Shown: positions 1-64,000 of the stretch, one piece after another | Position numbering within the stretch: the stretch's first letter is position 1 | How the letters are laid out: each line of letters opens with the position of its first letter | IMG/VR virus record: IMGVR_UViG_3300023083_000001 | Coordinates: 62,001-126,000 of that record | Strand: one strand, 5' to 3' | DNA: 64,000 bases | The notes under the pieces: generated by a model | What the model was told of the DNA's origin: nothing | Databases searched by the model: none | Seen by the model: only the letters and a program-made list of their open reading frames with translations | Translations under genes and position numbers: made by a program

Positions 1-48
1 ACTACAACATGCGCTGGAAGGAAGAACGCATCACGAGGGCGTTTGACA

Positions 49-423
49 ATGGACCTCTGGACGATACAGATGGCAAAGTGGAGGATAGCAAGGGATCAGG
101 AGATACCCTTTCTTGACACCACTGTAAAATCGGGTGACAAGGTCTTTGCACCCTCATGGCAGATTGTCATGGATGTAAAGGCCAAGATCATTACACCTGA
201 TGAGTACACCGTACACTACACCGCCATGATGCGGGAAAGCTACACCCACAATAAGGAACGCTGGTTAGAAGTGTGCAATATGAAACAGGTCGCCATTGCC
301 TGCTATTGCGAGGAAGGACACTTCTGCCACCGACATGTATTAGCGTATATGTTTCAACGCGTTTGTCATCAACATGGAATTTCGTTTAAATTACGAGGCG
401 AGTTATCTCGTCGTCAGGGGTGA
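49..423 (+). CDS. DUF488-like protein
   Basis: Motifs DTTVKS, FAPSW..V and terminal CYC..GHFCHRHVL are typical of DUF488-like proteins; ATG at 49 preferred to TTG at 43. Confidence 0.6.
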   Translation: MDLWTIQMAKWRIARDQEIPFLDTTVKSGDKVFAPSWQIVMDVKAKIITPDEYTVHYTAMMRESYTHNKERWLEVCNMKQVAIACYCEEGHFCHRHVLAYMFQRVCHQHGISFKLRGELSRRQG

Positions 424-426
424 AGT

Positions 427-1110
427 ATGCAAGCTCTGAAACTCAAACCACGGCCAACTGTAAGTATTGCAGTGGATCCGAATCCTACAGCTAGCGAAGT
501 TGCTTACACCAACGGTCACGTAGCGACCACGTTGTTGAAGATGAACAACGTGCAACTGGATGGTCATGCCATTCCAGAGAAAGACGGCGATGTATTCCGT
601 CGCAGGGTCATTGCCAGTAAGATTGTCAAGAAACGTGCGCCGTCAGACGACTTGCCAGACCTCAGTGATCTGAGTGATACCAACTTACCTTGGGCTGGTC
701 ATCTCACGTTCGTCGGTGCTCATCGGCAATTCCGCAGCAAGTTCGTCTTGGCCGCGGTCTGCGACATCGTGCGGATGTACGATGGGTTTCTGTACCACCT
801 GAGTGTTGCAACGCCAGGACGGGATTACAAAGCCCACCCGTTCTGTTTGATCAACATCCCGCCAGTGGATATCCGCGAACAACACTGTCACGTTACCATC
901 GACCGCCATCTTGATTACGCTACTGTCGAGCGTCATTTCAGCAATGCTGAGGACGTTCCGCGGCAGTTGATCCTTGAACTGGTCCGGTTGGGCTATGTAC
1001 TTGAGGGTAACGTCTTCAGTCATCCGCAGTTCACAGGGATTGAAGGTCGTATCCGTTGCGACCTGTGGGGTAAGGTCATCACCAACCAACCGTTGCGAGA
1101 AGTGAAATGA
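427..1110 (+). CDS. hypothetical protein
   Basis: 227-aa ORF tightly packed between neighbours; overlaps the next start (ATGA). Confidence 0.75.
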   Translation: MQALKLKPRPTVSIAVDPNPTASEVAYTNGHVATTLLKMNNVQLDGHAIPEKDGDVFRRRVIASKIVKKRAPSDDLPDLSDLSDTNLPWAGHLTFVGAHRQFRSKFVLAAVCDIVRMYDGFLYHLSVATPGRDYKAHPFCLINIPPVDIREQHCHVTIDRHLDYATVERHFSNAEDVPRQLILELVRLGYVLEGNVFSHPQFTGIEGRIRCDLWGKVITNQPLREVK

Positions 1111-1625
1111 CCGCATTTCTGAAGCTGATCCCTGGTTGGATCTACGCCGTGATTGCGTTCCTGGTCCTGGCATTCGTGATTTACGAGGTCGTGGACACGA
1201 TCAGTGCTCAAGCCACCAGCATCGCCAAGTTGCAAGATGAGAAGGCTGACTTGGTTACCGATAACGCTTCTCTGACAAAGGAGATCGCTCGGATCAATCA
1301 GGACATTGCTGACAAAGCCAAACTCAACGGTGAAGTCGCAACCAAGACGCAAGAGAACAACCAGACCTTTAACGAACTCGATCAGACATTACAGTCGGCC
1401 ATCGAAGAACGTAAAGCGCTGGAAGCGGCTCTGGCGGCGCAGCAGGCGATTCAGTCACCTGCCGACAATCCTAACACGATTGACATCATACCGGTCTCAA
1501 ACAAGCCCGTAGTCACTCAGGCGTTAATCAACGCCAAGGCTGCGAACAATGAAATGAACCTGGTGTGGAAAGCCTACTGCGTAGGGTCCACCGATGCCAA
1601 ATGTGTGAAGGGGAAGACGCCATGA
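1107..1625 (+). CDS. inner-membrane spanin (i-spanin, Rz-like)
   Basis: N-terminal TM helix (WIYAVIAFLVLAFVIY), long coiled coil, C-terminal Cys pair, directly followed by a lipoprotein gene. Confidence 0.75.
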   Translation: MTAFLKLIPGWIYAVIAFLVLAFVIYEVVDTISAQATSIAKLQDEKADLVTDNASLTKEIARINQDIADKAKLNGEVATKTQENNQTFNELDQTLQSAIEERKALEAALAAQQAIQSPADNPNTIDIIPVSNKPVVTQALINAKAANNEMNLVWKAYCVGSTDAKCVKGKTP

Positions 1626-1945
1626 AGCATGTTCTGATATTGGCGATCTTGTTCATGATCGTTGGCTGTGCTGCGCAAACTGTGACGGTCACCGAGACCA
1701 CCACACACTACGCCGTCATGGAAGATAACTGGCTAGTGGATTGTCCGACGGTACCACCGCCTGACCAGCTGGTATATACAGCTGGTACGTTGCAACAACG
1801 CATTGACATGTGGACGGCTACCTATCTGGAACAAGCCCGTATCCAGAGCGAGTGTCGTATCCGTAGTAAAGCTGCACGCGACTACAATAATCTCAAGCGT
1901 AACGAGACGACGGTCGTAACGTGTAGCGAAGGTCAGTGCAAATAA
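1622..1945 (+). CDS. outer-membrane lipoprotein spanin (o-spanin, Rz1-like)
   Basis: ATG at 1622 overlaps the i-spanin stop (ATGA); signal peptide MKHVLILAILFMIVG-C with lipobox; Pro-rich segment DCPTVPPP. Confidence 0.75.
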   Translation: MKHVLILAILFMIVGCAAQTVTVTETTTHYAVMEDNWLVDCPTVPPPDQLVYTAGTLQQRIDMWTATYLEQARIQSECRIRSKAARDYNNLKRNETTVVTCSEGQCK

Positions 1946-1950
1946 ATGCG

Positions 1951-1977
1951 GCCGTGGGTAAGACCACGGCTGTATGC
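1951..1977 (+). terminator. hairpin terminator followed by TGTATG
   Basis: GCCGTGG-gtaaga-CCACGGC just after the spanin stop. Confidence 0.55.
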
Positions 1978-2002
1978 CCCATTCTTATTTAAATTAGTTA
2001 TG

Positions 2003-2018
2003 GTCATACATTGTAGAT
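2003..2018 (+). promoter_or_regulatory. putative early (virion RNAP) promoter motif
   Basis: GTCATACATTGTAGAT, identical to 11085-11100; resembles the phiKZ early motif TATATTAC (inference). Confidence 0.5.
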
Positions 2019-2049
2019 ATGAACACAACTAATGACCGAGGAGGTCTGT

Positions 2050-2319
2050 ATGAATGATGCACAGAAAGCCCAGATGATTTTGATGGGTCAGTACCACCAA
2101 GAACTCGTTAAACAACTAGCGGCTATCGAGGATCTACTGAGTAGTCCTCACGCCAGTTTGTTGAGTCCAGATGTAGTTGACATGGTGGTCGACGACGTGC
2201 TGCGTTACCAAGGGCGTATCGCCGACATGCGTAAGTACGTCACTGCCGTTGCCTACGGCACGGTCTTTGAAAGTATATTCCATGACCTGATTACATCCAG
2301 ACTTGCCAAAAATGCTTAA
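2050..2319 (+). CDS. hypothetical early protein
   Basis: ATG at 2050 follows GAGGAGG; helical 89-aa product. Confidence 0.75.
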   Translation: MNDAQKAQMILMGQYHQELVKQLAAIEDLLSSPHASLLSPDVVDMVVDDVLRYQGRIADMRKYVTAVAYGTVFESIFHDLITSRLAKNA

Positions 2320-2337
2320 CCAGACCGAGGAGGTCAG

Positions 2338-2622
2338 ATGTACGATATGGGCATTACAGATTACGACAAGGACTTTGTTGGGCAATCTGTTGAATTAGCA
2401 AAGCAAGTCGAAGAACTGCGATTAGTTCGAGATGCGCTGAGCGTTACACGTAGTCAGTTGTCCATGAAGAAACTGGAGTTGAGCATGCGTCAGAGTGATC
2501 TGCGCGACATCAACAAAGAGATCCTCAAGACCATGATCGCATGGCGCAGGACTGTGGATCAGCTTGACGAGTTGTTGGAACAGCAATTGGGTTACATCAA
2601 CACTCGACGTTTTAACTACTGA
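2338..2622 (+). CDS. hypothetical early protein (coiled coil)
   Basis: Strong SD; heptad-like Leu pattern. Confidence 0.75.
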   Translation: MYDMGITDYDKDFVGQSVELAKQVEELRLVRDALSVTRSQLSMKKLELSMRQSDLRDINKEILKTMIAWRRTVDQLDELLEQQLGYINTRRFNY

Positions 2623-2630
2623 GTGAACAG

Positions 2631-2664
2631 GCTGAGAGGACTTCGGTTCTCTCAGTCGTTTATG
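2631..2664 (+). terminator. hairpin terminator (TTCG loop) plus TTTATG
   Basis: GCTGAGAGGAC-ttcg-GTTCTCTCAGT. Confidence 0.6.
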
Positions 2665-2692
2665 CTGCTAGTGTCAATCGCAGTTAAAAAGA

Positions 2693-2710
2693 TTACAAAC
2701 ATACATTGTA
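2693..2710 (+). promoter_or_regulatory. putative early promoter motif
   Basis: TTACAAACATACATTGTA. Confidence 0.45.
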
Positions 2711-2774
2711 AGCATGAGCCAGGCTGGTCAATACCCCAGTCTGTAAATTTCCTTATGTCCGTGGAGGACCTGTA

Positions 2775-3062
2775 ATGACCGCTTCTGTAATTCACCTGAA
2801 AGCTTTCAAGAACAACTTCGGCGCTCAACAATCGCCGTGTGCGTTCATCGATGTACTGATCACCATCTGCGATGAGCTGGACCGTGAATGTGATCAGCTG
2901 CTTAACCGTATCACGTACGAAGCTATTCGGGAAGACTACAATGATTCCCGTCGCAATGCCGCGGTAGAAGCTTACCAGGCCCGTCTGCAACAGCATGATG
3001 ATACATTCGAGTTTCTGCACAACTTGATGTCCATCGATCGACTGTCTCAGCTACAACTATAA
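2775..3062 (+). CDS. hypothetical early protein
   Basis: SD GTGGAGG; 95 aa. Confidence 0.75.
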   Translation: MTASVIHLKAFKNNFGAQQSPCAFIDVLITICDELDRECDQLLNRITYEAIREDYNDSRRNAAVEAYQARLQQHDDTFEFLHNLMSIDRLSQLQL

Positions 3063-3072
3063 GGAGCGGTAC

Positions 3073-3384
3073 ATGGTCCCAAAGTCGTGCTTAGATTTAC
3101 TGTGTAACCAGATCCAGGAATACAACGCCCTGGCGCTTGAGAAGATCAAGCGCCTGCATTATGCAGGATTCACAGACCTTGAGTTAGTCGAAGGTCTGAT
3201 GGGGTTCTACGACCTGGCTGCACCAAAGATGTATTCTACATTGAACCTGATGAGTGAGGCGCAGAAGATTCGGCATTTACATGTTGTACTTAATTCCGCT
3301 TATCTGCAAACATTCGTCTCAGTTGAAGACGTGGGTGAGGTTGTTCCATGGAGGGTCAAAGCTTATGTCGATAAACATCTCTAA
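3073..3384 (+). CDS. hypothetical protein
   Basis: AAGGAG SD; followed by a terminator. Confidence 0.75.
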   Translation: MVPKSCLDLLCNQIQEYNALALEKIKRLHYAGFTDLELVEGLMGFYDLAAPKMYSTLNLMSEAQKIRHLHVVLNSAYLQTFVSVEDVGEVVPWRVKAYVDKHL

Positions 3385-3426
3385 CATGCAGCACCCTCAG
3401 GGGTGCTGTGTTCTCTTCTTTTTTTT
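3383..3426 (+). terminator. intrinsic terminator
   Basis: CAGCACCC-tcag-GGGTGCTG followed by a T-run. Confidence 0.7.
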
Positions 3427-3479
3427 GTTTACGTATAGAGAATAAGGTATAGAGATTAATAGATGGCAGCGATTAGCAC

Positions 3480-3770
3480 ATGAAACGAATCCACTTAAAA
3501 CCAGAATTCGCTACGAAGGGTTTCTATTACCTGGACCATCAGCCCACCGGCAAAGTTTACACCGGTGTATCTGACAACATGCAGCAAGAGATCCTGGACA
3601 TCCAGTACCAGTTACAACAAGGGACGTGTAAATGCAAACGTCTGGTCAGACTGCATATCGCAGAGTCCAGCTTTGTCGCTAAATGCTTTCCTGTTAAAGG
3701 TGTACGTGAAGCCAAGAAACTGGAAAAGGAATTCCGTCAGGACAAGCCTACGTTTCTCCTGATTAACTGA
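3480..3770 (+). CDS. small GIY-YIG-like nuclease domain protein
   Basis: KGFYYLDHQPTGKVYTGVS fits the GIY...YIG two-strand motif; catalytic-domain size only. Confidence 0.55.
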   Translation: MKRIHLKPEFATKGFYYLDHQPTGKVYTGVSDNMQQEILDIQYQLQQGTCKCKRLVRLHIAESSFVAKCFPVKGVREAKKLEKEFRQDKPTFLLIN

Positions 3771-3775
3771 AACGA

Positions 3776-3809
3776 CATACAGCCCCACCCTTGCGGGTGG
3801 GGCTGTATG
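3776..3809. terminator. bidirectional palindromic terminator
   Basis: 15-bp perfect stem CATACAGCCCCACCC/GGGTGGGGCTGTATG between convergent genes. Confidence 0.7.
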
Positions 3810-3827
3810 CTCTTTCTTTTTTTTGTA

Positions 3828-5063
3828 TCAGACCAAACTACCGCGAAGACCCAAGCAACGGTTGATCTCTACGAGAGCAGGTTTGATCAACCTGTCGGTA
3901 GGTGTGTGGATCGATCCACCCAAGAACCCCAACATGGCTTCTTCCACACGCATGACTGCATCAGCCTCACGATACGCGGTGAACTGCGGCTCAGCCCAGG
4001 TTTTGGGATCGCCCTGTTCATCGCTGACCTTTTGTCGTTTAGCAAGCTCGATCTCAAACTGACGTCTCACGCCGTCGATGATGGTTTTGAACTTCGAGAG
4101 TTTGTTTGCGTCGTAACCAAGTACCTCAATCAACTCTCGCCGAGCAGCCAGCAGTTTGTCAAGGGGAACTTGTTGCAGATTACGCACCTCGTAATCTTTA
4201 GGCTTACCGTTAATGATCTCAACCTTCGGTCCACCGGGGTAGAAAGCTGCGTACAGGTTAGTACCCGTACTGAACTTAATCTCCGCTGAGTAATTAGTCA
4301 CCATGTTCTGAAGCTGGCTGTGTTTACCGGTGACTGATTGTCGGTCCAACGTCACGCACTTCTGACAAGCCTTTTCGATCTCGTCGATAAACTTCTTGGA
4401 GAAGTCAGCAACCTTCCCGGCGTTAGTGACCACCTCATCAAACGTGTGACCCAGGAAGCCGATACTCACACTGTGACCTTCAGCGTAACCCAACCGCAGA
4501 CTGGTCGACGTCTGAGGACGTGGAGGCTTTGGCGCTGCTGCGGTAGTGGCCGGTTCTTTCTCAGCAAAGTGGCTGAAATCGTTTTTAGCTTCACGCGCTT
4601 GACTTTCAGCAGCTTCCTGTTGTTTCATCAAGACCGATACCGTCATGGTCTTTCTGGTGAACAGACTTTTGATCTTCTCGATCAGTGCAGCAATCAACCG
4701 TTTGATCGTGTCGGCGATGTTACCGAGCAAACCACGTTTCTTCGCTTCAGCTTCGGCAGAATATTCCTCAGCAGAAACACTCTCCATGGAAGGCAATGCG
4801 ATTGCTGCGTATTCTTCAACGCCGAAACATTCGAACGCCAGCCGGATTTTACCGTGGTAGCTTTCGACCGAGATCCCTTCTGGACTGATGTCCGTCAGAA
4901 CGTTGCGCATACGCATGGCGATGTGCAGGTCGTTGAGATCTTTCTCGATGGACGATTCAAGACTCATCGTTTCGAGCAGATCGGATTCCAGGCTGATACT
5001 TTCCAGTACGGGTAATGCCGATGGGGTGTTTCTCGCACTGAGTGATTTCAAGAGGCTAGACAT
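3828..5063 (-). CDS. phiKZ-like internal head protein (gp93/gp162-type paralog)
   Basis: Acidic N-terminal propeptide with several S-X-E motifs (ISLES, MSLES, ISVES, SMES), then a KKRG..IK.LI..LIEKIK helix. Confidence 0.7.
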   Translation of the reverse strand: MSSLLKSLSARNTPSALPVLESISLESDLLETMSLESSIEKDLNDLHIAMRMRNVLTDISPEGISVESYHGKIRLAFECFGVEEYAAIALPSMESVSAEEYSAEAEAKKRGLLGNIADTIKRLIAALIEKIKSLFTRKTMTVSVLMKQQEAAESQAREAKNDFSHFAEKEPATTAAAPKPPRPQTSTSLRLGYAEGHSVSIGFLGHTFDEVVTNAGKVADFSKKFIDEIEKACQKCVTLDRQSVTGKHSQLQNMVTNYSAEIKFSTGTNLYAAFYPGGPKVEIINGKPKDYEVRNLQQVPLDKLLAARRELIEVLGYDANKLSKFKTIIDGVRRQFEIELAKRQKVSDEQGDPKTWAEPQFTAYREADAVMRVEEAMLGFLGGSIHTPTDRLIKPALVEINRCLGLRGSLV

Positions 5064-5082
5064 GGACCGCGTTCCTTTCTAT

Positions 5083-6261
5083 TTACTGGACCGAGGTCTT
5101 CGCCATGTTAGCGAGTGCGCTCAGCTGATTGGACAACGTAACTACAGCCGTGTAGAGGTTGTTCTGGAAGCTTTGACCTTCTCGCGCTACGGCAAGCAGC
5201 TTGCCGAGGAACTTACGGTCCTTGGCGATCTCGGCAGGGTCAGCATCCACCTTAGCTTTGAGTTCCCGTTCAGCCTTCTCCAGCTTACCCAAAGCTTCCT
5301 GTCCATGTTGCGCCATCTTGAACAAGAATTCAGCGTCTTGCCTCACCAGGTCCAGCAGTGAGTTCAATTCATCCAGGACCACACCGCCTTCAACCACTGC
5401 CGCTGTGCCGATCGGTTTCATGTAGTCGTCGAAGATGCTGCGCCAGGCGACGGTGAAAGTTTCGACATCGGTCTCGCTCTCAGCACCTTCATTGATGGCT
5501 TTTTGTGCGAGGGCTCTGTAATCCAACCCTTGGATATCCACCAGGAACTTGCGGATCTTGTTGGTGTTCAGTTTACCCGAAGTCAACAAATGGGCTGGAG
5601 TAGTCGGACGTGGCTTGGCACCGTCCTTAACCGTGTCGCGTTCAATCACACCTTCTTTAGGAGGCGTCACTTTTTCAGGAGTAGTCGAGGCTGCTGGTTC
5701 GGCTGCTTTGGCAGGTGCAGCTTTAGGCTTAGCCGGTACAGCGGTGTAACCCAAGGCTTTGACTTCCTTGACGGTTTCTTTGGCAGCGTCTACTTTCTTC
5801 TTGATCGCTTCCGTCTTGACGCCGGCATTGTCTTTGCTGCGAGTCAGCCAGGCCTTGAGCTTGACGATCATTTCACGGATCCACTTGAGGACCGCAGCGA
5901 CCACATCCTTAGCCTTCTGACCAAAGCTCTTCTTGTCAGCTTCAGCCGCTTCCAGAGAAACGGTGAACGCTGCCACTGGCGCTTTAACACCCGTGCTGCT
6001 CATCAGGACGCCAACAGCGAAATGGTAGTCAGCAACCGATTCGGTAGACAACTCCACATTGCTGTAACGTTCAGTGATCGCTTCGAATGAATCACAGAAA
6101 GCCAATGCGCGAGTTACTTCGCCAAAACGGGCTTCAGTCGCATATTGGAAATCTTCATCCGACATGACCAGCGCCGAAGTGTCAACCGAGTCACTGGTTT
6201 CAGGGAGTTGAACTTCACCGCTTTCAATAGCGAGATCCATCAGCAGGTTCTTCAGGTCCAT
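5083..6261 (-). CDS. phiKZ-like internal head protein (paralog)
   Basis: LAIES, LSTES and VSLEA motifs, the same post-propeptide helix, and an Ala/Lys/Pro linker. Confidence 0.7.
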   Translation of the reverse strand: MDLKNLLMDLAIESGEVQLPETSDSVDTSALVMSDEDFQYATEARFGEVTRALAFCDSFEAITERYSNVELSTESVADYHFAVGVLMSSTGVKAPVAAFTVSLEAAEADKKSFGQKAKDVVAAVLKWIREMIVKLKAWLTRSKDNAGVKTEAIKKKVDAAKETVKEVKALGYTAVPAKPKAAPAKAAEPAASTTPEKVTPPKEGVIERDTVKDGAKPRPTTPAHLLTSGKLNTNKIRKFLVDIQGLDYRALAQKAINEGAESETDVETFTVAWRSIFDDYMKPIGTAAVVEGGVVLDELNSLLDLVRQDAEFLFKMAQHGQEALGKLEKAERELKAKVDADPAEIAKDRKFLGKLLAVAREGQSFQNNLYTAVVTLSNQLSALANMAKTSVQ

Positions 6262-6318
6262 GGTGTTACCCTTAGGTTAAGTGTTGGTGAATGACATCCC
6301 TGTCTTACCATTTATGTT

Positions 6319-9192
6319 TCAATGATTACTTCTAGCTCGGGTGAGATTCTTGCGGATGTCTATCAGGTCATCTCTGAATTGACGGATGGCCGCTTGATCA
6401 TCTTTGAATGTTTCGCTGGCGAGATAGTCAGTACCGCAGACCGTGTCATAGATACGTTCGTTCTGGGTTGCAAAATACGTCTCGCGAGTTGTAGTCTTGT
6501 AAAGGTCGTTAAGTTGTTCGATCAACGGCTTCATCAACACTGGTTTATCTTCAGCCAACACACGCAAGCGTGTAGAATGACAACCCAAGCGGATCAGTTC
6601 TTTATCCAACGTGGATGACTCGGTAGAGACTTCATTACGGACAATCTTGATCGTAGTGTTACGCAAGATCTGGTGGATATCCACGTGCTCCACTTTGACC
6701 AGGTTCTGATCGACATGACGTTGGGTCTTGTACTCACCGTTCATGTTGTTCTGCTTGTTCCAGTTCGGCATCCATCCATCATCGTTGTCCGCTTTGATCG
6801 TGTAGATCCAAACGGTCAAGTCCAGGATGTCTTTCTTACTGAAGTCAGGATCAGAGATTTCGATGGTCAGGGTTTTACGCTTCTCATCGTAGCTGTAACG
6901 ATCCAGGAGGAATTTCTTCTCAATAGCTGAGGAAATGCCCAACATGATCGCTTCCGTCTTGTCATCAGCCGTATAGAGCCACGTGTTGTCTTCAGTCCCA
7001 TCCCACTGGACCAACTCACCACTGCGCTCAAAGCCAGGCATCAGCTCGTTCTGTTTATAAGCAGAACCGTGGTAGAGGTAAGGCGGCAGTGCGTAGGTGG
7101 TGTTACCCTCCAGATCCTCCTTGATGGATTCCTGCTCGTACTGACCAATGAAGTCGCGGCGCACCAATCCGTTAGTTTCCAGACTGATCTCGTTCATGAC
7201 CAGATCGAGGATCTCGTTATCGCGACCGTGTGATTCCAGAGCCAGTGTGTCAGTGTCCACGTTGGTGATACCAAGGATACTGGCAACGCTTTCCTGAGAC
7301 CATTGCAAGATGTCGTTACTACGAGTGGAGATGTTAGGCTCATCACTGGTGTCGAGCAGCATGTCCCAGACAAACACTGGACCGTCTTGACCCAGACGCG
7401 CTGCCCGTGCAATTGTCTGCACACGGATCGCATCACGGAACGGTTGGTTGATCAGGATCATGTCACTGGCGGGTGTCAACGGTACCGCTGTCGACAGAGA
7501 CTGGAAAGTCGCCGCTAACGGATTGACATCAGGATCAACGTAGAACGATTTAACGATACTGGACAAGTCCTTGTTCGTTGCGCCGTAAACGCGAGCGGTG
7601 TTGTAACCTTCCTTCTCGATGATGTCAGCGGTACGTTCCAACACCTCCACAAACGAGGTGAAGATCAGCATCTTCTTGCGAGCACCGTCGATGTACTTGA
7701 CGAAGTCGATATGCTCAACCATCTCCAAGTGACACTTACTGCGCATGCCGCCAACAATGGTTCCGAGCGCCTCACCCATGATCTTGAGCTTGACGTACTT
7801 GACCACCGACCTTGCGCCTTTGAAATCGTTCTTCAAAGGGTTGGTCAATGTTGGCAAGATGGTCTTCAGCTCGTACGTATTGCAGAGCTGCGCCTCAGCT
7901 TTCATAAGCTTTGGATCATACCCGGAAGATATAGTTCTAAAAGCAGATCGGTAATTACCGTAAGCACGACGATCAGCGTCAGTACGCAAAGTTCTTTCGA
8001 AGACACTGAGACCTTCCTGATATTTGTCATCGAAGTACTTCTTGTTCTTCGTGTAGTACAGCACGCGTTCAGCAATAAAGTCTCTCATTACTTCGCCAAT
8101 CGCCTGGAGCGTGTACTTCTTGGCGTTAGGCATTTGTACTTTGACAACTTCAGCGGTCACCACGGTGTCGACCACATCCTGTTTAGGCACGTGGAACTTC
8201 AAGTGCCCGATGCGGTGACGCAAAATGTCGTTAGCACGACGTGCATCTTTACCGTAGATCTTACGGAAGCGTTCTTCACACTCATCGTCAAAATCAGGGA
8301 CGGCGCATTTAAGGAAAGGAACGCACTCGATCCCCAATGCCAGGATCGGTGTACCCGATGCCCAGAGGTTGTAGCCGATGTCCTTAATGCTGCACAGCTC
8401 GACAAACATCTGCGTACGGTCTGCCGCCAGACGGTTGAAGTTGTGAGACTCGTCCAACACGATAAACGTGTCTTTGTTCTTGAACTCACGAGGATTGGCT
8501 TTTACAAACGCCAGGATCTTCTCGAGAGATTCGTAGTGGCAGATGTAGTAATGATGGTTGGTCGTTGGAGCCGTCCCATCGGTACTCATCCAGTACGTTT
8601 TCTTTTGCAGCATGATGTTAGCGATTGTATCTTCCCAGACGCGTTCAATAGCGTTCTTAGGCGTAACGATAATCACATGCTTAGCGTGCAAGCACTCACC
8701 GAGTACCAGGTCTGCCACGGTCTTACCAGAGCCTGCACCGGCATCCAGCATGTAGCCACGCAGGTTATACGCAGGCAGCATCTTACCGTAGAGTCGTACG
8801 AACTCTTTCTGGAACGGCTTGAGGGGGAAGGGCACCAGTTTATCAACCACTGACAAATCGGTGATGGATTCCACATCGCGATCGATCTGACCCAACCAGG
8901 TCTTCGTCAGCAGTGCATCGATGATCTTAGCCAGTACACGTTTAGGTGTACGGGATTGACGATCCTTGTAGATCGTTTCGCAGATATAAAGGAAGTCCAA
9001 ACCGAAGAAGTGTTTCATCTTCAGTTCACTGGCACGTACCGTGCTGAACATGTATTTGGAGATGGTGTTGTTACCCCAGATCCGATACATGTCTTTGAAC
9101 AACGCAAACGTACTGATCCCTTCCACCACAATGTGCTTGGGCGTGACTTCAACGTCCACGATTCCCAAACGATACTTTAGACCTGATAACAT
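6319..9192 (-). CDS. SNF2-like SF2 helicase with C-terminal extra domains
   Basis: Walker A DAGAGSGKT, DESH box, motif III SGTP, motif VI QTIARAARLG; about 300 aa of extension after LALES. Confidence 0.85.
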   Translation of the reverse strand: MLSGLKYRLGIVDVEVTPKHIVVEGISTFALFKDMYRIWGNNTISKYMFSTVRASELKMKHFFGLDFLYICETIYKDRQSRTPKRVLAKIIDALLTKTWLGQIDRDVESITDLSVVDKLVPFPLKPFQKEFVRLYGKMLPAYNLRGYMLDAGAGSGKTVADLVLGECLHAKHVIIVTPKNAIERVWEDTIANIMLQKKTYWMSTDGTAPTTNHHYYICHYESLEKILAFVKANPREFKNKDTFIVLDESHNFNRLAADRTQMFVELCSIKDIGYNLWASGTPILALGIECVPFLKCAVPDFDDECEERFRKIYGKDARRANDILRHRIGHLKFHVPKQDVVDTVVTAEVVKVQMPNAKKYTLQAIGEVMRDFIAERVLYYTKNKKYFDDKYQEGLSVFERTLRTDADRRAYGNYRSAFRTISSGYDPKLMKAEAQLCNTYELKTILPTLTNPLKNDFKGARSVVKYVKLKIMGEALGTIVGGMRSKCHLEMVEHIDFVKYIDGARKKMLIFTSFVEVLERTADIIEKEGYNTARVYGATNKDLSSIVKSFYVDPDVNPLAATFQSLSTAVPLTPASDMILINQPFRDAIRVQTIARAARLGQDGPVFVWDMLLDTSDEPNISTRSNDILQWSQESVASILGITNVDTDTLALESHGRDNEILDLVMNEISLETNGLVRRDFIGQYEQESIKEDLEGNTTYALPPYLYHGSAYKQNELMPGFERSGELVQWDGTEDNTWLYTADDKTEAIMLGISSAIEKKFLLDRYSYDEKRKTLTIEISDPDFSKKDILDLTVWIYTIKADNDDGWMPNWNKQNNMNGEYKTQRHVDQNLVKVEHVDIHQILRNTTIKIVRNEVSTESSTLDKELIRLGCHSTRLRVLAEDKPVLMKPLIEQLNDLYKTTTRETYFATQNERIYDTVCGTDYLASETFKDDQAAIRQFRDDLIDIRKNLTRARSNH

Positions 9193-9252
9193 ACACGGCT
9201 CCGTTACTGCACACTGCGGTGAAGGGATTTGATTAAATAGACATAAAATCTG

Positions 9253-9564
9253 TCACAGCCAATCTTCGGGGATATCGGGCAGATCTACAATCTGTCCTTT
9301 CAGGTCATGACTGCAATCATCCAGGAAGTTAATCTTGCCCGCTTGTACGAAGGCATGGCACACCCGACGTGGATTATTCCCCAGGACCACCAGGACGCTA
9401 GGAGACAGAGTGGGGGTGAGTACATCCCCATCCCACTGCCAAATAGCGCCGACGCTGTTGCGTTTGAGGATGGTCACTGGATGCAACATCATACAACCTG
9501 GACAAAAATATTCGAGGACGTTGTCATCGCAGAGGATCAGTTTAGGAGACAGGTACTTATCCAT
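9253..9564 (-). CDS. DUF6527-like Zn-binding protein
   Basis: FCPGC..H, W.WDG...PTLSPS, CH.F...G.I.FL.DC.H. Confidence 0.65.
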   Translation of the reverse strand: MDKYLSPKLILCDDNVLEYFCPGCMMLHPVTILKRNSVGAIWQWDGDVLTPTLSPSVLVVLGNNPRRVCHAFVQAGKINFLDDCSHDLKGQIVDLPDIPEDWL

Positions 9565-9899
9565 TAGACTACCTCGTTCCCGTTCGCTGGAAAGTCAGGC
9601 AGATCCACGGTTTGGTTTGCCAGTGGGTGCCAGCAGTCTGACAAGAACTGCAACTTACCATCCGTCAGAAAGAGATGGCAGATCTTGCTAGTACCGTCCT
9701 CTACAGTAGGTGGTAGTGTGGTCTTGATGCTAGGTGTGAAGGTAGGCTTGTCGTAGTCCTTATTAAAGCCCCACGCACACTGTGAGGGGTTATCGGGATG
9801 TTCTACTGTGACGCTGTGTTTGACTTCACAACCTGGACACCAGAACTGAATGATGTACCCGTGGAAGCTCTGCAACTTGGGAGACAGTGTAGCGTACAT
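9564..9899 (-). CDS. DUF6527-like Zn-binding protein (tandem paralog)
   Basis: WCPGC..H, PTFTPS, CH.FLTDG.LQFLSDCWH; 1-bp overlap with its paralog. Confidence 0.65.
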   Translation of the reverse strand: MYATLSPKLQSFHGYIIQFWCPGCEVKHSVTVEHPDNPSQCAWGFNKDYDKPTFTPSIKTTLPPTVEDGTSKICHLFLTDGKLQFLSDCWHPLANQTVDLPDFPANGNEVV

Positions 9900-9929
9900 G
9901 TCTGATATGTCCTTAAAGAGAGGTGTGTG

Positions 9930-10757
9930 ATGTTAGCTGTTCTAATCAAAGGTAATCCTAAATTCATAAACACCGATCAAGCTCGTAATTATTATCAGGA
10001 GATTATCAACTTCCTCCAAAACTTAGGTTTTAAAGTTGAAGTGAACGCTGGCTCTGATTACACACGCCCACGTCAAGATGCTGCTCTTTACATTGGCCAC
10101 TCTCGAGGCGCTGGCCGATATGAGTTCATGGACGAAAAGAACCAGCTTAAGTTTTTGAGGTTCGGTGATCCTGACGGAATTATCGATCCGGTTGATCGTA
10201 AGTGGCAAGCCGAGAATCCACCACCTACTAATCAACACCCACCTAAGGAACACTTCATCTTCTCGAAACAACAACAAGACGCAATATTGGATAAGGTTCG
10301 TCAGCTTGGATTGGATGTCTCCACTGAATCTGTTCTACCTAATCTAAAGGAGGATGCTGATCGCTTGGTCGCACTGGCGATGAAGGATGAGTTCCTGGGA
10401 CCCAAAGCATTGGAACGCCACATGGATAATCTTACCATGATCCAATTCAAGGGTAAGAACGTGGGGTTCATGGTGCCGTTCAAAGAAGCCGATGGACGTT
10501 ACCGGGCAGGTAGCATCTACATCGAACCTGAGTACCGTAATAAAGGTTTGGCGACTACCCACATCAGCGAATGGTTTCGCAACCGTCGGGGTCGTGCGTG
10601 GATCGAACCCAAGAATGCTGCGAGTCAGAAGATCTTCAAACAGGCAGGTTTCTACAAGACTGGGCGAACGCAAAAGGGTAAGTCTGGCCGCACTTTTGAT
10701 GAGTGGGTAAACAATGGAATGCCCGCGACTAACGGCGCTGCGGTGTGGGGTTGGTAA
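9930..10757 (+). CDS. alpha/beta-hydrolase-like domain fused to GNAT acetyltransferase
   Basis: GHSRG nucleophile-elbow motif in the N-half; GNAT motifs IYIEPEYRNKGLA and N.ASQKIFKQAGF in the C-half; ATG at 9930 follows GAGAGG. Confidence 0.7.
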   Translation: MLAVLIKGNPKFINTDQARNYYQEIINFLQNLGFKVEVNAGSDYTRPRQDAALYIGHSRGAGRYEFMDEKNQLKFLRFGDPDGIIDPVDRKWQAENPPPTNQHPPKEHFIFSKQQQDAILDKVRQLGLDVSTESVLPNLKEDADRLVALAMKDEFLGPKALERHMDNLTMIQFKGKNVGFMVPFKEADGRYRAGSIYIEPEYRNKGLATTHISEWFRNRRGRAWIEPKNAASQKIFKQAGFYKTGRTQKGKSGRTFDEWVNNGMPATNGAAVWGW

Positions 10758-10770
10758 TTGTACTGTATTA

Positions 10771-11056
10771 TATGAGAAAAGTGCGATTTGGGCGAATTGT
10801 CTCTTGACTCACATCTGACAGTTGCTGGCCTCCTGGCTGTCAGGTAACCGAAGACCGAGATATCCTCCTTGGTCTTGACACAGGTGTTTACGGGTTCACC
10901 TGTGTCTTGCGCGGGCTATGAGTGCTCAGCCGTGAGAGCGTTGTTTTGCGAGGATACGCAGCGCTCTCACGGAAGACTCCTCCTTCCCCTAGTGTGGCTC
11001 TTCATCTGGCACCAAGTAAAGCACCGGTCGGGTAACTGGCCGGTGCTTTATGCCGC
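10771..11056 (+). ncRNA. candidate structured small RNA with three anti-SD motifs
   Basis: No credible ORF; four stems (10815-10843, 10851-10876, 10877-10906, 10930-10972) plus a terminal hairpin 11017-11050; G-U pairs favour the + strand; TATG at 10771. Confidence 0.5.
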
Positions 11057-11080
11057 ATGGGGTATCTTAATCAACTTTTC

Positions 11081-11100
11081 TACAGTCATACATTGTAGAT
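11081..11100 (+). promoter_or_regulatory. putative early promoter motif
   Basis: TACAGTCATACATTGTAGAT. Confidence 0.5.
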
Positions 11101-11136
11101 GGGAATAGGTACAACTAACGACCGAGGAGGTCTGTA

Positions 11137-11457
11137 ATGATGTCGAGAGGAGGATCTCGTAGGCGAAGCTCTTTCGATGACCCTAACGAGGAGATTGAAT
11201 TTGAAACAGACTTCAATCCAGAAGAGTTCATCAACTGGCTGGAAACTGTAATCGACAACATCGTCTCTGAACTGACAAGACTACAACGTCAGAACAATGA
11301 TGACATCGTCGATGGAAGAAGTCCAAGGTTACGCGACGCGGATGAAATTACGATCCAGTTGTGCGACCTGTGTAAACTCAAACATGACGTAAAGGCCTAC
11401 ACTGCCAAGTCAGGTCTGCGTCAAGCAAGCAACTATCTTAACCGTAAACTAGGTTAA
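11137..11457 (+). CDS. hypothetical early protein
   Basis: Strong SD; 106 aa with basic N-terminus and acidic middle. Confidence 0.75.
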   Translation: MMSRGGSRRRSSFDDPNEEIEFETDFNPEEFINWLETVIDNIVSELTRLQRQNNDDIVDGRSPRLRDADEITIQLCDLCKLKHDVKAYTAKSGLRQASNYLNRKLG

Positions 11458-11479
11458 TCTTTGTCCGAGGAGGACTACC

Positions 11480-11800
11480 ATGAATGGCATTATCAAACTC
11501 GCTGTAACTGTTACCGGTGTAGCTGCAACTGGCTACGGTCTGTACCGACTGGGTATCTGGTGTAAGAAAGCTTACGACAAGGCTCTGGCTGACTTGAATC
11601 GTGAGATCAATGACGTCATCAGTAACATCGAAATTCTGTCGACCAAAGACGGTAAGACCATCAGTGCCGATCGGCAAGCTGTGATCGACTTAGCCAGAAC
11701 TGAGATGGCAGCAGACATGCCAGAGTTAAAACGTCTGGACAACATGCTGGTTCATCTGCGTAATGTGTTGCACAACATCATTCACGACATCGCCGGTTGA
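11480..11800 (+). CDS. hypothetical early protein with N-terminal hydrophobic helix
   Basis: IIKLAVTVTGVAATGYGLY; resembles 31283..31642. Confidence 0.75.
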   Translation: MNGIIKLAVTVTGVAATGYGLYRLGIWCKKAYDKALADLNREINDVISNIEILSTKDGKTISADRQAVIDLARTEMAADMPELKRLDNMLVHLRNVLHNIIHDIAG

Positions 11801-11866
11801 TACCAACCCTTGGGGTGAGGAAACTCACCTCTACTAATTCTGACTTCAAAGACCGAGGAGGTCATC

Positions 11867-12208
11867 ATGGAAATTCAAGATCAATCCGTTGTAAGCGCTA
11901 TCCACCACTTCAAGAAAGAAGACGGTCATGACGCTGAGGGTACTATCTTTCAACGTTACGAATACGACAGCACCATCACCGGTAAGAAAGAAGTCCACTG
12001 GAACATCGCTCGCAACTTGAAGCTGACTCCTGAAGACGTGTATGTGCGCGTCTACAATGAAGACGGTACGATCGACCGTTACGTCGCCATGCCTTTCATT
12101 CAGTATGCGCTGCGTGAAGACATCAAGCTCAGCACGAACATCGTTCGTGATCTGGACAAGATCAAAGCCGCCATGCAAGAGTTCGAAGATTTACGCAAGA
12201 CGGCATAA
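11867..12208 (+). CDS. hypothetical early protein
   Basis: Strong SD; followed by a terminator. Confidence 0.75.
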   Translation: MEIQDQSVVSAIHHFKKEDGHDAEGTIFQRYEYDSTITGKKEVHWNIARNLKLTPEDVYVRVYNEDGTIDRYVAMPFIQYALREDIKLSTNIVRDLDKIKAAMQEFEDLRKTA

Positions 12209-12250
12209 AACACAGGGACCTTCGGGTCCCTGTTGTACCTTCTTTTTTTG
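12203..12250. terminator. bidirectional terminator
   Basis: ACAGGGACC-ttcg-GGTCCCTGT with a + strand T-run and TTTTATGCCG on the - strand. Confidence 0.65.
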
Positions 12251-12538
12251 TTTACGGATGTATCTATATACTATGTAACGACAGTTGCCCTCGACTCAAC
12301 TACCGTTAGCTCTTTCACAATTTGCGTCTCCCTGATACTGGCTTTTGGCCTTCCTTCATAGACAACCCGCACCGCTGGTATCCAGCCCAGCATCTTAATA
12401 AGTACCCTACTGAAGGTTCGGTACGTCGTGTACGTCGTTTGTACACACAACAAGAATAACTGCCAGCCTTCGGGCTGGCTTTTATGCTGCATGTATTAGA
12501 TGTACCTCACACAGACCATTGCAGTATGGAGATTCACT

Positions 12539-13162
12539 ATGGATACAACTTTCGCTCTTATCCAGCGGTACTTCATTGAGCTTTGGCGAAAGCTGCTCAA
12601 TAAGAAAGCATTAAAGGATGAGGAAACCTATTCTACGTTCCGCCCGTTTCACCCCAATCCGATCGTGTTTGCGATTACGCATTACCCGGACGCTATGCTC
12701 CAAGAGGAAAAGGATCTCCTCAAAACCGCTTTTATTTCCAACGTCCTTAAGGTCGGTGGATTTGGTGGTGTCTATCGGGCCGTCAAGACAGCCGAAGCGA
12801 ATCCCAACGTACCTATCGAATTCTTCAGCACTCATCGTCCGTACCTGACGATCCGTGAGTTACCTCAGCGGGGCTTGGAATTGGGCTTGAACAGTATCGC
12901 TGAGAAGTACATCAAGGGTCGTACGTATGACGATTTGTCATGGCCCGCTAACTCCATCAGTGTATTGGCCTTTGAGATCGACGAGGATGCTAACCAGGTG
13001 GTGGATGCCTGGGAGATGCCTGCGGTCTACTGGAGCCGGACAGACATGGATGGACGGCACGATCCACGACTGCTGTATATCGATTTGGCAGGTAAGGTGA
13101 TCACCGGTGAAGAAGTGATGGCGAAAGCACGGTTCTTCCACGGTTCTGATCTACCCGAGTAA
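12539..13162 (+). CDS. hypothetical protein
   Basis: ATG at 12539 after GGAGA; 207 aa. Confidence 0.7.
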   Translation: MDTTFALIQRYFIELWRKLLNKKALKDEETYSTFRPFHPNPIVFAITHYPDAMLQEEKDLLKTAFISNVLKVGGFGGVYRAVKTAEANPNVPIEFFSTHRPYLTIRELPQRGLELGLNSIAEKYIKGRTYDDLSWPANSISVLAFEIDEDANQVVDAWEMPAVYWSRTDMDGRHDPRLLYIDLAGKVITGEEVMAKARFFHGSDLPE

Positions 13163-13212
13163 GTTCCCACTCCGATTGAATATGGTTTGTTCTACAAACC
13201 AGGAGAAGGAAC

Positions 13213-13476
13213 ATGCGTAAGCTCGAAGTCATTGTAAAAGGCGAAACCGGTACCGGGAAGAGTCATCTACTCGCGATCATCGAACGTGCTTTGATAGCTG
13301 AGTACGGGCCTGACATGAAGATTACCTGTTCGGAGTTAGTCTCTGAACGTAACGCCATTGGTGGCAATTTACAGTCATGGAATCGACCTGATCCCACCAA
13401 GGTGAAAATCGATCTGGTGGAAGTTAACCTTCCCTGGATTCCAGAAGTACAATCGCACGGTATCAAGGACGAGTAA
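13213..13476 (+). CDS. small P-loop-motif protein
   Basis: VIVKGETGTGKS Walker A in an 87-aa ORF; AGGAG SD. Confidence 0.65.
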   Translation: MRKLEVIVKGETGTGKSHLLAIIERALIAEYGPDMKITCSELVSERNAIGGNLQSWNRPDPTKVKIDLVEVNLPWIPEVQSHGIKDE

Positions 13477-13534
13477 GCTGTGTGATGCTATGTATTGAAC
13501 TCTCTCAATGCACTTTACCACGGGTATTCTTCAA

Positions 13535-14056
13535 ATGAAAATCAACCTCGCCTTGTCCGCTCTTGCCAACGTTTTCGCTCTGCTCAATGACGCGAACCCT
13601 GGTAAAGGCTTCAGCGAAACCAACGTTACCCTCGCCGCGCCAGAAGTCGCTGCTGGTAATGGTGGCCGCAACACGTCCGTCCTGCTGACCGCCATCGTCG
13701 ATGCCGGCTACAGCGGTACTGCTACCGCCAACTACACCCGTCAAGAACTGGTTGCCGGCGGCGCTATCGCTACTGCCAAAGACGTTGACGTGGCCATCCT
13801 GCCATCGGATACCGATGCCGTCATTCTGACCAAAGTGGCCACTGCACTGGGCTTGCTGGAATCGGAACTGACCATCGCCGATCTGATCGCGCCGACGTCT
13901 GAAAACAACCCAGGCACCGCCGACATCGTCGCCAACGTCGACAGCTACCTGTACGTCGGTACGTACTCGGTCACCCTGACCATCCCAGACGAAGATATCC
14001 CACTGTCCGAAGCACTGGCAGTGAGCGATCTGAACGGTTTCGAAGCTGAAGCCTAA
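13535..14056 (+). CDS. virion structural protein, tail/fibre adaptor family
   Basis: Shares the N(T/S).V...A.....GY.G......Y.R motif and C-terminal L....L.G(F/L) motif with 29286..29831. Confidence 0.65.
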   Translation: MKINLALSALANVFALLNDANPGKGFSETNVTLAAPEVAAGNGGRNTSVLLTAIVDAGYSGTATANYTRQELVAGGAIATAKDVDVAILPSDTDAVILTKVATALGLLESELTIADLIAPTSENNPGTADIVANVDSYLYVGTYSVTLTIPDEDIPLSEALAVSDLNGFEAEA

Positions 14057-14062
14057 GCACTG

Positions 14063-14098
14063 AGCATACAGCCCCGGCATCGGCCGGGGCTGTATGCT
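14063..14098. terminator. bidirectional palindromic terminator
   Basis: 16-bp stem AGCATACAGCCCCGGC/GCCGGGGCTGTATGCT between convergent genes. Confidence 0.7.
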
Positions 14099-14108
14099 GT
14101 CTGAGGTA

Positions 14109-14750
14109 TTACAGCGTACCCAGAACCACCGTAGTACCCGGTTGGTAATAGATACTTGTAGCAGCAACTGTCAGAGTAAATCCAGTCGCACCATTGGCAA
14201 TAGCACCATTGACAATGTCGCTCTGTTCCAACTTGAGACCGTACTTGGTGTTGATCGCAGCAAGCGTTGCCCAGATGGTAGAACCTACTGTCGCCGGTAG
14301 ACTCAACGTTTGACCTTCGAACGCTTCAGAGAGCAGGAAGCGGTGATAGTTGAACGTGTAGTCACCCTGATAACCCGAGGCACGTTTAGCACTCACCTTG
14401 ATGTAGGTGTTCAGGTAATCAGTGGTAGTCGGGTTGACCGTAGGGTTTGCGAAACTAACGGTGTCCAGTGTCAGCGATACCGATTTCTCTTTATTGATTG
14501 CTGCCAGTAACGCAACGATGCCGGACAACGCAAAGCTAGGACGTTTGACTTGGTCAGTCAGTGCGTAACCACTGATCCGTCGAATGTCGATCGGATCTTG
14601 CGAGGTGGTCAATGCGTAGCCGTTTACTTTACGAATTGTCAATGGGTCAACAACCGTCGCCAAAATGTAAGCTGTGGCTTTACGTATTTCTATCGTAGGT
14701 ACCGGCTTGGTGGCTACGTAGACATCAGCTGATCTTAAATTGGTACTCAT
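14109..14750 (-). CDS. tail adaptor-family protein with four 17-aa N-terminal repeats
   Basis: R at aa 6/23/40/57 and Y at 11/28/45/62; adaptor domain (LNT.I.V.A....GY.G..TF.Y.R). Confidence 0.7.
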   Translation of the reverse strand: MSTNLRSADVYVATKPVPTIEIRKATAYILATVVDPLTIRKVNGYALTTSQDPIDIRRISGYALTDQVKRPSFALSGIVALLAAINKEKSVSLTLDTVSFANPTVNPTTTDYLNTYIKVSAKRASGYQGDYTFNYHRFLLSEAFEGQTLSLPATVGSTIWATLAAINTKYGLKLEQSDIVNGAIANGATGFTLTVAATSIYYQPGTTVVLGTL

Positions 14751-14761
14751 GCGCCCTCCTA

Positions 14762-15838
14762 TTAAGTGGCTGGGGTGATGACAAGTTCTAAGTTGGCCAG
14801 ATCAGCCTTGGTAAATTTAGAACCGTCCAGGAGCGCCGCCAGAGAACCAACGCTTACGTTAACAGGAGTCGCACCGGCTGTCATCGCAATCGATATCGGG
14901 GATGTAGAACTACCGTTTACCGATATCGAACCACTGAGAGTCTGATCTCCCGCCGCATCTTTTGCAGAAGCCACTTTAGCATCGACACCAAGGATGGTTA
15001 CGTTACCGAGTACGCTTACATCTACCTTAAGTCTCAAAGGGGTGTTGTCCGATGGAACCCCCACTTTAGGTGCTGCCAACGATGCGGTGTCTTCTCTAGA
15101 TGTGTTCAACGCACCAACGACAGTAGAACCGCTCGGAGGACTGTATCCACTGCCAGAAGCACTCACCAGTGGTACCCGTTTAACCGTTATAGGTCCAAGT
15201 GGTTGAATAGGATCGTTCCCACCTGTCCCGTCATCAGTCAAGCAGTAGATGTCTGACCACGCTAACACGTCTGTAGGAGTTCCTGCGTTGTTCGAGACCC
15301 ACGCGGTAGATGGTGTTCCGCATTGTAAATAACCGTTCTTGAAACCGGCGCTTCGAAGAGCGGCCGGGATAGACACGTACCGTATGAACACACCATCGGC
15401 GTACGCACTGACTGTATTCGCTACGAAGTCGAATACAAGTTCGTAGTACCGATTGAATCCCGCGAAATCGGCGTCTGTGAATGGCGCCATGAGCGAGGCG
15501 GACGAGCCGCTCAGCACTGAGTTGAAACATAAGACGTAGGGTCCACCGAAGGTTGCAATCTTCTCCATTCTAATGCCGATGATGACCTTCACCGGTGTTA
15601 CGTCACCAACGAACAATTTCAAAGGCCACATCACTGGTCCAATCAACTGTGATGGGTTCGCCGCTGGTTTACCCACGATGATGCGGTCATTGACTATCCT
15701 TGGGGCTGGAACGGTAGCGGCTGTGGAAGGAGCCACTGACGGCATGTCTGAATAAGCCAACCCGTAACCGGTGAGTGGCTCGCCTACCGAAAACCCCTCG
15801 GGTAAGTTTTCAAAGCCGAATAGCTTAAGCTTTTTCAT
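14762..15838 (-). CDS. putative tail fibre/receptor-binding protein, ConA/LamG-like paralog L7
   Basis: Beta-rich; IGIR, YYEL.FD...YADG and LGP motifs; conserved C-terminal domain. Confidence 0.6.
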   Translation of the reverse strand: MKKLKLFGFENLPEGFSVGEPLTGYGLAYSDMPSVAPSTAATVPAPRIVNDRIIVGKPAANPSQLIGPVMWPLKLFVGDVTPVKVIIGIRMEKIATFGGPYVLCFNSVLSGSSASLMAPFTDADFAGFNRYYELVFDFVANTVSAYADGVFIRYVSIPAALRSAGFKNGYLQCGTPSTAWVSNNAGTPTDVLAWSDIYCLTDDGTGGNDPIQPLGPITVKRVPLVSASGSGYSPPSGSTVVGALNTSREDTASLAAPKVGVPSDNTPLRLKVDVSVLGNVTILGVDAKVASAKDAAGDQTLSGSISVNGSSTSPISIAMTAGATPVNVSVGSLAALLDGSKFTKADLANLELVITPAT

Positions 15839-15848
15839 GATGGTTCAC

Positions 15849-16952
15849 TTACCCAGTAATAAGTTTGAGTTTAGCCGCGTCCAGCTTCGCTTTGGTCCAA
15901 GCCGTGCCATCGGGAGCATTTCCAGCTACAAGAAGCGAAGTCCCGGACGCCATGACGTCACTAACTGTCAGCGAAGAAACCGCAGACTGATTAGCCCCGG
16001 ATACAACTTGAGCACTGAGATTAGCCGTGCTTCCATCTTTTCTACGGGCGGTCAGATTGTAAGCTACCGCGTTGATAGTGCCAACAAAGACAGGCGCCAC
16101 AAACCCTAAGTTAGCCGTAGGGTTTGCTGGGTCAGATGTTACGATTGGGGTTGATAAACTAGCTGCATCTGTAATAACAGTGTTCAACGCAGACACGACA
16201 TTACCTGCGGGAGTGACTACCCAGGTCGACTGATCCATACTAACCACTGGCGCCACCAATACCCGCTGAGACCCCAGCGGCCCGTTAGCCGTGCCATCGC
16301 TCGTAGTTTCACAGACGTAGATATCTTTGATCCAATAGGAGAAATCTCCCTTTACACCTGTGGACGACGGCGCCCTTCCGATGTTCAAATAACACGCTGT
16401 GCCAGCTTTTAATGCTGTCAGGGTGGTGCTGGTGATAGCAATATCTGCAATCGCAACTCCATCTACCCAACGGTGGATCACACCTGCCGCCACATCCCAC
16501 TGAGCTTCCAGATAATACTCTTGCTTAGATGTGTAGTTGGGAATACTACCTGCTGGGAACGCACAGCCAGTCGTAAGTTGTGCTGTGGTTGGGAGTGCGT
16601 ATGGCGTGATCGACAACGGCTCACTGTAGATATCGATGGCCGTAGTGGAACCTGGGGTACCATTGAGAAACCGTATTCCGATGGTGAACTTAGAAGTGGC
16701 GGTGGTGACCACTAACCCAAGATCACTTAACAGCGCGTTCAAACCGTTGGCTCTGGTCTGTGTCCCGCTGGCAACTAAATCGAAATCGCTGATACGCTTC
16801 AACCAGCCATCTTCGTATTTTGTATCGATATTAGTTCCAGCAGCAGCTGAGGAAGTAACCGATGTAAAAGGCGTTCCGCCCAACTTGACGGAGCCGTTGG
16901 TAACTGGTGGTTTGACCAAGTCCTCCCACCCTATAACTGCACGAATAGCCAT
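15849..16952 (-). CDS. putative tail fibre/RBP, ConA/LamG-like paralog L6
   Basis: MAIRAVIGWE..., YYLEAQWD...VDG, APDG.AWT..KL.AAKLKL. Confidence 0.6.
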   Translation of the reverse strand: MAIRAVIGWEDLVKPPVTNGSVKLGGTPFTSVTSSAAAGTNIDTKYEDGWLKRISDFDLVASGTQTRANGLNALLSDLGLVVTTATSKFTIGIRFLNGTPGSTTAIDIYSEPLSITPYALPTTAQLTTGCAFPAGSIPNYTSKQEYYLEAQWDVAAGVIHRWVDGVAIADIAITSTTLTALKAGTACYLNIGRAPSSTGVKGDFSYWIKDIYVCETTSDGTANGPLGSQRVLVAPVVSMDQSTWVVTPAGNVVSALNTVITDAASLSTPIVTSDPANPTANLGFVAPVFVGTINAVAYNLTARRKDGSTANLSAQVVSGANQSAVSSLTVSDVMASGTSLLVAGNAPDGTAWTKAKLDAAKLKLITG

Positions 16953-17002
16953 GCTTTCTCTCCCATTTGTTTATACAGTGTTGGTCGTCCATGACCGGCG
17001 GG

Positions 17003-18109
17003 TTATCCAGCGATGAGTTTGAGTTTGGCAGCTTGGATGCTGGCTCGAGTCCAGCGCGCGCCCGATGGAGACTTCTCACCTTGATACAACTTGAAACTCG
17101 GTGTAATTACAGAGAGTAAATTGTTAACCACTTGACTGGATTGATCAGTCCCTGTAATAACCTGAGAAGTCAATACGCCGGGCGAACCCCCAGCTTTCTT
17201 ACCCGTAGCGTTCAGAACAATACCGTTAATCTGACCGGCTGTGGAAGACATCGTCAGACCCAGGTTAGCAGTGACGTTATTTGGATCAGTCATAACTACT
17301 GGGGTCAATAAGGAAGCTTCATCCGTAATCGCGGTATTCAACGCTGCTACAGGATCGCCTGACGGTGTGGGTAACCATGACGCTTGATCTAAGGTGGTCA
17401 CGTTGATTGGAACAATACGCTGAGGCCCAAGGAAAGTATCGGCAGATCCATCATCGGTCTTCTCAATGACGTACATGTCCTTGAACCAGAAATCGTACGC
17501 GACAGTTGCGCCGCTGGTAGGTGTGTAACCCACCCCACCAGCAAAGAAAGCGGTGTTGCTGGTGAGTAAATTCTTTACCAACGTAACCATTGACAAATCA
17601 GCGATCGGTAAACCATCTACGCGTCTACGAATGACACCTGCTGTAACGTCAAATTGAGCTTCTAGATAATTCTCGATACCAGGTTTCCAGTTCGGAATGC
17701 TTCCGAATGGAAAAACAGCGCCGGCGGTGACGTTTGCACCAGCGCCACCCGTCGACAAGTCGGCAGTAAGGGAAATGGGTTGCGGCCACATGGAAGACAC
17801 CGTCACGTCCTGAGGTATCAGCCAACGGATACCAATTGTAATCACTGAGGCTGCCGATGTCACTAAGCCTAAGGCTGTCAGCGGGGCGGAGATGAAGTTC
17901 CGTTTACCTGATGTGTTGTTAGCAGTCGCTGGGTTGGTGATTGTTTTAACCCAGCCAGCTTCTTTTAGAAATGAAACACCTGCTCCTGCGGCGGTGCCGA
18001 AGTTAAAACTCATCGGCAGACCAGCGAAAGCGTACTTGGTCGCAGCGCCGTACATCTCACCAGTACGAAGCGCAAGTTCATCAAACCCTAGAATGGCACG
18101 AATAGCCAT
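17003..18109 (-). CDS. putative tail fibre/RBP, ConA/LamG-like paralog L5
   Basis: Start moved to MAIRAILGFD (18109) after a GGAG SD. Confidence 0.6.
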   Translation of the reverse strand: MAIRAILGFDELALRTGEMYGAATKYAFAGLPMSFNFGTAAGAGVSFLKEAGWVKTITNPATANNTSGKRNFISAPLTALGLVTSAASVITIGIRWLIPQDVTVSSMWPQPISLTADLSTGGAGANVTAGAVFPFGSIPNWKPGIENYLEAQFDVTAGVIRRRVDGLPIADLSMVTLVKNLLTSNTAFFAGGVGYTPTSGATVAYDFWFKDMYVIEKTDDGSADTFLGPQRIVPINVTTLDQASWLPTPSGDPVAALNTAITDEASLLTPVVMTDPNNVTANLGLTMSSTAGQINGIVLNATGKKAGGSPGVLTSQVITGTDQSSQVVNNLLSVITPSFKLYQGEKSPSGARWTRASIQAAKLKLIAG

Positions 18110-18120
18110 GGAACACTCCT

Positions 18121-19215
18121 TTATACAACGGTGAGTTTGAGCTTCGCAGCCAGAATTCCAGCACGTGTCCATTTGACACCCGATGGAGACTTCTCACCCT
18201 GATAGAGTTTATACCCGGAAGCCATATTGGATGTCATAGGTACTGATACCGCAGCCGATTGATCGGACCCTGTGATCAGTTGTCCGGTAACAGATGTGCT
18301 GGCGCCAGCGGCTTTCTTACCCGCTATGTTTAGACACACGGCGTTAATAGGCGCTGAGTTTGTAGGTGTCGTCAAACCTACATTGGCTACGTTGTTCGTT
18401 ACATCGTTTGTAACCACTGGCGTCAACAGCGATGCGGCATCGGTAATGTCTGCGTTCAACGCATCCACTGGAGTTCCAGACGGACTCGCCAACCAGGAAG
18501 CTTGGTCCACGCTTGCCGTGGTGATTGGAACAATACGCTGCGCGCCGAGGAATGTGTCGGCGGTCCCATCGCCAGTCTTCTCAATGACGTACATGTCCTT
18601 GAACCAGAATGAGTATTCGATAGTGCCTGGGGTACTGTTGTTAGGTGGAAATAGACCCGCCCCAAACTGCGCCGTTCCTGCGGCAATAGCGGCTGCTAGG
18701 CCAGAAGTGAATGGCAGATCGGCGATCGGGACGCCATCGACTTTCCTGCGGATGACCGCGGCGGCAACGTCCCACTGAGCTTCTAGGTAGTACTCTTGAC
18801 CCGCTACCCAGTTCGGAATTGAGCCGAAAGGAAAAACTGCACCATTGATGAATCCGCTGAAGCTAACCGCGGTAACAATCTCCATTGGCTGAGGCCAATA
18901 GTTACTGACTGTCACGTTGATCGGACACAGCCAGCGCATGCCTATGGTGAAAACCGAACTCGCGGTAGGAGTAAGACCCAGGGATTGGAGCGTACTGTAC
19001 AAATAGTTCATTTTGTTCAGGCCTGTCGACACAGTGGTGACAGTACCTTTACATTTCAACCAACCGCTTTCTTTGGTGTAAGTAACACCGGCAGCAGCCA
19101 GAGGTCCTGGTTTGAATAAGAAGGGAAGTGGACCCAGCGTAAGACCTGCTGTAGGAATCTGTTCCCCAGCGGGCATTGGTACATCGTCGTACCCGAAGAA
19201 ACTACGAATAGCCAT
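18121..19215 (-). CDS. putative tail fibre/RBP, ConA/LamG-like paralog L4
   Basis: Start moved to MAIRSFFGYD (19215); closest to L5. Confidence 0.6.
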   Translation of the reverse strand: MAIRSFFGYDDVPMPAGEQIPTAGLTLGPLPFLFKPGPLAAAGVTYTKESGWLKCKGTVTTVSTGLNKMNYLYSTLQSLGLTPTASSVFTIGMRWLCPINVTVSNYWPQPMEIVTAVSFSGFINGAVFPFGSIPNWVAGQEYYLEAQWDVAAAVIRRKVDGVPIADLPFTSGLAAAIAAGTAQFGAGLFPPNNSTPGTIEYSFWFKDMYVIEKTGDGTADTFLGAQRIVPITTASVDQASWLASPSGTPVDALNADITDAASLLTPVVTNDVTNNVANVGLTTPTNSAPINAVCLNIAGKKAAGASTSVTGQLITGSDQSAAVSVPMTSNMASGYKLYQGEKSPSGVKWTRAGILAAKLKLTVV

Positions 19216-19226
19216 GTTGAAACTCC

Positions 19227-19859
19227 TTAGCTCCAACGAATCGCTGGGTCAGTAAACAAGGTGGAGAACTGCGGCAATGTCTGACCGATCGTGACTTTAG
19301 AACCTGGAATGAACCAGTAGCTAGTGGATTTAGCAACTAGCTCGACCGTGTACGCCGACGCGGAAATCGGCCCATCCACCACGTCATCCACAGTCAACGT
19401 GATACCAACGACCGCACTGATAGCAGATAGCGCTTCGTAGATTGTGGTCGCGGTGCCGAGAGGGATGTTATTCGGATCCAGTGTCATCCTGGAAATAGGG
19501 ACACGGTTGTACCGAAACCATTTGGTTCCTTTGAGTCCTGAAGCTGCTGACGCTTTGACCTGGACTCTGGCATTGTAGTTAGCGTCGTTTGTCAAAGCTT
19601 CGACCGCTACCGCTGTGAAGTCTGTGGTAGGTCGAACGGTGTTGGCCTTGGCTACGATCATCAGCAGAACAGCCTGAAGCCCTGTCACTCCTTTGGGGAG
19701 TGATTTAATGGCTGGACCGATAAGGTATCCACCAATAGACCGAACCCCCACTTGTACTGGGGGGGAGCCGATCAAGTAACCGCTGACAGACCGAAGGCTT
19801 ACTTGGTTAGGGGGTGATACCGCCGCGTAACCGTTAATGGATCTCGCAGTTAAAGGCAT
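19227..19859 (-). CDS. tail adaptor-family protein with three 17-aa N-terminal repeats
   Basis: R at aa 6/23/40 and GY at 10-11/27-28/44-45. Confidence 0.7.
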   Translation of the reverse strand: MPLTARSINGYAAVSPPNQVSLRSVSGYLIGSPPVQVGVRSIGGYLIGPAIKSLPKGVTGLQAVLLMIVAKANTVRPTTDFTAVAVEALTNDANYNARVQVKASAASGLKGTKWFRYNRVPISRMTLDPNNIPLGTATTIYEALSAISAVVGITLTVDDVVDGPISASAYTVELVAKSTSYWFIPGSKVTIGQTLPQFSTLFTDPAIRWS

Positions 19860-19864
19860 GTCAA

Positions 19865-20908
19865 TTACCCCGTAACGTCTGGCGTGATGGTGATGACGGT
19901 CCCGTCAATCTTGCTAGCGTCCCATGCACCACCCGCAGGTGCGGTTGGCAAAGTAGCTATGGTCGATCCGTAAGCCTGCGTTTTCGGTACCGTGAGGTTA
20001 CCCGCTTGGACCGTGGTACCACCTTGAGTGACCTCAATTTTAGCCAAGGTCGCGTTATTACCTTTAGCAATCACCGAAGCCATCAACTGAACAGCGTTGA
20101 TTTTAAAACCTTCTGGCGTATTAGCTTTTAGGCTAAGCTTCAACGGACTTTTGTCTGTCGGAGAATCTACCGTTGCGGTTGCCGGTTGAGCAGCTGTCAA
20201 CGTAGTCAGCATGTTGGTAGTACCATCACTACCTGCCCAGGCTGTTGGAGTGGCCGTCGCTTCATCAGCGTAGACAGGGTAGGTGCTGACCGAACCCAGG
20301 CGTGCAACGATCCCGTCACCAGCGATGTTGTCCAGGATGTACATATCGCGGATGCTGCACAAGTTCGTACCGCCCGACAATGTCAGCGAGAAGAACAATG
20401 AAATTTTACCGGTCTTCATCGTGGCGATGTAAGCTGCGGTAGATACAGCGGTCAACGCTACCGACGATAACAGGAGTCCGTCACCGGAAATGGCCAACGT
20501 GTTCGCTGTAAAATCGATTTCAAATTCCAGATAAATCTCAGCACCTACCGCTTTAGCAGCCGTCGGTAGCAGTGAGTAATCCAACACCCAACCGGCTGTA
20601 CTGAAACCAATGTCAGGCCCCAGGGCAACAAAGTTACCTGTGGCGCCTGCAACCAGGGTTTTATGCCGGAAACCGATGACAATCTTGGTTGGGTTAGGCA
20701 CCAAGAACTGATCGAACGAAATACCAGCAATTGTTGCTGCCGATGTCGACGTGCCTGTGGTGGATGTCAAGGCTCCGTTACTGTCGATGATCAACGGTTT
20801 CCCAGTACTGGCGTTATACCGTGAAACGACGTAGCCTGACGTAGCAATCCACGCGGCGTCGTTAACGTTCCGAACGCAGTGGTCAAACGCAAAGATCTTG
20901 CGCAACAT
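19865..20908 (-). CDS. putative tail fibre/RBP, ConA/LamG-like paralog L3
   Basis: MLRKIFAFDH..., YLEFEID, AP.GGAW...I.....ITPD. Confidence 0.6.
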   Translation of the reverse strand: MLRKIFAFDHCVRNVNDAAWIATSGYVVSRYNASTGKPLIIDSNGALTSTTGTSTSAATIAGISFDQFLVPNPTKIVIGFRHKTLVAGATGNFVALGPDIGFSTAGWVLDYSLLPTAAKAVGAEIYLEFEIDFTANTLAISGDGLLLSSVALTAVSTAAYIATMKTGKISLFFSLTLSGGTNLCSIRDMYILDNIAGDGIVARLGSVSTYPVYADEATATPTAWAGSDGTTNMLTTLTAAQPATATVDSPTDKSPLKLSLKANTPEGFKINAVQLMASVIAKGNNATLAKIEVTQGGTTVQAGNLTVPKTQAYGSTIATLPTAPAGGAWDASKIDGTVITITPDVTG

Positions 20909-20913
20909 GGCAG

Positions 20914-21276
20914 TTACTCCGAATCAGTGTCAGTGGGAACGACTGGATCATTCCAGCACAGGAACAGATCACCTACAGGTGCAGTAGACCACTCTGGGAA
21001 CTTCACACGCAGCGCGTATTTGAAAAGGCTGAGGGTAGCGAACTCACGGTCGTTAAGACCGTTGTAGAGCACTACAGCGCCGTTGAGCGAGTACTCAGCG
21101 GTCATCTCGGTCTGGTTCCACATCTTCTGTTGTGCCATCGGACCGGATGCGTTCAAGGCAGCGGCAATTGCTCGCTGACCGGACTCGTTCAATTCACCTT
21201 CCGGGATAGCCGACAAGAGATCAGCGTGTTCGGTGAAATCGTTTCGGAGTAGATAATTGCGCCAATCAATGGACAT
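20914..21276 (-). CDS. stand-alone C-terminal domain of the adaptor family
   Basis: Aligns by eye with the C-half of 24885..25760 (DF, W, SL.GA.V..NGLN, KYAL, G.L.L.(W/Y)NDP). Confidence 0.65.
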   Translation of the reverse strand: MSIDWRNYLLRNDFTEHADLLSAIPEGELNESGQRAIAAALNASGPMAQQKMWNQTEMTAEYSLNGAVVLYNGLNDREFATLSLFKYALRVKFPEWSTAPVGDLFLCWNDPVVPTDTDSE

Positions 21277-21303
21277 GGTTTTGATCTCTTATCAAAAGGA
21301 GTG

Positions 21304-21801
21304 TTAGAAACCTGGTAGCGTGTCGCCACTGAACGCTGTCTCAATATCGAGCGCAACGTTGAAAGCAACTGTCACTGAACCGAACCAACCCAAGCTGTCT
21401 GGTTTACTTTCGATCAGGAACGTGATCCCACCATCGCCGTCATCCACGGTAGAATGTTCCACCAGGTCGTCGGAGGTAAAGGTAGCCCCTGAAAGGTTTT
21501 TCAGAACCGGTAACATAGCAGCCAGGTTCTGACCGCCAGTCACAGCGATACCTCTGAAGTTAGCCAAGCCTAATGGCGTTACATCCAGGCGGTCGTAGAA
21601 TACCTTAGTGCCACCCATACCCAACGTGGATGAGTCCGTAAACTTGACGCCCACCTTGGTGTTCTTTCCGTACAAGGTCTTCTCAGCCGCAGTAGTTGCA
21701 ACCGGTGTACCGAATACCAGATCACTGACAGGGACAATAATTCCAGCCTTTACGCTGAACATCGCCGCCAGATCCGCTTTACTATCTAAGTAGATTGACA
21801 T
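21304..21801 (-). CDS. stand-alone N-terminal domain of the adaptor family
   Basis: YDRLD, FT.DD, SLGW.GSV and terminal TLPGF motifs. Confidence 0.65.
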   Translation of the reverse strand: MSIYLDSKADLAAMFSVKAGIIVPVSDLVFGTPVATTAAEKTLYGKNTKVGVKFTDSSTLGMGGTKVFYDRLDVTPLGLANFRGIAVTGGQNLAAMLPVLKNLSGATFTSDDLVEHSTVDDGDGGITFLIESKPDSLGWFGSVTVAFNVALDIETAFSGDTLPGF

Positions 21802-21809
21802 GACGGCCT

Positions 21810-22760
21810 CTACGCATTCCAGTGAAGGATAAGTTTACCGCTGAACCAACTAGCGTCCACACTCTGGATCACCATCGCTCGGGTGAACCGTGCGGAGTTA
21901 GCTTCGGGGATGGAGGTAGATGGTAGGGTGTAGATGTAAGCTGTACACCCCGCCAGACCTGATGCGAGGCTGCTGTCAGTTTTAGCCCAGTTGGTCTTAC
22001 CTGAGTTGTTATTGAGCCAGGCAATGACGGCGTCGAGGTTTGCGTTAGCTGCGGTGGTGATCAGGAAACTGGTCGACAGTGCGGCAAGGTTGGCTTTAAC
22101 CGCTGAAGCGTCAAGGCCGTAGAGTTGCCATTCGCCGACAGGTTTGCGACTTTGCGAGAAGTCATTACCACCTGGATAGAGTCGGCCAATCAACGCTCGG
22201 TTAGCGTCGGTAATGATTTCGGTTATAGGACGTTTGGAACGAACCCACTGAAGCGAAACTGTACCTTTGTAGCAAAGGCCGTTAACAGCGATACCGTTGT
22301 AAACGGTATCGGCAGGCACAGTCACTACGGCGGCCATATCGGTTTCGAGGAGACTCAACCCGTATTTTGCGTTAACGTCTGCGATGAATTGGGCACGCGT
22401 GATGGAACCCGCTGCGCTGTAGAAATCAGAACGCATGATCATGTTGCGAAACAGCGCACTCATGTCAATGCGACGATACCTGACAGTGACCTTACCGATC
22501 GTACCTGAACCCGGCGGACCAGACACCAGGACCGAGGTATCACACTTGAAAGGATCTGATGGATCAACAGTAACGGATGCCATCCCAGTAAACTGTACTT
22601 TCGACATCCCGTACGCTGCTTTGAAGCCAGGGTTGGATACTTCGATCAGGTCGTAAATCAGTCGGTTTTGCGGGAGGCGTAGGTCGCTCGGCGGTTGTGC
22701 TGGCGCAGGTGCAGGATCTCCCAACGCATAACCCGTTACGGCACTTAGTGCAATAGTCAT
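21810..22760 (-). CDS. two-domain tail adaptor-family protein with one N-terminal repeat
   Basis: LSAVTGYALG then LIYDLI...NP, YRRID, INAKYGL-like motifs. Confidence 0.65.
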   Translation of the reverse strand: MTIALSAVTGYALGDPAPAPAQPPSDLRLPQNRLIYDLIEVSNPGFKAAYGMSKVQFTGMASVTVDPSDPFKCDTSVLVSGPPGSGTIGKVTVRYRRIDMSALFRNMIMRSDFYSAAGSITRAQFIADVNAKYGLSLLETDMAAVVTVPADTVYNGIAVNGLCYKGTVSLQWVRSKRPITEIITDANRALIGRLYPGGNDFSQSRKPVGEWQLYGLDASAVKANLAALSTSFLITTAANANLDAVIAWLNNNSGKTNWAKTDSSLASGLAGCTAYIYTLPSTSIPEANSARFTRAMVIQSVDASWFSGKLILHWNA

Positions 22761-22763
22761 ATC

Positions 22764-23777
22764 TCAACCTACTGTGTCTGGGGTGATGACTGCCTCACTA
22801 GCGTTCAGTTTACTGATCGTCCACGCCGCTCCATCTGGAGCTTTATGGACTACGCCGAGAGAAGTTCCATAGGAAATTGTGGTCGGCGCAGGTACCGAAG
22901 CCGTTGCTTTGTCAGTGCCGTTCAAACTGAGTTTAGTCAGTGAGGATGTGGCGCCGTCATTGGATTTGTTGGCAACGGACAGTTCGACCGCATTGATGTT
23001 GATCGGGACGGTGTCTTTCAAACCATCCAGTAACAAACCTACGGTCAATGGCGCCTTCGACGATGGGCTGGAAAGAGTCGCTTTCCCCGAAGTGCCGAGA
23101 CCTTTCTTCAACGCTGGAAGAAGTTCGCTAGCGTCACTGGCTGCCCAACCTGTACCTTGCGCCTTATCAAGCAAGACCGGATAGACTTGCCGAGGACCTA
23201 GACGGCCTGTAGGTCCACCGTCTGCGGAGGCCACATCGTTGCTGATGTAAATGTCGCGAAGACTGGCGCGTTGAGTCTTGGCGTACCCGCGTGTCAAGAT
23301 GCCGACTATCGACTGAGCAGTGCCGGCTTTCATTGCCGCGATGTAGGAAGAAAGACTTGGACCATTGCTGATTGCCACGTCGTCCACCCATCGACGTGTT
23401 GCACCTGTCGTTAGGTTGATCTCTACTTCCAAGTAATAGATACCACCCACTTTGACCGATGGAATCTCGCTCATGTAGAAGATCACAGAACCCAGATTAG
23501 GTCCATACATCAACGTATGGTTGGCGTCAAGCACGTCAACCCTTACACGCATCCCAATGTAGACCAGGTTCGCAGGCGCTGCGCAGGCAGCGAAGTGTTT
23601 CAGATACAGACCTTCGGGAATGGTGGTAGCGGTCCCTTGTGGAGTCACCCATCCATTAACAATGGTCGCGGTGTCCGATGCTTCGTTGGCGAACAAAGGA
23701 CCCAGGAAAGGAGACCAAACGCTTTGAGGTACGCTTGGTGGTAAATGTTCAAATCCGATAATTGCTTTAACGGCCAT
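22764..23777 (-). CDS. putative tail fibre/RBP, ConA/LamG-like paralog L2
   Basis: MAVKAIIGFEH..., YYLEVEIN...WVD, APDGAAWT. Confidence 0.6.
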   Translation of the reverse strand: MAVKAIIGFEHLPPSVPQSVWSPFLGPLFANEASDTATIVNGWVTPQGTATTIPEGLYLKHFAACAAPANLVYIGMRVRVDVLDANHTLMYGPNLGSVIFYMSEIPSVKVGGIYYLEVEINLTTGATRRWVDDVAISNGPSLSSYIAAMKAGTAQSIVGILTRGYAKTQRASLRDIYISNDVASADGGPTGRLGPRQVYPVLLDKAQGTGWAASDASELLPALKKGLGTSGKATLSSPSSKAPLTVGLLLDGLKDTVPININAVELSVANKSNDGATSSLTKLSLNGTDKATASVPAPTTISYGTSLGVVHKAPDGAAWTISKLNASEAVITPDTVG

Positions 23778-23792
23778 GTAAATGACTCCTGA

Positions 23793-24827
23793 TTAACTCA
23801 CAATGTCCGGGGTCAGCAACAGTGAGGTCGAATCGATATTGGCCTTCGTCCATGCCACACCACCTGGGGCTTTAGGGTAGACGCCGAGCTGGAACGTGTA
23901 TTTTAGCGTTGTACCCGGAGTCACTGGAGCACCGGCCAGCGTATCAGAACCGTTCTTCAGCGACACACCAAACTGGTTCGAAGCTGTGTTACCGTTACCC
24001 GCAAACAAGAGTGACACGGCATTGATCGTCTGACCGTCAGCTACGTCGCATTTGAGGCTGATGTCCAATGGCGCTTTACTCGCACCAGAGGTTGCTACCG
24101 AAGTGTTGGTTGAATCAGCTGATCGGGTGAGAGTGCTCAACAACGATCCACCATCGGTGGTGGTCCAATCAGTGCCGCTGATTACGTCAGCGTAGATCGG
24201 TACCAACTGCTGAGGGCCCAGCATACCAACAAACCCGTCACCGGCCACGTCATCGGAGACATAGATGTCACGATAAGCCATTGTGCTATTACCTGAGTTG
24301 TTTCCAGAAAAGCGAAACTCAAGGTAGAAAAGACGTGCCAGTAGTTGAGCATTGGTCAGTTCAGCTGGCATGCCGACGTTCTTAATGAACGTGCTGTTGA
24401 CATAAACCGCAATAACTCGAGTGGTGATGTTGAGGACGAATTCGAGATAGCTGATTGCTCCGACAGCACTGTTTGCGGCCGGAAGGTCGCTGTCAGCCAG
24501 AAGCTGCATGGCGTATTTACTCAAATCTGTAAGACCGATGTAATAACTCGATTGAAACGTTTCCACAACCTTCATTCTAATGCCGATGAATATCTTGGTC
24601 GGCGTACCCGATACCGGGAAAGGGGCAAGGTTAAGCATCAGGTTAGTGTACCCGCTAGGCGAAACGCCTGCGGGCGTAGTCAACCAACCGTTGTTATCAA
24701 TGTAAATGTTCTTGCCGAATCCACCGCTAAGACTGGGTGAATATGTGGTGTACCCACTGTTGTACTGCCAGCTATTGAGAGCCAGCAGCTTTGGACAATG
24801 GTCAAAGCCAACCAATGCGCGAAGCAT
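23793..24827 (-). CDS. putative tail fibre/RBP, ConA/LamG-like paralog L1
   Basis: MLRALVGFDH..., YLEFVLN, APGGVAWTKA.I. Confidence 0.6.
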   Translation of the reverse strand: MLRALVGFDHCPKLLALNSWQYNSGYTTYSPSLSGGFGKNIYIDNNGWLTTPAGVSPSGYTNLMLNLAPFPVSGTPTKIFIGIRMKVVETFQSSYYIGLTDLSKYAMQLLADSDLPAANSAVGAISYLEFVLNITTRVIAVYVNSTFIKNVGMPAELTNAQLLARLFYLEFRFSGNNSGNSTMAYRDIYVSDDVAGDGFVGMLGPQQLVPIYADVISGTDWTTTDGGSLLSTLTRSADSTNTSVATSGASKAPLDISLKCDVADGQTINAVSLLFAGNGNTASNQFGVSLKNGSDTLAGAPVTPGTTLKYTFQLGVYPKAPGGVAWTKANIDSTSLLLTPDIVS

Positions 24828-24884
24828 AGCTAATACTCCATGATGAGTCAGGAATGGGTGCCCTCAGGGCACCCACTATGCCGC

Positions 24885-25760
24885 TTACGCGTTGAGGTCG
24901 TAAGGATCGTTGTAGTGCAAGTACATGATGCCCGACGGCGTTGTGACGGCGTCACGCAGCTTCAGAGCCAGAGCGTACTTGTAGTTCGGGTTCGTTGGCA
25001 GCGCAGCGCTGTTCAAACCGTTACTTACAACTGTTGCACCCGACAGCGACCAGGTAGCGGTGCTGGACGATTCGTTCCACAGCGTTTTGCCCGAACCGAT
25101 ATCTAGAGCTTTGAACGCTGCAACCAGCGCAGTGACCGTAGCAGCCGGCAGTGCACCGGCGTTCAGCGTAGCCAACGTGTTGAAGTACGACGTGAAGTCG
25201 TAGCCGTACATGTAGAGCTGTGCGTACGTGTCGGTATCGTTCGCGGTTGGGTAGTTCAGACCCTCAAGCGTTGTGTCGGTAACAACCGAGTTCAACGAAG
25301 CACCACCCGCCGTGATGTTCAATGTGACACTGCCGATCCAACCGATGGAGTTGGTTTTGGCAGTCAGCACAACCGAACGAGTACCATCACCTGCGTCTAC
25401 AATCGCAGTGTCTTCGATATCGTCAGTGGTAAAGTGCAAACCGTTCCAGTACGACAGCCATGGGATCAACCCATGTGCAGATGTCACACCGTAACCTGTC
25501 AGGGTAAACCCTTTGAGGTTGGTGCCGTTCAGATCGTTCAGTTTCAAACGATCGTACACGATGGACTTACGGCCTTTGAACTGACCGCCTGCTTTGGCAC
25601 CAACGACAATGCCGGTGTTACGCAGTGTCGTTTGATCTTTCCAGGTACCAGAGACAGGCACCGGGTTACTGAACTCCACGTCGTTCAACGTAAAGGTCGT
25701 CGCGTTCTTCGCATTCAGACCTGCGAGTAGATCAACGACTGATACACTTTGATAGGACAT
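24885..25760 (-). CDS. two-domain tail adaptor-family virion protein
   Basis: Family motifs YDRL, FTTDDI, SIGWIGSV and C-terminal G..YLHYN. Confidence 0.7.
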   Translation of the reverse strand: MSYQSVSVVDLLAGLNAKNATTFTLNDVEFSNPVPVSGTWKDQTTLRNTGIVVGAKAGGQFKGRKSIVYDRLKLNDLNGTNLKGFTLTGYGVTSAHGLIPWLSYWNGLHFTTDDIEDTAIVDAGDGTRSVVLTAKTNSIGWIGSVTLNITAGGASLNSVVTDTTLEGLNYPTANDTDTYAQLYMYGYDFTSYFNTLATLNAGALPAATVTALVAAFKALDIGSGKTLWNESSSTATWSLSGATVVSNGLNSAALPTNPNYKYALALKLRDAVTTPSGIMYLHYNDPYDLNA

Positions 25761-25774
25761 TAACTTCGCTCCGA

Positions 25775-26731
25775 TCAGACGTTGTAGTGGATGTAGTGAG
25801 TACCTGCACCGTACGTCGCTTCAAGCGCGGTTGGAACGGTAAGGATCAATACACGATTGTAATAATCAGCATTAGCCTCAGGCGCCGACAACTTACCTGC
25901 GGCAGTAGACAGATCTACTACGCGACCATTCCAGGTGCTAAAGCCGTACGCCGTACCGTCCGGCGTGTCTGTAACAAGCGTGGTGCCGTAAAGAGCGTTG
26001 AGACGGGTGAGGAAGCGGGCCATCCACTGGATGAGCTGCGTGGATGCGCCTTCCCAGCTATTAGGATAACTATTCCACTTAACGCCAGCCAGGATGAAGT
26101 CAGACCAGTCAACACCGTACGCCATGTTGCTGACAACCACCGCGTGAGCGCCGCTGAAGTCATTACCACCTGGGAACTTACGAGTACCATCCAGATCAGT
26201 CACAGCGATCATGCCCGAAATATCCTGACCATCCGCGCGCCATTTAAGCGTGAACGAACCGGTGTAGCCCAAACTGCCAGGTTTAGCGTTGACGGTGACC
26301 GATGTAGTGTAGTAACCGTTTTCCTGAGTAGAACCCAGCAAGATATTTCCGTCGATCACGTCATCAGTGGTCAAGTTGAGACCGTACTGCTGGTTGATCG
26401 ATTGTAGCAGGTCGTAGACGCTGAAGACGACCGCGTTTGGATTGCCCGAGTTCTGCGCTGTCGAGAACTTGTTGATCTGGATAGTCATACCCCGAGTCAA
26501 CGTGGCCAGGTTCAGACGGCGGTAGTTGACAGACTTACGACCGAGGTAATCTTTACCGGTAATTGCCGCCACCACGACTGCGGTATTCAGAAGCGGTTGA
26601 CCTGCGACGGTAGCAGCAGCTGGGACACCCAAGGTGGCGTTAGCTGGAGATACGGGAATCGGCATCGATGGGTTGGCCTGGTTGATGAGGTCATACACCA
26701 GCGCAGCCGATGACTTGTTGAAAATAGGCAT
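25775..26731 (-). CDS. two-domain tail adaptor-family virion protein
   Basis: YRRLNL, INQQYGLNLTTDD, SLGYTGS, G..YIHYN. Confidence 0.7.
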   Translation of the reverse strand: MPIFNKSSAALVYDLINQANPSMPIPVSPANATLGVPAAATVAGQPLLNTAVVVAAITGKDYLGRKSVNYRRLNLATLTRGMTIQINKFSTAQNSGNPNAVVFSVYDLLQSINQQYGLNLTTDDVIDGNILLGSTQENGYYTTSVTVNAKPGSLGYTGSFTLKWRADGQDISGMIAVTDLDGTRKFPGGNDFSGAHAVVVSNMAYGVDWSDFILAGVKWNSYPNSWEGASTQLIQWMARFLTRLNALYGTTLVTDTPDGTAYGFSTWNGRVVDLSTAAGKLSAPEANADYYNRVLILTVPTALEATYGAGTHYIHYNV

Positions 26732-26736
26732 CTTGA

Positions 26737-27528
26737 TTAAACCTCGTCAAGCAAGTTGTAATGGAGATAGATCGCCCCGGATAGAGCGCTGGCTCCTGGC
26801 GTTCCTTGAATGACCACACGATCAAACAGTGGGTTACTGTCTGGGACCGCCGACGTGGCATGGTCGGTGATTGCACCGAGTGACCATGTAGGGATACCCA
26901 GATAGAGACACGCCGTCTGCAACGCTTTAAAGTCAGTATACCGGCCCGTCTTCGGATCGATCTTGATGAAGTCCCGCAGGCTGGTAAAGTCTTGCCCCCA
27001 CGTTGTCATCCGTGCTGATGCGAGCTGGGTCGCCAGATTGATCGGGTGGCGCAGCTTCTGGAGAATGACCACACGGATGACATCACTCAACAGCGTCCTG
27101 CCGTACAGAACGGTAAGGCTACCTTGGTTGACGTAACCCATGCTGGTCGTTTTGGCAACCAGAGTCAATTCCTGAGGTTGGTCCAGGGTCGGTGTCGGTA
27201 CCGTGAACGGTTCGAAGTCATCAGTCGTCAACGACAAACCAAATTGTTGGTTGATCAGCTCAATGACTGAAGTAGCCGTGAAAGGACTCGTACTTCGAAT
27301 CGCTTGGTCTGTCAGTACCTCACCCAGATCGGCACGGTTGTAGAAGACATCCACGCTGCCTTTATAGATACGACCTGGTACAGCATCGATCGTGACCTTG
27401 GTGTTGTGTTCATCACTTTGGTCAAAGACTGCGGGTTGCAATGAAACGTTGACAAGGTTCAGAGGCTTAGCGGGAGTGTTGACCCGGTTCACCTCAGTGA
27501 GTAACTTGTTAGTCGGAAGCTCTGCCAT
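26737..27528 (-). CDS. two-domain tail adaptor-family virion protein
   Basis: YNRADL, INQQFGLSLTTDD, G..YLHYN. Confidence 0.7.
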   Translation of the reverse strand: MAELPTNKLLTEVNRVNTPAKPLNLVNVSLQPAVFDQSDEHNTKVTIDAVPGRIYKGSVDVFYNRADLGEVLTDQAIRSTSPFTATSVIELINQQFGLSLTTDDFEPFTVPTPTLDQPQELTLVAKTTSMGYVNQGSLTVLYGRTLLSDVIRVVILQKLRHPINLATQLASARMTTWGQDFTSLRDFIKIDPKTGRYTDFKALQTACLYLGIPTWSLGAITDHATSAVPDSNPLFDRVVIQGTPGASALSGAIYLHYNLLDEV

Positions 27529-27544
27529 GACCTAAACCTCGTAG

Positions 27545-28372
27545 TTATAGCGGATCGTCAAAGTGAAGGTACAACGACCCAGACAGACCCAACGAGTTGA
27601 CTTCCAGAAGATCAACCACGATCACGTGTTCGTAATCAGGATTGCTTTCCAGTGGCAGATCCGCAGTCTCACCAGCGTAGCGTACGGTCGCGCCCAAGAG
27701 CGAATAACGCGCTGCCTTATCGCTGACCCAAGCATCTCCTGTAATCGTCTTCAGTGCTTGTAGAATCACTGTACCGATCTGTGTCGCGCCGGTACCCACT
27801 GTCAACAAGTCGTTCGCTGCGGTGAAGTCTCTCCAATACGAATACATCGGAGCGTACGGCTTGGTCACCTGAGCATTCGGATACGACAATCCAGGAAGAG
27901 TGGACTGGAGCACGAAGTCTTCAATCGGCAACGATCCAAGCGCACATGTAAACTTGACAGAACCCAACCAGCCAAGACTGGTGCTCTTAGCCACCAACGT
28001 TACGTCACCTACACCGTTGACCAAACCCGATGGTCCATCGACGATGTCATCAGTTGTGAAGTTGGTACCGTACAGTACGTTCAAGCGCTGTGCGACCGCC
28101 ATCATGGTGTCGAGCTTATAACCCCGAATGTTTGTCGGAACCAACTGCGTCAGATCAGCCAGGTTCAGACGACGATAGCGTACTGTGGCGGCGCCGTCGT
28201 AAGGACTGTTGATGTCTTTGGCGACAATGCTGATCGAGGTATTGGTACCTGACCCATCGTCAGCCACGACTGTCGGATTGCCGTACGTGTATTCGCTCTC
28301 GACCAAGACCACCCCATTAAGGGATTTGATCGCACTGAGGATTTCCTCAAGCGGTCTTTTATACAAAGACAT
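27545..28372 (-). CDS. two-domain tail adaptor-family virion protein
   Basis: YRRLNL, SLGWLGSV, GSLYLHF. Confidence 0.7.
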   Translation of the reverse strand: MSLYKRPLEEILSAIKSLNGVVLVESEYTYGNPTVVADDGSGTNTSISIVAKDINSPYDGAATVRYRRLNLADLTQLVPTNIRGYKLDTMMAVAQRLNVLYGTNFTTDDIVDGPSGLVNGVGDVTLVAKSTSLGWLGSVKFTCALGSLPIEDFVLQSTLPGLSYPNAQVTKPYAPMYSYWRDFTAANDLLTVGTGATQIGTVILQALKTITGDAWVSDKAARYSLLGATVRYAGETADLPLESNPDYEHVIVVDLLEVNSLGLSGSLYLHFDDPL

Positions 28373-28390
28373 ATTTGAAACCCCTTAATA

Positions 28391-29182
28391 CTAATTGAAG
28401 TGGAAGTAAGCCGAGCCGGCGTAGTCTGGACCGCTCACGTTCTTCTGAATGATCACGTTACCGAAGGCCTTGTTGGCTTCCGGGATATTCGCTGTCGAAT
28501 AGATAGCGACGTCGTAACGCTGAGGCACAGGGAAGTTTGCGAACCCAAGGCTGAGCATCAGGTCTTGCACCGCTTTGACATTAGACCAGTAGCCTGCATA
28601 CACACCGAGCTTCTTGGCATCTTCAGTGAAGTCGATGCCCCATGTGCACATACTCAACGACTTCTTCGCCGGTACGATAACGTCAGGGTGTTTCAACACA
28701 CCCAACTTGATATCTGCAAGTGCACCACCCAACAGTGGACGGATACGTTCGAACTTGACCACGAAGTTACCTTCGTACCCCAGCGAGTTATCTTCAGCAA
28801 CAAAGTTCAGGTTGGCCTGCTCGTTACCGCCGATCCATTCGATCTGCTGGTTGACGATGTCACGCTCTTGCAGGTTCAGACCCAGCCGCTTGTTCAGCAG
28901 AGGGAGAATACCGTGCAAGCTATTTTGACCCAAGTCCCTGATGGAAGGACGAGTCTGCCCGAAGATAGTGTTGAAGTTAAAACGCTTGTACTTGAAGGTG
29001 ACGTAACCCTCGTACTCTTCATTGTTGTACATCGTGACCGTGGGAACGTCGACGGTCCCGTCTGCATTCTTTCTAGGCTTGCCGTAGTAGAGATCACCAA
29101 CGGCCAAGTTTACTGGAAGATCGTTGTTTTCATTGATCAGGTCGACCAGCGCCTGTTCCGATGATCCCTGTGTGAGGAACAT
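28391..29182 (-). CDS. two-domain tail adaptor-family virion protein
   Basis: LVDLINENN, YKRFNF, SLGYEG, GSAYFHFN. Confidence 0.7.
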   Translation of the reverse strand: MFLTQGSSEQALVDLINENNDLPVNLAVGDLYYGKPRKNADGTVDVPTVTMYNNEEYEGYVTFKYKRFNFNTIFGQTRPSIRDLGQNSLHGILPLLNKRLGLNLQERDIVNQQIEWIGGNEQANLNFVAEDNSLGYEGNFVVKFERIRPLLGGALADIKLGVLKHPDVIVPAKKSLSMCTWGIDFTEDAKKLGVYAGYWSNVKAVQDLMLSLGFANFPVPQRYDVAIYSTANIPEANKAFGNVIIQKNVSGPDYAGSAYFHFN

Positions 29183-29231
29183 AAAGCATCTCCTGGTTCA
29201 TGGGGAATACCAGCTAACTAACCACAAACAA

Positions 29232-29271
29232 AATAGACAGGAGTGGGGCCGAAACCCCACTCCTGTCTATT
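29232..29271 (-). terminator. intrinsic terminator
   Basis: 17-bp stem AATAGACAGGAGTGGGG/CCCCACTCCTGTCTATT; T-rich tail on the - strand. Confidence 0.65.
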
Positions 29272-29285
29272 CGAAGGGGAGCTGA

Positions 29286-29831
29286 TTATGCGCCAGCAGG
29301 CGGTGCGTAGGTCAGGCCGTTCAGTTCGGTCGTGGTGATGACGCTGCTCAGTTCAACTTCTTCCGATTTCAGTTGGAAGGTCAAGCTGTTGGTGTAACAC
29401 AGGGAGTCAGCATTGGCCACAACTTGCACATCGTGCACTTCGTTCAACGTGCCGGAGAAAGCAGGCAGGTTGCCGTCGACGTAATCGTCAGCCGTCAGGT
29501 TGATACCCAGACGGGCGTTGATTTCAGGGATGATGTCGGAGATCTTGGTGGCATCGCCAACCATGAACACCATGTCACGGCCAGCGCCGGCGGCGACGTA
29601 CACCGATGCGATCTGTGTGGTCAGGTGCAGGCGGTTGTACTTGATGACTACCGAGCCTTTGTAACCCGAACCATCTTCAGCGGTCACGGTCAGACTGGTG
29701 TTCTTCGAACCAGTGTCGACGATTGGCAGATCGAACTGCAACATCTCCTGGGTGAACGACTGACCAGGGTTGCTGGTATTGATGAGGTCAAGAATGACCG
29801 CAACGGGGATTTTGGTTAGATCGTTAGCCAT
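29286..29831 (-). CDS. single-domain tail/fibre adaptor-family virion protein
   Basis: Start moved to MANDLTK (29831); NTSLTV.A..GSGYKG..YNRL; ends VITTTELNGLTYAP. Confidence 0.7.
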   Translation of the reverse strand: MANDLTKIPVAVILDLINTSNPGQSFTQEMLQFDLPIVDTGSKNTSLTVTAEDGSGYKGSVVIKYNRLHLTTQIASVYVAAGAGRDMVFMVGDATKISDIIPEINARLGINLTADDYVDGNLPAFSGTLNEVHDVQVVANADSLCYTNSLTFQLKSEEVELSSVITTTELNGLTYAPPAGA

Positions 29832-29928
29832 GGAATAATTCTCTCGAGAATATACAACAGAAGTGATCGTGTCGGCCGACACATAGAATTGAGGGTGCTC
29901 TTCCTTAAGTTCCTATAGCATCAACAGC

Positions 29929-29959
29929 ATAGAGAGGAGGGTCAACCCCTCCTCTCTAT
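29929..29959 (-). terminator. hairpin terminator
   Basis: 13-bp stem ATAGAGAGGAGGG/CCCTCCTCTCTAT. Confidence 0.6.
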
Positions 29960-30498
29960 CAATTACCTGGTGCTGCGTAGATCAGAGCGTCGTAATCACG
30001 GCTGATAATGACATCGCTCAGTGGAATCCAGTCCGGGTGAACACGTAGAATGATCGTGCCGGTGTAACACAACGAGTTTGGCGCCACAGTCAAAGGGACG
30101 TCTATATACGTCGGACTGTCATCGTCAAACACCGGTAGCGTAGCGTCGACAATCTTGTCAGCGGTGAGCTTTATCTTGAGACGCTCGTTGAGTTCAGGCA
30201 ACAGCTGCGACAGCTTAGTGTACTCGCTAGTCTCAAAGTCAAGAATGTCTACTGGGTATTCAGGAACAAACCTGGATAACGCCACACGGTTGTAGTAGAA
30301 GGTCTGACTACCACTGTAACCTCGCCCTGCGATCGCCGTGGCGATAATGCTGGTGTTACGGTTGACGCCTTGGGTCGGAGTGTAGTTGTTAGGTGCTCCG
30401 AATGTGACCTGGCCTGTCGTCAGCGGCTTGCGTTCGTTATCTTCGCGGATAAGGTCGATCAACAAGTCGATCTCATTACGGGTGTAGTCAATGGCCAT
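29959..30498 (-). CDS. single-domain adaptor-family virion protein
   Basis: NTSI.A...GRGYSG...YNR, LNERL, SLCYTG. Confidence 0.7.
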   Translation of the reverse strand: MAIDYTRNEIDLLIDLIREDNERKPLTTGQVTFGAPNNYTPTQGVNRNTSIIATAIAGRGYSGSQTFYYNRVALSRFVPEYPVDILDFETSEYTKLSQLLPELNERLKIKLTADKIVDATLPVFDDDSPTYIDVPLTVAPNSLCYTGTIILRVHPDWIPLSDVIISRDYDALIYAAPGN

Positions 30499-30526
30499 AC
30501 ATGCAGTCTCATTAAGAGGTTAGATA

Positions 30527-31129
30527 TCAGGAAGGTTGGAAACCATTTAGGTCAGGTTCCCCTACCGCAACTCTCAACGGGTTGCTACCGGAAGACAATT
30601 GATCATAGTTTCCGCCATCGGTCAGGACTGGATCGAATGGGGACGTAAAGCCATTTAGCACGTTATTGAGGAACTCATCTTTCAGGATCGAGTCGGCTTC
30701 ACCCAACAAGACTGTCAACTCACCGATCCAGATCAACTGCGTAGGGTTGACTTTAATGAAGACAGAATTGGGACTTACGACAAACTCAATCAGATCCTCG
30801 AGTGGAATAAAGAAGTTGTATTTCTTGATCAACGCTTCAAACAATGTAGCGTGGTCAATCCTTCCGTCGATGTGGACCGAAGGCTGTGGTTCATCTATCT
30901 CATTGAAAGCTTCTTGAATATCAATGCGATTGTAGAAATATTCGTAACTGCCGTAGACAGTCGGGTGTAACGATGTAGCCAAGACACGAGTGTTCGTATC
31001 ACCTTCGAAGGAGCCAGCGACCGGGGTGGTGAATTCCAGGTCTTCTGTCCTTAAGTTGACTCCGTTCTCCGCCAGGACCTCCTGGTTAGATGATCGAATC
31101 AACTCGACCAAGATCTGCTTACCGGTCAT
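30527..31129 (-). CDS. single-domain adaptor-family virion protein
   Basis: YFYNRID, LIWIGEL; two copies of the terminal LNGF motif. Confidence 0.7.
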   Translation of the reverse strand: MTGKQILVELIRSSNQEVLAENGVNLRTEDLEFTTPVAGSFEGDTNTRVLATSLHPTVYGSYEYFYNRIDIQEAFNEIDEPQPSVHIDGRIDHATLFEALIKKYNFFIPLEDLIEFVVSPNSVFIKVNPTQLIWIGELTVLLGEADSILKDEFLNNVLNGFTSPFDPVLTDGGNYDQLSSGSNPLRVAVGEPDLNGFQPS

Positions 31130-31214
31130 AGTCCGAATCCCATAGAGTGGTCGATCGCTTACATTATCTGTCCGCCGTCATTTGACGTGTAGTTGTAAAT
31201 CATAATGAAACTAA

Positions 31215-31234
31215 TTACAGTCATACATTCTCTA
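31215..31234 (+). promoter_or_regulatory. putative early promoter motif
   Basis: TTACAGTCATACATTCTCTA at the head of a + strand small-gene cluster. Confidence 0.5.
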
Positions 31235-31282
31235 CTTGAACAACAGCACTTACGCCGTTGTCAAATGTCCGTGGAGGACCGC

Positions 31283-31642
31283 ATGTCTTTAGTAAACGTT
31301 GTTAAGATTGCTGGTGTTACCGTTGCTGCCGGCGTTGCCGGTGCTGCGATTGGCTGGGGTAGTTTCAAGCTGTACATGAAACTGTCAGGTAAAGATGAAT
31401 CTAATAAAGAAACCACTCGCGGTTACATCCGCCGGGTGATTGTGGATATCAAAGGGTTGGTGAAAGACCACAAATTGGTTCTGAGTCCTAACATGCTTAA
31501 CACCATCACCAATGCCGAAGCGGTATTGGCTGATCCTAAAACCACTTACGTGCAATTGGGTCAGCAATTGAAAGCACTTAACGACCTCTTCGCCGCGCTG
31601 GTTGATGTCTACGTCAAAGCCACTACTGGCGCAACCATCTAA
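31283..31642 (+). CDS. hypothetical early protein with N-terminal hydrophobic helix
   Basis: ATG at 31283 after GTGGAGG; VVKIAGVTVAAGVAGAAIGWG. Confidence 0.75.
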   Translation: MSLVNVVKIAGVTVAAGVAGAAIGWGSFKLYMKLSGKDESNKETTRGYIRRVIVDIKGLVKDHKLVLSPNMLNTITNAEAVLADPKTTYVQLGQQLKALNDLFAALVDVYVKATTGATI

Positions 31643-31706
31643 CCGTGATGAGGTAGTTAACGCTACCTCGTTCTATGCTCCATTCTCGTCCGAGGAGGAC
31701 AGTCGC

Positions 31707-32147
31707 ATGTCGCATCATAAATTTGATCATCTCTTCACCCTTACTCTGCGCTTCAGCCCAATGGGTAATTGTGTCAGCATTGTTAATGCTGGTGAAGAAG
31801 CCATGCACCGCGCTCAGAGTGACGAAGACCACGATGGCCGTAAGTGGGCTATCAGGACTCAGGGTGGTCGCGCAATCGTCGTAGGCGGTAAACAAGGCTG
31901 GTTCAGCATGACCGAATACGGCGACATCGGTATCAGTAAAACTTACACAGACAACCAATTCTATCAGGACAACAAGAACCGTATCCAGGCTGCGATTAAG
32001 ACCGCCATGTTGGAAGGGTTCCCCCTGATTGGAATCGCGAACACGCTGGACGCCGCTGTAAAAGGATTTGGTTACGAACAAGTCGCAAGTTACTTCTTCA
32101 AGATAGAAGAAGCCTTGCGTGACTTCGACATCGCCGAATCCTGCTAA
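31707..32147 (+). CDS. hypothetical early protein
   Basis: ATG at 31707 after GAGGAGG. Confidence 0.75.
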   Translation: MSHHKFDHLFTLTLRFSPMGNCVSIVNAGEEAMHRAQSDEDHDGRKWAIRTQGGRAIVVGGKQGWFSMTEYGDIGISKTYTDNQFYQDNKNRIQAAIKTAMLEGFPLIGIANTLDAAVKGFGYEQVASYFFKIEEALRDFDIAESC

Positions 32148-32204
32148 TACAAACCAACCCGACCGTGGAGGTCTGACTAATGCATTCTTTGAAGGACTAC
32201 AATC

Positions 32205-32570
32205 ATGAAACTCGAAATCCCTGTAACTCTGCTTGACAACGAACTGGTCCTGGTCGCTGAAGAAGACCATCGTCCGGCTGAAGTCTTTCGGTTGGGCTCT
32301 GTCAAGATGGTGTTCCCTGACCTCAGCGTTCGCACCATTCGCGTCTTTGGCATCCTTGGTGATGTTGAGCAATACGAACAACGCGTTGAGTTCGAAAAGA
32401 TGTTGCGTGCCGAATGTGAGAAGCCGGAGGTCCTCAAGGATCTTTTCGACTACACCGGCCCTGCACCACATGCCAAACGTTTCAACTCCTGCCAAGCGTT
32501 GACCGATAAAGGTTGGCGCAGTCGCAATGCGGACCATCAGCGTAATCACCACGCTCAAGCCGCGCATTAA
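32205..32570 (+). CDS. hypothetical protein
   Basis: GAAGGA SD; 121 aa. Confidence 0.7.
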   Translation: MKLEIPVTLLDNELVLVAEEDHRPAEVFRLGSVKMVFPDLSVRTIRVFGILGDVEQYEQRVEFEKMLRAECEKPEVLKDLFDYTGPAPHAKRFNSCQALTDKGWRSRNADHQRNHHAQAAH

Positions 32571-32602
32571 TAGCTGTAACTACCACCCGTGGAGGGTAAC
32601 GA

Positions 32603-33142
32603 ATGAAGATCTGGAAATTGAGCACTGGCGCTGTCGTCGTCACTGAGAACGGTAGCACCAAAGTACTGACTCCCCCTAAAGGCGTCAGTTACAGCGAAGC
32701 CGCAAACCGTTGGTACACATCCATCATCGGTAACAAGCACCGTTCGATGTTTGAACCGGTAGAGTGGAAGTCTGTCAGTTTCGGTTGTAACAAGCATGGC
32801 GCAGTCAGTGCCTTCGAACAGGCTGTGGAAGCTCGCGAAGATTCCCTGACCTTCTTGCTCAACCGCCGGATGCTTCCACGCATCTTGCGCCAGTACCACG
32901 TGTTGGAACGCAACGGCAAGTACGTCGTTCGTGATCCACTGGAAAAGATCTACCGTCAGTTCAGCACTCTGCAACATGCGGAGGCGTTCAACGCCTCCAT
33001 CACTAAAGAGTGGATCTACCAATACACCTTTGACACCAGCACCATGATCGAAACCAAAGCCAACCTCATGGACATGGAGTTTACCAGCCGTATGGGTGGT
33101 GCTCCTAAACCTACTTACCCACAACACCGTACCGTGCAATGA
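32603..33142 (+). CDS. hypothetical early protein
   Basis: GTGGAGG SD; 179 aa. Confidence 0.75.
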   Translation: MKIWKLSTGAVVVTENGSTKVLTPPKGVSYSEAANRWYTSIIGNKHRSMFEPVEWKSVSFGCNKHGAVSAFEQAVEAREDSLTFLLNRRMLPRILRQYHVLERNGKYVVRDPLEKIYRQFSTLQHAEAFNASITKEWIYQYTFDTSTMIETKANLMDMEFTSRMGGAPKPTYPQHRTVQ

Positions 33143-33294
33143 ACGGTGGTAAGTTGGGTGATGCGGTGGATGCCAGCATCAGGCGCAGGTTACAGCAGAT
33201 GCGGATGCGAAGAACCATTCGCATTTGTAAGCTGGTTGTGATCGGTATGGCTATTTATTTAGTCATTCATCTGGTACACGCTCATGGAGCGTGA
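33139..33294 (+). CDS. small membrane protein (not in ORF track)
   Basis: ATGA overlap with the upstream stop; 51 aa MNGGKLG...IRICKLVVIGMAIYLVIHLVHAHGA with one TM helix. Confidence 0.55.
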   Translation: MNGGKLGDAVDASIRRRLQQMRMRRTIRICKLVVIGMAIYLVIHLVHAHGA

Positions 33295-33490
33295 CTTGAC
33301 GTGGGAAGATGTGACGCTGTGGGTGTTGGCAGCTTTAGTCATGACAGCAATGGCTGTGACGATTACAGTGGCTGATCGTAAAGGTCAACTGGAGGAGATC
33401 TGCGGCAATAACAAAGAACGAGCTGAAGCCGGAATCCTGGTGGATACTTCCAATAAACTGTTTGCTATTAAGTGTCACGATACCTACTGA
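33284..33490 (+). CDS. small membrane protein
   Basis: TM helix VTLWVLAALVMTAMAVTITV; periplasmic-type Cys pair. Confidence 0.65.
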   Translation: MERDLTWEDVTLWVLAALVMTAMAVTITVADRKGQLEEICGNNKERAEAGILVDTSNKLFAIKCHDTY

Positions 33491-33505
33491 CCGAGGAGGT
33501 CATAA

Positions 33506-33625
33506 ATGAGTAATACCGTCATGTTGTTTGTCGGCATTGGTATTGGCATGTACATCATGAGCCAGAAGCATAAAACTGCCGAAGCTCTGAAGGCCATGCA
33601 AGCCGCTGCTGGCGTCACTGTGTAA
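33506..33625 (+). CDS. small membrane peptide (not in ORF track)
   Basis: GAGGAGG SD; 39 aa MSNTVMLFVGIGIGMYIMSQKHKTAEALKAMQAAAGVTV; followed by a terminator. Confidence 0.65.
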   Translation: MSNTVMLFVGIGIGMYIMSQKHKTAEALKAMQAAAGVTV

Positions 33626-33636
33626 TTACGCGATCA

Positions 33637-33686
33637 GCATAGACCGGGTGGATCTCCACCCGGCTTTATGTTCTTTATTTTTTATT
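33637..33686 (+). terminator. terminator
   Basis: CCGGGTGGA-tc-TCCACCCGG, then TTTATG and a T-run. Confidence 0.6.
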
Positions 33687-33703
33687 GACTGAGGAAGTCC
33701 TGC

Positions 33704-34747
33704 ATGAAATCTAGTAACTTTCCTGGCCTTAACAAAGCCGTCAAAGCGTTCGAAAAAGCGAGCAAATCTTTTAACGCTCAAGCGTCGTCGATGGATGCGA
33801 GCATGACGCTGACGTACGACGAACTTATAGCGTCTGTTGGTAAAGACGGTAAGATCCCTGGCAGTATCTTTGGCGAGGTGTTATTACCTGGTGGTGGTAT
33901 CAGTGATCTTCGTGAAGTAGATTTAGATAAGATTGTTGAAAGTGTACGCAGCGGAAGTTACGCCAGGTCAGTACCCACTTCCGATACATGGCCGCACGTA
34001 ACCAGTAAAAGCTGGGCGGAAAGTAATCTGAAGAAAATCTTCGATAACGAATCCGTAATCGTTAATCCAAGAAACCCTAACGCTTGGTTACGGGGTAAGA
34101 CTCCAGCGTTCCCTGAAAACCGTTACTGCACTCGGGAACAGCTGCACGCGTTACTTATACCCAGTTCCCGCCCAAGACTTAAACACGAATACTTCGTCGA
34201 CGGTGAACTCGTACTCAGTTATAAAAATATCCTGCATGGATATCAACGTTTCATGCGACCCTTCATTACATCCCGCGGTAGACGTCTACCGCAGTTCGTA
34301 CCGATCGTCGGAATGTATCGCAAGGACATGAACGAGTTGTTGGAATATCTGATCCAGGTATTTCCTCCGTACATTGAAAGTGAACTCATGGCAAGGTTCG
34401 AGAAACCCGTTCCGTATCGTATCGTTCCATTCGCTGACCGGATCAAAGTCCGTCGTCGTTTATCCAAAGAAGTAGTCGTGGAGATAAAGCCTGTGCAGTT
34501 ACGCAAGATGACCGTAGAATCAGAGTACGAGAATACAACCCTGACCTACAACCGCGATGACAGCGGCGCAAGTAGCGTTTGGACTGTGGTCGTAGAGCCT
34601 AACATGACCACCGGCCGTCGTAGCCGCGACGAACGTCGGCATGTGTTCAAGCTCCCTGAACATGCGCTGCTGGCATTTGCGCGGTTGGGCAATGACCTGG
34701 CTATGGGTCGTAACCTGTCGACCAACCTGGATTACGAAATCCTCTAA
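33704..34747 (+). CDS. hypothetical protein
   Basis: 347-aa ORF with GAGGA SD. Confidence 0.75.
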   Translation: MKSSNFPGLNKAVKAFEKASKSFNAQASSMDASMTLTYDELIASVGKDGKIPGSIFGEVLLPGGGISDLREVDLDKIVESVRSGSYARSVPTSDTWPHVTSKSWAESNLKKIFDNESVIVNPRNPNAWLRGKTPAFPENRYCTREQLHALLIPSSRPRLKHEYFVDGELVLSYKNILHGYQRFMRPFITSRGRRLPQFVPIVGMYRKDMNELLEYLIQVFPPYIESELMARFEKPVPYRIVPFADRIKVRRRLSKEVVVEIKPVQLRKMTVESEYENTTLTYNRDDSGASSVWTVVVEPNMTTGRRSRDERRHVFKLPEHALLAFARLGNDLAMGRNLSTNLDYEIL

Positions 34748-34764
34748 CCTGTATCAGAAGAAAC

Positions 34765-35010
34765 ATGAAAGAACTCATCTTCACTCGGACCCACAAAGAC
34801 AATATCAGTAAAGCCGCCTTTGCTAGAGAAGCTAAAGCTCGTACCAAGATCTCTATCAATGGTGTTATTTACGATAACGTCAGCCGCGCTGCTGCGGCTG
34901 TGGGTCTGCATCAACGCACCATCACCCGTTACGCCCAATCCGATAAAGAGATCCACAAGGATTACTTCTTTATCCAATCGACCGAGGAGGTCAATGATGA
35001 AACAATCTAA
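34765..35010 (+). CDS. stand-alone NUMOD1/HTH-like DNA-binding protein
   Basis: ISINGVIYDNVSRAAAAVGLHQRTI resembles homing-endonuclease C-terminal HTH modules. Confidence 0.5.
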   Translation: MKELIFTRTHKDNISKAAFAREAKARTKISINGVIYDNVSRAAAAVGLHQRTITRYAQSDKEIHKDYFFIQSTEEVNDETI

Positions 35011-35422
35011 ACGCTTCAAACAAGCCATGCACGCCATCCGTATCAACAACTTCGCGAAACGAATGGGTAAGTCGTTTGCTGAGTTCGAAAAAGAGCAGAT
35101 GGAAAAACCTGGTAAAGTTCGATCTACGCTTCGGCCTGACGATGTGTTCAGCGCAACTTCTCGACCTAATCCACTCCGCGAGCACTGGCAAAAGCATGGG
35201 GATCGAGATACACGTGATTCAGGCGGTATCGTGATTACCGAAATGTCTAGCGAGGAGAAAGATATCGCTTACGCCGAAAGTGTTGAACGGCGAGCCAAGA
35301 TTCGTGAACACTTCGGCGTAAGCCCTCGCGGTGAAGGTCGTTCAGATCGCGAACAACCCAACCGTTCAGCCGGCGAAAGTGAAGCTAATCGCGATGGATA
35401 CATGTCCGGCGACGAAGAGTAA
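34994..35422 (+). CDS. hypothetical highly charged protein
   Basis: Start moved to 34994 after GAGGAGG. Confidence 0.7.
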   Translation: MMKQSKRFKQAMHAIRINNFAKRMGKSFAEFEKEQMEKPGKVRSTLRPDDVFSATSRPNPLREHWQKHGDRDTRDSGGIVITEMSSEEKDIAYAESVERRAKIREHFGVSPRGEGRSDREQPNRSAGESEANRDGYMSGDEE

Positions 35423-35423
35423 G

Positions 35424-35471
35424 CGGCATAGACACCAGGGCTTACGCCCTGGTGTCACACTTCTTTTTTTT
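35424..35471. terminator. bidirectional terminator
   Basis: GACACCAGGGC-ttac-GCCCTGGTGTC; T-run on the + strand, TATGCCG on the - strand. Confidence 0.7.
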
Positions 35472-35474
35472 GTG

Positions 35475-37007
35475 TTAATCCCAATCGCGCCAGTCGTTAC
35501 CGCCTTCGCCATTGGTTGCTTTACTACCGACCTTCTTGTACGACAGATCTTCTTCCAGGTTCACATCGTACCTGAAACCAATCATGCCCTGTGGAAGGAA
35601 CTTCAATGCGAAGTATTTATCGGAGTCAGGTGTCGCACCCATCTTCCGGTGTTTAGCCCACGCCACTTCCTGCCACGTATCACCGCCCTGAACAATCTTG
35701 GCGACCATGTACTCATAGTCGAACTCGGTGTCCAGCTTCTTGCAACCTTCGTAGTACCCTTTACCTGGCAGTTTACGGATGTAGTCGTCAGGGAACTGAC
35801 GGGCCAGGGTCTTGGCGTCTGTCGAGAGTTGGTGCGCGGTGTAGTGGAAGATGTTACGAGGTGATGTAAAGCCACGCAACTTCCGATGCAGACCTTGCAC
35901 TTCATCACCTGCTACTTGCACAGGGATGCCGGCCTTACCAATCAGATTGACATAGTCACAACCTGCCGAGATGATCTCAAAGCCATCTTCTTCAAACCCA
36001 CGAAGAATGTCCAGGTACTCATCAGAGGAACCGCCGATCGGGAATTCGACGAACCTGACGTAGTGACCATTGGCTTGGAGTTTCTCTTGGACGTAAGTGG
36101 CCATGTCACGTGCATCAAGGTGTGTGACCATCACCGGCAGACCAAACTCATGTTGCACCAGCAACACGTACAGCTTCTGCAACACCAACTCCAACTTATC
36201 TTCAATAGTGGTGTAGATGTTCAGAGGCTTCTTGGTCTCATCGAACAGAACAGGTTTGTTGAAGATACACATCGAAATGAATGTGTCCAACAACTGACCT
36301 GACTTATTCATACCCGGCAATGCACTGACGTTAGACCACTCACCACGACGAGCACCATCTTGACCGGTCATGCGGTTCGCTGCTTTAAAGGGCAGTGTGA
36401 GAATCGCTCTGGGGTCGATGGACGTCTGGGCTACACGGTATACGTCTGCAACGCTATCGAAGTCTGCAAGGTCAATACAGCGCGCCTTAGAGATAGCTTT
36501 GCGTTTACCACCGATGCTCAACGCTTGGATCTTGGTCAACAGCTGATCACGGTGAACGCTGAAGTCGTCAACCTTACCCATACCGACTTGATAAGATGCG
36601 GTACGTAACAGCTTGACGTACTCTTCTACTGCAATGTAGTCGAGCAACTCGCTGGAGATTTCCTTGACTTTGTCACGGGCAGCGTCAGGGTCATCTACCT
36701 GCAAAAGGGTCTTGCAAAATAGATCATATAGACGATCGTTGTCCCCAGCCGCTATTCGTAAGCGCGCCATGAGGTCATTTAGGTCGTACGCATGTTCCGC
36801 ACCTTTGTTCTTCATCCACACCAGAACACCACGGACCTTCAGGAGCGCGGACCGCTCACGGTTGGTTTCCAGTGGGTCTTCGGGTAGGTTCAGATGCTCC
36901 AGCGTGCGGTCGACCAGGTTTAGTAGAGTCTCGGGATTGTGCGTCCCGGCATGGCTTGAGTAATAGATGGCGCTGATGGCCCTGGCTAACAGTAGCTTTA
37001 TTTCCAT
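35475..37007 (-). CDS. dnaB: DnaB-like replicative helicase (phiKZ gp118-like)
   Basis: Walker A-like ALPGMNKSG, CDYVNL, TAHQLS, EFD; divergent from the gp119/MCP block as in phiKZ. Confidence 0.8.
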   Translation of the reverse strand: MEIKLLLARAISAIYYSSHAGTHNPETLLNLVDRTLEHLNLPEDPLETNRERSALLKVRGVLVWMKNKGAEHAYDLNDLMARLRIAAGDNDRLYDLFCKTLLQVDDPDAARDKVKEISSELLDYIAVEEYVKLLRTASYQVGMGKVDDFSVHRDQLLTKIQALSIGGKRKAISKARCIDLADFDSVADVYRVAQTSIDPRAILTLPFKAANRMTGQDGARRGEWSNVSALPGMNKSGQLLDTFISMCIFNKPVLFDETKKPLNIYTTIEDKLELVLQKLYVLLVQHEFGLPVMVTHLDARDMATYVQEKLQANGHYVRFVEFPIGGSSDEYLDILRGFEEDGFEIISAGCDYVNLIGKAGIPVQVAGDEVQGLHRKLRGFTSPRNIFHYTAHQLSTDAKTLARQFPDDYIRKLPGKGYYEGCKKLDTEFDYEYMVAKIVQGGDTWQEVAWAKHRKMGATPDSDKYFALKFLPQGMIGFRYDVNLEEDLSYKKVGSKATNGEGGNDWRDWD

Positions 37008-37047
37008 GTTGCCTCACCGCAGGCATTCGTTAATTGGGGAATCCATA

Positions 37048-37623
37048 ATGAACAAGCCAATTGAACTCAGGTTCATTCCAAAGTGGCTTAATGGTGCAAT
37101 CATGCACTATCAATCCAACTACAATAATTTCGAGAGCATAGTATCCAGGCATGATGTGGAGATGTATCGGGTTGCTAACAACCATATGCAAACCACACTC
37201 AAACGCCACCTGATCAACGACTTTGTTCTGCCTGCCGCAGAGTTGACCAAAGCGTTTTCGGAAGACGATGCTCTCTTCGCGCTGTTCGGTAACAACCCTA
37301 ATGAGTTGACCGTGCCTGAGTTTGATCTCAAGCGTTTCGTCATTATCCCAGATGTGTATGACGGCATCCTGATCATCGAGAAAGATGAGGATAATGAAGA
37401 GAAGAGTTTGGTAGGTGAACTTCTCTTGGCGTTGGCCTTGTATCGTGGTAAGGAGCAGGCTTACGGTTCGACTACCTTCAAACGATATCTGACTTTGGTG
37501 AATAAAAACACACAGCCAGTACTGTCGCCAAAAGGTGCCATCCGATTCCAGGAAGCCCTCAAGATGAAAATCGCAGCCAATGCCGCAGCAAATGCTGCCG
37601 AGCTTGCGAAGGAAGACCTGTAA
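37048..37623 (+). CDS. virion structural protein (phiKZ gp119-like by synteny)
   Basis: Lies between helicase and MCP; ATG at 37048 after GGGGA. Confidence 0.6.
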   Translation: MNKPIELRFIPKWLNGAIMHYQSNYNNFESIVSRHDVEMYRVANNHMQTTLKRHLINDFVLPAAELTKAFSEDDALFALFGNNPNELTVPEFDLKRFVIIPDVYDGILIIEKDEDNEEKSLVGELLLALALYRGKEQAYGSTTFKRYLTLVNKNTQPVLSPKGAIRFQEALKMKIAANAAANAAELAKEDL

Positions 37624-37816
37624 TCCATGCTATGGAAAACGCCGTATTTAATACGGTAATATGTAGAGTGCGTGTTAATTCACGTACTTAAAGATTTCTT
37701 TACGCCCTGCGGGACGTAGGATCGCTTTGGTTGGTGCACTAATCAGAGGCGGGCGTCGATCCTAAACACAAAGCTTTGATCACTTAAAGATACCAAATGG
37801 CTATTTGGAGCTGTAC

Positions 37817-40078
37817 ATGAAACTCAATGACCTCAAACGTAAAAGCGGCTTCCAGAACGTTGGTGGTGATCGCAAGATCAATGCCCACGCCGTTAAAGAC
37901 GCACTGCTCAGCAACTCCCAGTTGTACAGCGTTGAAAGCGCCCAGCTGATCGGCGACTTGAAAGAAGGCAAATTCGACCTCGACCTGACCCAGGCTGTTG
38001 AAGCTCTGCGTCCATCGCTCGAATCCAGCAATGCCGAAGGCGCTCCTGTAAACAGCACCGGCCTGATGGTCGCTGGTTTCCTGGCATCGTTTGGTCAAGA
38101 TCCAAAGTCGTACCTGAGCCTGGCCGTCAGCACTGAATCCAAAGCTCCTGCCGGCACTGTCTTTGCTCACGCCGATGGCGCCGAGTTCGACTCCGCCTAT
38201 TCGACCGAATCCTTCGACAACCAGTCGCTGGTCGATCACCTGGCAATTTCCGTTGGCCTGAACTACAAGATCAGCCGCCAATCGCCGGCCATGGAAATGA
38301 TCTATCGCACCGTGCCTCTGACCCCAGAGCAAGGCGGCGTCGACATTACCGTTCCTTCGTTGTACGTGCAGAACACTCTGCGCCACGACCTGAGCGGCGA
38401 TGCTTCTGACTTCGGCCTGCGCCGTGTGATGGACTCCACCATCGACCACACCGTTCTGAACGACAACAGCACCGCGCTGATCCCTGTCTACACCGATGCT
38501 GGTAAAGACAAGTTCGTGGCCGAATCCGTCGTCGAACCGTTCGAATCCGTCGTTGGTCGCCGTACCGTGACCACCAGCGCCCTGGCGCTGAACAAGACCA
38601 TCAACCTGTTCGGCCTGGGTCAAGCTGACACCATCCAACGCGTTGGTCAGTCTGACTACACCGAAGCAATGGACCGTAACATCGGCGTGGACTCCGTCTA
38701 CTTCGCAGTTGGCGGCAAAACCATTCGCTGGGACACTCGTGGCCTGCCATTCAGCCGCTTCGTGAAAGGTCCAGAGCAAGGCGGGCGTCAGCTGATGCTG
38801 AACTTCCCTCTGACCACTCTGATCCTGGGTCCAGGCAGCACTGACTACGAAGGCACTGTCCTGACCGGCGGCGTATTCGACATCATCACCACTGGCAAGT
38901 ACAAAGTGCGCCTGCGCACCGTGCTGACCGGTAACGCTGACGTTGAACGCGGCACTGTAACCGTGAGCGCAAGCCAGGTTGAAGTGTTGAACGTGCAGAA
39001 CGAAGCTGGCGACATGGTTCCTCTGACCACCGGCGCTGGCAAGTCCATCGTTGATGGCCTGGCTAACCTGGGCGTTGTGGGCTGGTACCCAGATGCACGC
39101 GTTACCAACAGCAACCACCGTCACCTCGGCCTGATGCTGAACGTGCGTACCGTCACCGAGCGCTTGCAGACTCGTCTGCGTTCGCCATTCTTCGTTCCGT
39201 ACCCAGTGAACGAAGAGCGTGACCAGACCATCATGGACTACCTGACCTTCGCGGTCGGCGCGTACATGAACAACGAAGCTGTCAGCACTCTGATCAACTA
39301 TCACGAGCGTCTGATGCGCCTCACCGGTGGTCTGCGTGGTGCAATGACCGCGGGCGACTTCGAGCTGAACGCTCTGCCTATCGAAGGCGTTGGTCGTTAC
39401 CTGATCAACCCGTACGTAGCGGAAGTGAACATCAACCTGCTGAACGGCCAATCCCTGGAAACCTCTGGTAACCTGGAAAACGCCAACGCAGTGCTGATCA
39501 ACGCCGTTCGTTCGATCGCGTTCGAAATCCTGCAAAACACCAACTATGAGAACGCTTGCCGTTACATGGACGGTGGCGATACCGCTCAGCCTTGGAAAAT
39601 CGCTCTGGTCACCTCCCCAGCGATCAAGCAGTTCTTCAGCGTTTCGGGCGACACTCGTACCCTGGGTGCAAACCTGCCGTTCCAACTGGAATCGGATCCA
39701 GACAGCCGTCTGCGTAACACGATGTACATGACCTTCATCCGTGAAGGCGATGGCATCGACCCGCTGAACGCTGGCGTGAACTTGATGACCCCGACCCTCG
39801 TGTCGAGCATCACCACGACTCGTAACAACCGTGTTGCAACTGAATGCGTGGTTCAACCTCGCTTCCAGCACTACAACCTGTTGCCGATCATCGTGAAGTT
39901 CAACGTGAGCGGGGTGTTCGAACTGTTGGAATCTGTGATGCCCTTTCGTGTCCAGAACCAACCGGTTGACGCTTTCGAAGGTAGCCCCTCTACAGGTACT
40001 ACCCCGACTGGCGGTAACGAGACCCCAGTAACTGCTCCTGCTGGCGGTACTGACAGCGGCGCTGGCGCCGGTGCGTAA
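37817..40078 (+). CDS. major capsid protein (phiKZ gp120-like)
   Basis: 753 aa; propeptide with VSTES/YSTES; GLNY..SRQ...E..Y, FSRF..G, DP.N.G motifs; strong codon bias; ATG at 37817 after GGAG. Confidence 0.9.
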   Translation: MKLNDLKRKSGFQNVGGDRKINAHAVKDALLSNSQLYSVESAQLIGDLKEGKFDLDLTQAVEALRPSLESSNAEGAPVNSTGLMVAGFLASFGQDPKSYLSLAVSTESKAPAGTVFAHADGAEFDSAYSTESFDNQSLVDHLAISVGLNYKISRQSPAMEMIYRTVPLTPEQGGVDITVPSLYVQNTLRHDLSGDASDFGLRRVMDSTIDHTVLNDNSTALIPVYTDAGKDKFVAESVVEPFESVVGRRTVTTSALALNKTINLFGLGQADTIQRVGQSDYTEAMDRNIGVDSVYFAVGGKTIRWDTRGLPFSRFVKGPEQGGRQLMLNFPLTTLILGPGSTDYEGTVLTGGVFDIITTGKYKVRLRTVLTGNADVERGTVTVSASQVEVLNVQNEAGDMVPLTTGAGKSIVDGLANLGVVGWYPDARVTNSNHRHLGLMLNVRTVTERLQTRLRSPFFVPYPVNEERDQTIMDYLTFAVGAYMNNEAVSTLINYHERLMRLTGGLRGAMTAGDFELNALPIEGVGRYLINPYVAEVNINLLNGQSLETSGNLENANAVLINAVRSIAFEILQNTNYENACRYMDGGDTAQPWKIALVTSPAIKQFFSVSGDTRTLGANLPFQLESDPDSRLRNTMYMTFIREGDGIDPLNAGVNLMTPTLVSSITTTRNNRVATECVVQPRFQHYNLLPIIVKFNVSGVFELLESVMPFRVQNQPVDAFEGSPSTGTTPTGGNETPVTAPAGGTDSGAGAGA

Positions 40079-40107
40079 GCACTAGCCACATCTAGCAATT
40101 AGGTGAG

Positions 40108-40149
40108 TATATAGCCGTGGGGAAACCCACGGCTATATATGCCCTTTAT
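40108..40149 (+). terminator. terminator after MCP
   Basis: 14-bp stem TATATAGCCGTGGG/CCCACGGCTATATA, then TG and TTTATG. Confidence 0.65.
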
Positions 40150-40170
40150 GCCCGATCTATCTAAAAGATC

Positions 40171-40188
40171 TACAGACATACATTACCA
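40171..40188 (+). promoter_or_regulatory. putative early promoter motif
   Basis: TACAGACATACATTACC upstream of the nvRNAP-containing operon. Confidence 0.5.
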
Positions 40189-40254
40189 CTTGGTGGAGTA
40201 GATAGTAGCAAGGCTTTTAGTACAATGTATATTTTAACAAAGGGACCATCATTT

Positions 40255-41337
40255 ATGGATAACTCTGGCCGCCGGTTTTCCGTACTCGACAAATGTCGGG
40301 TGACGACGGCGTTCGCTGCTTCAACGGCAGGGGAGCACGGCATAGACTCCATGACGGTTACTAACCGTTATTTCAATCACACGTCCCATCAAATCAACGT
40401 GAAAACGAGAATGGGTGTGAACGCAACATTGCAGCCTACGCGGAACACAATACGCAATGAGCGTATTGAGATCCATGTGGATTGGCAAATGTCCAGTGAT
40501 ACGTTTAAGCGATGTGAACGCGATCTGGTTGATAAAAATGTAAGGCCTGATTCATTGATGGGGATGGTGATCAGAGCGTTTGATCAACGCCATCCAAGAA
40601 ATCGAGCTAACCAGTATTCGGCAGTTGTTGTCATCGAGTTCTCGTTGAAAGAACTGATGGAAGCTGGTGGTGTGGTTTATCTGGAAGAAGTGGATCTGCT
40701 GGTGTCAATCGGCGAACACAAGAATGAACTGATCGATCATCCGTTCGGTGCCAATGAACGGTTGCGAGCAGGGCTAGCTGCCAGTATTCCTCACCTGGGA
40801 AAAGAAACCTTCCTTATGTCCATTAAGGCAGTTGACAACAGTGCACTCAGACGACATCAGGATCGCTTCCTCCTGATCGGTGACGAGGTGCACCATATCC
40901 CGATTGAGGCGGATATGCAACTCCAGACAGGCATCCACATTACCACTCGGCATTGTGCACTCGGTAAGTTACGAGAAGGTACTGGCGGTCACGTCAAGAC
41001 TCAGTTCCTAAGCTTTGATGAAGCGGATAAACGTTTCGGATTTGCAGACACCATTGAGAAGGCCAGATCCAATGGTACTTGGGAAGGAGTGTGGAAGGAA
41101 AAGCTGGCAGAGAAAACGTACGAACAAAAGCAGTGGGAGCAGGAAGTCAAAGACCGTGCCATTGAGCGAGAAGATCGTATCAATGAAGTTCGGGCCAGAC
41201 AAATGCAGGAAAAGATCAAGGATGATACTAATAAGGAAGAGGTAAAGAACTTCGGGGATTGGATGCGAATCATCGGAGTGACGGTTACAGCTGCATTTAC
41301 GCTAGTTGGCATATTTGCTAAAATGAAACCAGCTTAA
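40255..41337 (+). CDS. conserved jumbo-phage protein (phiKZ gp122-like by synteny), C-terminal coiled coil plus TM
   Basis: Position between MCP and nvRNAP beta; C-terminal IIGVTVTAAFTLVGIFAK. Confidence 0.65.
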   Translation: MDNSGRRFSVLDKCRVTTAFAASTAGEHGIDSMTVTNRYFNHTSHQINVKTRMGVNATLQPTRNTIRNERIEIHVDWQMSSDTFKRCERDLVDKNVRPDSLMGMVIRAFDQRHPRNRANQYSAVVVIEFSLKELMEAGGVVYLEEVDLLVSIGEHKNELIDHPFGANERLRAGLAASIPHLGKETFLMSIKAVDNSALRRHQDRFLLIGDEVHHIPIEADMQLQTGIHITTRHCALGKLREGTGGHVKTQFLSFDEADKRFGFADTIEKARSNGTWEGVWKEKLAEKTYEQKQWEQEVKDRAIEREDRINEVRARQMQEKIKDDTNKEEVKNFGDWMRIIGVTVTAAFTLVGIFAKMKPA

Positions 41338-41359
41338 GCTGAAAGGGGCGGGGAAGTTA

Positions 41360-43060
41360 ATGCCAGATATCGAGTTATTTAATGAACTGCAAGAGGACAT
41401 GCCCAGCTTTAACCAGGAGATCATGGATGGCTTGGCGTATACGGGGCTTGAGAAAGCTAAAGAGGAAGTAGATCTCCTCATCCGTTGTGCTGAAGGTAGT
41501 TATCCAGACGGCTTTGAGTTCCTGGGGTCTGTTGTTTGTAGTCCACAAGAAGCGTACAGTGTCATGGCTAGCTCCCTGACGAGGTCTGATCGTTCGACAC
41601 CCTCGGTAGATCTCGCCCCAAGTGATGTCTTCTTGGTAAAATACCGCTTTGCGGCAGACGGTAAGGAGTTGTATCCACGATACTTCTATTTGCCGTATGT
41701 TCGCAAGGGCGGTTTGATTATGATCGCTGGTAAACAGTTCTCCATAAGCCCGATCTTGACTGACCCGTGTTTCTCGGTTGGTCCAGACAATGTATTCATC
41801 CGCATGAGTCGGGCGCCTGTTACATTCAAGCGTGTGATCAACACGGTAATGATTAATGGGGAACAAGTCTCGAAGTATGTAGCCTACAGTTGGCTGCATC
41901 ACCGAGGTGGCAATAACAACAAGAAGAGTGAAAGCGACACTCTGTCTCTCGGTCGGGTAATGACAACATTACCCCACTACTTGTTCTGCAAATACGGAAT
42001 GGAAGAAGCCTTCAAACGCTTTGCCCACACCAGCTACAAACTCGAAATCGTTGACATCCCGCTGGACGATCGTAAAGACCGTTACCAGTTGACACTCAAC
42101 GAGTTGGAAAATCGAGGGTATGACCTGAAGAAGTGGGAGGTCATCATGTCCAACCATGTACGACCTTCTACGCTAAAGACTCGTGGCGACTACAACGTAA
42201 TGGCGACGCCCATCGTCATGCTGATACCGAAGAAGAATCTGAACGTATTGGCAACGTTGTTCGCGACGGCGTTTTTCTATATCGTGGATCATTATCCTAC
42301 GTTCCACGATTGTGAAGAACTGAACGACAGCTTCCGCTGGAAGATCTGGCTGGGTTACGTCCTCTGGGGCGATCAGCTGGGTTGGAGTAAGCTGGTAGAA
42401 AACGTAGACAGCCACCTGGCCTCTTTGGACGACTATGTCGACATTGAAGTCAAGCGGATGCTTATCGAAGAAGAGGAGCTGGATATTGACAACATCTATC
42501 AACTCTTTGTCTACATCTTGCAAGAGATGGATGACTTGATCGATAAGAAAGAAGAAGACATCGGCAGTATGTACGGTAAACGGTTGGTAACAGCTCCCTA
42601 CGTGTTACGTGATATCTTCGAGCAGATCTTTCGCTGCTTGTTTGAAATCACAAACAACAAGAAACGTAAACATACCGCAGATGACTACAACAAGATCCTG
42701 GGTAAGTACTTCATGCCCACGATCATCTTCAATCTGCGTAAGACCAGTAGCAAGCCGTACATGTCCTCGGTCTCAACCCCCGGTGACAACATGTTGTTCA
42801 AGATTACATCGCGACTGGTGATGCAAGCCCAAACCTCTGCCGGTCGTAAGTCTTCGAACATCAACGTCAATGATCCGTTGTCGAGGCTCCACCCGTCAAT
42901 TGCAGAGGCCGGTAACCATTTGGTATTGCCCAAGCATAGCCCTCTTGGTCGTAACACCTTGAACGTTACCGCTCGACTGGATGTCAAGAAGACTATCCAA
43001 CGCAAGGAACACATGGTGGAAGTCATCGAACACATTGATGAGGCTATCCATCGCTCGTAA
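41360..43060 (+). CDS. rpoB: non-virion RNA polymerase beta subunit, N-terminal part (phiKZ gp123-like)
   Basis: LPYV..GG...IAG..F.I.P.L.D, YGKRL and LHPSIAE motifs; synteny after MCP. Confidence 0.8.
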   Translation: MPDIELFNELQEDMPSFNQEIMDGLAYTGLEKAKEEVDLLIRCAEGSYPDGFEFLGSVVCSPQEAYSVMASSLTRSDRSTPSVDLAPSDVFLVKYRFAADGKELYPRYFYLPYVRKGGLIMIAGKQFSISPILTDPCFSVGPDNVFIRMSRAPVTFKRVINTVMINGEQVSKYVAYSWLHHRGGNNNKKSESDTLSLGRVMTTLPHYLFCKYGMEEAFKRFAHTSYKLEIVDIPLDDRKDRYQLTLNELENRGYDLKKWEVIMSNHVRPSTLKTRGDYNVMATPIVMLIPKKNLNVLATLFATAFFYIVDHYPTFHDCEELNDSFRWKIWLGYVLWGDQLGWSKLVENVDSHLASLDDYVDIEVKRMLIEEEELDIDNIYQLFVYILQEMDDLIDKKEEDIGSMYGKRLVTAPYVLRDIFEQIFRCLFEITNNKKRKHTADDYNKILGKYFMPTIIFNLRKTSSKPYMSSVSTPGDNMLFKITSRLVMQAQTSAGRKSSNINVNDPLSRLHPSIAEAGNHLVLPKHSPLGRNTLNVTARLDVKKTIQRKEHMVEVIEHIDEAIHRS

Positions 43061-43091
43061 AGAATAAACCCGTGTTGTACTTGGAGTGCCT

Positions 43092-44981
43092 ATGAGTATC
43101 GATTCAAAGATTTGGGATTTCCTGGCAGATCGTGCTGTGGAGTTTATCACCAAAAAGGAAAGCGTCAGCGATCTGCGCGGTAAGTACTTTGACATCATGT
43201 CGGAGGCTCGCTGGGCAAATCCTGCGTTCAACAAGCTGATTGACAACATCTATCATTCGTTGGACAACATTGAGCGCATGTGTGCTCAGCGTGGTGACAA
43301 AGACGAAGACTGGATGGCCGACGGTGTGGCCAGGATGGTAGATGGTCATTTCGCCAGCAGTGTGCTCAGCGATAACCGCATTGCCGATTCTCTTGGGCAA
43401 CGCGATTATGACGGCATGGTGGCGGCCTTTGATGAATTCAAGGAACTCACCGGGCAAAGCCGTAGCCGTGGGCGGGATAGCGGTTACGATCGTGGCCGGG
43501 GTAGCTTCGGTAATGCTGCTACTGACCGTGGCGGTCGGGAAGCGCCTAGTCGTGGGCGTGACCTTGGCGTGGGTCGTGGATCAACTCCTGGCCGTTCTAG
43601 CGGTAGTCGCTCGGCTGGGGTTGGTGACAGCTGGGACATGCTCGCCAACATTGGTGACGAGCCTCAACCGGAACAACAACGCCGGACCGTCGAACCGGAA
43701 TCACGTTACGTACCGCCAGTTGCACAGGCGGTAGTGGAACCGATTCGCAATGTACGTGCGCAAGTTACAATTGATGGGCCTGATTACACCAAAGCTCGAC
43801 CTTACGATCGTTTCCGTCGTGGGGACGAGTTGTGGGAACTGGCTCATCTGAGCAAATGGAAACTTACCGGGGACGGTGTCGACATCGAATCAACCATCCC
43901 TACCTTGTATAACTGCAATACACACGTCAAGTATTTCGTTCAGGATCTTGACGGTCGTGTTCGTGAGGAGTTAGAACCCGTGAATGAAGATACCCGCTAC
44001 GCCGCCCATGAAACTTTGAACCGTGCCAGCGATCAGCCGGTTGCCCCTAAACCTGCATCGTCGGGTTTCAGTCGCGCAACATTGCAAAGCGGCGGCGATG
44101 ACGATGGCCTGTCCAAAGAACACAAGCCGACTCCCCGCCAGAAGCTTGTCGACTTGATCGACGACATCAAAGAAGATCAGCTGCAACTGAACGCCGCATC
44201 GCCGGTTGACAGTCTGACCGGGGCAATCTTCTCTACTCGTGCCAAGCTGCGCGCTGACAACGAACATGCCCGCGTCGATCTGCATCTGCTGCGTACACCC
44301 ATCGTCGCCACCAGCTTTGAACAGATCGCTCTGATCGAACTGGTGTACAACACCAACAGCCTGGCCGGTGCGCAAGAGAAGTTGAACGAACTGAAGCCCC
44401 AGTTCGATCTGCCAGTGTGGGAAACGCTGAACACACGTTTCTCGGACTACCTCCTGCGCGCTCTGCGTTTCCAGTTCCAGTACAACGAAATCGTGAAGTT
44501 CAACTTCAGCAAACACTACGGCAAGTTGCTGGAGAAGTTTGCAGCAGACCGCGGGGCTGATGCAGCGGCATCGTTTGCTCATCGTGTTGGTTACATTACC
44601 GACTTGGCCTGCGGTCACTTCAGCAAAGATGACGTTGCCGGGTACACCGAAGATTTGTTCGAGCACAAGGCGTTCGAATCTGAAGGTGTGACTGTACCTG
44701 TTGTATCGTTTGTCGACTTCATCGCTTTGGCGGCATTTGACGCCACGCTTGACCAGCTGGGCATCGGCAACCAGTTGGATAACTCGGAAATGGGGGTAGT
44801 GGTCAATGCAACCGACCACTCCGAACTGAATCGCTCGCTGCGTAAACTGTACGAGAACCTCGATCGTGCGGTGCCAACGCCTGCGAAGATTCGTGCTTAC
44901 CTGTCCACCTCGGACAATCGCCTGGTAGAAGTACTGCCGTACGCCAACAAGACTGACGTGTTCATTCTGGCTGCGGTGTAG
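43092..44981 (+). CDS. conserved hypothetical protein with RG-rich disordered linker
   Basis: ATG at 43092 after GGAG; follows the nvRNAP gene. Confidence 0.75.
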   Translation: MSIDSKIWDFLADRAVEFITKKESVSDLRGKYFDIMSEARWANPAFNKLIDNIYHSLDNIERMCAQRGDKDEDWMADGVARMVDGHFASSVLSDNRIADSLGQRDYDGMVAAFDEFKELTGQSRSRGRDSGYDRGRGSFGNAATDRGGREAPSRGRDLGVGRGSTPGRSSGSRSAGVGDSWDMLANIGDEPQPEQQRRTVEPESRYVPPVAQAVVEPIRNVRAQVTIDGPDYTKARPYDRFRRGDELWELAHLSKWKLTGDGVDIESTIPTLYNCNTHVKYFVQDLDGRVREELEPVNEDTRYAAHETLNRASDQPVAPKPASSGFSRATLQSGGDDDGLSKEHKPTPRQKLVDLIDDIKEDQLQLNAASPVDSLTGAIFSTRAKLRADNEHARVDLHLLRTPIVATSFEQIALIELVYNTNSLAGAQEKLNELKPQFDLPVWETLNTRFSDYLLRALRFQFQYNEIVKFNFSKHYGKLLEKFAADRGADAAASFAHRVGYITDLACGHFSKDDVAGYTEDLFEHKAFESEGVTVPVVSFVDFIALAAFDATLDQLGIGNQLDNSEMGVVVNATDHSELNRSLRKLYENLDRAVPTPAKIRAYLSTSDNRLVEVLPYANKTDVFILAAV

Positions 44982-45150
44982 TCACCTAAGCGCTAAAAGC
45001 CATTCTGCTCCACAAGCAATAGGTGGCCAGGTAAGTATTCATTAATCTAACTGTTTCAAATAATAGGACGAATCCGCAGACTTCTCTTAACGGAGGTCTG
45101 TGGTCACCCAATCTTTGGGTGTTTCTTTTTTTTGTGGTGAGGACGTATTC

Positions 45151-45888
45151 ATGAGTGATCTCATTGAAGATCTGGCATTCACACGTGTAGAAAGCGCAGA
45201 GGCTAGCTTTGAGGCTTCCAGCGTCGAGTACGAGGTTGAGATCTACCTTGAAGGTTTCGACATTGAGGAGATCAAGTCTAAGGCTGTCACACACTGCTCG
45301 CAAGAGCAATGGGGTATCTTTGTACCAAAGACTGATGCAAACGCCTCCAGCGGCTCCATACGCGTTCGTAAGAGCGTGTCTGTAGACGACGAGACCAAGT
45401 ACGAACTCACCACGAAGACTTCGGCAGGTGATAGCGGAAAGAACGAACATGAGATCGATACTGACGACGTGCAGTTCGAACAGTTCAAACGGTTTGCCGA
45501 TCAAGGTCTGATCAAGACTCGCTACGAGTTCCCTGGGCAGCTGGAAGGCGGTATTGACTTCACGTACGAAGTGGATGTGTTCTACAACGCTCGTGGGGAA
45601 TTGGTGCCGTGGGTCAAGATTGATGCTGAGCTACCTGTGGGTACACCGTTCAATCCTGAAATGATTCCATTGACGTACACTGATCGAATCCTCATCACGC
45701 CTGAACTAAAAGGCCGTAATGAAGTCCTCGAGAAGAAGATCGCCAATCTGTACGAGAAGTACTTCCGCGCGATGAACGTTTACGTCGGTACTACTGTAGA
45801 CGATGCGGCCGTGATTGCAGCTGAAGTCCCTACTGAGCAAGTGAATCAAACCGATGCGGTTACAGACGAAAACTCTGAAGCGGCATAA
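45151..45888 (+). CDS. CYTH/triphosphate-tunnel metalloenzyme-like protein
   Basis: EYEVE, IRVR, ELTTK, KTRYEF, EVDVF and KIDAE motifs; ATG at 45151 after GAGGA. Confidence 0.7.
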   Translation: MSDLIEDLAFTRVESAEASFEASSVEYEVEIYLEGFDIEEIKSKAVTHCSQEQWGIFVPKTDANASSGSIRVRKSVSVDDETKYELTTKTSAGDSGKNEHEIDTDDVQFEQFKRFADQGLIKTRYEFPGQLEGGIDFTYEVDVFYNARGELVPWVKIDAELPVGTPFNPEMIPLTYTDRILITPELKGRNEVLEKKIANLYEKYFRAMNVYVGTTVDDAAVIAAEVPTEQVNQTDAVTDENSEAA

Positions 45889-45892
45889 ACGA

Positions 45893-45926
45893 CATACAGC
45901 CCCGGCCGTGAAGCCGGGGCTGTATG
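45893..45926. terminator. bidirectional palindromic terminator
   Basis: 14-bp stem CATACAGCCCCGGC/GCCGGGGCTGTATG between convergent genes. Confidence 0.7.
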
Positions 45927-45929
45927 CTG

Positions 45930-46418
45930 TCAAGGTGCTGGTTGAGCAGCGGCATCTTGTTGCTTATCAGACATCATGGTAACAGCTATCCGCAGAAGTT
46001 CAATGACATCTGAAGGTTTGCTGCCGCCACCAAGATTCAACGCCCACATTAACGCTATCACTACAATGGCTACACCGAACATCTTAAACATGAAATTGCG
46101 GTTAGCAGTCAAAGCTGCTGTGTTAGCATCCGCGGGTGACATTATCGGTATCATCGGTGTAGGTTGTGGTGGTGAAGGCGTTGGTTGCGGTACGTACGGC
46201 GATTGGCTAGGACCGATGTGTGACGTGTACACCATCTCTTGCAGTTCAGCTGTCAGAGAGTCGATAGCGCCCTGTACGTCTGATGCTTGTGCGGTGTTCG
46301 GATCCAATTGATTACCCTCAGGCAGGAACCCATTGATCAAACCAATGAGTACGTTCTCCCAAGGGAAACTGACCGCCGGGTTTTTAGCCATCAGGGCAAT
46401 GGCATCCTTTACGTTCAT
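45930..46418 (-). CDS. putative membrane protein
   Basis: Pro-rich linker then TM helix FMFKMFGVAIVVIALMWAL. Confidence 0.65.
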   Translation of the reverse strand: MNVKDAIALMAKNPAVSFPWENVLIGLINGFLPEGNQLDPNTAQASDVQGAIDSLTAELQEMVYTSHIGPSQSPYVPQPTPSPPQPTPMIPIMSPADANTAALTANRNFMFKMFGVAIVVIALMWALNLGGGSKPSDVIELLRIAVTMMSDKQQDAAAQPAP

Positions 46419-46445
46419 AAGAACCCCCGGTGTGCTGTAACAGAT

Positions 46446-47033
46446 TCAAACAAATGCGCGATCAGAGGCATCCAACGCCAGACATCTGGCTACGGCAATC
46501 CCGTCAATTGAGTGCTCGTCCAGCGCTTCCAAATCAACACCCTCCCCAGCGACGATCAAAGGATCGTCTAAGATGAACTGTCGGATGAGATCTTTATCGT
46601 TGCGGTACTTACCCTTTGGACAAACCGACTTCTTTGCTCGACCTGGTGGGATCTTGGCAAATTCAATCGTGGGGTCATACGTGTACACACGACGGTCAAT
46701 CAAGTTCAGGCAAGTCGTCAGGACAGCAAACGATTGAGCATGTAGATGCATGAAAGGTGACTCACACCCCACAATGTGTGGATCGAACTCATCGAGCATC
46801 TCGTAAATGAAATCATCAATAACCAATAGACGTGCAGCCAGATTATCTCGAGCTGCGCGGATACCGGAATGTCGTTCGTAAGCTGTCTTGTCGGCCTGCA
46901 CTGTTCTTGCGTGAATAACAGTGGAAACTCGTGTCATGAGATCGTGGTCGACGATAACGCCACCGACCGTGTTGCTACCGTTGTCAATACCCATGATCCG
47001 GTATTTAAACGCGTCGCCACTGAATTCTATCAT
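46446..47033 (-). CDS. ruvC: RuvC-like Holliday junction resolvase
   Basis: IMGIDNG, IVGCESPF, AKK and EHSIDGIAVA catalytic pattern. Confidence 0.85.
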   Translation of the reverse strand: MIEFSGDAFKYRIMGIDNGSNTVGGVIVDHDLMTRVSTVIHARTVQADKTAYERHSGIRAARDNLAARLLVIDDFIYEMLDEFDPHIVGCESPFMHLHAQSFAVLTTCLNLIDRRVYTYDPTIEFAKIPPGRAKKSVCPKGKYRNDKDLIRQFILDDPLIVAGEGVDLEALDEHSIDGIAVARCLALDASDRAFV

Positions 47034-47074
47034 GATGCGTTACGTCACCCCATCGCTAAGGTGACGTATCCTCC

Positions 47075-47959
47075 TTAAGTCGTAGAACCAATCGTCTCCA
47101 GAGTTGGAATGGAGGCAGTGGCCAACATCGGAACCTGGTTACCGATGTCAAAGTCCAGAGTCAGTTCCTGGCTGTTGTAATACAACGCTTTGTGATCGGC
47201 GGCGAAGCTGTAGATCTGGGTACCAATCGCTTCGATGAAGTTGATCGTACCCGCGGTGCTTTGAACCGATACTTGGCGGTCAGCCGCTGTGCAGAGACCG
47301 AACTCGGACATGATCGCGTAACGCTCATCGCCGCCGTAGATGATCTTGGCGCAGTTGACGTATTCTTCAATATCGTTCTCACTGAGAACAACGTTGATGA
47401 TCGCCGAGGCAGCCAGTCTCACATCAGTGGTGGTGATCGCACCGGTGTCCGGCAGTTCAATCGCTTCAGGGAACAGATCCGAGGTCGCCGGGATGAATGG
47501 TGTCTCGATGACGGTCCCGTCTTCACGGGTGATCTTCTTCATGTTCACCGGCGCTTGGTCCGGGGAGATGTTCAGACGCAGACCGTAGTAAGCGTAGTAG
47601 TTCTGGCCGCCATGCATTTCTTCTTTGCGCAGGGCGTACTTGTTACGTGAGGCCAACGGGATGTCGTCGTTGACTGCACGCATACAGAACGGCATTGGGT
47701 GGTATTCAGCCGCATGGTTAGCGGTGTGGTCGATGATCGATGTCAGTGCGATGCCGTCTTGACCTGGCTTGTAGCGGTGACCACGGTTACCGACTGTCAA
47801 GATCTGAAGCTTGACTTGCTCACCTACCGCAGGCCGGGCGTTACCCAGGATGTCCAGACGTTCGTTCATCGTGGACTTTGCGCTGATGATCGGGTTGTGA
47901 CCGAGGAGAAGGTGAATCAACAGCTTGGCGCCGTAGATGGTTGCTTGTACGGTATTCAT
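47075..47959 (-). CDS. conserved virion structural protein (putative baseplate)
   Basis: phiKZ-like motifs T.NE...I, IGN.GH-like, YYAYY, SE.G.C; lies in the structural operon. Confidence 0.6.
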   Translation of the reverse strand: MNTVQATIYGAKLLIHLLLGHNPIISAKSTMNERLDILGNARPAVGEQVKLQILTVGNRGHRYKPGQDGIALTSIIDHTANHAAEYHPMPFCMRAVNDDIPLASRNKYALRKEEMHGGQNYYAYYGLRLNISPDQAPVNMKKITREDGTVIETPFIPATSDLFPEAIELPDTGAITTTDVRLAASAIINVVLSENDIEEYVNCAKIIYGGDERYAIMSEFGLCTAADRQVSVQSTAGTINFIEAIGTQIYSFAADHKALYYNSQELTLDFDIGNQVPMLATASIPTLETIGSTT

Positions 47960-47968
47960 CTTGAATCC

Positions 47969-49009
47969 TTAATTGGTGAATATGGCCGGAACCGAAGAGT
48001 GGTCATACGCAAGGTTGCCAGGTGTTTTACTGTCAGAGTACCGGTAAGCAATCTTGACGATGCCAGAAAGGTTCAGGCACTTCCTTCCTAACGCCACAAC
48101 CATGACGAAGTTGAAAGCAGGATCTTCTACAGTATAATCCTTGCTAACAAATCCGTTATACAGCACTTGCGAGCCGTACAGGTTAAATGCCCGGTCGTTT
48201 ACTTCAACACTGACCCAAGGGTCACCTGTCAACTTCCTCAACAGAGGAGCGACAACGTTGCTCTCAAACAGATACTGCCCTTCCGGTATGCCGTACAGTT
48301 GAGATTCGTACATACGACGCTCAGTGAGGATCATCTGCACATCGTCCAACTTGAACTCACCTGCTGGTACGTATAGATCAATAGGCGGACGATTGAAGTT
48401 ACCGTCACTGTAGAACTGCCGCAGATCCATCAACGAATCGATCGTCGTTCCCAACAACTCCAGGGAGCGTCGGGTCAGGATCTCGATCTCACCAAAGAAG
48501 ATCAGGTGTGCAGGCTTAAAGGTCATCCGGTAGTTCTGGTTGTCCAGATACGGAGGTTCAATAGGCTCTACATTGATCACTGGACCATTAGCTGGATCAA
48601 AACCCGGCAGGTCCATGTTCAGCGGTGCGTCGCTGATGTCAGTGGTGATGAGCGTCAGATCGACCAGCTCAGGTTCGATGAACAAACCGTACTGTTCAAA
48701 TAACGCTGCGATCACACTGGCAGGAGTGGCTTGCTTTACATGCACAACCAAAGGCTGACCATGCATTGTTAGCTTAAGGTCCACCCGGTTGTAAGTCAAG
48801 GTCCGCTTACTGGTATCCCAGCCCGTATTCGCCGCCGCACTGACCTGAACTTGACTCAAGCCAGTTTCATTAATCAGTACAGGAGTATCGAACACCAACT
48901 GCTCAGGTTTCAGGAGGCGGTTGTTGATTCGATTGATGTAGTCGACCAGCAAAGCTTTTGACTTCTTGTCGAATCTAGAAATCGGTGGATTTGGACTTTG
49001 CTGCATCAC
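47969..49009 (-). CDS. adaptor-family virion structural protein
   Basis: LVDYIN..N, YNRVDL and a C-terminal G.......Y domain like the tail adaptors. Confidence 0.65.
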   Translation of the reverse strand: MMQQSPNPPISRFDKKSKALLVDYINRINNRLLKPEQLVFDTPVLINETGLSQVQVSAAANTGWDTSKRTLTYNRVDLKLTMHGQPLVVHVKQATPASVIAALFEQYGLFIEPELVDLTLITTDISDAPLNMDLPGFDPANGPVINVEPIEPPYLDNQNYRMTFKPAHLIFFGEIEILTRRSLELLGTTIDSLMDLRQFYSDGNFNRPPIDLYVPAGEFKLDDVQMILTERRMYESQLYGIPEGQYLFESNVVAPLLRKLTGDPWVSVEVNDRAFNLYGSQVLYNGFVSKDYTVEDPAFNFVMVVALGRKCLNLSGIVKIAYRYSDSKTPGNLAYDHSSVPAIFTN

Positions 49010-49602
49010 GCATCCCTCTGCCTGATAGGCGCATAGGTCAGGCCGTTCAGCTCTGGTTTGGCAAGCACCGCAGGAAGCGGGTACTCCTCAAACACAGGCG
49101 GATAAAAGCCATTAAGAATGTTGTTAGAAAATGCATCAGCCAGTTGTAGTGAAACACCCGGCTCATTGAGCATTACTGTCGTCTGTCCGACCCACCTCAA
49201 CGAATTTGGTTTAGCCTTGAGTACGAAGCTGTTAGATTCAACCAGCCCGTTCTCGAAGTCATCTTCCGTAAACGCTAACCCTGAAGCTGCTGCCATGTTG
49301 GTCAACACCCCCAGAATTGTAATCGGAGGTGTGATGTCCAAAGACATGCCAGCAAAGATCTCACTGACAGATATCCGGTTGTACCGGTAAGTCATCTGTC
49401 CGGTATAAGAGCTGTAGATAACTTCATCTATCGTATCGCGGGTTTTGATGACCACATCGGTCAGCGTTTCTGATCCAGCAACTACCACCGGATCACCTAC
49501 CGTCGTAAACTCCGGCCGTAGGGTAATATTGAAGTGGTTATTGGCCATGATCAGTAATGCCACGGCGGGATCGTATTTCAATAACCGTAGCGTTTCAGAC
49601 AT
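49006..49602 (-). CDS. adaptor-family virion structural protein
   Basis: YRYNRI, SLRWVG; two terminal LNG(F/L) motifs. Confidence 0.65.
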   Translation of the reverse strand: MSETLRLLKYDPAVALLIMANNHFNITLRPEFTTVGDPVVVAGSETLTDVVIKTRDTIDEVIYSSYTGQMTYRYNRISVSEIFAGMSLDITPPITILGVLTNMAAASGLAFTEDDFENGLVESNSFVLKAKPNSLRWVGQTTVMLNEPGVSLQLADAFSNNILNGFYPPVFEEYPLPAVLAKPELNGLTYAPIRQRDA

Positions 49603-49613
49603 GGTTTTATCCG

Positions 49614-50570
49614 TTATGTTGTTCTGCTGTACTTAACAAGGACTGTCCCGACATAAGCTAGTGATGCAGGATCGAAATTCACTGCAAGCTTAGTGGTGGT
49701 GCCTTTGTCCATCTGAGGAAAAGGCTCAGACAGAATGTCAGCAGCGGTGATTGTGCATCCCATTTGGGCCGACAACGCCGTAGCCAGTTGCGCCGTGTTG
49801 TTCAGTTGAGCACCTTGCAACTTCACAGGGAACCTGAACGTGTGATCGAACCCACGACGCTGGTAGTAAACATCCAGAGTACCCGTATAAGGAACACCCA
49901 GGAAGTTCAGCGTAAGCTTGGTGTTATCGCCCGCAGCAATCGGTCCGTTCGCCACCGGTGAACCCAGAGCGAACATGGCTGCCGTCAATTCCTGTGGAAG
50001 CGAACTTGGGTTATTCAAATTGATAAATGTCACCAACCTGCCCTTGACGTTATTACTGAAGAAGGAGATGTCAAACGGAATAGTGAACCGGTCCGCAATG
50101 ATGCAAGTTGTGATGTCAATACCCAGTACATCGAGCAAGCAAGGGATCTCGCCTAACCAACGGTAAGACTCTTCGGATGCAATCAGACTCACATCCCCTA
50201 ACGCTGTGAACTCGGCTGCAACAACATCGTTCTTATCCACAGGAATCTGATACGGCGCCAGAAGAGCACGGAGTACATCATCCGCGTGGATAGGTACGCC
50301 GGTCTTTACTCGACGTGAGATACCTGCCGTGAAGGTGTCGAGTCTGATCCGGTTGTACTGAAACGTGAAACTGTCAGACATCCCCCACAACTCAACAGGG
50401 GTCTTGCTTTTATCGATCGAGATCACCACAGACGTCAACGTACCGCTGACAGCTTTGGGTTTCTCGATCTTCAGATAGCTGGCCTTGAGGGGAGGCTTTA
50501 ACACCTCCCCTATTTGTGCTCTTAATGCATCCACTGGATGCATCCTCAAGAGCGTTTCTGGTGCGATCAT
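49614..50570 (-). CDS. adaptor-family virion structural protein with duplicated domain
   Basis: F.YNRI...SYRWLG followed by a second YYQRR...SLAYVG unit. Confidence 0.6.
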   Translation of the reverse strand: MIAPETLLRMHPVDALRAQIGEVLKPPLKASYLKIEKPKAVSGTLTSVVISIDKSKTPVELWGMSDSFTFQYNRIRLDTFTAGISRRVKTGVPIHADDVLRALLAPYQIPVDKNDVVAAEFTALGDVSLIASEESYRWLGEIPCLLDVLGIDITTCIIADRFTIPFDISFFSNNVKGRLVTFINLNNPSSLPQELTAAMFALGSPVANGPIAAGDNTKLTLNFLGVPYTGTLDVYYQRRGFDHTFRFPVKLQGAQLNNTAQLATALSAQMGCTITAADILSEPFPQMDKGTTTKLAVNFDPASLAYVGTVLVKYSRTT

Positions 50571-50579
50571 GACGTGTCC

Positions 50580-52805
50580 TCAAATAGACAACATGTTACT
50601 TCGTCTAGCCGGAGTCAGTGCTTCATACCCGGTGAGGGTCGTGGCAGTGATGTAGTCAGAGAGGCTATCGGTATCGATGGACTCGTAGCCCGCAATGCCG
50701 GCTTGGCGTAACGAGGCTAGATTCACAACGATTGGACGTTTGAGTATGATGCCTGGGACTTGGACTTCGATCGGATGAGGGGTTGTGCCCGTTCCGATGA
50801 GCTTGATACCCACATCGACTGGGATCTTCTGCCGAATGGATTCCTCATGGATCTCCATGTCAACCTTAACAACCGGTACATCGAGGTCCGTTCCTACCTT
50901 CTCGTACGCATCAATGTCCAGAATTTCTGGACCTGGTGTTTCGATTGGGATCAGTTGTTCGGTCAGCTCTTTAGGGATTGTAAGCTTGGGGAACTTACCG
51001 TCGATAATCTTGATGGGGCTGTCGTTGATCTGAGCGATGTACTGCACAGTGTAAGAGGACAACGCACTCATGATCCGAAGCATGGCTGCATGGATGTCGC
51101 GCAGTCTGCTGGTGTTACCCAAATCCCCGCCAGTAGCCGACTTGAAGATCTCAGTGGCAATTAACTCGTATTCCAACCGACCCATGGTGCGAGTGTCAAT
51201 ACCCTGGTCTGCGAGCCACAGGTCGTAGTCCTGCTCTTTCGCCAGGTCAATCTTGATGTCCATGTAGCAACGATCAATGATTGTGTGCAGTTGGCCTTCA
51301 GCGACGTAGTCGCCATTGAAGTGACGCATCTCGCGATGGCTCAACATCACCTTCTGAACCTGGACGCACATCTCACGGAACGCTTCGATGCTGACGTACG
51401 AACTGATGTCTACCTGAGTCTCCAGAATATAGTCAATGTAGTACTCCGGCACTTTCTTTCTATCTGTTGCATCCATCAGTTCCTTTTTGGTAGGAAGTGG
51501 GATACGACGCACACGGTTAGCACTCAGGACGGGGACTTGTACCAGCTCCACGTCAATAGCTTTGTTGTAAGCGTAAAGATAGAAGATGAAAGCGTTCTTG
51601 ACCGACAGCTTATACACGTCACCGTTAGCCGGGTTCGTGAAGGTCACCACTGACTTGTATCGATCAAAGTGCGACAGGTAGATCCAATGGTTAAGCAATA
51701 CTTCGGTCAGCGTAAACGGTTCGGAGTCAGTACGGTCGACCACGTTCGATTCCAGCACCTTGGTCTTAAGGTCTGTGAACAGAGAGTGTTGGACTTTGTA
51801 GTTCGTCTCGGTTTCGGTATCGTCACGTACGACAGGGTTATCCCTGGCGAGTGGCAATTCCATGTCCAGGACTTCACCGACCGTTTTTTTGTCGCTACCT
51901 TGAGCCGGTGGGATTCCGTTGAGCGTATCACGGTCCAATTGCACCGTAGGCACCAGGTTCTTTGACAGGTCTGTGTAATCGTGACCAATCCTGTAACCTG
52001 CTAACCCGAAACCACGATCCGTCAAGACCTTCTGGGTCAAGGTGTCGAACGTTTCGGTCCGACCGATGTTACGGTTGAGGTAGAGGATGTTGCGATAGAA
52101 GAACAGCTTTTGTTTCTTGGTCATCAGATCAAACTCAGCGCCAATCGAGCTAAAGCTTGAGAGATACTGTCTGATGTGATAACTGTGCGCTTGGTCGGTC
52201 TTACAGGCCGCCTTACGGATCAGTATGATCTCCATGGGGATCTTGCTGTACAAGACGCCCAGAAGACCAGGGTAGTAGTAGGGTTCGAACAACCGGTAGT
52301 CGGGGTTTTCCCAACGGTTGATGAAGAGCGAGATGAATTGCTGAAGAGCCGGGATCAGTTGTTGCTCGTTCGGCTCGACCAATGACTTGTCGTAAGACAG
52401 GATATTATGGTCACTTGCTGATATTGCAAGCTCGATGTCAATCGGGTTTATGATGCCGTCAATCAACATCCCTTGATCGGGGTAAGCTGCCCGCAGATCT
52501 TTGTAATACCGAGTCCCGTACGTGTACTCCTTTCGAGTCGCACGGTGGATCAGTAAGTTCTCTTGAGTAAAGTCGATGGTTTCCAACGTGTCAAGAGAAG
52601 TTACTTGCATCTTCTGTTGGCTGGGGTGGTAGGTGCCTGACAGGTTCAGGTAATACTTCCAGCTGTATGGATCGTCCACATCCACCGCGTAACCGTACGC
52701 GATCAACTTATCGTTCATGGACTTGGCTGTATAACTACTTTTAATCACGAGTGTCGCAGCAAGCTTGATGATACTCTTGATATAAAGCCTGTAATAGGCA
52801 TTCAT
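50580..52805 (-). CDS. virion structural/baseplate protein (phiKZ gp128-like)
   Basis: Start MNAYYRLY (52805); WKYYLNLSG.YH motif; divergent from the portal as in phiKZ. Confidence 0.7.
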   Translation of the reverse strand: MNAYYRLYIKSIIKLAATLVIKSSYTAKSMNDKLIAYGYAVDVDDPYSWKYYLNLSGTYHPSQQKMQVTSLDTLETIDFTQENLLIHRATRKEYTYGTRYYKDLRAAYPDQGMLIDGIINPIDIELAISASDHNILSYDKSLVEPNEQQLIPALQQFISLFINRWENPDYRLFEPYYYPGLLGVLYSKIPMEIILIRKAACKTDQAHSYHIRQYLSSFSSIGAEFDLMTKKQKLFFYRNILYLNRNIGRTETFDTLTQKVLTDRGFGLAGYRIGHDYTDLSKNLVPTVQLDRDTLNGIPPAQGSDKKTVGEVLDMELPLARDNPVVRDDTETETNYKVQHSLFTDLKTKVLESNVVDRTDSEPFTLTEVLLNHWIYLSHFDRYKSVVTFTNPANGDVYKLSVKNAFIFYLYAYNKAIDVELVQVPVLSANRVRRIPLPTKKELMDATDRKKVPEYYIDYILETQVDISSYVSIEAFREMCVQVQKVMLSHREMRHFNGDYVAEGQLHTIIDRCYMDIKIDLAKEQDYDLWLADQGIDTRTMGRLEYELIATEIFKSATGGDLGNTSRLRDIHAAMLRIMSALSSYTVQYIAQINDSPIKIIDGKFPKLTIPKELTEQLIPIETPGPEILDIDAYEKVGTDLDVPVVKVDMEIHEESIRQKIPVDVGIKLIGTGTTPHPIEVQVPGIILKRPIVVNLASLRQAGIAGYESIDTDSLSDYITATTLTGYEALTPARRSNMLSI

Positions 52806-52839
52806 GACTAAAACCCCGATCTTAGTAGGAGAGGAGTAG

Positions 52840-55587
52840 ATGGATAACACCAACGAGCGCGGCGCCAGTAAGGTGCGGCAGTTCAGAGATATCAGTGAAG
52901 AAGATCAACGGTTACTCGACCGTCTGGTAGTCGACCGACAAGCACCGAAGTCATCGAAGAAACACGTTGACATTACCGTACTCAACAACGTCTTTAAACG
53001 GACGCTGCGCAACGCCTCAGATATCCGCAACATCTTTACGGTGATGCCGGATCTGAACCTGCCTCGTGAAATGTTGGTGAGTGCCATCTGCGCCCCAGGT
53101 GACTTAGCCACCACGACGTTGATTATGTCTAACGGCCTGGGTGGTGGTTCCAACCCTTTGACCGCTGCCATTATCGATGCGCTGGAACAGTTCCACATTA
53201 AGGAACAGGGACTGCCAGCAAAGATTCCTGGTTGGATCGATGACGCCAAGATCATGACTGGCGCACACCCTATCATGATCATCCCCGAAGCATCGATTGA
53301 CAAGATGATCCACGGTGGTGTCGAGGGTGCGTCGCTTGAGTCCATCTCCAATTACGGTGGGGAATACCAAAACGACTGGTTCGTTCCTAAAGGCCTGTTG
53401 GGACTTCAAGTACCCACCGCTGAGAAGCAGGATTACATCAGTCTGGAATCGGCATTTAGCCGGGTTAACCACGCTAAGATGGCTGAATATCATACCATCA
53501 AGGCAGCGCCGCAAGGTGCGAAGAAAACTGAAATCAAGTTACCTATCATGGTGACTGACAACATGGCCTCTTTACGTAAACCTGCTGTACAGCAGATCAA
53601 ACGTGCAGGTGCCATGGAACGAGCCTACGGTACGCCGTCGCTTGAGTCACGCCGTCGTGAGCGCTTGAGTAAACAGAAAGACGAAAACAAGGTCACTAAC
53701 GCCGAGATCTACTCACGTTTCTTCAAACCCCCTCAGGGTGCCAAGAAGAGTCGTCTGGAAGTAGTCCCTACGCTCAAGCAAGCGGGCGGTAAGACCTTTG
53801 GTCATCCATTGGTATATCACCTCCCTATTGAGTCGGTGATGCCTGTCTGCGTTCCTGGCGATGAAACCAACCACGTCGGCTACATTGTGATCCTGGACCA
53901 GAACGGTTACCCAGTATCATACTCCCGTAGATTGGATTATTACGAGGACTTGCGTCGTGGCGGTATGGGTGATGCAAGTGCGGTAGCGGGTGAGTTGATC
54001 CAGATGTCGAAGGAAACCCTGCAAGGGGGTATCGGCATGGCGAACGACATGCAACTGGACCGTCTGGCTCAACTGCATGGCGACATCATCGATGCTGACC
54101 TGATTGCTCGACTGAAGTCTGGTTTGATGAGCGGTGACTTTGAACTCAGCCGCAGTGAGCACGTCAACCGTCTGTTGTTCTCTCGGACCATGAAGAACCA
54201 AATGACTACCCTGCTGTACGTTCCAGCAGAGCTGTTGGTCTACTTTGCGTTCGACTACAACGAGTTTGGTATCGGTAAGTCGATCCTGGAAGACGCCAAG
54301 GCGCTTGCAGCTATGCGAGCGGCATTGAACATCGCTAACGTGGTGGGTAGTGCCAAAGCTGCTATTCCTGGTAAGAACATCAACATCAAGCTTGATCCAG
54401 ATGATGGCGATCCTGTCGGTACTGCAACGTTCCTGGCTAATGAAGCAATGGCCTTGAACTATCAGGAATTCCCAATGTCGGTGTCTACACCGCAGGGGAT
54501 GGCTGAGAAAATGCAGATGACTGGCTTCTCGATGAACGTGACGGGTAACCCTCGTTACCCTGAAGTCGAAACCAGTGTGACTGAGCGTGAAAGTACGTTC
54601 CGTCCTGTGGCTCAAGAGTTGTTGAGTCAACTGCGCGATGACATGACTCGGGTGTTCAGCCTGACGCCTGAGATGATCGATGGAGCTAACCAACCCGACT
54701 TCGCCACTACCGTGGTGCAGAACAGTTTAATGCTCCTCAAACGCGTCATGGTCGACCAGGGGATCGCTAACCCGCAGATCGCAGACTACGTTCGAATCTT
54801 TACGATGAACTCAGGTATCTTGATCGATAACCTGATGGACATCATCGAAGGTAACAAGAAACATCTGCCTAAAGAATACGCTGAGGATCCAGAAGGTTAT
54901 CTTGAAGAGTTCCTGAATGCCTTGCAGGTTAATCTGCCAGCGCCAGAAAACGAATCGATGACCAAACAGATTGCTCAGATCAAGGAGTACTCTGATTTCC
55001 TTGATACGATCATTCCTCAGGCTTATCTGCGTGATGAGTTCCTGGATGGTTACTCGACTGAAATGCAACGTGAAGCGATGCCTACCCTGATTGCCATGTG
55101 GAAAGGCGTAGAGTTGCGTCGTTACATGCGTGATCGCGGCATGTTCCGTCAGTTGGATATCTTCGGTAACAATGAAGATGGTTCTCCAATCATGGACATG
55201 ATGAAAGAAGCTCAAGGGTTTGTCGAGTCGATGCGTAACGCATTCGGCGATTATTCCAAACTGGCTTCCAAAGATGCGTTGGAAAGGAAATCTGAAAATG
55301 AAAGGTTGCGTGTACTTGATGAGAAAGCGAAAGCTTCTCTCACCTCACCTCCTCCTGAAGAAACTCCTGAAGGTGGCGCACCCACTGGCGAGTCTAATGA
55401 GTTAGGTGACGACACTAACGATTTAGGTGATGGTGGTGAAATCCCAGCAGCGCCTGAAGAGGGTGGGGAAGCTGTCGCTGAAACACCTGCTGAAGATACT
55501 CCTGCTGTGGAACCGGAAACCGATTCTGATGCGTCGTCTACTACAGACAACGTTGAAGACGATCTGGATATCCCTCCAGCACCGTAA
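52840..55587 (+). CDS. portal protein (phiKZ gp129-like)
   Basis: 915 aa; LP.ES..P...PG....H.GY and Y.AF.Y...G.G.S motifs; SLES sites; acidic C-terminal tail; synteny. Confidence 0.75.
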   Translation: MDNTNERGASKVRQFRDISEEDQRLLDRLVVDRQAPKSSKKHVDITVLNNVFKRTLRNASDIRNIFTVMPDLNLPREMLVSAICAPGDLATTTLIMSNGLGGGSNPLTAAIIDALEQFHIKEQGLPAKIPGWIDDAKIMTGAHPIMIIPEASIDKMIHGGVEGASLESISNYGGEYQNDWFVPKGLLGLQVPTAEKQDYISLESAFSRVNHAKMAEYHTIKAAPQGAKKTEIKLPIMVTDNMASLRKPAVQQIKRAGAMERAYGTPSLESRRRERLSKQKDENKVTNAEIYSRFFKPPQGAKKSRLEVVPTLKQAGGKTFGHPLVYHLPIESVMPVCVPGDETNHVGYIVILDQNGYPVSYSRRLDYYEDLRRGGMGDASAVAGELIQMSKETLQGGIGMANDMQLDRLAQLHGDIIDADLIARLKSGLMSGDFELSRSEHVNRLLFSRTMKNQMTTLLYVPAELLVYFAFDYNEFGIGKSILEDAKALAAMRAALNIANVVGSAKAAIPGKNINIKLDPDDGDPVGTATFLANEAMALNYQEFPMSVSTPQGMAEKMQMTGFSMNVTGNPRYPEVETSVTERESTFRPVAQELLSQLRDDMTRVFSLTPEMIDGANQPDFATTVVQNSLMLLKRVMVDQGIANPQIADYVRIFTMNSGILIDNLMDIIEGNKKHLPKEYAEDPEGYLEEFLNALQVNLPAPENESMTKQIAQIKEYSDFLDTIIPQAYLRDEFLDGYSTEMQREAMPTLIAMWKGVELRRYMRDRGMFRQLDIFGNNEDGSPIMDMMKEAQGFVESMRNAFGDYSKLASKDALERKSENERLRVLDEKAKASLTSPPPEETPEGGAPTGESNELGDDTNDLGDGGEIPAAPEEGGEAVAETPAEDTPAVEPETDSDASSTTDNVEDDLDIPPAP

Positions 55588-55595
55588 TAGAAATA

Positions 55596-55632
55596 GGTTG
55601 GGTAGACCTTCGGGTCTGCCTGACTTTATTTT
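55596..55632 (+). terminator. intrinsic terminator
   Basis: GGTAGACC-ttcg-GGTCTGCC, then TTTATTTT. Confidence 0.65.
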
Positions 55633-55685
55633 GTTAACGTATCGTGTAATCTTTTGTAGAAGCTTTCTTCCTTATTCGGAGGAGA

Positions 55686-55737
55686 CGTAGCAAAGCGAAG
55701 GCGACGATACACAACTGAGCGAGCGTAGCAAAGCGAA
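55686..55737. repeat. 14-bp direct repeat CGTAGCAAAGCGAA (x2)
   Basis: Copies at 55686-55699 and 55724-55737. Confidence 0.8.
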
Positions 55738-55790
55738 CATCTCTAGTGCTTTTAGGGGGAGAGGGTTTTTATGCTGCATATTGAAAATTA

Positions 55791-55808
55791 TTACAACCCT
55801 ACATTACA
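55791..55808 (+). promoter_or_regulatory. putative early promoter motif (variant)
   Basis: TTACAACCCTACATTACA. Confidence 0.35.
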
Positions 55809-55895
55809 AAAGTGACTGTACGTACTGGTCTCTACGGACCAGTACTAATAAACATAGCTAGCTGTAAAACCTACCTATAAAGGAAATGATCAGCC

Positions 55896-56540
55896 ATGAA
55901 CATCCGTCCAGCACTGAATGCAGCCATTGCAGGCCTGAGCCTGTACTCCGTATTCTCTGGCATCCGTGCCATGAGAAATGACTTTGAAGATTATCAGATT
56001 GCAAAAGAAGTAGAAGGGCGTGAAGCCATGCACCGGCTATTACACACTGAGGAGTCTGGTATTCTGTATCCAGACTACTTGGCACGTATCCAGCCTGCCG
56101 TGGCGTATCTGTCGAAGTTCCGTGATGAAGGTCGTCCAGACCGTCGTCAATCACGCAAGGTGTATCACAGCCAAATGGCTGGTTTGACTGACATACAGCT
56201 CGCTACTCTGTTTGCAGCAGGGTTGGCAGCTGAGCATTACGGTCTGGACTACTACGAGATCTTCAAGGAACAGAAACTGGTGTTCAAGTCGTACCAATGC
56301 CGGTATGTGTTACCTGAAGAGCTACACACCGATGCGTATGATCAATTCAAGATGTCGTTCTCGGTGGATGAGCTTATTGAAGTCGAACGTTACATTGGGA
56401 AGGTGTGTCACGACCATTCCAAGCGACCGATCTGTAAGTTCATCGTGAAACACAAAGCGCAAATCCTTGACGAACTGCGTTACCTGCATTCGGCAGCGGT
56501 TGAATCCGATCGCGCGCCTGAGGTGGCCGTCGTCGCTTAA
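55896..56540 (+). CDS. hypothetical protein with N-terminal hydrophobic helix
   Basis: 214 aa; AGGA SD. Confidence 0.7.
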   Translation: MNIRPALNAAIAGLSLYSVFSGIRAMRNDFEDYQIAKEVEGREAMHRLLHTEESGILYPDYLARIQPAVAYLSKFRDEGRPDRRQSRKVYHSQMAGLTDIQLATLFAAGLAAEHYGLDYYEIFKEQKLVFKSYQCRYVLPEELHTDAYDQFKMSFSVDELIEVERYIGKVCHDHSKRPICKFIVKHKAQILDELRYLHSAAVESDRAPEVAVVA

Positions 56541-56560
56541 ACCACTTAGGAGAGTTACCC

Positions 56561-56746
56561 ATGTTGGAACTGTTACAGACTGACGCTAGCAATAACACTC
56601 TCGCAGAGACAGAAGTACATCTGCGGGTCGGGAGGACACTGGCTAACGTATTGAAGCATCCAGTGACCGGCGTGCAAGTCCAAGAGTTCTTGTCAGAACT
56701 GCTAAGTGAGCATGCACTGACAGTGGTTAGATCTCCTAAGCCTTAA
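56561..56746 (+). CDS. hypothetical protein
   Basis: AGGAG SD; stop abuts a terminator. Confidence 0.6.
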   Translation: MLELLQTDASNNTLAETEVHLRVGRTLANVLKHPVTGVQVQEFLSELLSEHALTVVRSPKP

Positions 56747-56795
56747 CGGCATATGGTCCCTGGGATTTCCCAGGGACCATACACTTCTTTTTTTT
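56747..56795. terminator. bidirectional terminator
   Basis: TATGGTCCCTGGGA-tt-TCCCAGGGACCATA; T-run on the + strand. Confidence 0.7.
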
Positions 56796-56802
56796 GTTTC
56801 AG

Positions 56803-57462
56803 TTACGCAACCAATCGCAGCACGGTGTTGTACAGCGCAGCACGTTCAACAGCAGCGTCTGCGGTCTTACCTGCGCTACCTGTGTTCACGATGCTACTGA
56901 CGTTGTTGATGTCGCCTTTGTCAGCGTACGCAAAGCAACCACGTGTGGAGAAGAACCAAGCCGCCGACAGGGACGCGTAAGCAGGCTCTTCCAGCTTCTC
57001 TGGATTGGCTATAAGGTCTACACCAATCGCCTCACCACACTTACCGTAGTTGTACCTGCCGGTAGTTTGGATGTCGCCACGCCCACGGAACTTCCAACCA
57101 TCACCTGGTTCAGTGTTACCCAGATTCTTCGCACCCCATTCACCGCCGTAAATGCAGTTAGCGATCGCTTCCTTGTTGGCCTTCTGACCCGTTGCGTCAT
57201 TACGCCCGTACTTGCGAGCATCTGCTTCACTAATGCGGTGACGTCCAAACTTGGACAGCAGCACTTCGACCCGGTAGTTGAGGTTTTCAACACGGGACGT
57301 GAACTTACCGGACTCGTGAGCACATTGCGCCAGGTACGCAGAGATACGTTTTGGCGTATTGATCTGGAACTTGGCCATGGCGGCGTTGATTGCATCAACC
57401 AACTGGTCAGGTTTTGGTGCTGTTGGAAAGGCCTTTACCAATTGCTCTTTCGTGATACCCAT
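56803..57462 (-). CDS. glycoside hydrolase family 19 endolysin
   Basis: YLAQCAHESG, ENLNY, GDGWKFRGRG.IQTTGRYNY, SAAWFF. Confidence 0.9.
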   Translation of the reverse strand: MGITKEQLVKAFPTAPKPDQLVDAINAAMAKFQINTPKRISAYLAQCAHESGKFTSRVENLNYRVEVLLSKFGRHRISEADARKYGRNDATGQKANKEAIANCIYGGEWGAKNLGNTEPGDGWKFRGRGDIQTTGRYNYGKCGEAIGVDLIANPEKLEEPAYASLSAAWFFSTRGCFAYADKGDINNVSSIVNTGSAGKTADAAVERAALYNTVLRLVA

Positions 57463-57476
57463 GATGCAACTCCAGA

Positions 57477-58097
57477 TCAGACGGTTCTGAGGACGTTCAA
57501 CGCTACCCGCACAGGATCGAATGCGGTGAGGGGAAGATTGTCTTCGTCGATGTGTTTTGAAACATTGTTACGAGTGTAGTCAATCCCCAGGTTCATTGAA
57601 GAACGAACCAAGGGTTGACCATTGACAGCGTTGTACGTCGCGGTCAGCTCTACTGCGTCCAAACCGGCAAAACTACCCATCGTCTGTACGAAGGTCTTGG
57701 CTTGGTTGTCGATCAGGTCTTTCTCAGCTTGGGTGAGTTTGATTCCACCCGAAGCGTACCAGGTCAAGTAACTGCCAATTGCCCAATACTCAGCCACGAT
57801 AGGATCGAGCACAGAGCCGCGTGAGAGCGTATCGAACCAAACAGTACCGTCTGGTGCCTTAACTACCGTACCCGCCGCATACTGCGCGGCAGTGACTGGC
57901 TTGACCTTGTATTGCATGACCTGGTATTCCAACACACCCACGGCGGCTGAAGGACCTTGGCAAACAGTACGAACTGCATGGATGCGTCCGAACTTGTATT
58001 CGCCCGTAGAACGTAACACGAACAGTCCACGATCCAAACCGGTGTACGGATTAGTGGACTGCACGTTGGTAGGGACTTCTGGTACTGGCTGTGTCAT
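57477..58097 (-). CDS. putative virion structural protein
   Basis: Last tail-cluster gene; ATG at 58097 after GGAG. Confidence 0.6.
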   Translation of the reverse strand: MTQPVPEVPTNVQSTNPYTGLDRGLFVLRSTGEYKFGRIHAVRTVCQGPSAAVGVLEYQVMQYKVKPVTAAQYAAGTVVKAPDGTVWFDTLSRGSVLDPIVAEYWAIGSYLTWYASGGIKLTQAEKDLIDNQAKTFVQTMGSFAGLDAVELTATYNAVNGQPLVRSSMNLGIDYTRNNVSKHIDEDNLPLTAFDPVRVALNVLRTV

Positions 58098-58114
58098 CGT
58101 AGACTCCGGTATTA

Positions 58115-58849
58115 CTAGGGATTCCAAGCAGTCGTCAGTTTCACTGGTGCGGTGTAAGTCCCACCGGTAAGAGGGATAGCCGAACCAACAGGTTGACCGC
58201 TCAGGCGGAACGAGTCAACTCGTACCACACTTGAGATCAGTTTACTAACGATACCGGAGGCATTGGTAGTGCATCGTCCGATGAACATGACCGACACTGA
58301 CTCAGGAGGAGAATCCGACCGAGCTTCGTAATTGATCAATCCGAACTGCGTCCGCACATAAACGTTGAACGTCTTGTTTGCAGGCGCAGTATCAAGGGTA
58401 CGTAAGTCGATCGCTTGAGCTGGCAGATTATACACCGTACCAGACAACGCACATTGAATCGCAACGTTGCACGAAAGAATCCAACCGGACGCCGACCAAG
58501 CTGCATCAATCTGAGCATCGGTCAACTCATCCAACACACCGTAGTGCGAGATAGGTAGAACGGCGTTGGGTACTTTGTTATCCAACTTAGCCCTGACTTG
58601 CGTCTCAGTATAGGAACCATGAGTGTTCATGGTCTCTTGGTGCGGGTTGTCCTTACGTGCGATGTGGGCTGCTAGATCATCACGGGCTGGTTTGAGCAAC
58701 CCGGTCCAATCATAAGTGCCGATCAAACTTGCGTCATCAGACTCATCAGGTGGTGTCCGATGTTTCTTCAGAAGTCTGATGACCTCTGCGTGATACGCTG
58801 CAAAGGTTTTAGTCACCAACCTGTATTTAGCTGTAACAGGACCTGCCAT
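58115..58849 (-). CDS. tail/baseplate protein, gp131-like family paralog
   Basis: H....NPH motif; C-terminal G...T..S.I...R.....GSAIP domain. Confidence 0.65.
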   Translation of the reverse strand: MAGPVTAKYRLVTKTFAAYHAEVIRLLKKHRTPPDESDDASLIGTYDWTGLLKPARDDLAAHIARKDNPHQETMNTHGSYTETQVRAKLDNKVPNAVLPISHYGVLDELTDAQIDAAWSASGWILSCNVAIQCALSGTVYNLPAQAIDLRTLDTAPANKTFNVYVRTQFGLINYEARSDSPPESVSVMFIGRCTTNASGIVSKLISSVVRVDSFRLSGQPVGSAIPLTGGTYTAPVKLTTAWNP

Positions 58850-58859
58850 GTTAATCTCC

Positions 58860-59561
58860 TTAGCCGATCCAGTTGGTGTTGATAGAACCTGGAGCAGCTT
58901 GCGAGCCAGTGGACATTGGAATGCCGCGCCCGCGCGGTGTGCTTGTCAATCGACCAGTCCCCAAGAATACGCCTGGAATCATCGTCACTGACCATACCCC
59001 ACTTGCTACCGTGATAATGCCAGCCAGGAATTTAGTGGCGGTCTCACTGTCGTCAGCTTCAACGGTTAATGATACCACCCGCCCAGGTTGAGCGCCTGCA
59101 ACGTTGAGTTTCAAATACAACGTTGCAGTGCCCGTCAAAGCCAACACCGCTCTAGGTACCACCAGATCCCGACCCCGGTAAATCATCGAGGACGCGTTGA
59201 CCGTCAACGTCGTACCGCTAATCGCCCCGATGAACGAGGGGATTTTGCTGATGGTCAATGCATCCTTCTTGAAGTACGCCCCAGCTTGCTGCTCGTACGC
59301 AGTGGCAGATATACCGCCAAGCTGCGCAAGAGTTTCTGTGTGGGGATTGTTACGGTTATCCTCGTGGGTCTTGACTTCACCCGCAATGATGGCGATGAGG
59401 TCGGCCAATGAATAGCCATTAATCTCCAGCGAGTTAAGAACGTGCGCCACGTTTTTGAACTGGAGTGCAAGCACTCGTTTTATCTCATCCACGTACTTGT
59501 CGAACTGGGTAGCAAGATTACTCTCCAGTTCTTCTTCGGTAGGACCTGTCGGATCAGCCAT
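58860..59561 (-). CDS. tail/baseplate protein, gp131-like family paralog
   Basis: HEDNRNNPH; RG.GIP...W terminus. Confidence 0.65.
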   Translation of the reverse strand: MADPTGPTEEELESNLATQFDKYVDEIKRVLALQFKNVAHVLNSLEINGYSLADLIAIIAGEVKTHEDNRNNPHTETLAQLGGISATAYEQQAGAYFKKDALTISKIPSFIGAISGTTLTVNASSMIYRGRDLVVPRAVLALTGTATLYLKLNVAGAQPGRVVSLTVEADDSETATKFLAGIITVASGVWSVTMIPGVFLGTGRLTSTPRGRGIPMSTGSQAAPGSINTNWIG

Positions 59562-59564
59562 AAC

Positions 59565-62510
59565 TTATTTCCAGTTGAGTTTACCAGACGTGTTTGGAGT
59601 ACCCGAAGTCAGCGGGATGCCCGAGCCTTGTGAGTTACGTGCCAATACCGCGTCACCGATAGCTACTCGTTTCTCAGCAACAATCTGCTGGATACCTTCG
59701 GTAGTCGTGGTAACGTAGCCGATATACAACGAACTATCGGCAGTTGGAGCAACAGTACTACTCGCCACAACCTGATACGAAATCACATCACCACGTCGAA
59801 CTAGCCAAATGTAGAAGGTTTTGTTCGCATCAGTCCCAGGTGTCAGATTGTAGGTCAGTGTGTCCACTTGGACATATAGACCGTTCATCATTGCAGGAGT
59901 GACGTCCGAGAAATAAATCGTCCAGGCACTCACGATTTTCTGTGAGACAATGACGATCGATTTTGCCGGATCAGCCAGTGCGGCGTAGAGGTCGGTGTTA
60001 GGATCCCCGGTGATCGGTTGGGTCGTGCAGGCTAACGTCCCGATCAACTTGGTCCCGGCATCGATCTGGTAACGCAGGAACTCAGAACACAAGACCAGGT
60101 ACATGCCACGGTTCGGGAAGTTCAACCAACCTGCCGGCGCAGCGACGTAGTAGTTCCAGAGAGGACTTCCCACGAAGTTGAATTTACCGGTCGATGCCAC
60201 GTATGTCGCAGCTGCAATCACAGCTTCAGCATCACCAAAGATACTGTAAACCAGACTCGGTGATAACCCCAACGCAAACCCACCCGCCACTCGACGAATG
60301 GCGCTTTGACCCACTTGGATCGTACCGATAATGGCAAGACCATTATTCCCAGCGGTAGGTATGGCAACAGCGCCGAACGATCCAGAAACGATCGAAGCGG
60401 CCGTCACGTTTTGTCGAGATCCACTGATGTTGAGCGCGTAGAGGGCCAACCATGCTGACCGGTCGTTGCGGATGAAAGATACAGTCGCAAATGCAGGCAT
60501 GTCACTATACAGCTGCGGCACGCTTACTTCGATTTCAAGATTGGACAGCGAGGCGTAAAGTGCATAACCCTTACTAGCCAGGTCGTTAACAATCTGCGTG
60601 CGCAAGGTATTGATCAGCGCCGCAGGGAAAGTCACAGTACCAGTCGGGGTGATGTTCGCATCGATTTTCTGACTGCGAGTAGTCGGTAAGGCCGATGCGA
60701 ACCGCGCGAGGCTAGACCAACCGCCCGATGCCGGATCACCTTCGTTCAATCCCGCGTAGATTAAATCGTTGTTCTGCCCCAGGTCCATGAAGAATTTGCG
60801 GTCTACCGTTGGGTTGAAACCTTTGAACCCGAATGCCCCACTGATGGAGTCATATTGGTAAGTCCCGTTACCTTCCAATGCCGCCCGTACTGCGAACCCA
60901 CTGAACTCACCCAGACGGGTGTTATCGTTCTTCACCGTAACGACGTTATCGCCGATGTTACCTGCGCAGGAGAACGACTGAGACAACGCACTACCGAATC
61001 GACCAGCGAAACCATTACGCAACACCTCGGCAGGACGCACATCACCATTCATGACTGAACGATAATTGGTGTTGGCTGGATACTTGTACCGTGTCAGGAA
61101 TCGTTGGGTGTAATAAGTGGTTGTGTCAAACGTCCACATCTGGTTGAACTTGGTGCTGTATAGCGCGATGTTAGCTTGCCCACCAATCGATCCGTACCAA
61201 TTCTTGTAGTAGCCACTGTTCCCGAGGTTCTGACCATCAGTGTCTAAATGCAAGGCCTGGCCACGAGACCAGTAGAAATCAACACTGTCGTACCGCACCG
61301 CCACTTTAGAGTTGTGGTAGATCGCGACGTCGATTACTTTGGAATCGGTGATCTCAAAGTTGAAGGCTGCGTAAAAACCAATTTGCTGAGACGCCTTGTC
61401 TGTCGGGTCGAGCGTTAACCAGGGCAAAAACGTGACGTATACGTTACCAGCGTCGTTGACGTGTACTGTCAGCGCTCCGGTACCGTTTGACAGACCTTGG
61501 ACAACTTCAAACGCATTACCGCTGCGGTTAAGCATATCCCGGACGTTGTCGAACAGTTGAATGTCGTCACGAGCTACGACGCCGGCAGAGCCGCGGTTGA
61601 TCGACCAGCCAACAACCCGCTCGGGGGCCACATACACACCCGAGATAAAGTTAGCCAATGGAACACGATAAACACGAAACGCCAATGCAGGTGCTGCAAC
61701 AGTGAGCGTATTGATCAGGATGTAGACGTACCCATTCTTGATGTAAGCCGTGGGAACGTTAGCCGTGGCGGTGCCTTCAATGAAGGTGTTGAAAATGCCG
61801 TTCTCTGGGATGATGATCCCAGTGTGTTTGGTCTGATCGAAGGTGTTGTTCGTCAGCGACATGAAGTAGCCGTTGAACTTACCGTCCGACTTGTTTACCA
61901 ACCGCCCAATGATAATTTGCTGGGTGGCGTTGAGAATGCAGAAACCTTGTCGATCCGAGGGGAAAAACGCAGGTTGGTACTTGGTGTTCGTGGTTACAAT
62001 GTGGCTGGTAAAGTCTAGTTGGTTACCCGCATCGCGCATGTAAGAATAGTACAAACCTGCACTGTCGCCGTCGGTACCCGAACGCAACATCACCAACGTA
62101 CCGTTGTCTTCCAACATCACCGCAACGTTACCGTAAGGAGACGCCGAGCTACCTGATTCAAACGAACCAGTGATGCCAGGCGGCAGATACTCACGGTCAC
62201 CGTAGAACGAAAACGGCACGCCGCTGTTGTTATCCAGCAGTTGATCCAGTCTGCTGTCGAACTCAGGACCTGTATAGGTCCCGATAGAAGCCAGGCTCGC
62301 TTGGTGGATGTTCTGCGCTAACTTCGACGTGTGTTTAGTGACTTCGCCACGCAGGATAGCGATGACTTGAGCTGGAGTTTGACCTTCTAGCTTATCGGAC
62401 ACGTCGGCATGTTCGGCATTACCACCTGTCTTCGACAAGGCCTTTTCAAACTCGACCTTGAAGTCAGTCATTTTCTGCTTAATGTTAGCAATGGTACTTG
62501 ATACCGACAT
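59565..62510 (-). CDS. large tail/baseplate fibre protein (phiKZ gp131-like)
   Basis: 981 aa; P...YG.R.YLPP...GSFE, E..G..V.LR.GTDG motifs; GSGIP..G.P..W terminus. Confidence 0.7.
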   Translation of the reverse strand: MSVSSTIANIKQKMTDFKVEFEKALSKTGGNAEHADVSDKLEGQTPAQVIAILRGEVTKHTSKLAQNIHQASLASIGTYTGPEFDSRLDQLLDNNSGVPFSFYGDREYLPPGITGSFESGSSASPYGNVAVMLEDNGTLVMLRSGTDGDSAGLYYSYMRDAGNQLDFTSHIVTTNTKYQPAFFPSDRQGFCILNATQQIIIGRLVNKSDGKFNGYFMSLTNNTFDQTKHTGIIIPENGIFNTFIEGTATANVPTAYIKNGYVYILINTLTVAAPALAFRVYRVPLANFISGVYVAPERVVGWSINRGSAGVVARDDIQLFDNVRDMLNRSGNAFEVVQGLSNGTGALTVHVNDAGNVYVTFLPWLTLDPTDKASQQIGFYAAFNFEITDSKVIDVAIYHNSKVAVRYDSVDFYWSRGQALHLDTDGQNLGNSGYYKNWYGSIGGQANIALYSTKFNQMWTFDTTTYYTQRFLTRYKYPANTNYRSVMNGDVRPAEVLRNGFAGRFGSALSQSFSCAGNIGDNVVTVKNDNTRLGEFSGFAVRAALEGNGTYQYDSISGAFGFKGFNPTVDRKFFMDLGQNNDLIYAGLNEGDPASGGWSSLARFASALPTTRSQKIDANITPTGTVTFPAALINTLRTQIVNDLASKGYALYASLSNLEIEVSVPQLYSDMPAFATVSFIRNDRSAWLALYALNISGSRQNVTAASIVSGSFGAVAIPTAGNNGLAIIGTIQVGQSAIRRVAGGFALGLSPSLVYSIFGDAEAVIAAATYVASTGKFNFVGSPLWNYYVAAPAGWLNFPNRGMYLVLCSEFLRYQIDAGTKLIGTLACTTQPITGDPNTDLYAALADPAKSIVIVSQKIVSAWTIYFSDVTPAMMNGLYVQVDTLTYNLTPGTDANKTFYIWLVRRGDVISYQVVASSTVAPTADSSLYIGYVTTTTEGIQQIVAEKRVAIGDAVLARNSQGSGIPLTSGTPNTSGKLNWK

Positions 62511-62533
62511 TGCTCAAACTCCCGCTAAATCAA

Positions 62534-63178
62534 TTATTGAATTGCTGCCAGTTCTACTGCACCTGCTGCGAAACAATCGGCCAGGGATGTGCAGAACGAA
62601 TCCATGGCAACAAAGCGCTTGTTGATCTGTTCCAACAGTAACGCTCTGGAAGCGGCGTCACCTTCACGGATAGCCGCGGCTACGTCGGCGTTGGATTCGA
62701 CAACATACTTCATACCGTACAGATCGTAAGCATCATGCAAGTGAGGCGATGGAACGAACTGGGAAGGAACCCCAATCAGATCACCCCAAGCGACTGGACG
62801 TTCGTCATTCTGCAAAGCTTCAAGCGCTTGGATGATGGCGTACTTGGAATACGAGAACTCACCACCGACCATCTGCGCACTGAAGAGCAGCGTTGTGCTG
62901 ACGTCCAGGTTGCTGACTTGCACAGCGGTGTAAACAGCTTGACCTGTACGATCAGCCGCTTCCTTGTAATAGTGAACCAGTTTGTAGTCATCGATCGGTT
63001 TGAGAGTCTTACCGCTGACAACATCAACCAGTACAACACTACCACCAAAGAACGGACCGTAGTTGGCGCAGAAGATTCGGCCCTTACGAGTTCCGATCGT
63101 GTGTGCTTCGTTAATGACCTTGTTAGCCGCGCTGGTACCCAACAGGTCCAGCGGATACTTGAAAATTGTGTCTGCCAT
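62534..63178 (-). CDS. virion structural protein (phiKZ gp130-like)
   Basis: YPLD..G....N.V..E.H, GPFF, W..L.G.P..F.P..H.H motifs. Confidence 0.65.
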   Translation of the reverse strand: MADTIFKYPLDLLGTSAANKVINEAHTIGTRKGRIFCANYGPFFGGSVVLVDVVSGKTLKPIDDYKLVHYYKEAADRTGQAVYTAVQVSNLDVSTTLLFSAQMVGGEFSYSKYAIIQALEALQNDERPVAWGDLIGVPSQFVPSPHLHDAYDLYGMKYVVESNADVAAAIREGDAASRALLLEQINKRFVAMDSFCTSLADCFAAGAVELAAIQ

Positions 63179-63217
63179 TACAGATATCCCAAATTGGTGA
63201 ACTTGGCGTTCAGAAGA

Positions 63218-63934
63218 TTACGACACCCAGCCCGAAGGGAGTGTGTTAGCTGATGTCGGGTTGTTACCCACAGCCGGAATAGCTGAGCCTTTGGGAGTCA
63301 CCGAAATTCGGTAGTTATCCAGACGGCTAACCTTGCTGATATTCACAGCAGTAATAGCGCTAGCGCCCGTGACGACAGTACCCAAGAACATCCGTGAACT
63401 GGTCTCAACCAATTCAGTGGCCGAAACCAGATACGTGGCAACTGTACCGTTCCACTTCAAGTAGACGAAGAACGTCTTGTTGGAAGCAGGGGAGGAGATA
63501 GTTGCCAGATCAATATCAATGATCGGGGCCGTACGCACATACCCCGCCATGGCCACGGGAATCACACCCGTGAACTTGAGGACGAACGCCGCAGATGAGA
63601 TCGGCAATGCAGCTGTAGTGAAATCCCCGTATCGATAGAACGGCAATACACCTTCAGGGATACGTCGAACCAACGCGTCCACAACAGCCTCGCGTTCTAT
63701 GCTGCCAACATCAGCAGCAGTCGTCCCATGCGCGTTTACCTGGGCAATGTGAGCTGTTGTGGTATCGGTAGCAGCCTTAACCAAAGTCGTGGCTGTAACG
63801 GTGCCTATCAAGGATGCGTTCGCAGACGCTAGGGCTGTCGCAGGCTTCTTCTGCACAGCAGCGAGGAGTGTGGTCCTCAATCGGTTGAACTTACTTTCCA
63901 TCTGCGCGATGAGTTGATCAAACGCTGCACTCAT
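63218..63934 (-). CDS. tail/baseplate protein, gp131-like family paralog
   Basis: HIAQVNAHG; C-terminal KGSAIP...W domain. Confidence 0.65.
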   Translation of the reverse strand: MSAAFDQLIAQMESKFNRLRTTLLAAVQKKPATALASANASLIGTVTATTLVKAATDTTTAHIAQVNAHGTTAADVGSIEREAVVDALVRRIPEGVLPFYRYGDFTTAALPISSAAFVLKFTGVIPVAMAGYVRTAPIIDIDLATISSPASNKTFFVYLKWNGTVATYLVSATELVETSSRMFLGTVVTGASAITAVNISKVSRLDNYRISVTPKGSAIPAVGNNPTSANTLPSGWVS

Positions 63935-63949
63935 GTGAAATACTCCTGA

Positions 63950-64000
63950 TCAACTTTTCCAGCTGGCGTCTAATGCCGCCGGTGCTGTAGGTAGACCAGT
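63950..64000 (-). CDS. 3' end of a further family paralog (partial)
   Basis: Reads TGLPTAPAALDASWKS-stop, matching the family C-terminus; runs off the window edge. Confidence 0.5.
   Translation of the reverse strand, partial: TGLPTAPAALDASWKS

What the first reader, a model, noticed from the sequence alone, without database searches (positions are those of the whole stretch)
2034..34992. Thirteen ribosome-binding sites folded into a co-varying 4-bp hairpin with a G(A/U)GGA loop
Seen: 13-nt elements 1-6 nt before an ATG. GACC-GWGGA-GGTC occurs at 2034, 2323, 11120, 11851, 32161, 33489 and 34980; GTCC-GWGGA-GGAC at 2757, 11463, 31267 and 31688; ACCC-GTGGA-GGGT at 32585; GACT-GAGGA-AGTC at 33687. 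Every stem change is compensated. SD function explains only the GGAGG part, not the complementary 5' arm. All copies lie in + strand small-gene islets behind the putative early promoter; I saw none on structural genes. Established: CsrA/RsmA proteins bind GGA in hairpin loops overlapping SDs. Inference: the hairpin is a recognition tag on early mRNAs. The reader could be the candidate sRNA at 10771, host RsmA/CsrA, or a phage RNA-binding/export factor acting at the early-infection vesicle or phage nucleus.
Basis: partly seen in the sequence, partly recalled or inferred. Interest (0 to 1): 0.8.

Follow-up and report, generated by a model that had tools for sequence, protein, structure and literature searches.

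The report
Hairpin-wrapped ribosome sites on early genes
An uncultivated giant phage places the ribosome-binding site of about a dozen small, probably early, genes inside the loop of a tiny RNA hairpin whose stem co-varies; this closely parallels the still unexplained 'start-associated sequences' of mycobacteriophages.

Summary
The window holds exactly 13 copies of N4-G(A/T)GGA-revcomp(N4). All are on the + strand, all lie 1-6 nt before an ATG, and none is on the - strand; about one copy is expected by chance.

The window is part of a 258-kb phiKZ-like jumbo phage contig from leaf litter. Relatives with 58-66% capsid identity carry the same element. I counted 64 distinct sites, with loop G-N-G-G-A and nine stem types, all Watson-Crick by selection. 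Relaxing the pairing rule added almost no sites. Orthologous genes show compensatory stem changes.

The element sits only on small ORFan genes. In this window these lie in operons led by a conserved promoter of the early type. It never sits on capsid, virion, helicase or RNA-polymerase genes.

It is an RNA-level start-associated hairpin. The 3' arm is part of a very long Shine-Dalgarno sequence, so folding and ribosome binding exclude each other.

What reads it is unresolved. I favour a trans-acting reader (0.45) over a purely cis 'pre-organised SD' (0.33). Host CsrA fits poorly, because the first loop base is G, not A.

A conserved structured ncRNA at 10766-11052 carries loop sequences complementary to the hairpin loop and is a lead.

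The closest described analogue is the SAS of Cluster K mycobacteriophages, whose function is unknown.

The parts
2034..2046 (+). RBS hairpin GACC-GAGGA-GGTC, 3 nt before the ATG at 2050 (89-aa ORFan); first gene behind the promoter motif at 1999
2323..2335 (+). RBS hairpin GACC-GAGGA-GGTC, 2 nt before the ATG at 2338 (94 aa); the orthologue in L109:173 has GACC-GTGGA-GGTC
2757..2769 (+). RBS hairpin GTCC-GTGGA-GGAC, 5 nt before the ATG at 2775 (95 aa); behind the promoter motif at 2694
11120..11132 (+). RBS hairpin GACC-GAGGA-GGTC, 4 nt before the ATG at 11137 (106 aa, Arg-rich N-terminus); behind the promoter motif at 11081
11463..11475 (+). RBS hairpin GTCC-GAGGA-GGAC, 4 nt before the ATG at 11480 (106 aa, hydrophobic membrane-anchor-like N-terminal segment)
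11851..11863 (+). RBS hairpin GACC-GAGGA-GGTC, 3 nt before the ATG at 11867 (113 aa)
31267..31279 (+). RBS hairpin GTCC-GTGGA-GGAC, 3 nt before the ATG at 31283 (119 aa, hydrophobic membrane-anchor-like N-terminal segment); behind the promoter motif at 31216
31688..31700 (+). RBS hairpin GTCC-GAGGA-GGAC, 6 nt before the ATG at 31707 (146 aa); orthologues in L003 and L007 carry GACT-GAGGA-AGTC, so two pairs changed on both sides
32161..32173 (+). Hairpin GACC-GTGGA-GGTC, 6 nt before an ATG (32180) that opens only 18 codons; the 121-aa gene starts at 32205 with its own SD, and its orthologues in six relatives have no hairpin
32585..32597 (+). RBS hairpin ACCC-GTGGA-GGGT, 5 nt before the ATG at 32603 (179 aa); all six orthologues found by protein similarity carry GACC-G(A/T/C)GGA-GGTC
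33489..33501 (+). RBS hairpin GACC-GAGGA-GGTC, 4 nt before the ATG at 33506 (39-aa hydrophobic peptide); overlaps the TGA stop of the upstream ORF
33687..33699 (+). RBS hairpin GACT-GAGGA-AGTC, 4 nt before the ATG at 33704 (347 aa); directly after a terminator-like hairpin and T-run
34980..34992 (+). RBS hairpin GACC-GAGGA-GGTC, 1 nt before ATGATG at 34994 (142 aa)
1999..2015 (+). Promoter-like motif TATGGTCATACATTGTA (clade consensus ATTACAGTCATACATTGT), 29 nt upstream of the first hairpin; inferred early (virion-RNAP) promoter
   Evidence: PMC7598289
2694..2710 (+). Promoter-like motif TACAAACATACATTGTA
11081..11097 (+). Promoter-like motif TACAGTCATACATTGTA
31216..31232 (+). Promoter-like motif TACAGTCATACATTCTC
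10766..11052 (+). Candidate partner, not proven: a conserved structured ncRNA. Apical loops carry CCUCC (10815-10843) and AUAUCCUC (10850-10877). The stretch 10864-10874, CCUCCUUGGUC, can pair with GACCGAGGAGG over 11 bp

Best explanation
The element is an RNA-level 'start-associated hairpin'. It is a 13-nt ribosome-binding module: a 4-bp stem and a 5-nt loop G-N-G-G-A, usually flanked by AAC on the 5' side and A on the 3' side. It is attached to a fixed subset of small ORFan genes. In this phage those genes lie in operons led by the phage's early-type promoter.

How it works:
- The SD core GGA is displayed in the loop, and the 3' arm (GGU/GGA) continues the SD.
- The folded hairpin and the 7-8-bp SD:anti-SD duplex therefore exclude each other.
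- The long SD roughly pays for opening the hairpin, so the site sits at the threshold where small changes in hairpin stability switch translation.

I take it to be a class-specific translational operator. A trans-acting factor recognises the folded form and so treats these early messages differently from middle and late ones. The most likely purpose is to shut them off, or cut them, when the programme moves on. T4 does this to its early SDs with RegB/RegA.

Shown: the motif, its position, its covariation, its gene class and its conservation.
For: Significance and strand or position specificity.

Conservation in relatives at 58-66% capsid identity: 64 distinct sites, loops GAGGA 47, GTGGA 14, GCGGA 3.

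Covariation:
- 3 of 4 pairs change on both sides in 26 cells, with no one-sided change. The score is 0.414 against 0.115 in shuffles, and slid controls are far lower.
- Orthologue groups defined by protein similarity alone keep the hairpin while the stem changes. The W32603 group is 7/7 with two stems and three loop variants; the W31707 group is GTCC/GGAC against GACT/AGTC.
- Hairpin-less genes stay hairpin-less in relatives. The mark is therefore a stable property of the gene, as expected for a regulon.

Features that 16S pairing does not explain:
- The first loop base is an invariant G.
- The whole 5' arm is conserved.
- A fifth pair is avoided (2 of 64) by a C...A flank.

Energetics:
- Hairpin -6.0 kcal/mol with flanks at 37 C.
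- SD:anti-SD -14.5 kcal/mol, against -5.9 to -9.1 for this phage's ordinary sites. The net affinity is thus ordinary, and the design is gated rather than simply strong.

Gene class:
- All hairpin genes are ORFans.
- No structural or replication gene has the hairpin.
- The operons start with a motif conserved across the clade. In RNAP-encoding jumbo phages the one promoter motif that can be found bioinformatically is the early one (PMC7598289). In 201phi2-1 early promoters precede hypothetical genes (PMC11512511).

Precedent: T4 RegB cuts GGAG in early SDs, and alone it needs GGA unpaired with the fourth G constrained (PMC3014915). That is exactly the predicted geometry here.
Against: - No reader was found. 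There is no CsrA, RegB, S1, KH or other RNA-binding Pfam family among the window proteins or in the gene tables of another 30 kb. Only about 102 of 258 kb was seen.
- There is no expression data. No RNA run was listed, so 'early' and any cleavage are untested.
- The same module occurs in an apparently unrelated phage group with a T7-gp4-like primase/helicase. A clade-specific phage reader then needs an extra assumption: a shared host factor or a shared gene.
- Seven of about 19 promoter-led first genes have ordinary SDs, so the hairpin is not needed for early expression as such.
- Everything observed is also compatible with a purely cis-acting role.
Confidence: 0.45

Rival explanations
1. Purely cis-acting 'pre-organised, insulated SD'. 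The short hairpin keeps a very long purine-rich SD from mispairing with neighbouring sequence. It presents GGA stacked in a G...A-closed (GNRA-like) loop as a toehold for the anti-SD, which then invades the 3' arm. On this view it is a portable plug-and-play RBS for fast-turnover ORFan cassettes, and no dedicated reader other than the ribosome exists.
For: - GGAGG lies 5-8 nt from the ATG, an optimal distance.
- The 3' arm extends the SD, and the stem is capped at 4 bp by a C...A mismatch.
- Hairpin energy is uniform, -4.5 kcal/mol alone and -6.0 with flanks. From my own knowledge of de Smit and van Duin, that is at or just inside the range where SD hairpins begin to inhibit.
- G1 and A5 can form the stabilising G-A first mismatch (Turner rules, own knowledge).
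- The module occurs in two unrelated phage groups and on non-homologous genes.
- A cassette is present in L003 and absent in L006, next to these repeats.
Against: - Net ribosome affinity is no better than that of this phage's ordinary UAAGGAG sites, so the benefit must be kinetic or contextual.
- The geometry is unusually rigid for a stability optimum: 64 perfect Watson-Crick sites, and relaxing the search to allow G-U added only one candidate. Only two 6-nt-loop variants were seen.
- The mark is kept or absent gene by gene across 35-45% protein divergence.
- Neighbouring genes in the same operons do without it.
Confidence: 0.33
2. A specific version of the trans model: the reader is the conserved ncRNA at 10766-11052. 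Its apical loops (UCCUC/CCUCC) kiss the GAGGA pentaloop and then invade the stem, sequestering the early RBSs. The ncRNA may be made from a TATG (late-type) start.
For: - The ncRNA is strongly structured (z -6.1).
- It is syntenic in three hairpin-bearing genomes.
- RNAalifold predicts 70 pairs, 28 of them with compensatory changes.
- CU-rich patches sit in two conserved apical loops.
- Duplex with the main hairpin type: -21.6 kcal/mol in the window (11 bp) and -19.4 in contig 3300046665_000434, each reached by 1% of shuffles.
- It was not found at this locus in four hairpin-less relatives.
- It starts at an invariant TATATG, and TATG is the phiKZ late start motif (PMC7598289).
Against: - In the third genome the fit is not significant for the GAGGA type.
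- The best-pairing patch differs between genomes.
- Any CU-rich loop pairs with any strong SD.
- Only three sequences are available.
- Expression and timing are unknown, and it could be a long 3' UTR of gene 9930-10757.
Confidence: 0.12
3. Host CsrA/RsmA binds the GGA pentaloop and controls translation of these messages.
For: - GGA in the loop of a short hairpin overlapping the SD is the hallmark of CsrA/RsmA sites. ARGGA pentaloops bind RsmE with high affinity (PMC4005645).
- The nearest cultured relatives of both phage groups infect Pseudomonas, which has Rsm proteins (own knowledge). The identities are only 35-39%.
Against: - The consensus is A(N)GGA(X). Here the first loop base is G in 64 of 64 sites.
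- CsrA usually bridges two GGA sites, but these leaders present one defined site.
- CsrA binding at an SD represses, which is an odd design for genes a phage needs at once.
- The analogous SAS elements occur in mycobacteriophages, whose hosts lack CsrA (own knowledge).
- The host here is unknown.
Confidence: 0.06
4. A DNA-level element: a palindromic binding site for a dimeric DNA-binding protein, a single-stranded-DNA hairpin, or a repeat kept only because it mediates recombination between gene cassettes.
For: - There are no G-T pairs among the selected sites, as in DNA palindromes.
- Identical 13-17-mers flank non-homologous genes.
- One cassette differs between near-identical contigs L003 and L006.
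Against: - All 64 sites have the same orientation relative to the gene and lie 0-6 nt from the start codon. The centre is asymmetric and is an SD.
- Both half-sites change together, which is expected for pairing. It is not expected for a protein that reads a fixed half-site.
- A recombination role would be a by-product. It does not explain the compensated changes.
Confidence: 0.04

Closest known systems
Start-associated sequences (SAS) of Cluster K mycobacteriophages (Pope et al. 2011, PMC3203893; still unexplained in PMC11373665 and PMC12699233)
   Same: - A 13-nt asymmetric repeat containing the SD core, 3-9 nt before start codons, mostly ATG.
- 11-19 copies per genome, in one orientation.
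- Found only in the non-structural (early lytic) arm and on genes of different families.
- The outer bases are symmetric (GGG...CCC).
- Conservation goes beyond what 16S pairing explains.
- A subset lies behind a conserved promoter-containing element (ESAS).
- Almost absent from host genomes.
   Different: - A different sequence (GGGATAGGAGCCC) and geometry (3 + 7 + 3, against 4 + 5 + 4 here).
- A different virus lineage (temperate siphoviruses of actinobacteria, against a phiKZ-like jumbo phage).
- SAS copies are nearly invariant, so base-pairing could never be tested there. Here nine stem types co-vary.
- This is an analogue, not a homologue.
T4 RegB/S1 target sites (GGAG in early Shine-Dalgarno sequences; review PMC3014915)
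   Same: - A mark carried by the SD of early messages and not used on middle or late ones.
[quoted passage not shown] That matches GGA at the 3' end of the loop followed by a paired G.
   Different: - T4 sites are unstructured and need an A-rich 3' context (GGAGRAYARAA) plus protein S1.
- No RegB-like gene was found in the part of the genome I saw.
- No cleavage data exist.
CsrA/RsmA binding sites (A(N)GGA(X) loops over the SD; PMC4005645)
   Same: GGA in a 5-6-nt loop on a short stem overlapping the SD.
   Different: - The first loop base is G, not A.
- There is one defined site per leader.
- The sites are on phage early genes.
- The host is unknown.
Lambda/P22 boxB hairpins read by N protein (own knowledge)
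   Same: A short stem with a G-N-R-N-A pentaloop that can adopt a GNRA-like fold, read by a small arginine-rich peptide.
   Different: - boxB lies in nut sites, about one per operon, and acts on transcription antitermination.
- It does not contain the SD.
Translational operator hairpins of RNA phages (MS2/Q-beta/PP7 coat protein) and of T4 gene 43 (PMC3014915 for gp43; the rest own knowledge)
   Same: A small hairpin at or next to the RBS whose folded form is bound by a phage protein to block initiation.
   Different: - These are single-copy autoregulatory sites, not a mark shared by a dozen unrelated genes.
- The SD is not in the loop.
PeSL (promoter-early stem-loop) cassettes of T4-type phages (own knowledge, not checked here)
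   Same: Repeated regulatory modules flanking small early ORFans in plastic genome regions, thought to promote modular shuffling.
   Different: PeSLs are promoter plus terminator units, not ribosome-binding sites.

Membership tests
Start-associated sequences (SAS), Cluster K mycobacteriophages | Short (13-nt) asymmetric repeat placed a few nt (3-9) upstream of start codons | tested here: met
   The 13-mer lies 1-6 nt before an ATG in the window and mostly 3-6 nt in 64 clade sites
Start-associated sequences (SAS), Cluster K mycobacteriophages | Many copies per genome (11-19), one orientation, restricted to the non-structural or early part | tested here: met
   14 copies in the 102 kb of this genome that I saw, all in gene orientation and all on ORFans; none on structural or replication genes
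Start-associated sequences (SAS), Cluster K mycobacteriophages | Contains the SD core plus conserved positions that cannot pair with 16S rRNA | tested here: met
   The 5' arm and the invariant loop G are not explained by anti-SD pairing
Start-associated sequences (SAS), Cluster K mycobacteriophages | Consensus GGGATAGGAGCCC (at most 2 mismatches), as used to define SAS | tested here: not met
   The consensus here is GACCGAGGAGGTC, so this is an analogue and not a member by sequence (PMC3203893, PMC12699233)
CsrA/RsmA binding site | GGA exposed in the loop of a short hairpin overlapping the SD | tested here: met
   Predicted 4-bp stem with loop G-N-G-G-A; frequency of the MFE structure in the ensemble 0.72-0.97
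CsrA/RsmA binding site | A at the first position of A(N)GGA(X) | tested here: not met
   G in 64 of 64 sites; consensus from PMC4005645
CsrA/RsmA binding site | Host encodes CsrA/RsmA and the protein binds the site | not testable with these tools
   The host is unknown (leaf-litter metagenome). The nearest isolates infect Pseudomonas, at only 35-39% identity
T4 RegB target site | GGAG within the SD of early, but not late, messages | tested here: inconclusive
   GGAG is present in 12 of 13 window hairpins (GGAA in the GACT type). However, ordinary sites of structural genes also contain GGAG, and 'early' is inferred
T4 RegB target site | GGA unpaired, fourth G constrained | tested here: met
   Predicted structure; criterion from PMC3014915
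T4 RegB target site | A-rich 3' context GGAGRAYARAA | tested here: not met
   GGAG is followed by GTC or GAC and a short spacer
T4 RegB target site | A RegB-family nuclease encoded by the phage | tested here: inconclusive
   No such Pfam hit in the hairpin-gene proteins and the 38 remaining window proteins scanned against Pfam, nor in the JGI/ENA gene tables for contig 115-155 kb. About 156 kb was not seen
boxB-type GNRA-like pentaloop hairpin | Pentaloop G-N-R-N-A on a short stem | tested here: met
   The loop is G-(A/T/C)-G-G-A. The fold itself was not tested
boxB-type GNRA-like pentaloop hairpin | Part of a nut site (with boxA), about one per operon, upstream of terminators | tested here: not met
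   There is one per gene at the RBS, and up to six per operon

The most novel reading that the evidence does not exclude
The hairpin-tagged early ribosome-binding sites and the neighbouring conserved 290-nt ncRNA form an RNA-only timing switch. The ncRNA's apical UCCUC/CCUCC loops kiss the GAGGA pentaloops and invade the stems. This silences a whole class of the phage's own early messages once the ncRNA is made. No phage sRNA that uses a structured RBS tag as an address for a regulon of its own genes has been described.
Probability: 0.12. Interest if true: 0.85.

Novelty: new variant of a known kind. Interest (0 to 1): 0.62.

Why it matters
Repeated 'start-associated sequences' in front of early phage genes have been known since 2011. 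They have no mechanism, partly because the mycobacteriophage copies are nearly identical, so nobody could tell whether the symmetric ends pair.

Here an independent lineage carries an element of the same logic in which the arms co-vary. That is direct comparative evidence that the functional form is an RNA hairpin presenting the Shine-Dalgarno core.

What follows from this:
- A concrete, testable model for a class of elements that may be widespread in phages.
- A likely post-transcriptional layer in the early programme of nucleus-forming jumbo phages, where only transcription has been mapped so far.
- A compact 13-nt gated RBS that could be useful as a part.
- A candidate RNA partner that can be tested directly.

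Tried and rejected
- **Chance or a composition artefact:** rejected.
- **Simple paralogy of the downstream genes:** rejected. Most hairpin genes are unrelated to each other.
- **Known RNA family:** none at Rfam gathering thresholds. The only sub-threshold hit in the ncRNA region is P15, 19.5 bits against a cut-off of 70. There are no tRNAs.
- **Close cultured relative:** none. Megablast of 12 kb found nothing, and the best capsid match is 35%. That phage, pPa_SNUABM_DT01, is syntenic (DnaB, capsid, nvRNAP) but has no such hairpins.
- **More distant metagenomic relatives** L172-L175: no hairpins apart from one lone match in L174, and no ncRNA.
- **Expression data:** no RNA run was listed. Only three DNA runs from leaf litter hold the sequence, kept as contigs, so I did not use read laying.
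- **Host clue from bacterial genomes:** the 18-mer CTAACGACCGAGGAGGTC gives 8 scattered hits. That is at or below chance, and most are not at gene starts.
- **Reader among the encoded proteins:** PHROGs and Pfam scans of the hairpin genes are empty. The Pfam scan of the remaining window proteins shows no RNA-binding family. The conserved 179-aa hairpin gene gave only weak AP2-like leads in the Atlas.
- **High-GC contigs L053 and L150** with two copies each: L053 is a siphovirus-like contig in which the 13-mer is probably a coincidental strong SD. L150's two larger ORFs had no PHROG hit, so its type is unknown. Both were already among the 64 sites of the earlier census. I left both out of the alignment and give them no weight in the clade argument.
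- **Helicase as an anchor for relatives:** it found only the source contig.
- **Sigma-70 and terminator consensus scan around the ncRNA:** uninformative.

Full report
**What the window is**

The 64-kb window is positions 62001-126000 of IMG/VR contig 3300023083_000001, which is 258,357 bp long. The only sequencing runs listed as holding it are leaf-litter metagenomes.

It is a phiKZ-like jumbo phage. It has:
- a phiKZ-type major head protein;
- a split RNA-polymerase subunit, annotated in a syntenic isolate as non-virion RNAP beta/beta';
- two helicases;
- a 17-kb block of paralogous virion proteins.

No cultured phage is close. Megablast finds nothing, and the best capsid match is 35% identity, to Pseudomonas phage pPa_SNUABM_DT01.

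**The observation**

A complete scan for N4-G(A/T)GGA-revcomp(N4) finds exactly these 13 on the + strand and none on the - strand.

GWGGA itself is at chance frequency: 269 copies against 274 in shuffles. About one perfectly flanked copy is therefore expected. The commonest 13-mer occurs 7 times against 0.00 expected.

I also selected sites without looking at the 5' arm, taking any GWGGA 5-12 nt before an ATG that opens at least 35 codons. The number of complementary flank pairs is then bimodal:
- In the window, 12 sites have 4 of 4 pairs and the rest have 0-3.
- In relatives, 24 sites have 4 of 4.
- No site has 4 of 4 when the 5' arm is shifted by one base.

Spacers to the ATG are 1-6 nt. Twelve sites precede ORFs of 39-347 codons. 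The thirteenth, at 32161, precedes an ATG that opens only 18 codons. The 121-codon gene behind it starts at 32205 with its own SD, and its orthologues in six relatives have no hairpin.

**Which genes carry it**

My own gene map gives 72 genes. Genes without the hairpin use plain GGAG, AGGAG or UAAGGAG with no complementary 5' flank. These include:
- the capsid gene and the 915-aa virion protein;
- every gene in the 14.1-31.1-kb block of virion-protein paralogues;
- both helicases and the nvRNAP subunit.

The hairpin genes have no PHROG or Pfam family. By eye, roughly a third encode small proteins with a hydrophobic, membrane-anchor-like N-terminal segment, and several others are small and acidic.

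They lie in three + strand operons. Each operon starts with a conserved motif, at 1999, 2694, 11081 and 31216. The clade consensus is ATTACAGTCATACATTGT.

In RNAP-encoding jumbo phages, the one promoter motif that can be found bioinformatically is the early, virion-RNAP promoter (PMC7598289). In 201phi2-1, early promoters precede hypothetical genes and late ones precede structural genes (PMC11512511). Calling these operons early is therefore a reasonable inference, but it is untested here.

The hairpin marks only a subset. Of about 19 credible promoter copies in the clade, 12 are followed by a hairpin RBS and 7 by an ordinary SD. Several internal genes of the same operons also lack it.

**Relatives and covariation**

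IMG/VR holds relatives at 58-66% capsid identity. They carry the same element at small genes upstream of the capsid gene and in other operons.

After removing duplicates I count 64 distinct sites:
- **Stems:** GACC/GGTC 36, GTCC/GGAC 12, GACT/AGTC 8, TGCC/GGCA 3, and five further types once each.
- **Loops:** GAGGA 47, GTGGA 14, GCGGA 3. The loop is therefore G-N-G-G-A with an invariant first G.
- **Flanks:** A(-3) A(-2) C(-1) and A(+1).
- **Fifth pair:** possible in only 2 of 64 sites.

On 53 distinct aligned sites, 3 of the 4 pairs show changes on both sides (26 cells) and none shows a one-sided change. The covariation score is 0.414 against 0.115 in shuffles, and slid controls are far lower. 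The sites were picked for perfect pairing, so '100% paired' is circular. The bimodality test above and the orthologue comparison below are not circular.

Orthologues defined only by protein similarity keep the hairpin while its stem changes:
- The 179-aa gene at 32603 has ACCC/GGGT here. It has GACC/GGTC, with loop base A, T or C, in six relatives.
- The gene at 31707 has GTCC/GGAC here and GACT/AGTC in two relatives.
- A pair of orthologues in L003 and L007 differs as GTCC against GACC.
- Genes without the hairpin also lack it in relatives.

Range of the element:
- The nearest isolate, DT01, is syntenic around the capsid gene but has no such hairpins.
- More distant metagenomic relatives lack them too, apart from one lone match in L174.
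- The same 13-mer, with the same ACTAAC or ACTACC flank, does occur on small ORFans in a second group of contigs. That group encodes a T7-gp4-like primase/helicase and shows no protein similarity to the jumbo loci I hold.
- Bacterial genomes do not carry it above chance.

**Anatomy and energetics**
- The 13-mer alone folds at -4.5 kcal/mol, or -2.5 for the GACU type.
- With its flanks it folds at -6.0 kcal/mol at 37 C and -9.3 at 15 C.
- GGAGG lies 5-8 nt from the ATG, the usual optimum.
- The SD runs on into the 3' arm, so it can pair with the anti-SD over 7-8 bp (-14.5 kcal/mol). This phage's ordinary sites give -5.9 to -9.1.
- Ribosome binding must therefore open the hairpin. After paying for that, the net affinity is about that of an ordinary good site.
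- The invariant G at loop position 1 is not what 16S pairing would choose, which is A. It can form a G-A closing mismatch with loop position 5, which gives a GNRA-like pentaloop. That last point is my own structural knowledge, not a test.

**What it most likely is**

I am confident, at about 0.85, that this is a selected RNA-level hairpin acting on translation initiation of a defined gene class. It has the same logic as the start-associated sequences (SAS) of Cluster K mycobacteriophages.

SAS are a 13-nt asymmetric repeat, GGGATAGGAGCCC, found 3-9 nt before start codons. There are 11-19 copies, in one orientation, only in the non-structural early arm, with symmetric outer bases and conservation beyond 16S pairing. 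Their function was unknown in 2011, 2024 and 2025 (PMC3203893, PMC11373665, PMC12699233). A SAS-like repeat was also noted in a Felix-O1-like phage (PMC4611695).

What is new here is the lineage, the geometry and, above all, the covariation.

**How it works: two models**

Two models remain open.

Trans model (0.45). The folded form is an operator read by a factor that singles out these early messages.
- The best precedent is T4 RegB, which cuts GGAG in early SDs. On its own it needs GGA unpaired and the fourth G constrained (PMC3014915), which is exactly the geometry here.
- The rigid geometry, the gene-by-gene stability of the mark and the merely ordinary net ribosome affinity favour this model.
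- Against it, I found no reader. There is no RNA-binding or RegB/CsrA-like family in the window or in 30 kb of further gene tables, and only about 102 of 258 kb was seen.

Cis model (0.33). The hairpin insulates and pre-organises a long SD as a portable module for fast-turnover genes.
- Its presence in two unrelated phage groups favours this model.
- So do the cap on stem length and the near-threshold stability.

Other readings:
- Host CsrA/RsmA fits the 'GGA in a loop over the SD' rule but fails the A(N)GGA rule (PMC4005645).
- DNA-level readings are unlikely, given the strict orientation, the fixed distance to the ATG and the coupled half-site changes.

**The candidate sRNA**

Window 10766-11052 lies between gene 9930-10757 and the promoter at 11081.
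- It folds far better than shuffles (z -6.1).
- It has syntenic homologues in two other hairpin-bearing genomes.
- RNAalifold predicts 70 pairs, 28 of them with compensatory changes.
- It begins at an invariant TATATG and ends in a strong terminator.
- It has no Rfam family.

Two conserved apical loops carry CU-rich patches. UCCUC is the exact complement of the GAGGA pentaloop. In the window, CCUCCUUGGUC (10864-10874) can pair with GACCGAGGAGG over 11 bp.

Duplex energies with the main hairpin type are reached by only 1% of shuffles in two genomes, but they are not significant in the third. The best patch also differs between genomes. This is a lead, not a finding.

**Verdict**

The element is a new variant of a known but unexplained kind. 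It offers the first comparative evidence that such start-associated elements act as RNA hairpins.

Noticed in passing
window 10766-11052 (+); homologues L171:10846-11132 and L170:10800-11095: A conserved, strongly structured ncRNA of about 290 nt (z -6.1; 28 of 70 predicted pairs compensated in three sequences). It has an invariant TATATG at its start, a strong terminator, no Rfam family and CU-rich (anti-SD-like) apical loops.
   Followed up: partly
window 2660, 11048, 12482, 40146, 55769 (+): A recurrent 'terminator-like hairpin followed by TTATGCYGCAT' element after genes or operons. It contains TATG, the phiKZ late transcription-start motif. At 2660 and 11048 it sits 30-35 nt upstream of the early-type promoter motif.
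   Followed up: no
window 40171-40183 (+); L003:12298, L007:12292, L002:7265: A variant of the early-type promoter motif (TACAGACATACAT) is conserved just downstream of the capsid gene, in front of gene 40225-41337 (phrog_7727). That gene has no hairpin RBS.
   Followed up: no
window 32180-32236 (+): An 18-codon ORF directly behind hairpin 32161 overlaps the start of gene 32205. It may be a leader peptide or an orphaned RBS module. Relatives have neither the hairpin nor this ORF at that gene.
   Followed up: partly
window 11144-11159 (+): A second purine-loop hairpin, CGAGA-GGAGGA-TCTCG, lies inside the coding sequence 8 nt after the ATG of gene 11137. That gene's product starts MMSRGGSRRRSS, an arginine-rich N-terminus.
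   Followed up: no
L154, L156, L158, L162, L145 (IMG/VR contigs of 4-13 kb): An apparently unrelated phage group encodes a T7-gp4-like primase/helicase, 38-39% identical to Pseudomonas siphophages. It carries the same hairpin RBS (GACC and TGCC stems) behind a repeated leader ...CCAACTGAYGAGACC..GGTCGAAAC...CTTGGAAAACTAMC.
   Followed up: partly
L003:3882-4585 versus L006:2197-2599: Near-identical contigs differ by one whole small-gene cassette. The 82-aa gene looks by eye like a paralogue of its neighbour (similar N-terminus; not grouped with it by blastp at 1e-5) and has its own hairpin RBS. This suggests duplication or deletion between the repeated RBS modules.
   Followed up: no
window 14109-31129 (-) and 47969-50570 (-): There are about a dozen paralogous virion-protein genes (phrog_1037/2935). 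Ten of the 38 window proteins scanned in that call match Pfam DUF7941. Several of them start with the identical codons ATGGCTATT.
   Followed up: no
L024:~2690 and L158:~520, ~2120: Rare variants with a 6-nt loop: GACC-GTAGGA-GGTC behind a promoter motif, and GCC-TGAGGA-GGC. The high-GC contig L150 also has GACC-AGGGA-GGTC, a CsrA-type ARGGA pentaloop.
   Followed up: no
L177:529-584 (contig about 135,311-135,366): A fourteenth hairpin of this genome (ACCC-GTGGA-GGGT) lies outside the window, behind a promoter motif. The JGI gene call starts at a GTG 5 nt downstream (137 aa).
   Followed up: partly

Follow-up and report, generated by a model that had tools for sequence, protein, structure and literature searches.

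Organisation of the locus

The window analysed is a stretch of 64,000 nucleotides from IMG/VR virus record IMGVR_UViG_3300023083_000001 (positions 62,001 to 126,000 of that record). Its reverse strand carries the open reading frame P0001, in which a helicase module is followed by a linker, a domain with a predicted ADP-ribosyltransferase (ART) fold and a helical tail (Table 1). The frame is open over 957 residues, and the six short motifs that the original prediction had named in it were all recovered where it had placed them.

Table 1. Features of P0001 and of the two genes downstream of it; positions are those of the window and arrows mark candidate cleavage positions.
Feature	Position	Strand	Residues and remarks
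Whole open reading frame P0001	6319..9192	(-)	957 aa, open; helicase, linker, ART-fold domain and helical tail
Helicase module, virion-type SF2/SNF2-like	7258..9192	(-)	aa 1-645; Pfam and orthology
Linker 1	7087..7257	(-)	aa 646-702; acidic, predicted flexible; two candidate prohead-protease sites
Candidate site 1, LALE↓S, E653	7231-7245	(-)	LALES, aa 650-654
Candidate site 2, ISLE↓T, E672	7174-7188	(-)	ISLET, aa 669-673
Predicted ART-fold domain, phiKZ gp282 / phrog_13483 family	6637..7086	(-)	aa 703-852
YLYHGS	7063-7080	(-)	aa 705-710
H708, motif I His	7069..7071	(-)	LYHGS, end of strand 1
WLYT	6970-6981	(-)	aa 738-741
Y740, motif II Tyr	6973..6975	(-)	LYTA, strand 2
NGEY	6730-6741	(-)	aa 818-821
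E820, candidate catalytic Glu	6733..6735	(-)	starts strand EYKT in the model
Candidate site 3, VSTE↓S, E858	6616..6630	(-)	VSTES, aa 855-859; adjoins the end of the ART domain
C-terminal helical tail, lineage-specific module	6322..6615	(-)	aa 860-957; predicted helices
Downstream gene, 392 aa	5083..6261	(-)	N-terminus MDLKNLLMDLAIE↓SGE; strict motifs at aa 10 and 101
Next downstream gene, 411 aa	3828..5063	(-)	h-S-h-E-S five times in the first 84 aa

The helicase core that had been proposed for P0001 is real, as Pfam recognised ResIII (residues 124-254) and Helicase_C (residues 503-601) and the protein matched the DNA helicases of phrog_62. A search of phiKZ with the helicase of P0001 returned gp203 as the single match (35% identity over 657 aligned residues, E 5e-125) and the reverse search returned P0001 as the single match in this genome; a tblastn match is annotated as 'virion-associated SWI/SNF family helicase'. 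Judged by these comparisons, residues 1-645 are the ortholog of phiKZ gp203, RAY gp131 and PhiPA3 gp233. These three proteins share 34-42% identity with residues 1-660 of P0001 and have h-S-L-E↓S at the end of the helicase; they stop about 50 residues past this motif, whereas P0001 continues into the ART domain. The phiKZ protein is packaged in the head, undergoes proteolytic processing and is recovered in the pellet together with DNA (10.1101/2025.11.23.690004). RAY gp131 is associated with the virion (10.1101/2023.02.24.529968), and PhiPA3 gp233 is located in capsid bouquets (PMC10643120).

No match to the gene was obtained by megablast among 50,697 phage records, and none of 207 records in the phage collection spans more than 74% of P0001 in one place. 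The fused helicase-ART forms come from metagenomes only. Regarding the genes downstream of P0001, tblastn and PHROG searches found no match for the 392-residue protein, whose N-terminus MDLKNLLMDLAIE↓SGE resembles the propeptides of inner-body or ejection proteins. The h-S-h-E-S cluster of the 411-residue protein is the densest in the genome.

The domain behind the helicase is predicted to adopt an ART fold

AF2 modelling of residues 703-852 yielded a model with a pLDDT of 91.7 and a pTM of 0.85. When this model was compared with all PDB cluster representatives, 15 of the best 16 matches were ARTs (Z 5.6-9.2), with KptA at the top (Z 9.2, rmsd 2.0 Å over 84 residues), followed by Scabin, CARDS toxin, mouse Tpt1, TreX, pertussis S1 and Arr. 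Further matches were PltA, LT, DarT and diphtheria toxin; PARP and pierisin matched alongside DarT and Scabin, and RES NADase toxins were found together with Arr. Foldseek searches of the PDB and BFVD likewise returned members of the ART superfamily, including Tpt1 (probability 0.99), DarT, Arr and ART-PolyVal, at moderate scores (E about 0.03, TM 0.35-0.4).

Comparison of a family profile built from 142 sequences with the KptA family profile by hhalign gave an E value of 7.5e-5 and a probability of 62%, aligning LYHGS with LYHGT of KptA and LYTA with VHLS; when the E. coli KptA sequence alone took the place of the KptA profile, the probability was only 8.9%. KptA was the only known family that profile comparison reached from the ART family. 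Sequence searches of the PDB with the single sequence and with the family profile returned nothing meaningful, and Pfam found neither an ART nor any other credible family in the ART domain, the tail or all 142 family members. Because neither Pfam nor sequence searches found an ART, the assignment rests on structure together with one profile-profile match. The AF2 model, the structural search of the PDB, Foldseek and the KptA profile all agree with an ART-like domain after the helicase, as had been claimed from the sequence, and in the predicted structure residues 703-852 have the ART fold with its split beta-sheet NAD-binding core.

The domain belongs to a large family, which was obtained by exhaustive protein search; a word-index search gave three relatives only. 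It matches phrog_13483 (E 4e-45), a PHROG labelled 'unknown function', and residues 703-863 are 40% identical to phiKZ gp282 (E 1e-28), which has the same invariant residues. At least 65 sequenced phiKZ-like phages, phiKZ included, encode a member. Like gp282, most of the 176 cluster representatives are separate proteins of 150-170 residues that lack a propeptide, whereas the ART domain of P0001 is embedded in a helicase protein between protease-type linkers. For phiKZ gp282, a start at an upstream ATG restores the sequence MNKPELLYHGS. In one member the ART domain is joined to a YAcAr SLOG domain; domains of the SLOG type are associated with ligands derived from nucleotides. The literature searched contained no report on gp282 or PHIKZ282, and none placing gp282 in the phiKZ virion. 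The phiKZ gp282 / phrog_13483 proteins are a previously unrecognised family of the ART superfamily, unannotated in the libraries searched.

A candidate H-Y-E triad had been placed at the His of YLYHGS, the Tyr of WLYT and the Glu of NGEY, and these three residues turned out to be near-invariant. The His corresponding to H708 is present in 140 of 140 relatives, Y740, which lies 32 residues after H708, is conserved in 141 of 142, and E820, which begins a late strand in the AF2 model, in 139 of 142. The family also has an insert of 14 residues with an invariant W730-D731-x-x-E734-x-N736, a difference from KptA.

Tpt1/KptA is the best structural match and shares with the ART domain of P0001 the hYHG[ST] and strand-2 motifs. 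On our reading, the KptA consensus has His, in VHLS, and Val, in NGVWL, where P0001 has Tyr and Glu. Of these two positions, the alignment tool placed only that of the His; NGVWL was matched by eye, and the equivalence of E820 to the known catalytic Glu is drawn from secondary structure and conservation. In Tpt1, the N-terminal lobe bears the catalytic Arg-His-Arg-Arg tetrad. The P0001 domain is without this winged-helix lobe and matches only residues 86-180 of the KptA chain, which form the NAD-binding lobe. A search for PF01885 found nothing in the whole genome. Membership in the Tpt1/KptA family was rejected, given the absent catalytic lobe and the missing PF01885 match.

Candidate protease sites and the arrangement in relatives

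P0001 had been proposed to carry head-protease motifs on both sides of the ART domain. The loose motif [SAG]-x-E is not above chance in the whole protein (14 observed, 11.4 expected from the phage proteome). In the 76 linker residues, where 0.11 occurrences of [SA]-x-E-[ST] would be expected, there are three (Poisson P about 2e-4), and h-[SAG]-h-E is found twice, with 0.086 expected; 18 strict motifs are found in 702 upstream residues of twelve relatives, where 0.79 would be expected. The genome encodes a homolog of the gp175-type prohead protease at about 165,762-166,556, in genome positions. This protease has PSLES at its C-terminus, and the propeptide region of the phage's own capsid protein contains YSVES, PSLES, VSTES and YSTES, of which VSTES is identical to site 3.

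The bracketing sites keep their position across relatives, while the surrounding linkers are variable. In the column of site 1, phiKZ gp203 has ESLE↓S and all fused and split relatives have L[SA]LE. Sites 2 and 3, before and after the ART domain, recur in relatives with other downstream modules, and relatives with a different C-terminal module have PAME↓S, PSME↓S, ASFE↓S or PSFE↓G in the column of site 3. The claim of protease motifs thus stands for the conserved bracketing sites, which match the phage's own propeptide motifs, but not for the loose motif, which occurs at chance frequency. Within linker 1 the pLDDT falls below 50 at residues 647-660 and 669-693. The L-[SA]-L-E segments are predicted with low confidence to form short helices, so that the conserved motif could alternatively be a structural or targeting helix.

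The ART domain is fused C-terminally to the helicase in P0001 and P0005; seven 50%-identity cluster representatives have this C-terminal fusion, with helicase identities of 43 to 81%. In two close relatives, a GIY-YIG homing endonuclease gene splits the helicase and ART genes exactly at site 1, and the ART protein of these split relatives starts with a propeptide-like N-terminus, M..DLIELSLE↓AAG. In one relative, P0112, the order is reversed: the ART precedes a helicase of the same family, and the junction between them reads ATE↓S. A quick tree suggested at least two independent helicase-ART fusions.

The tail of about 100 residues had been called helical, and helices are indeed predicted for it at moderate confidence (pLDDT 54-85 for residues 860-957). 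PHROG and Pfam searches found no match for the tail; the only homolog found is a small open reading frame of Pseudomonas phage Psa21 that lies between head genes (35% identity, E 1e-9). A PHROGs search with the 300-residue module of relatives gave nothing useful.

Discussion

The reading that we favour on balance is that P0001 would be a head-packaged helicase-ART polyprotein of an uncultured phiKZ-like jumbo phage and would be cleaved and delivered to the host. This proposed model is well supported by comparison with relatives. The phage probably carries an ART-fold domain in its capsid, because the domain is fused to a helicase of the head-packaged type through linkers resembling protease sites. 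We infer packaging of P0001 itself, its cleavage, injection, NAD+ use and a target in the following way. The helicase part would take the whole protein into the prohead, where the gp175-like protease would cut the [SA]-x-E↓[ST] linkers at head maturation and set free helicase, ART and tail. On infection, the pieces would enter the host together with the phage DNA, and the ART domain may then use host NAD+ and modify an early target. The original prediction had placed cleavage at injection; this point has to be corrected, as a prohead protease would cut during head maturation.

Two known systems invite comparison. T4 Alt is an ART of the R-S-E clade with an N-terminal targeting peptide of its own, whereas the ART of P0001 has the H-Y-E residues and its presumed carrier is the helicase. 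Kinship with Alt was rejected, as the conserved residues of P0001 are H, Y and E and its structural neighbours are led by Tpt1. The effector can therefore not be called 'Alt-like' in the sense of descent: being of another clade, Alt is a functional analogue only. It resembles the proposed logic of capsid delivery as a head-packaged, injected ART that the prohead protease matures by cutting after Glu (PMC5694885, PMC7824862). Polyvalent proteins are injected multidomain effectors in which SWI2/SNF2 ATPases and ARTs occur and which are processed before packaging (Iyer et al. 2017, PMC5512222). They typically carry a zincin-like metallopeptidase of their own and a DNA methylase, and their ART family differs from that of P0001. 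A Pfam scan of P0001 found helicase domains only and no peptidase or other hub domain; unlike in polyvalent proteins, processing would occur in trans by the prohead protease.

An unlikely alternative is that P0001 acts as an uncleaved bifunctional enzyme, in which the helicase guides a tethered ART to DNA, RNA or a transcription complex and the L-[SA]-L-E segments are structural or interaction motifs. Fusion of the same two families in both orders (P0001 and P0005 versus P0112), probably at least twice independently, argues for functional coupling and not for co-packaging only, and the prediction of the motif segments as short helices would also fit. However, helicase and ART come from two different genes in close relatives, so that covalent linkage is not required; moreover, the junction motifs are those of the phage's own capsid-protein and protease propeptides, and phiKZ gp203 was reported to be processed. 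That the whole arrangement is a chance or recent fusion without function, with coincidental protease-like motifs, appears very improbable. The chance frequency of the loose motif and a tail almost without relatives would agree with it, but seven 50%-identity representatives carry the C-terminal fusion, the motif positions are conserved, and the spread of helicase identities among the fused forms indicates that the fusion persisted over long divergence.

Concerning the activity of the domain, the ART fold might serve something other than ADP-ribosylation of macromolecules: the protein could be an NADase, a phosphotransferase or end-capping enzyme like Tpt1, a small-molecule modifier like Arr or a non-catalytic binder. 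The best match to Tpt1/KptA, the matches to Arr and RES NADase toxins, the YAcAr SLOG fusion of one member and the family-specific W-D-x-x-E-x-N insert are in line with such functions. We nevertheless regard them as rather improbable, considering the absence of the Tpt1 catalytic lobe and of PF01885 in the genome, and the invariant Glu at the third position, which is typical of transferases. Glu at this position of the triad is typical of PARP, diphtheria toxin and DarT. That H, Y and E hardly vary speaks against a dead domain.

One can speculate that the putative ART travels on the virion helicase while this is bound to DNA, and that it ADP-ribosylates not protein but nucleic acid, which could be the injected phage genome, at its ends or bases, or DNA or RNA of the host, although on the whole we think this unlikely. 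Tpt1/KptA, DarT, PARP, pierisin and Scabin act on nucleic acids. A target of this kind would be compatible with Tpt1/KptA as the nearest neighbour, with the co-pelleting of gp203 with phiKZ DNA and with the repeated fusion of the two families. If true, phages would be known to deliver an ADP-ribosyltransferase of nucleic acids from the capsid, an addition to phage biology, and the widespread phiKZ gp282 family would gain a role in protecting the genome or shutting off the host.

Jumbo phages that form a nucleus rely on proteins injected with their DNA, and to our knowledge almost no activities beyond the virion RNA polymerase have been assigned to these. The ART family typified by phiKZ gp282 has now been given a predicted fold and a candidate active site, and in one lineage the domain is placed within a helicase of the capsid-delivered type with apparent protease release sites. 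Behind this head-targeted carrier stands either the tail, the 300-residue module or nothing, a pattern that may exemplify how cargo modules are swapped in nature.

A helicase of phiKZ-like phages with a C-terminal extension

The window covers bases 62,001–126,000 of an IMG/VR virus record that comprises 258,357 bp with direct terminal repeats and represents a phiKZ-like jumbo phage, for which no nucleotide-level relative was found among 50,697 phage records. Its genome carries a gp175-like prohead protease gene and orthologs of phiKZ gp203 and gp282. The 957-aa protein P0001 matched the Pfam families ResIII (residues 124–254) and Helicase_C (503–601) as well as phrog_62 (DNA helicase), and the six motifs on which the original prediction was built were all found exactly where it had placed them. 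By tblastn, residues ~1–660 matched one gene in each of ~200 phiKZ-like phages (34–42% identity), including the 'virion-associated SWI/SNF family helicase' of Erwinia phage RAY and PhiPA3 gp233, and none of these matches reached past ~aa 725 of P0001. The phiKZ counterpart, one-to-one in both directions, is gp203, annotated as 'structural protein' (35% identity, E 5e-125). For phiKZ gp203, head packaging, proteolytic processing and pelleting together with DNA have been reported (10.1101/2025.11.23.690004). RAY gp131 was found in virions and localises with capsids (10.1101/2023.02.24.529968), and PhiPA3 gp233 is located in capsid bouquets (PMC10643120). Packaging of P0001 in the head is likely.

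Features and their coordinates
Feature	Location	Strand	Remark
Helicase-ART gene (P0001)	window 6319-9192	-	
Downstream genes of helicase	window 3828-5063 and 5083-6261	-	N-termini packed with h-S-h-E-S motifs
Tandem paralogs, phrog_3362	window 9253-9564 and 9564-9899	-	unknown function; directly upstream of helicase gene
Paralog array	window 14109-30498	-	long same-strand run of ORFs, 120-390 aa each
Major head protein, phiKZ-type, 757 aa	window 37784-40078 (phrog_3231 entry: 37805-40078)	+	phrog_3231
Macro domain protein	G000:C1:3785-4078	+	whole genome record, outside window
Motif-bearing protein, example	G000:C1:233035-234366		whole genome record
Split helicase/ART loci	L008:3190-7497, L009:3190-6630		metagenome relatives; GIY-YIG homing endonuclease gene between halves, on opposite strand
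PHIKZ282	L001:4992-5507 (phiKZ record ~256554-257069)		
Psa21 tail homolog	L011:4001-4255		

The extension is predicted to adopt an ADP-ribosyltransferase fold

Residues 703–863 matched phrog_13483, a family of unknown function (E 4e-45), and, in 65 phage records, a gene standing on its own; 63 of these records are from Pseudomonas phiKZ-like phages, and PHIKZ282 is among the genes. An exhaustive profile search with this domain yielded 176 cluster representatives; among the matches listed, most are standalone proteins of 150–170 aa. The candidate H-Y-E triad is near-invariant in an alignment of 142 sequences (H708 in 140/140, Y740 in 141/142, E820 in 139/142), as are L706, S710, P719, W730, D731, E734, N736, Y797, N815, K822 and T823.

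The AlphaFold2 model built from the family alignment (pLDDT 91.7, pTM 0.85) places YLYHGS on the first strand, LYTA on the second and EYKT at the start of a later one. When it was aligned to each of 48,161 PDB cluster representatives, the top match was KptA/Tpt1 (Z 9.2, rmsd 2.0 Å over 84 residues, NAD-binding lobe only), followed by Scabin, CARDS toxin, mouse Tpt1, the Rhs toxin TreX, pertussis S1 and Arr and, further down, by PltA, LT, DarT and diphtheria toxin; 15 of the 16 best cluster-representative matches are ADP-ribosyltransferases (ARTs). Foldseek retrieved the same families from the PDB with weak E-values (Tpt1 probability 0.99, E 0.025), and DarT, Arr, ART-PolyVal and Tpt1 from viral models. 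AFDB cluster matches comprised DUF3990, DUF952, FRG and enterotoxin-like entries, and an ESM Atlas features search indicated Arr-ms, as a lead only. Profile-profile comparison with the KptA family alignment (E 7.5e-5, probability 62%) paired LPPYLYHGS with PPEFLYHGT and NTWLYTADD with RHYVHLSAD, and revealed a 14-residue insert peculiar to the phrog_13483 family which holds the invariant W-D-x-x-E-x-N.

The model and the PDB and Foldseek matches thus bear out the ART-like domain proposed to follow the helicase, and the fold assignment is very likely correct. A Tpt1 identity was rejected because the catalytic N-terminal lobe is missing and PF01885 has no match in the genome. We conclude that gp282/phrog_13483 makes up a family new to the ART superfamily and carries a candidate triad of the H-Y-E type, in which we infer the placement of E820 relative to known catalytic glutamates. 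The domain is probably an NAD+-using enzyme.

A YAcAr SLOG domain is the fusion partner of one family member. In GenBank, PHIKZ282 is given a start (MPGFKRSG...) that removes the first strand together with its His; translation from an ATG in the same frame, 18 codons further upstream, yields MNKPELLYHGSLYKQDEL..., and the deposited protein is therefore probably N-terminally truncated. Elsewhere the genome encodes a protein with a Macro domain (PF01661, 30 bits, above cut-off), which might bind or hydrolyse ADP-ribose and could have to do with either the ART or ADP-ribosylating defences of the host.

Candidate prohead-protease sites surround the domain

The domain had been described as bracketed by head-protease motifs. 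The loose motif [SAG]-x-E alone is uninformative, with 14 occurrences in P0001 vs 11.4 expected when the 309 ORFs of this phage serve as background; the bracketing sites, however, are enriched, conserved in position and matched by motifs in the phage's capsid protein and protease. Three copies of the stricter [SA]-x-E-[ST] fall within the 76 linker residues, vs 0.11 expected. Site 1 (TLALE/S, candidate cut after E653; slashes mark such cuts) aligns with L-[SA]-L-E in all fused relatives and, in phiKZ gp203, with ESLE/S. Nearly all relatives have another h-[SA]-h-E at 10–35 residues ahead of the ART domain (ISLE/T, E672, in P0001). Site 3 (VSTE/S, E858) aligns with PAME/S, PSME/S, ASFE/S and PSFE/G directly after the domain, in relatives whose downstream part is a 300-aa module of quite another kind. 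The linkers around these conserved positions are variable. Across twelve relatives, the 702 residues upstream contain 18 strict motifs vs 0.79 expected, a figure that is descriptive only because the relatives are not independent. The linkers are also predicted to be flexible: in a model of aa 560–957, pLDDT is <50 at 647–660 and 669–693 and >90 over the ART domain, dropping after aa 852.

The N-terminal 165 residues of the capsid protein contain YSVES, PSLES, VSTES, YSTES and PAME, and the protease homolog bears PSLES ~60 residues before its C-terminus, a placement that fits C-terminal autocleavage as known from phiKZ gp175 and SPN3US gp245 (PMC5694885; PMC9026906). That P0001 is cut in its linkers, at a single site or several, as the head matures is favoured with moderate confidence.

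Nowhere else in the genome are N-terminal protease-motif clusters as dense as in the next two genes downstream (ISLES, MSLES, ISVES; LAIES, VSLEA), for example MDLKNLLMDLAIE/SGE, and no database homologs of either gene were found. These N-termini resemble those of inner-body/ejection proteins processed like phiKZ gp93, which is cut at SLE-13 (PMC5694885), and the genes likely encode processed inner-head or ejection proteins. Other parts of the genome encode similar proteins of 415–443 aa whose motifs lie near aa 10 and 100.

The major head protein gene sits in the highest-GC stretch of the window (0.575), and its product ends in a Gly/Thr/Pro/Ala-rich tail; the opposite strand has an open 725-aa frame that matches no family and is probably a shadow ORF. 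At 14–33 kb of the window, 19 of 23 ORFs have at least one paralog within the block; PHROG matches of the array are 'virion structural protein' and phrog_2448.

Splits, fusions and exchange in relatives

In the metagenome loci L008 and L009 the two halves are separate genes. Their helicase C-terminal part is 71–72% identical to P0001, and one of their ART domains (P0002) 56%. The helicase gene ends with ...VDLESLTLD (stop); beyond the intervening GIY-YIG homing endonuclease gene on the other strand, the ART gene opens with M..DLIELSLEAAG. The break falls exactly at site 1, so that the split ART protein starts with an apparent head-protein propeptide; the separate genes also mean that the halves work as separate polypeptides. 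In P0112 the ART precedes the same helicase family (36% identity), and the junction ...RATE/SMSGF... runs into MSGF, the normal helicase start. A quick maximum-likelihood tree of the matches listed (26 cluster representatives outside, fragments left out, SH-aLRT support only, many open forks) grouped the main C-terminal fusions with the split forms. As P0029, a further relative, and P0112 fall elsewhere, the tree suggests at least two independent helicase-ART fusions.

Residues 860–957 of P0001 are predicted to be helical and have no family match in Pfam or PHROGs. The only homolog of this tail is a small ORF of Pseudomonas phage Psa21 (35% identity, E 1e-9) that lies among head genes and adjoins a vRNAP subunit gene, located between 538-aa and 237-aa hypothetical genes in a block with a putative RNA polymerase beta subunit and a 'virion structural protein', which we read from gene order and size as a putative counterpart of phiKZ gp175–178. 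The match starts ahead of the annotated start of PSA21_241, which may therefore be mis-called. The closest fused relative, P0005 (helicase 81% identical), lacks the tail and other fused relatives have the 300-aa module in its place; the C-terminus thus behaves as an exchangeable cargo position. P0006, an 814-aa metagenome protein, has this module, of unknown function, twice in tandem after the ART domain, with S-M-E sites at each junction like beads on a string (internal junction, ASME/R and VSME/G). The module terminates in a conserved ALLHWMDRS[IV]K.

Proposed mechanism and novelty

The original prediction had the protein release its parts at injection; we reword this, in that the pieces would be separated during head maturation and then delivered at injection. 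Chances are even that the ART enters with the DNA and is active early. By analogy, its targets might be protein, as for T4 Alt, or nucleic acid, as for the structural neighbours Tpt1, DarT and PARP.

With T4 Alt a head-packaged ART is already known, as are injected multidomain polyvalent proteins combining SWI2/SNF2 ATPases with ART domains (PMC5512222). The consulted part of a jumbo-phage survey places ARTs in all groups and does not name the gp282/phrog_13483 family (PMC7824862). New are the placement of this family in the ART superfamily, its insertion into the Chimalliviridae virion helicase behind putative trans-protease linkers, and the homing-endonuclease split at site 1.

Follow-up and report, generated by a model that had tools for sequence, protein, structure and literature searches.

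Does the 275-residue protein encoded by ORF 9930-10757 travel in the phage head, where it would be cut into two enzymes, or does it act whole in the infected cell? The question was raised by a sequence-only reading of a 64,000-nucleotide stretch of DNA (the window). It had noticed a GHSRG motif in the N-terminal half of the protein, GNAT motifs in the C-terminal half and the pentapeptide VSTES at the junction between them, with identical pentapeptides in the propeptide of the major capsid protein and in an SNF2 protein, and had proposed that the protein is packaged in the head and cut into a mini esterase or deacylase and an acetyltransferase, a possible writer/eraser pair. All of these motifs are present, each at the place reported for it (Table 1); the interpretation fared differently, as set out below.

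The window belongs to an uncultured phage from a leaf litter metagenome, the own genome record of which (258,357 bp, with terminal repeats) matches the ORF at 100%. It is a phiKZ-like (chimallivirus-related) jumbo phage. The ORF starts with the ATG at 9930, downstream of a Shine-Dalgarno-like AGAGAGG run, and a GTG at 9927 offers an alternative start. The neighbouring genes are non-structural: they encode the SNF2 helicase, small Cys-rich proteins and small unknown ORFs. Scans for sigma-70 promoters and terminators gave background levels only. A search for late promoters found a TATG-type motif upstream of a few head genes, in few instances, and the sequence upstream of the ORF does not match the tightest pattern of this type. 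The sequence of this phage was found in no RNA run.

Table 1. Features of the 275-residue protein and of head-related genes in the window. Positions are those of the window; residues are those of the 275-residue protein unless stated otherwise.
Feature	Residues	Position	Strand	Basis or remark
P0001, N-domain + linker + GNAT + C-terminal Trp tail	275 aa	9930..10757	+	
N-domain	1-125	9930..10304	+	phrog_30942, PHROG E 1e-33
G8-N9-P10 loop after strand 1	8-10	9951..9959	+	in 95-97% of 183 family members
GHSRG	56-60	10095..10109	+	strand 53-57 then helix 58-66, nucleophile-elbow-like
D89, candidate acid residue	89	10194..10196	+	91% conserved in the family
H108, candidate general base	108	10251..10253	+	98% conserved in the family
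Inter-domain linker	126-136	10305..10337	+	low model confidence
VSTES, predicted prohead-protease site after E133 (codon 10326-10328)	130-134	10317..10331	+	motif
GNAT acetyltransferase domain	137-262	10338..10715	+	Pfam, Foldseek
R203-N-K-G-L-A208, acetyl-CoA motif A signature	203-208	10536..10553	+	R203 invariant in 19 homologues
Disordered C-terminal tail ending V-W-G-W		10716..10754	+	alignment, model
SNF2 helicase ORF	957 aa	6319..9192	-	homologue of phiKZ gp203 ('structural protein')
Major capsid protein		37817..40078	+	three conserved S-x-E-S sites in N-terminal propeptide
Capsid protein S-x-E-S sites	VSTES at residue 104 of the capsid protein	37925-37939; VSTES 38126-38140; YSTES 38198-38212	+	conserved
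Virion structural protein, phrog_3004	915 aa	52840..55587	+	three conserved S-x-E-S sites, aa 165-267 of this protein

By both sequence and model, the C-terminal half is a GNAT, and acetyl transfer is predicted for it. Pfam Acetyltransf_1 (PF00583) matches residues 170-241 with a score of 25.5 bits (26.8 bits for the C-terminal half alone), the cut-off being 20.7, the PHROG match is the acetyltransferase family phrog_1249, and all 121 PDB matches returned by Foldseek at E<=0.001 are GNATs. The model has a pLDDT of about 90 across residues 141-260. The GNAT signature that binds the pyrophosphate of acetyl-CoA (motif A) reads R/Q-x-x-G-x-G/A, and it is present here. Comparison with the RimI, YncA and AAC(6') models yields weak, sub-threshold similarity, with RimI as the best family match.

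The N-domain belongs to a large uncharacterised phage family, phrog_30942, which comprises 380 clusters at 50% identity in a library of 1.8 billion proteins. It is modelled as a small, generic Rossmann/flavodoxin-like sandwich, with four strands and one bridge in 125 residues (pLDDT 95.3). The first strand begins at residue 2, and the 275-residue protein therefore has no N-terminal propeptide. GHSRG has the strand-turn-helix placement of a G-x-S-x-G elbow (model pLDDT 95). Among 183 family members, H57, S58 and G60 are conserved at 97-98% (S58 at 97%), R59 at 91% and R63 at 96%. S58, D89 and H108 follow one another in the Ser-Asp-His order of alpha/beta hydrolases, a likeness of sequence order alone. 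The near-invariant residues (GNP, H-S-R-G-x-x-R, the Asp and the His) line the edge of the sheet at which substrate would bind. The domain is probably a hydrolase or a binder of a small anionic substrate.

The searches single out no particular enzyme. The N-domain matches no family in NCBIfam or in Pfam, where the LPD families of polyvalent proteins are also represented, and a profile search of the PDB found nothing. Foldseek against the PDB gave best E-values of at least 0.009, for generic Rossmann-like structures, with a cutinase at E 0.03 and TM 0.51. In the VIA comparison Z did not exceed 8.5, and hydrolases (7.8-8.0) were tied with LacI, CheY and GT-B glycosyltransferase folds. The ESM Atlas, queried by shape and by features, returned no specific identity, only generic Rossmann-like matches (NAD kinase, deoxyribosyltransferase and flavodoxin) or nothing. 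An alpha/beta-hydrolase fold is not recognisable, as there is neither a sheet of about eight strands nor a significant sequence or fold match to hydrolase families. Of the proposed mini esterase or deacylase, what stands is the elbow-like GHSRG with the conserved Ser, Asp and His; a specific hydrolase fold match is lacking. Structure prediction of each half, which the sequence-only reading had put forward as a check, gave a GNAT fold for the C-terminal half and a generic Rossmann-like fold, not a recognisable alpha/beta hydrolase, for the N-terminal half.

The two-domain fusion is true. It is kept in about 20 metagenomic homologues, on contigs of up to 243 kb. The linker between the domains is flexible (pLDDT about 54, falling below 50 at residues 134-137), and its length and sequence vary among homologues. 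In the complete relative G007 and in Burkholderia phage FLC9, the N-domain and the GNAT are distant separate genes. The N-domain also occurs alone, in many phages without a GNAT partner gene nearby, and it is found embedded in polyvalent-type proteins together with SNF2 helicase, RNA polymerase, Acb1, HicA, InPase, KTSC, SET, LigD_N and ferritin domains.

What, then, is the motif in the linker? Around the predicted cut, VSTES places Val at P4, Ser at P3, Glu at P1 and Ser at P1'. The pentapeptide occurs three times in this genome, compared with 0.09 expected from residue shuffles and a maximum of two in 200 shuffles. Since 109 pentapeptides are shared by at least three of the proteins that this genome encodes, the repetition of VSTES is weak when taken alone, and we rejected pentapeptide recurrence as an argument in its own right. 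The underlying S-x-E-S motif, on the other hand, is strongly non-random: it is observed 48 times genome-wide against 19.5 expected (z 6.8, about 2.4-fold enriched), and STES nine times against 1.3 (z 6.8). When G007 is used as the reference, S-x-E-S sites are retained as S-x-E at 31 of 44 orthologous positions (70%), compared with 16-36% for control tripeptides. S-x-E(-S) marks the propeptide of the capsid protein, the own C-terminal cleavage site of the protease, a virion structural protein and internal head proteins. A Pfam scan of the other small STES-bearing ORFs found nothing.

The genome encodes a 264-aa prohead protease of the phiKZ gp175 type at positions 165762-166556 of the genome (gp175 E 3e-22; phrog_3014 7e-56), located using phiKZ gp175 as the query. 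Its S-L-E|S sequence aligns with the region of the A-L-E site in the phiKZ protease. Pfam Peptidase_S77 had no match in the phage genome; this search is uninformative because the controls gave nothing either. The published cleavage motifs of such proteases are S/A/G-X-E in phiKZ, S/A/G/T-X-E in 201phi2-1 and A-X-E, with Val preferred at P4 and Ser at P1', in SPN3US. S-x-E is itself a short motif. In the capsid protein, VSTES precedes the part that has homology to mature capsid proteins and that begins at about residue 95-131. In the SNF2 protein, VSTES (6616-6630, residue 855) falls exactly at the end point of the G007 orthologue, a protein of 846 aa; beyond VSTES lies an extra module of about 100 residues, in which a Pfam scan found nothing. 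The capsid protein and the gp203 homologue, two of the three proteins with VSTES, have known phiKZ head proteins as homologues.

The site recurs at domain junctions among the relatives of the fusion. An [S/A/G]-x-E is present in the linker of 13 of the 19 close homologues, and mostly before the tail in the remainder: members without a linker site carry [SG]-x-E directly before the tail, and the single tail-less member has neither. In one subclade the protease-type site stands after the GNAT and not between the domains. Among the longer Trp-tailed relatives, 18 of 26 have S-x-E at most 10 residues after the N-domain, with a GNAT, two GNATs, Acb1 or an unknown domain downstream, and S-x-E is found at their further junctions too. 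Judging from its sequence distribution, the linker motif appears to behave as a prohead-protease site in this phage clade.

The C-terminal tail may have a link with the same protease. A terminal tryptophan is found in 18 of the 19 fusion homologues and in 33 of 180 tallied sequences, the tally being made up of family members and three isolate-phage translations. Tails of relatives follow the pattern P-x-x-hydrophobic-x-W and, by sequence, resemble the C-termini of the prohead proteases of the same lineages, both sets having P at -6 and L/F at -3 before the terminal Trp. The FLC9 protease, for example, ends in K-P-A-F-L-E-W, to be compared with R-P-A-F-L-S-W and K-P-A-F-L-S-W in fusion tails. 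The 275-residue protein itself ends in A-A-V-W-G-W, without the consensus Pro at -6. In FLC9 the protease is Trp-ended, and the separate N-domain and GNAT genes have no Trp tails.

It should also be noted that few independent lineages stand behind the covariation of the tails. A Trp ending as a general head signal was considered and rejected: only 7 of the 317 proteins predicted in this genome end in Trp, and two of these seven have as phiKZ homologues gp69 and gp70, neither of which is noted as 'structural' in the phiKZ record. A complex prediction of the capsid protein with the GNAT-plus-tail piece scored 0.00, which speaks neither for nor against an interaction.

We give roughly even odds (about 0.5) to the reading that the ORF encodes a miniature 'polyvalent' effector, packaged and cut after E133 into two enzymes that travel with the DNA. 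Head packaging and cleavage of the protein are plausible on comparative grounds. Besides the motifs described above, the reading draws on the N-domain gene being next to or near the protease gene in several lineages, on the polyvalent-type proteins in which the N-domain is embedded and on the internally cut phiKZ gp162; the 'hypothetical protein' labels of N-domain homologues, the lack of an N-terminal propeptide and the FLC9 genes without Trp tails count against it. The protein would be recruited into the prohead, possibly via its protease-like C-terminal tail; the prohead protease would then cut after E133 and free the N-domain from the GNAT-plus-tail piece; and both enzymes would reach the next host together with the DNA, where each would act on its own. 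The GNAT would most likely acetylate a host protein, as RimI-like and Rac-like GNATs suggest by analogy, and host RNA polymerase or ribosomal proteins have been proposed as acetylation targets of jumbo-phage GNATs.

It is possible, though in our view doubtful, that the protein is instead a cytoplasmic, non-virion enzyme of two domains, which remains uncut and acetylates a host or phage target, the linker motif being inherited and without a role in processing. The location of the gene among non-structural genes, the lack of an N-terminal propeptide and the shortness of S-x-E would all suit such an enzyme, as would the labels of the standalone N-domain homologues 201phi2-1 gp429 and Psa21 gp236, which are called 'hypothetical protein' in records where virion proteins are labelled (a matter of annotation only). 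Yet S-x-E stays in place at the junction while the remaining linker varies freely, and it recurs at other junctions of differently built relatives. Elsewhere in the clade, the motif is conserved as a mark of head proteins. The homology of the adjoining SNF2 protein to a phiKZ virion protein also argues against a purely cytoplasmic role.

Packaging and cleavage would also be part of the writer/eraser interpretation, in which a dedicated acetyl 'writer' and a deacylase or esterase 'eraser' are co-packaged and separated by the protease; we consider it improbable. It draws on the elbow-like GHSRG, on the near-invariant Ser58, Asp89 and His108, on the weak fold matches, where cutinases and small alpha/beta hydrolases are tied with other folds, and on the repeated fusion of the two domains. 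However, no sequence or fold match singles out hydrolases, and the conserved Arg59, Arg63, Asn9 and Thr45 suggest that the substrate may be anionic, unlike acetyl-lysine. Moreover, the cut site lies after the GNAT in one subclade, and G007 and FLC9 carry the domains as distant genes. As the N-domain occurs alone and with many other, unrelated effector domains, a dedicated pair is not supported. The same Ser/His/Asp constellation could be enlisted for a role of the N-domain in head maturation, as an accessory that works beside the prohead protease within the prohead (for instance in clearing propeptide fragments) and is not injected as an effector, with the GNAT as a passenger. This would agree with the position of the N-domain gene, which immediately follows the protease gene in G004 and G005 and is within about 1.5 kb of it in Psa21, G008 and G010, and with the style of C-terminal tail common to the protease in two clades. 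But the two genes are far apart in this genome, in 201phi2-1 and in PhiPA3, and phiKZ, which matures its head likewise, has no N-domain gene. The domain is also frequent in polyvalent proteins that carry counter-defence-type domains, and the elements concerned probably do not have this capsid protease in common, so that a maturation accessory seems unlikely to us.

Returning to the packaged and cleaved effector, we tentatively extend this reading to phiKZ-like jumbo phages at large, as a possibility well below an even chance: a 'cargo tag' at the C-terminus, taken over from the tail of the prohead protease and coupled to an upstream S-x-E release site, may load small enzyme modules into the capsid. 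The tag would take the form P-x-x-hydrophobic-x-W in one clade and a basic variant, R-R-P-x-hydrophobic-x-R, in the Pseudomonas clade. Modules would be packaged singly or strung together via cleavable S-x-E linkers, and the capsid maturation protease would be the processing enzyme for a polyprotein of injected effectors. Here, the modules would be the N-domain, the GNAT, Acb1 and the extra module on the SNF2 helicase.

Proteins co-injected with the DNA are essential to nucleus-forming and related jumbo phages, and few of them have been identified. If the proposal is true, a protease-site linker combined with a protease-like C-terminal tail would provide a sequence rule predicting the injected proteome and could be used to package foreign proteins. 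The free fusion and splitting of effector domains between relatives would find an explanation in such a pair of signals, and the concept of the 'polyvalent protein' would then include a form that the capsid protease processes in trans. The analysis also flags phrog_30942 as a large uncharacterised phage domain with an invariant Ser/His/Asp/Arg site, found alongside counter-defence modules such as Acb1.

Among known systems, the GNAT half is comparable to phiKMV Rac and the RimI-like phage GNATs in being a small GNAT with RimI as a weak best match, but it has no specific sequence relationship to them and is fused to another domain. For the tail, the parallels are the C-terminal peptides that target the HK97 protease and encapsulin cargo to HK97-fold shells: as there, a short C-terminal peptide is common to a protease and its putative cargo, with a predicted cleavage site before it, although this is a likeness of sequence pattern only. 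T4 Alt is a packaged ADP-ribosyltransferase that is trimmed by the prohead protease after Glu, also losing 63 C-terminal residues, and is injected. The scheme proposed here would likewise involve a packaged, prohead-protease-processed and injected protein-modifying enzyme, which would acetylate instead of ADP-ribosylating. T4 internal proteins are targeted by a short N-terminal sequence, whereas the signal here, if any, would be C-terminal or internal.

The closest comparison for cleavage is with the processed head and ejection proteins of phiKZ, 201phi2-1 and SPN3US, in which the same type of protease (gp175/gp245, S80) cuts after the Glu of [S/A/G]-x-E; the Val at P4 and Ser at P1' of the site predicted here also agree with the SPN3US logo. 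No virion proteome is reported to contain a homologue of the 275-residue protein. Almost all of the known substrates lose an N-terminal propeptide, and in SPN3US all mapped cleavages are of this kind except that of the protease itself; in the present protein the fold includes the N-terminus, and the cut that is predicted would separate two enzyme domains. Internal cutting of a head protein is nevertheless seen in phiKZ gp162, several pieces of which are kept in the capsid. Polyvalent proteins, finally, are predicted to be co-delivered with DNA and processed into units, and count RimI-like GNATs among their modules (Iyer et al. 2017, PMC5512222). The protein described here has in common with them at least two effector-type domains in one polypeptide, and its N-domain is found elsewhere with the SNF2, HicA, InPase and KTSC domains typical of the class. 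It differs in having two domains only, in having non-structural genes as neighbours, and in lacking an embedded zincin-like (MPTase) peptidase; a Pfam search found no peptidase domain within the ORF. Unlike that of polyvalent proteins, its processing would take place in trans, through the action of the capsid maturation protease at motifs in the linker.

The virus record that contains the window measures 258,357 bp, has direct terminal repeats and is carried by leaf-litter metagenomes. No isolate has a major capsid protein more than 35% identical to the one encoded here; those coming closest in this comparison are phiKZ-like jumbo phages that infect Pseudomonas, Xanthomonas and Burkholderia. 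The target protein comprises an N-domain (N-half), a linker, a GNAT domain (C-half) and a C-terminal tail ending in Trp. The motif positions of the sequence-only reading all proved exact, both for GHSRG and VSTES in the target and for the VSTES copies in the SNF2 and capsid protein ORFs; its observation of a recurring pentapeptide is confirmed and goes beyond chance.

Coordinates of the target protein, the motifs and the other genes discussed
Feature	Window	Genome	Strand	Residues
Target ORF	9930-10757		+	275
GHSRG of target				56-60
VSTES of target	10317-10331		+	130-134
VSTES of SNF2 ORF	6616-6630		minus	855-859
Extra C-terminal module of SNF2 ORF	6319-6630		minus	~100 aa
VSTES of capsid protein ORF	38126-38140
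S-L-E|S of prohead protease				202-205
ORF downstream of SNF2 gene	3828-5063		minus	411 aa
ORF downstream of SNF2 gene	5083-6261		minus	392 aa
Cys-rich protein (phrog_3362)	9253-9564		minus	103 aa
Cys-rich protein (phrog_3362)	9564-9899		minus	111 aa
Paralogous gene cluster	58115-67535	120115-129535	minus
ORF just upstream of window (L012)		58158-58649		163 aa
gp69/gp70 homologues (L071, L072), outside window		215495-217078, 217117-218343

The GNAT identity of the C-half is secure: it scores above the gathering threshold of Pfam Acetyltransf_1, carries the conserved R203-N-K-G-L-A208 and its model matches 121 solved GNATs. No subfamily is indicated, the best model, RimI, scoring far below threshold. 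For the N-half, neither Pfam nor NCBIfam gave a match, but PHROG 30942 did (‘unknown function’; E 1e-33). Its fold, predicted from a 30-homologue alignment (pLDDT 95), is a doubly wound alpha/beta sandwich of four strands, for which the fold-search matches are tied and generic (cutinase, flavodoxin, CheY, LacI, GT-B, NAD kinase and deoxyribosyltransferase; Foldseek E at least 0.009, VIA Z at most 8.5, atlas TM at most 0.61). Searched as a profile against 1.8 billion representatives, the N-domain turned up in 380 clusters, and across 183 sequences residues G8, N9, P10, Y22, G41, T45, P47, H57, S58, R59, G60, R63, D89, P104 and H108 are near-invariant. In the model the H-S-R-G turn sits between a strand and a helix, like a nucleophile elbow, and the Ser, Asp and His follow the order found in alpha/beta-hydrolases. 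Because of this turn, this order and the near-invariant residues, the modelled N-domain is very probably an enzyme or a ligand-binding site, and its conserved arginines point to a substrate that is anionic. The mini esterase proposed earlier agrees with the turn and the residue order, but none of the fold matches is hydrolase-specific; the label ‘hydrolase’ is an inference from the model, and a mini esterase is possible.

The phage encodes a prohead protease of the gp175 type, gp175 being that of phiKZ. The published motifs, all cut after Glu, are S/A/G-X-E in phiKZ, S/A/G/T-X-E in 201phi2-1 and A-X-E in SPN3US, the last favouring Val at P4 and Ser at P1′. The present genome contains S-x-E-S 48 times for 19.5 expected and S-T-E-S nine times for 1.3 expected (z = 6.8 in both cases); S-x-D-S, found 11 times in the proteins with an orthologue in the complete relative genome G007, is rarer than composition predicts by our own estimate from residue frequencies. 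Over 194 orthologue pairs between the two genomes, S-x-E is kept in G007 at 31 of 44 S-x-E-S sites (70%), compared with 16-36% for control tripeptides. The conserved sites include three in the capsid protein propeptide (VSTES and YSTES among them), three in a 915-residue virion structural protein, those of internal head protein paralogues and a predicted S-L-E|S cut site in the protease itself, which aligns with the A-L-E of phiKZ gp175; the phiKZ and SPN3US proteases cut themselves at the matching place. Taken together, the enrichment, the retention and the sites in head proteins and protease identify S-x-E(-S), at the level of sequence, as the maturation site of this clade.

The VSTES of the target falls within the sole low-confidence segment between its domains (pLDDT about 54). 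Linker length and sequence vary freely among the fusion homologues, and a hydrophobic-S-x-E is still present in 13 of 19. In a wider Trp-tailed set, S-x-E follows the N-domain within ten residues in 18 of 26 longer proteins, independently of whether the next domain is GNAT, Acb1 or unknown, and three-domain relatives have it again at second junctions. One metagenomic protein of three modules (P0055, 432 aa) reads HNH endonuclease, N-domain, I-S-T-E-S, Acb1 (anti-CBASS phosphodiesterase), V-S-V-E-T and a Trp-ended tail, each of its two later junctions carrying a protease-type site. The VSTES of the SNF2 protein, which is homologous to phiKZ gp203 (a ‘structural protein’ by annotation), is also a junction, coinciding exactly with the end of the 846-residue G007 orthologue. 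Neither G007 nor the rest of this genome has a homologue of the module beyond it, nor does Pfam match it; it looks like a second fusion through a VSTES linker.

Several other genes of the window may be mentioned. Between the SNF2 gene and the oppositely oriented target gene sit the two tandem paralogous Cys-rich proteins, of unknown function and with paired C-x-x-C motifs. The 411- and 392-residue ORFs, on the SNF2 strand, match nothing in PHROG or Pfam; the former has four S-x-E-S in its first 95 residues, aligned with S-x-E of its best G007 match, a pattern resembling that of an internal head protein, and the latter has L-S-T-E-S at residues 71-75. The paralogous cluster encodes two products of about 960-980 residues (phrog_3573; G-S-F-E-S-G at about residue 115) and four of about 235-245, with a common C-terminal G-S-x-I-P ... 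W-x-x pattern; these products are possibly tail-fibre-like.

A second signal, absent from the sequence-only reading, is the C-terminal tail. Trp is the last residue in 18 of the 19 fusion homologues, in many standalone N-domain proteins and in the standalone GNAT of G007; overall, 33 of 180 tallied sequences (the family and three isolate-phage translations) end in Trp, a residue whose frequency is 1.3%. By consensus the tail has Pro at -6, Leu/Phe at -3 and Trp at -1. Where the linker of a fusion member lacks S-x-E, [SG]-x-E stands directly before the tail; the sole tail-less member has neither signal, and short standalone N-domain proteins often show S-x-E, then 5-10 residues, then Trp. The 163-residue ORF, without PHROG or Pfam match, ends like these short proteins in S-T-E-S and a five-residue Trp tail (P-S-T-E-S-K-V-F-Q-W) and may be another tagged cargo protein. 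Prohead proteases of these lineages share this kind of ending, that of the present phage closing with M-P-T-T-L-K-W. The G007 protease ends in V-P-K-S-F-G-W and its N-domain protein in S-P-R-S-F-S-W; in the G014 lineage the protease has K-P-N-F-I-K-W and the fusion protein K-P-A-F-L-S-W. In the Pseudomonas clade both the protease and the N-domain protein bear a basic tail of R-R-P-x-hydrophobic-x-R style. Moreover, the N-domain gene is adjacent to or near the protease gene in several lineages, the standalone gene lying directly downstream of it or within about 1.5 kb in G004 (L027/L049), G005 (L028/L050), Psa21 (L025/L056), G008 (L024/L055) and G010 (L026/L053); the two are far apart in this genome, 201phi2-1 and PhiPA3. 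The Trp or basic tail is possibly a C-terminal capsid-loading tag common to protease and cargo, as judged from a few independent lineages. Yet FLC9 is discordant, the target's own tail lacks the Pro, and Trp also ends two further proteins, the homologues of phiKZ gp69 and gp70, which the phiKZ record leaves unmarked as structural. These two homologues have Arg/Gly/Ser-rich tails ending in R-S-W, with the Trp kept in the G007 orthologues, and differ in kind from the protease-like tail. We take phiKZ gp69 to be the nuclear-shell import factor PicA/Imp1.

The best-supported explanation, to which we give a probability of about one half, is that the linker is cleavable by the prohead protease and that the target, because this protease would recognize its linker motif, is probably loaded into the head, as the sequence-only reading had proposed. 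Against packaging, the standalone N-domain proteins 201phi2-1 gp429 and Psa21 gp236 appear as ‘hypothetical protein’ in genome records where virion proteins are labelled. Likewise, all mapped cuts in SPN3US except the protease's own take off an N-terminal propeptide, whereas the N-terminus of the target is strand 1 of its fold. On the other hand, phiKZ gp162 is cleaved internally and several pieces stay, and in T4 Alt, a modifying enzyme that is injected, trimming affects both termini.

If the two halves are delivered together, they could form a dedicated writer/eraser pair, as first suggested, or act separately. The fusion is kept in about 20 metagenomic homologues and, among the sequences compared, is confined to particular lineages. 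The N-domain stands alone in cultured Pseudomonas chimalliviruses (146-156 residues; for example gp429, gp236 and PhiPA3 gp373), coexists with a GNAT as a distant separate gene in G007 and Burkholderia phage FLC9, and was not found in phiKZ. It also occurs inside longer proteins, the largest of 2,123 residues, with partners including SNF2 helicases, fused RNA polymerase beta/beta′, HNH plus Acb1 (anti-CBASS), HicA, SET, InPase, LigD_N, ferritin-like and KTSC domains. Within two giant single-chain RNA polymerase beta/beta′-like proteins, it separates the Rpb2-like part from the Rpb1-like part (P0158, 2123 aa) or follows both (P0184, 1818 aa). This is the company kept in polyvalent proteins, which are predicted to travel with the DNA and to be split into individual units, and among whose listed modules are RimI-like GNATs (Iyer et al., 2017; PMC5512222). 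Such company counts against a dedicated pair, which is unlikely given the many partners and the standalone and separate genes, and we favour the N-domain and the GNAT as independent effectors using one delivery route. The closest known kinds are the processed ejection proteins of phiKZ-like phages and the polyvalent proteins; the target would represent a small variant of these, whose processing would fall to the capsid protease acting in trans.
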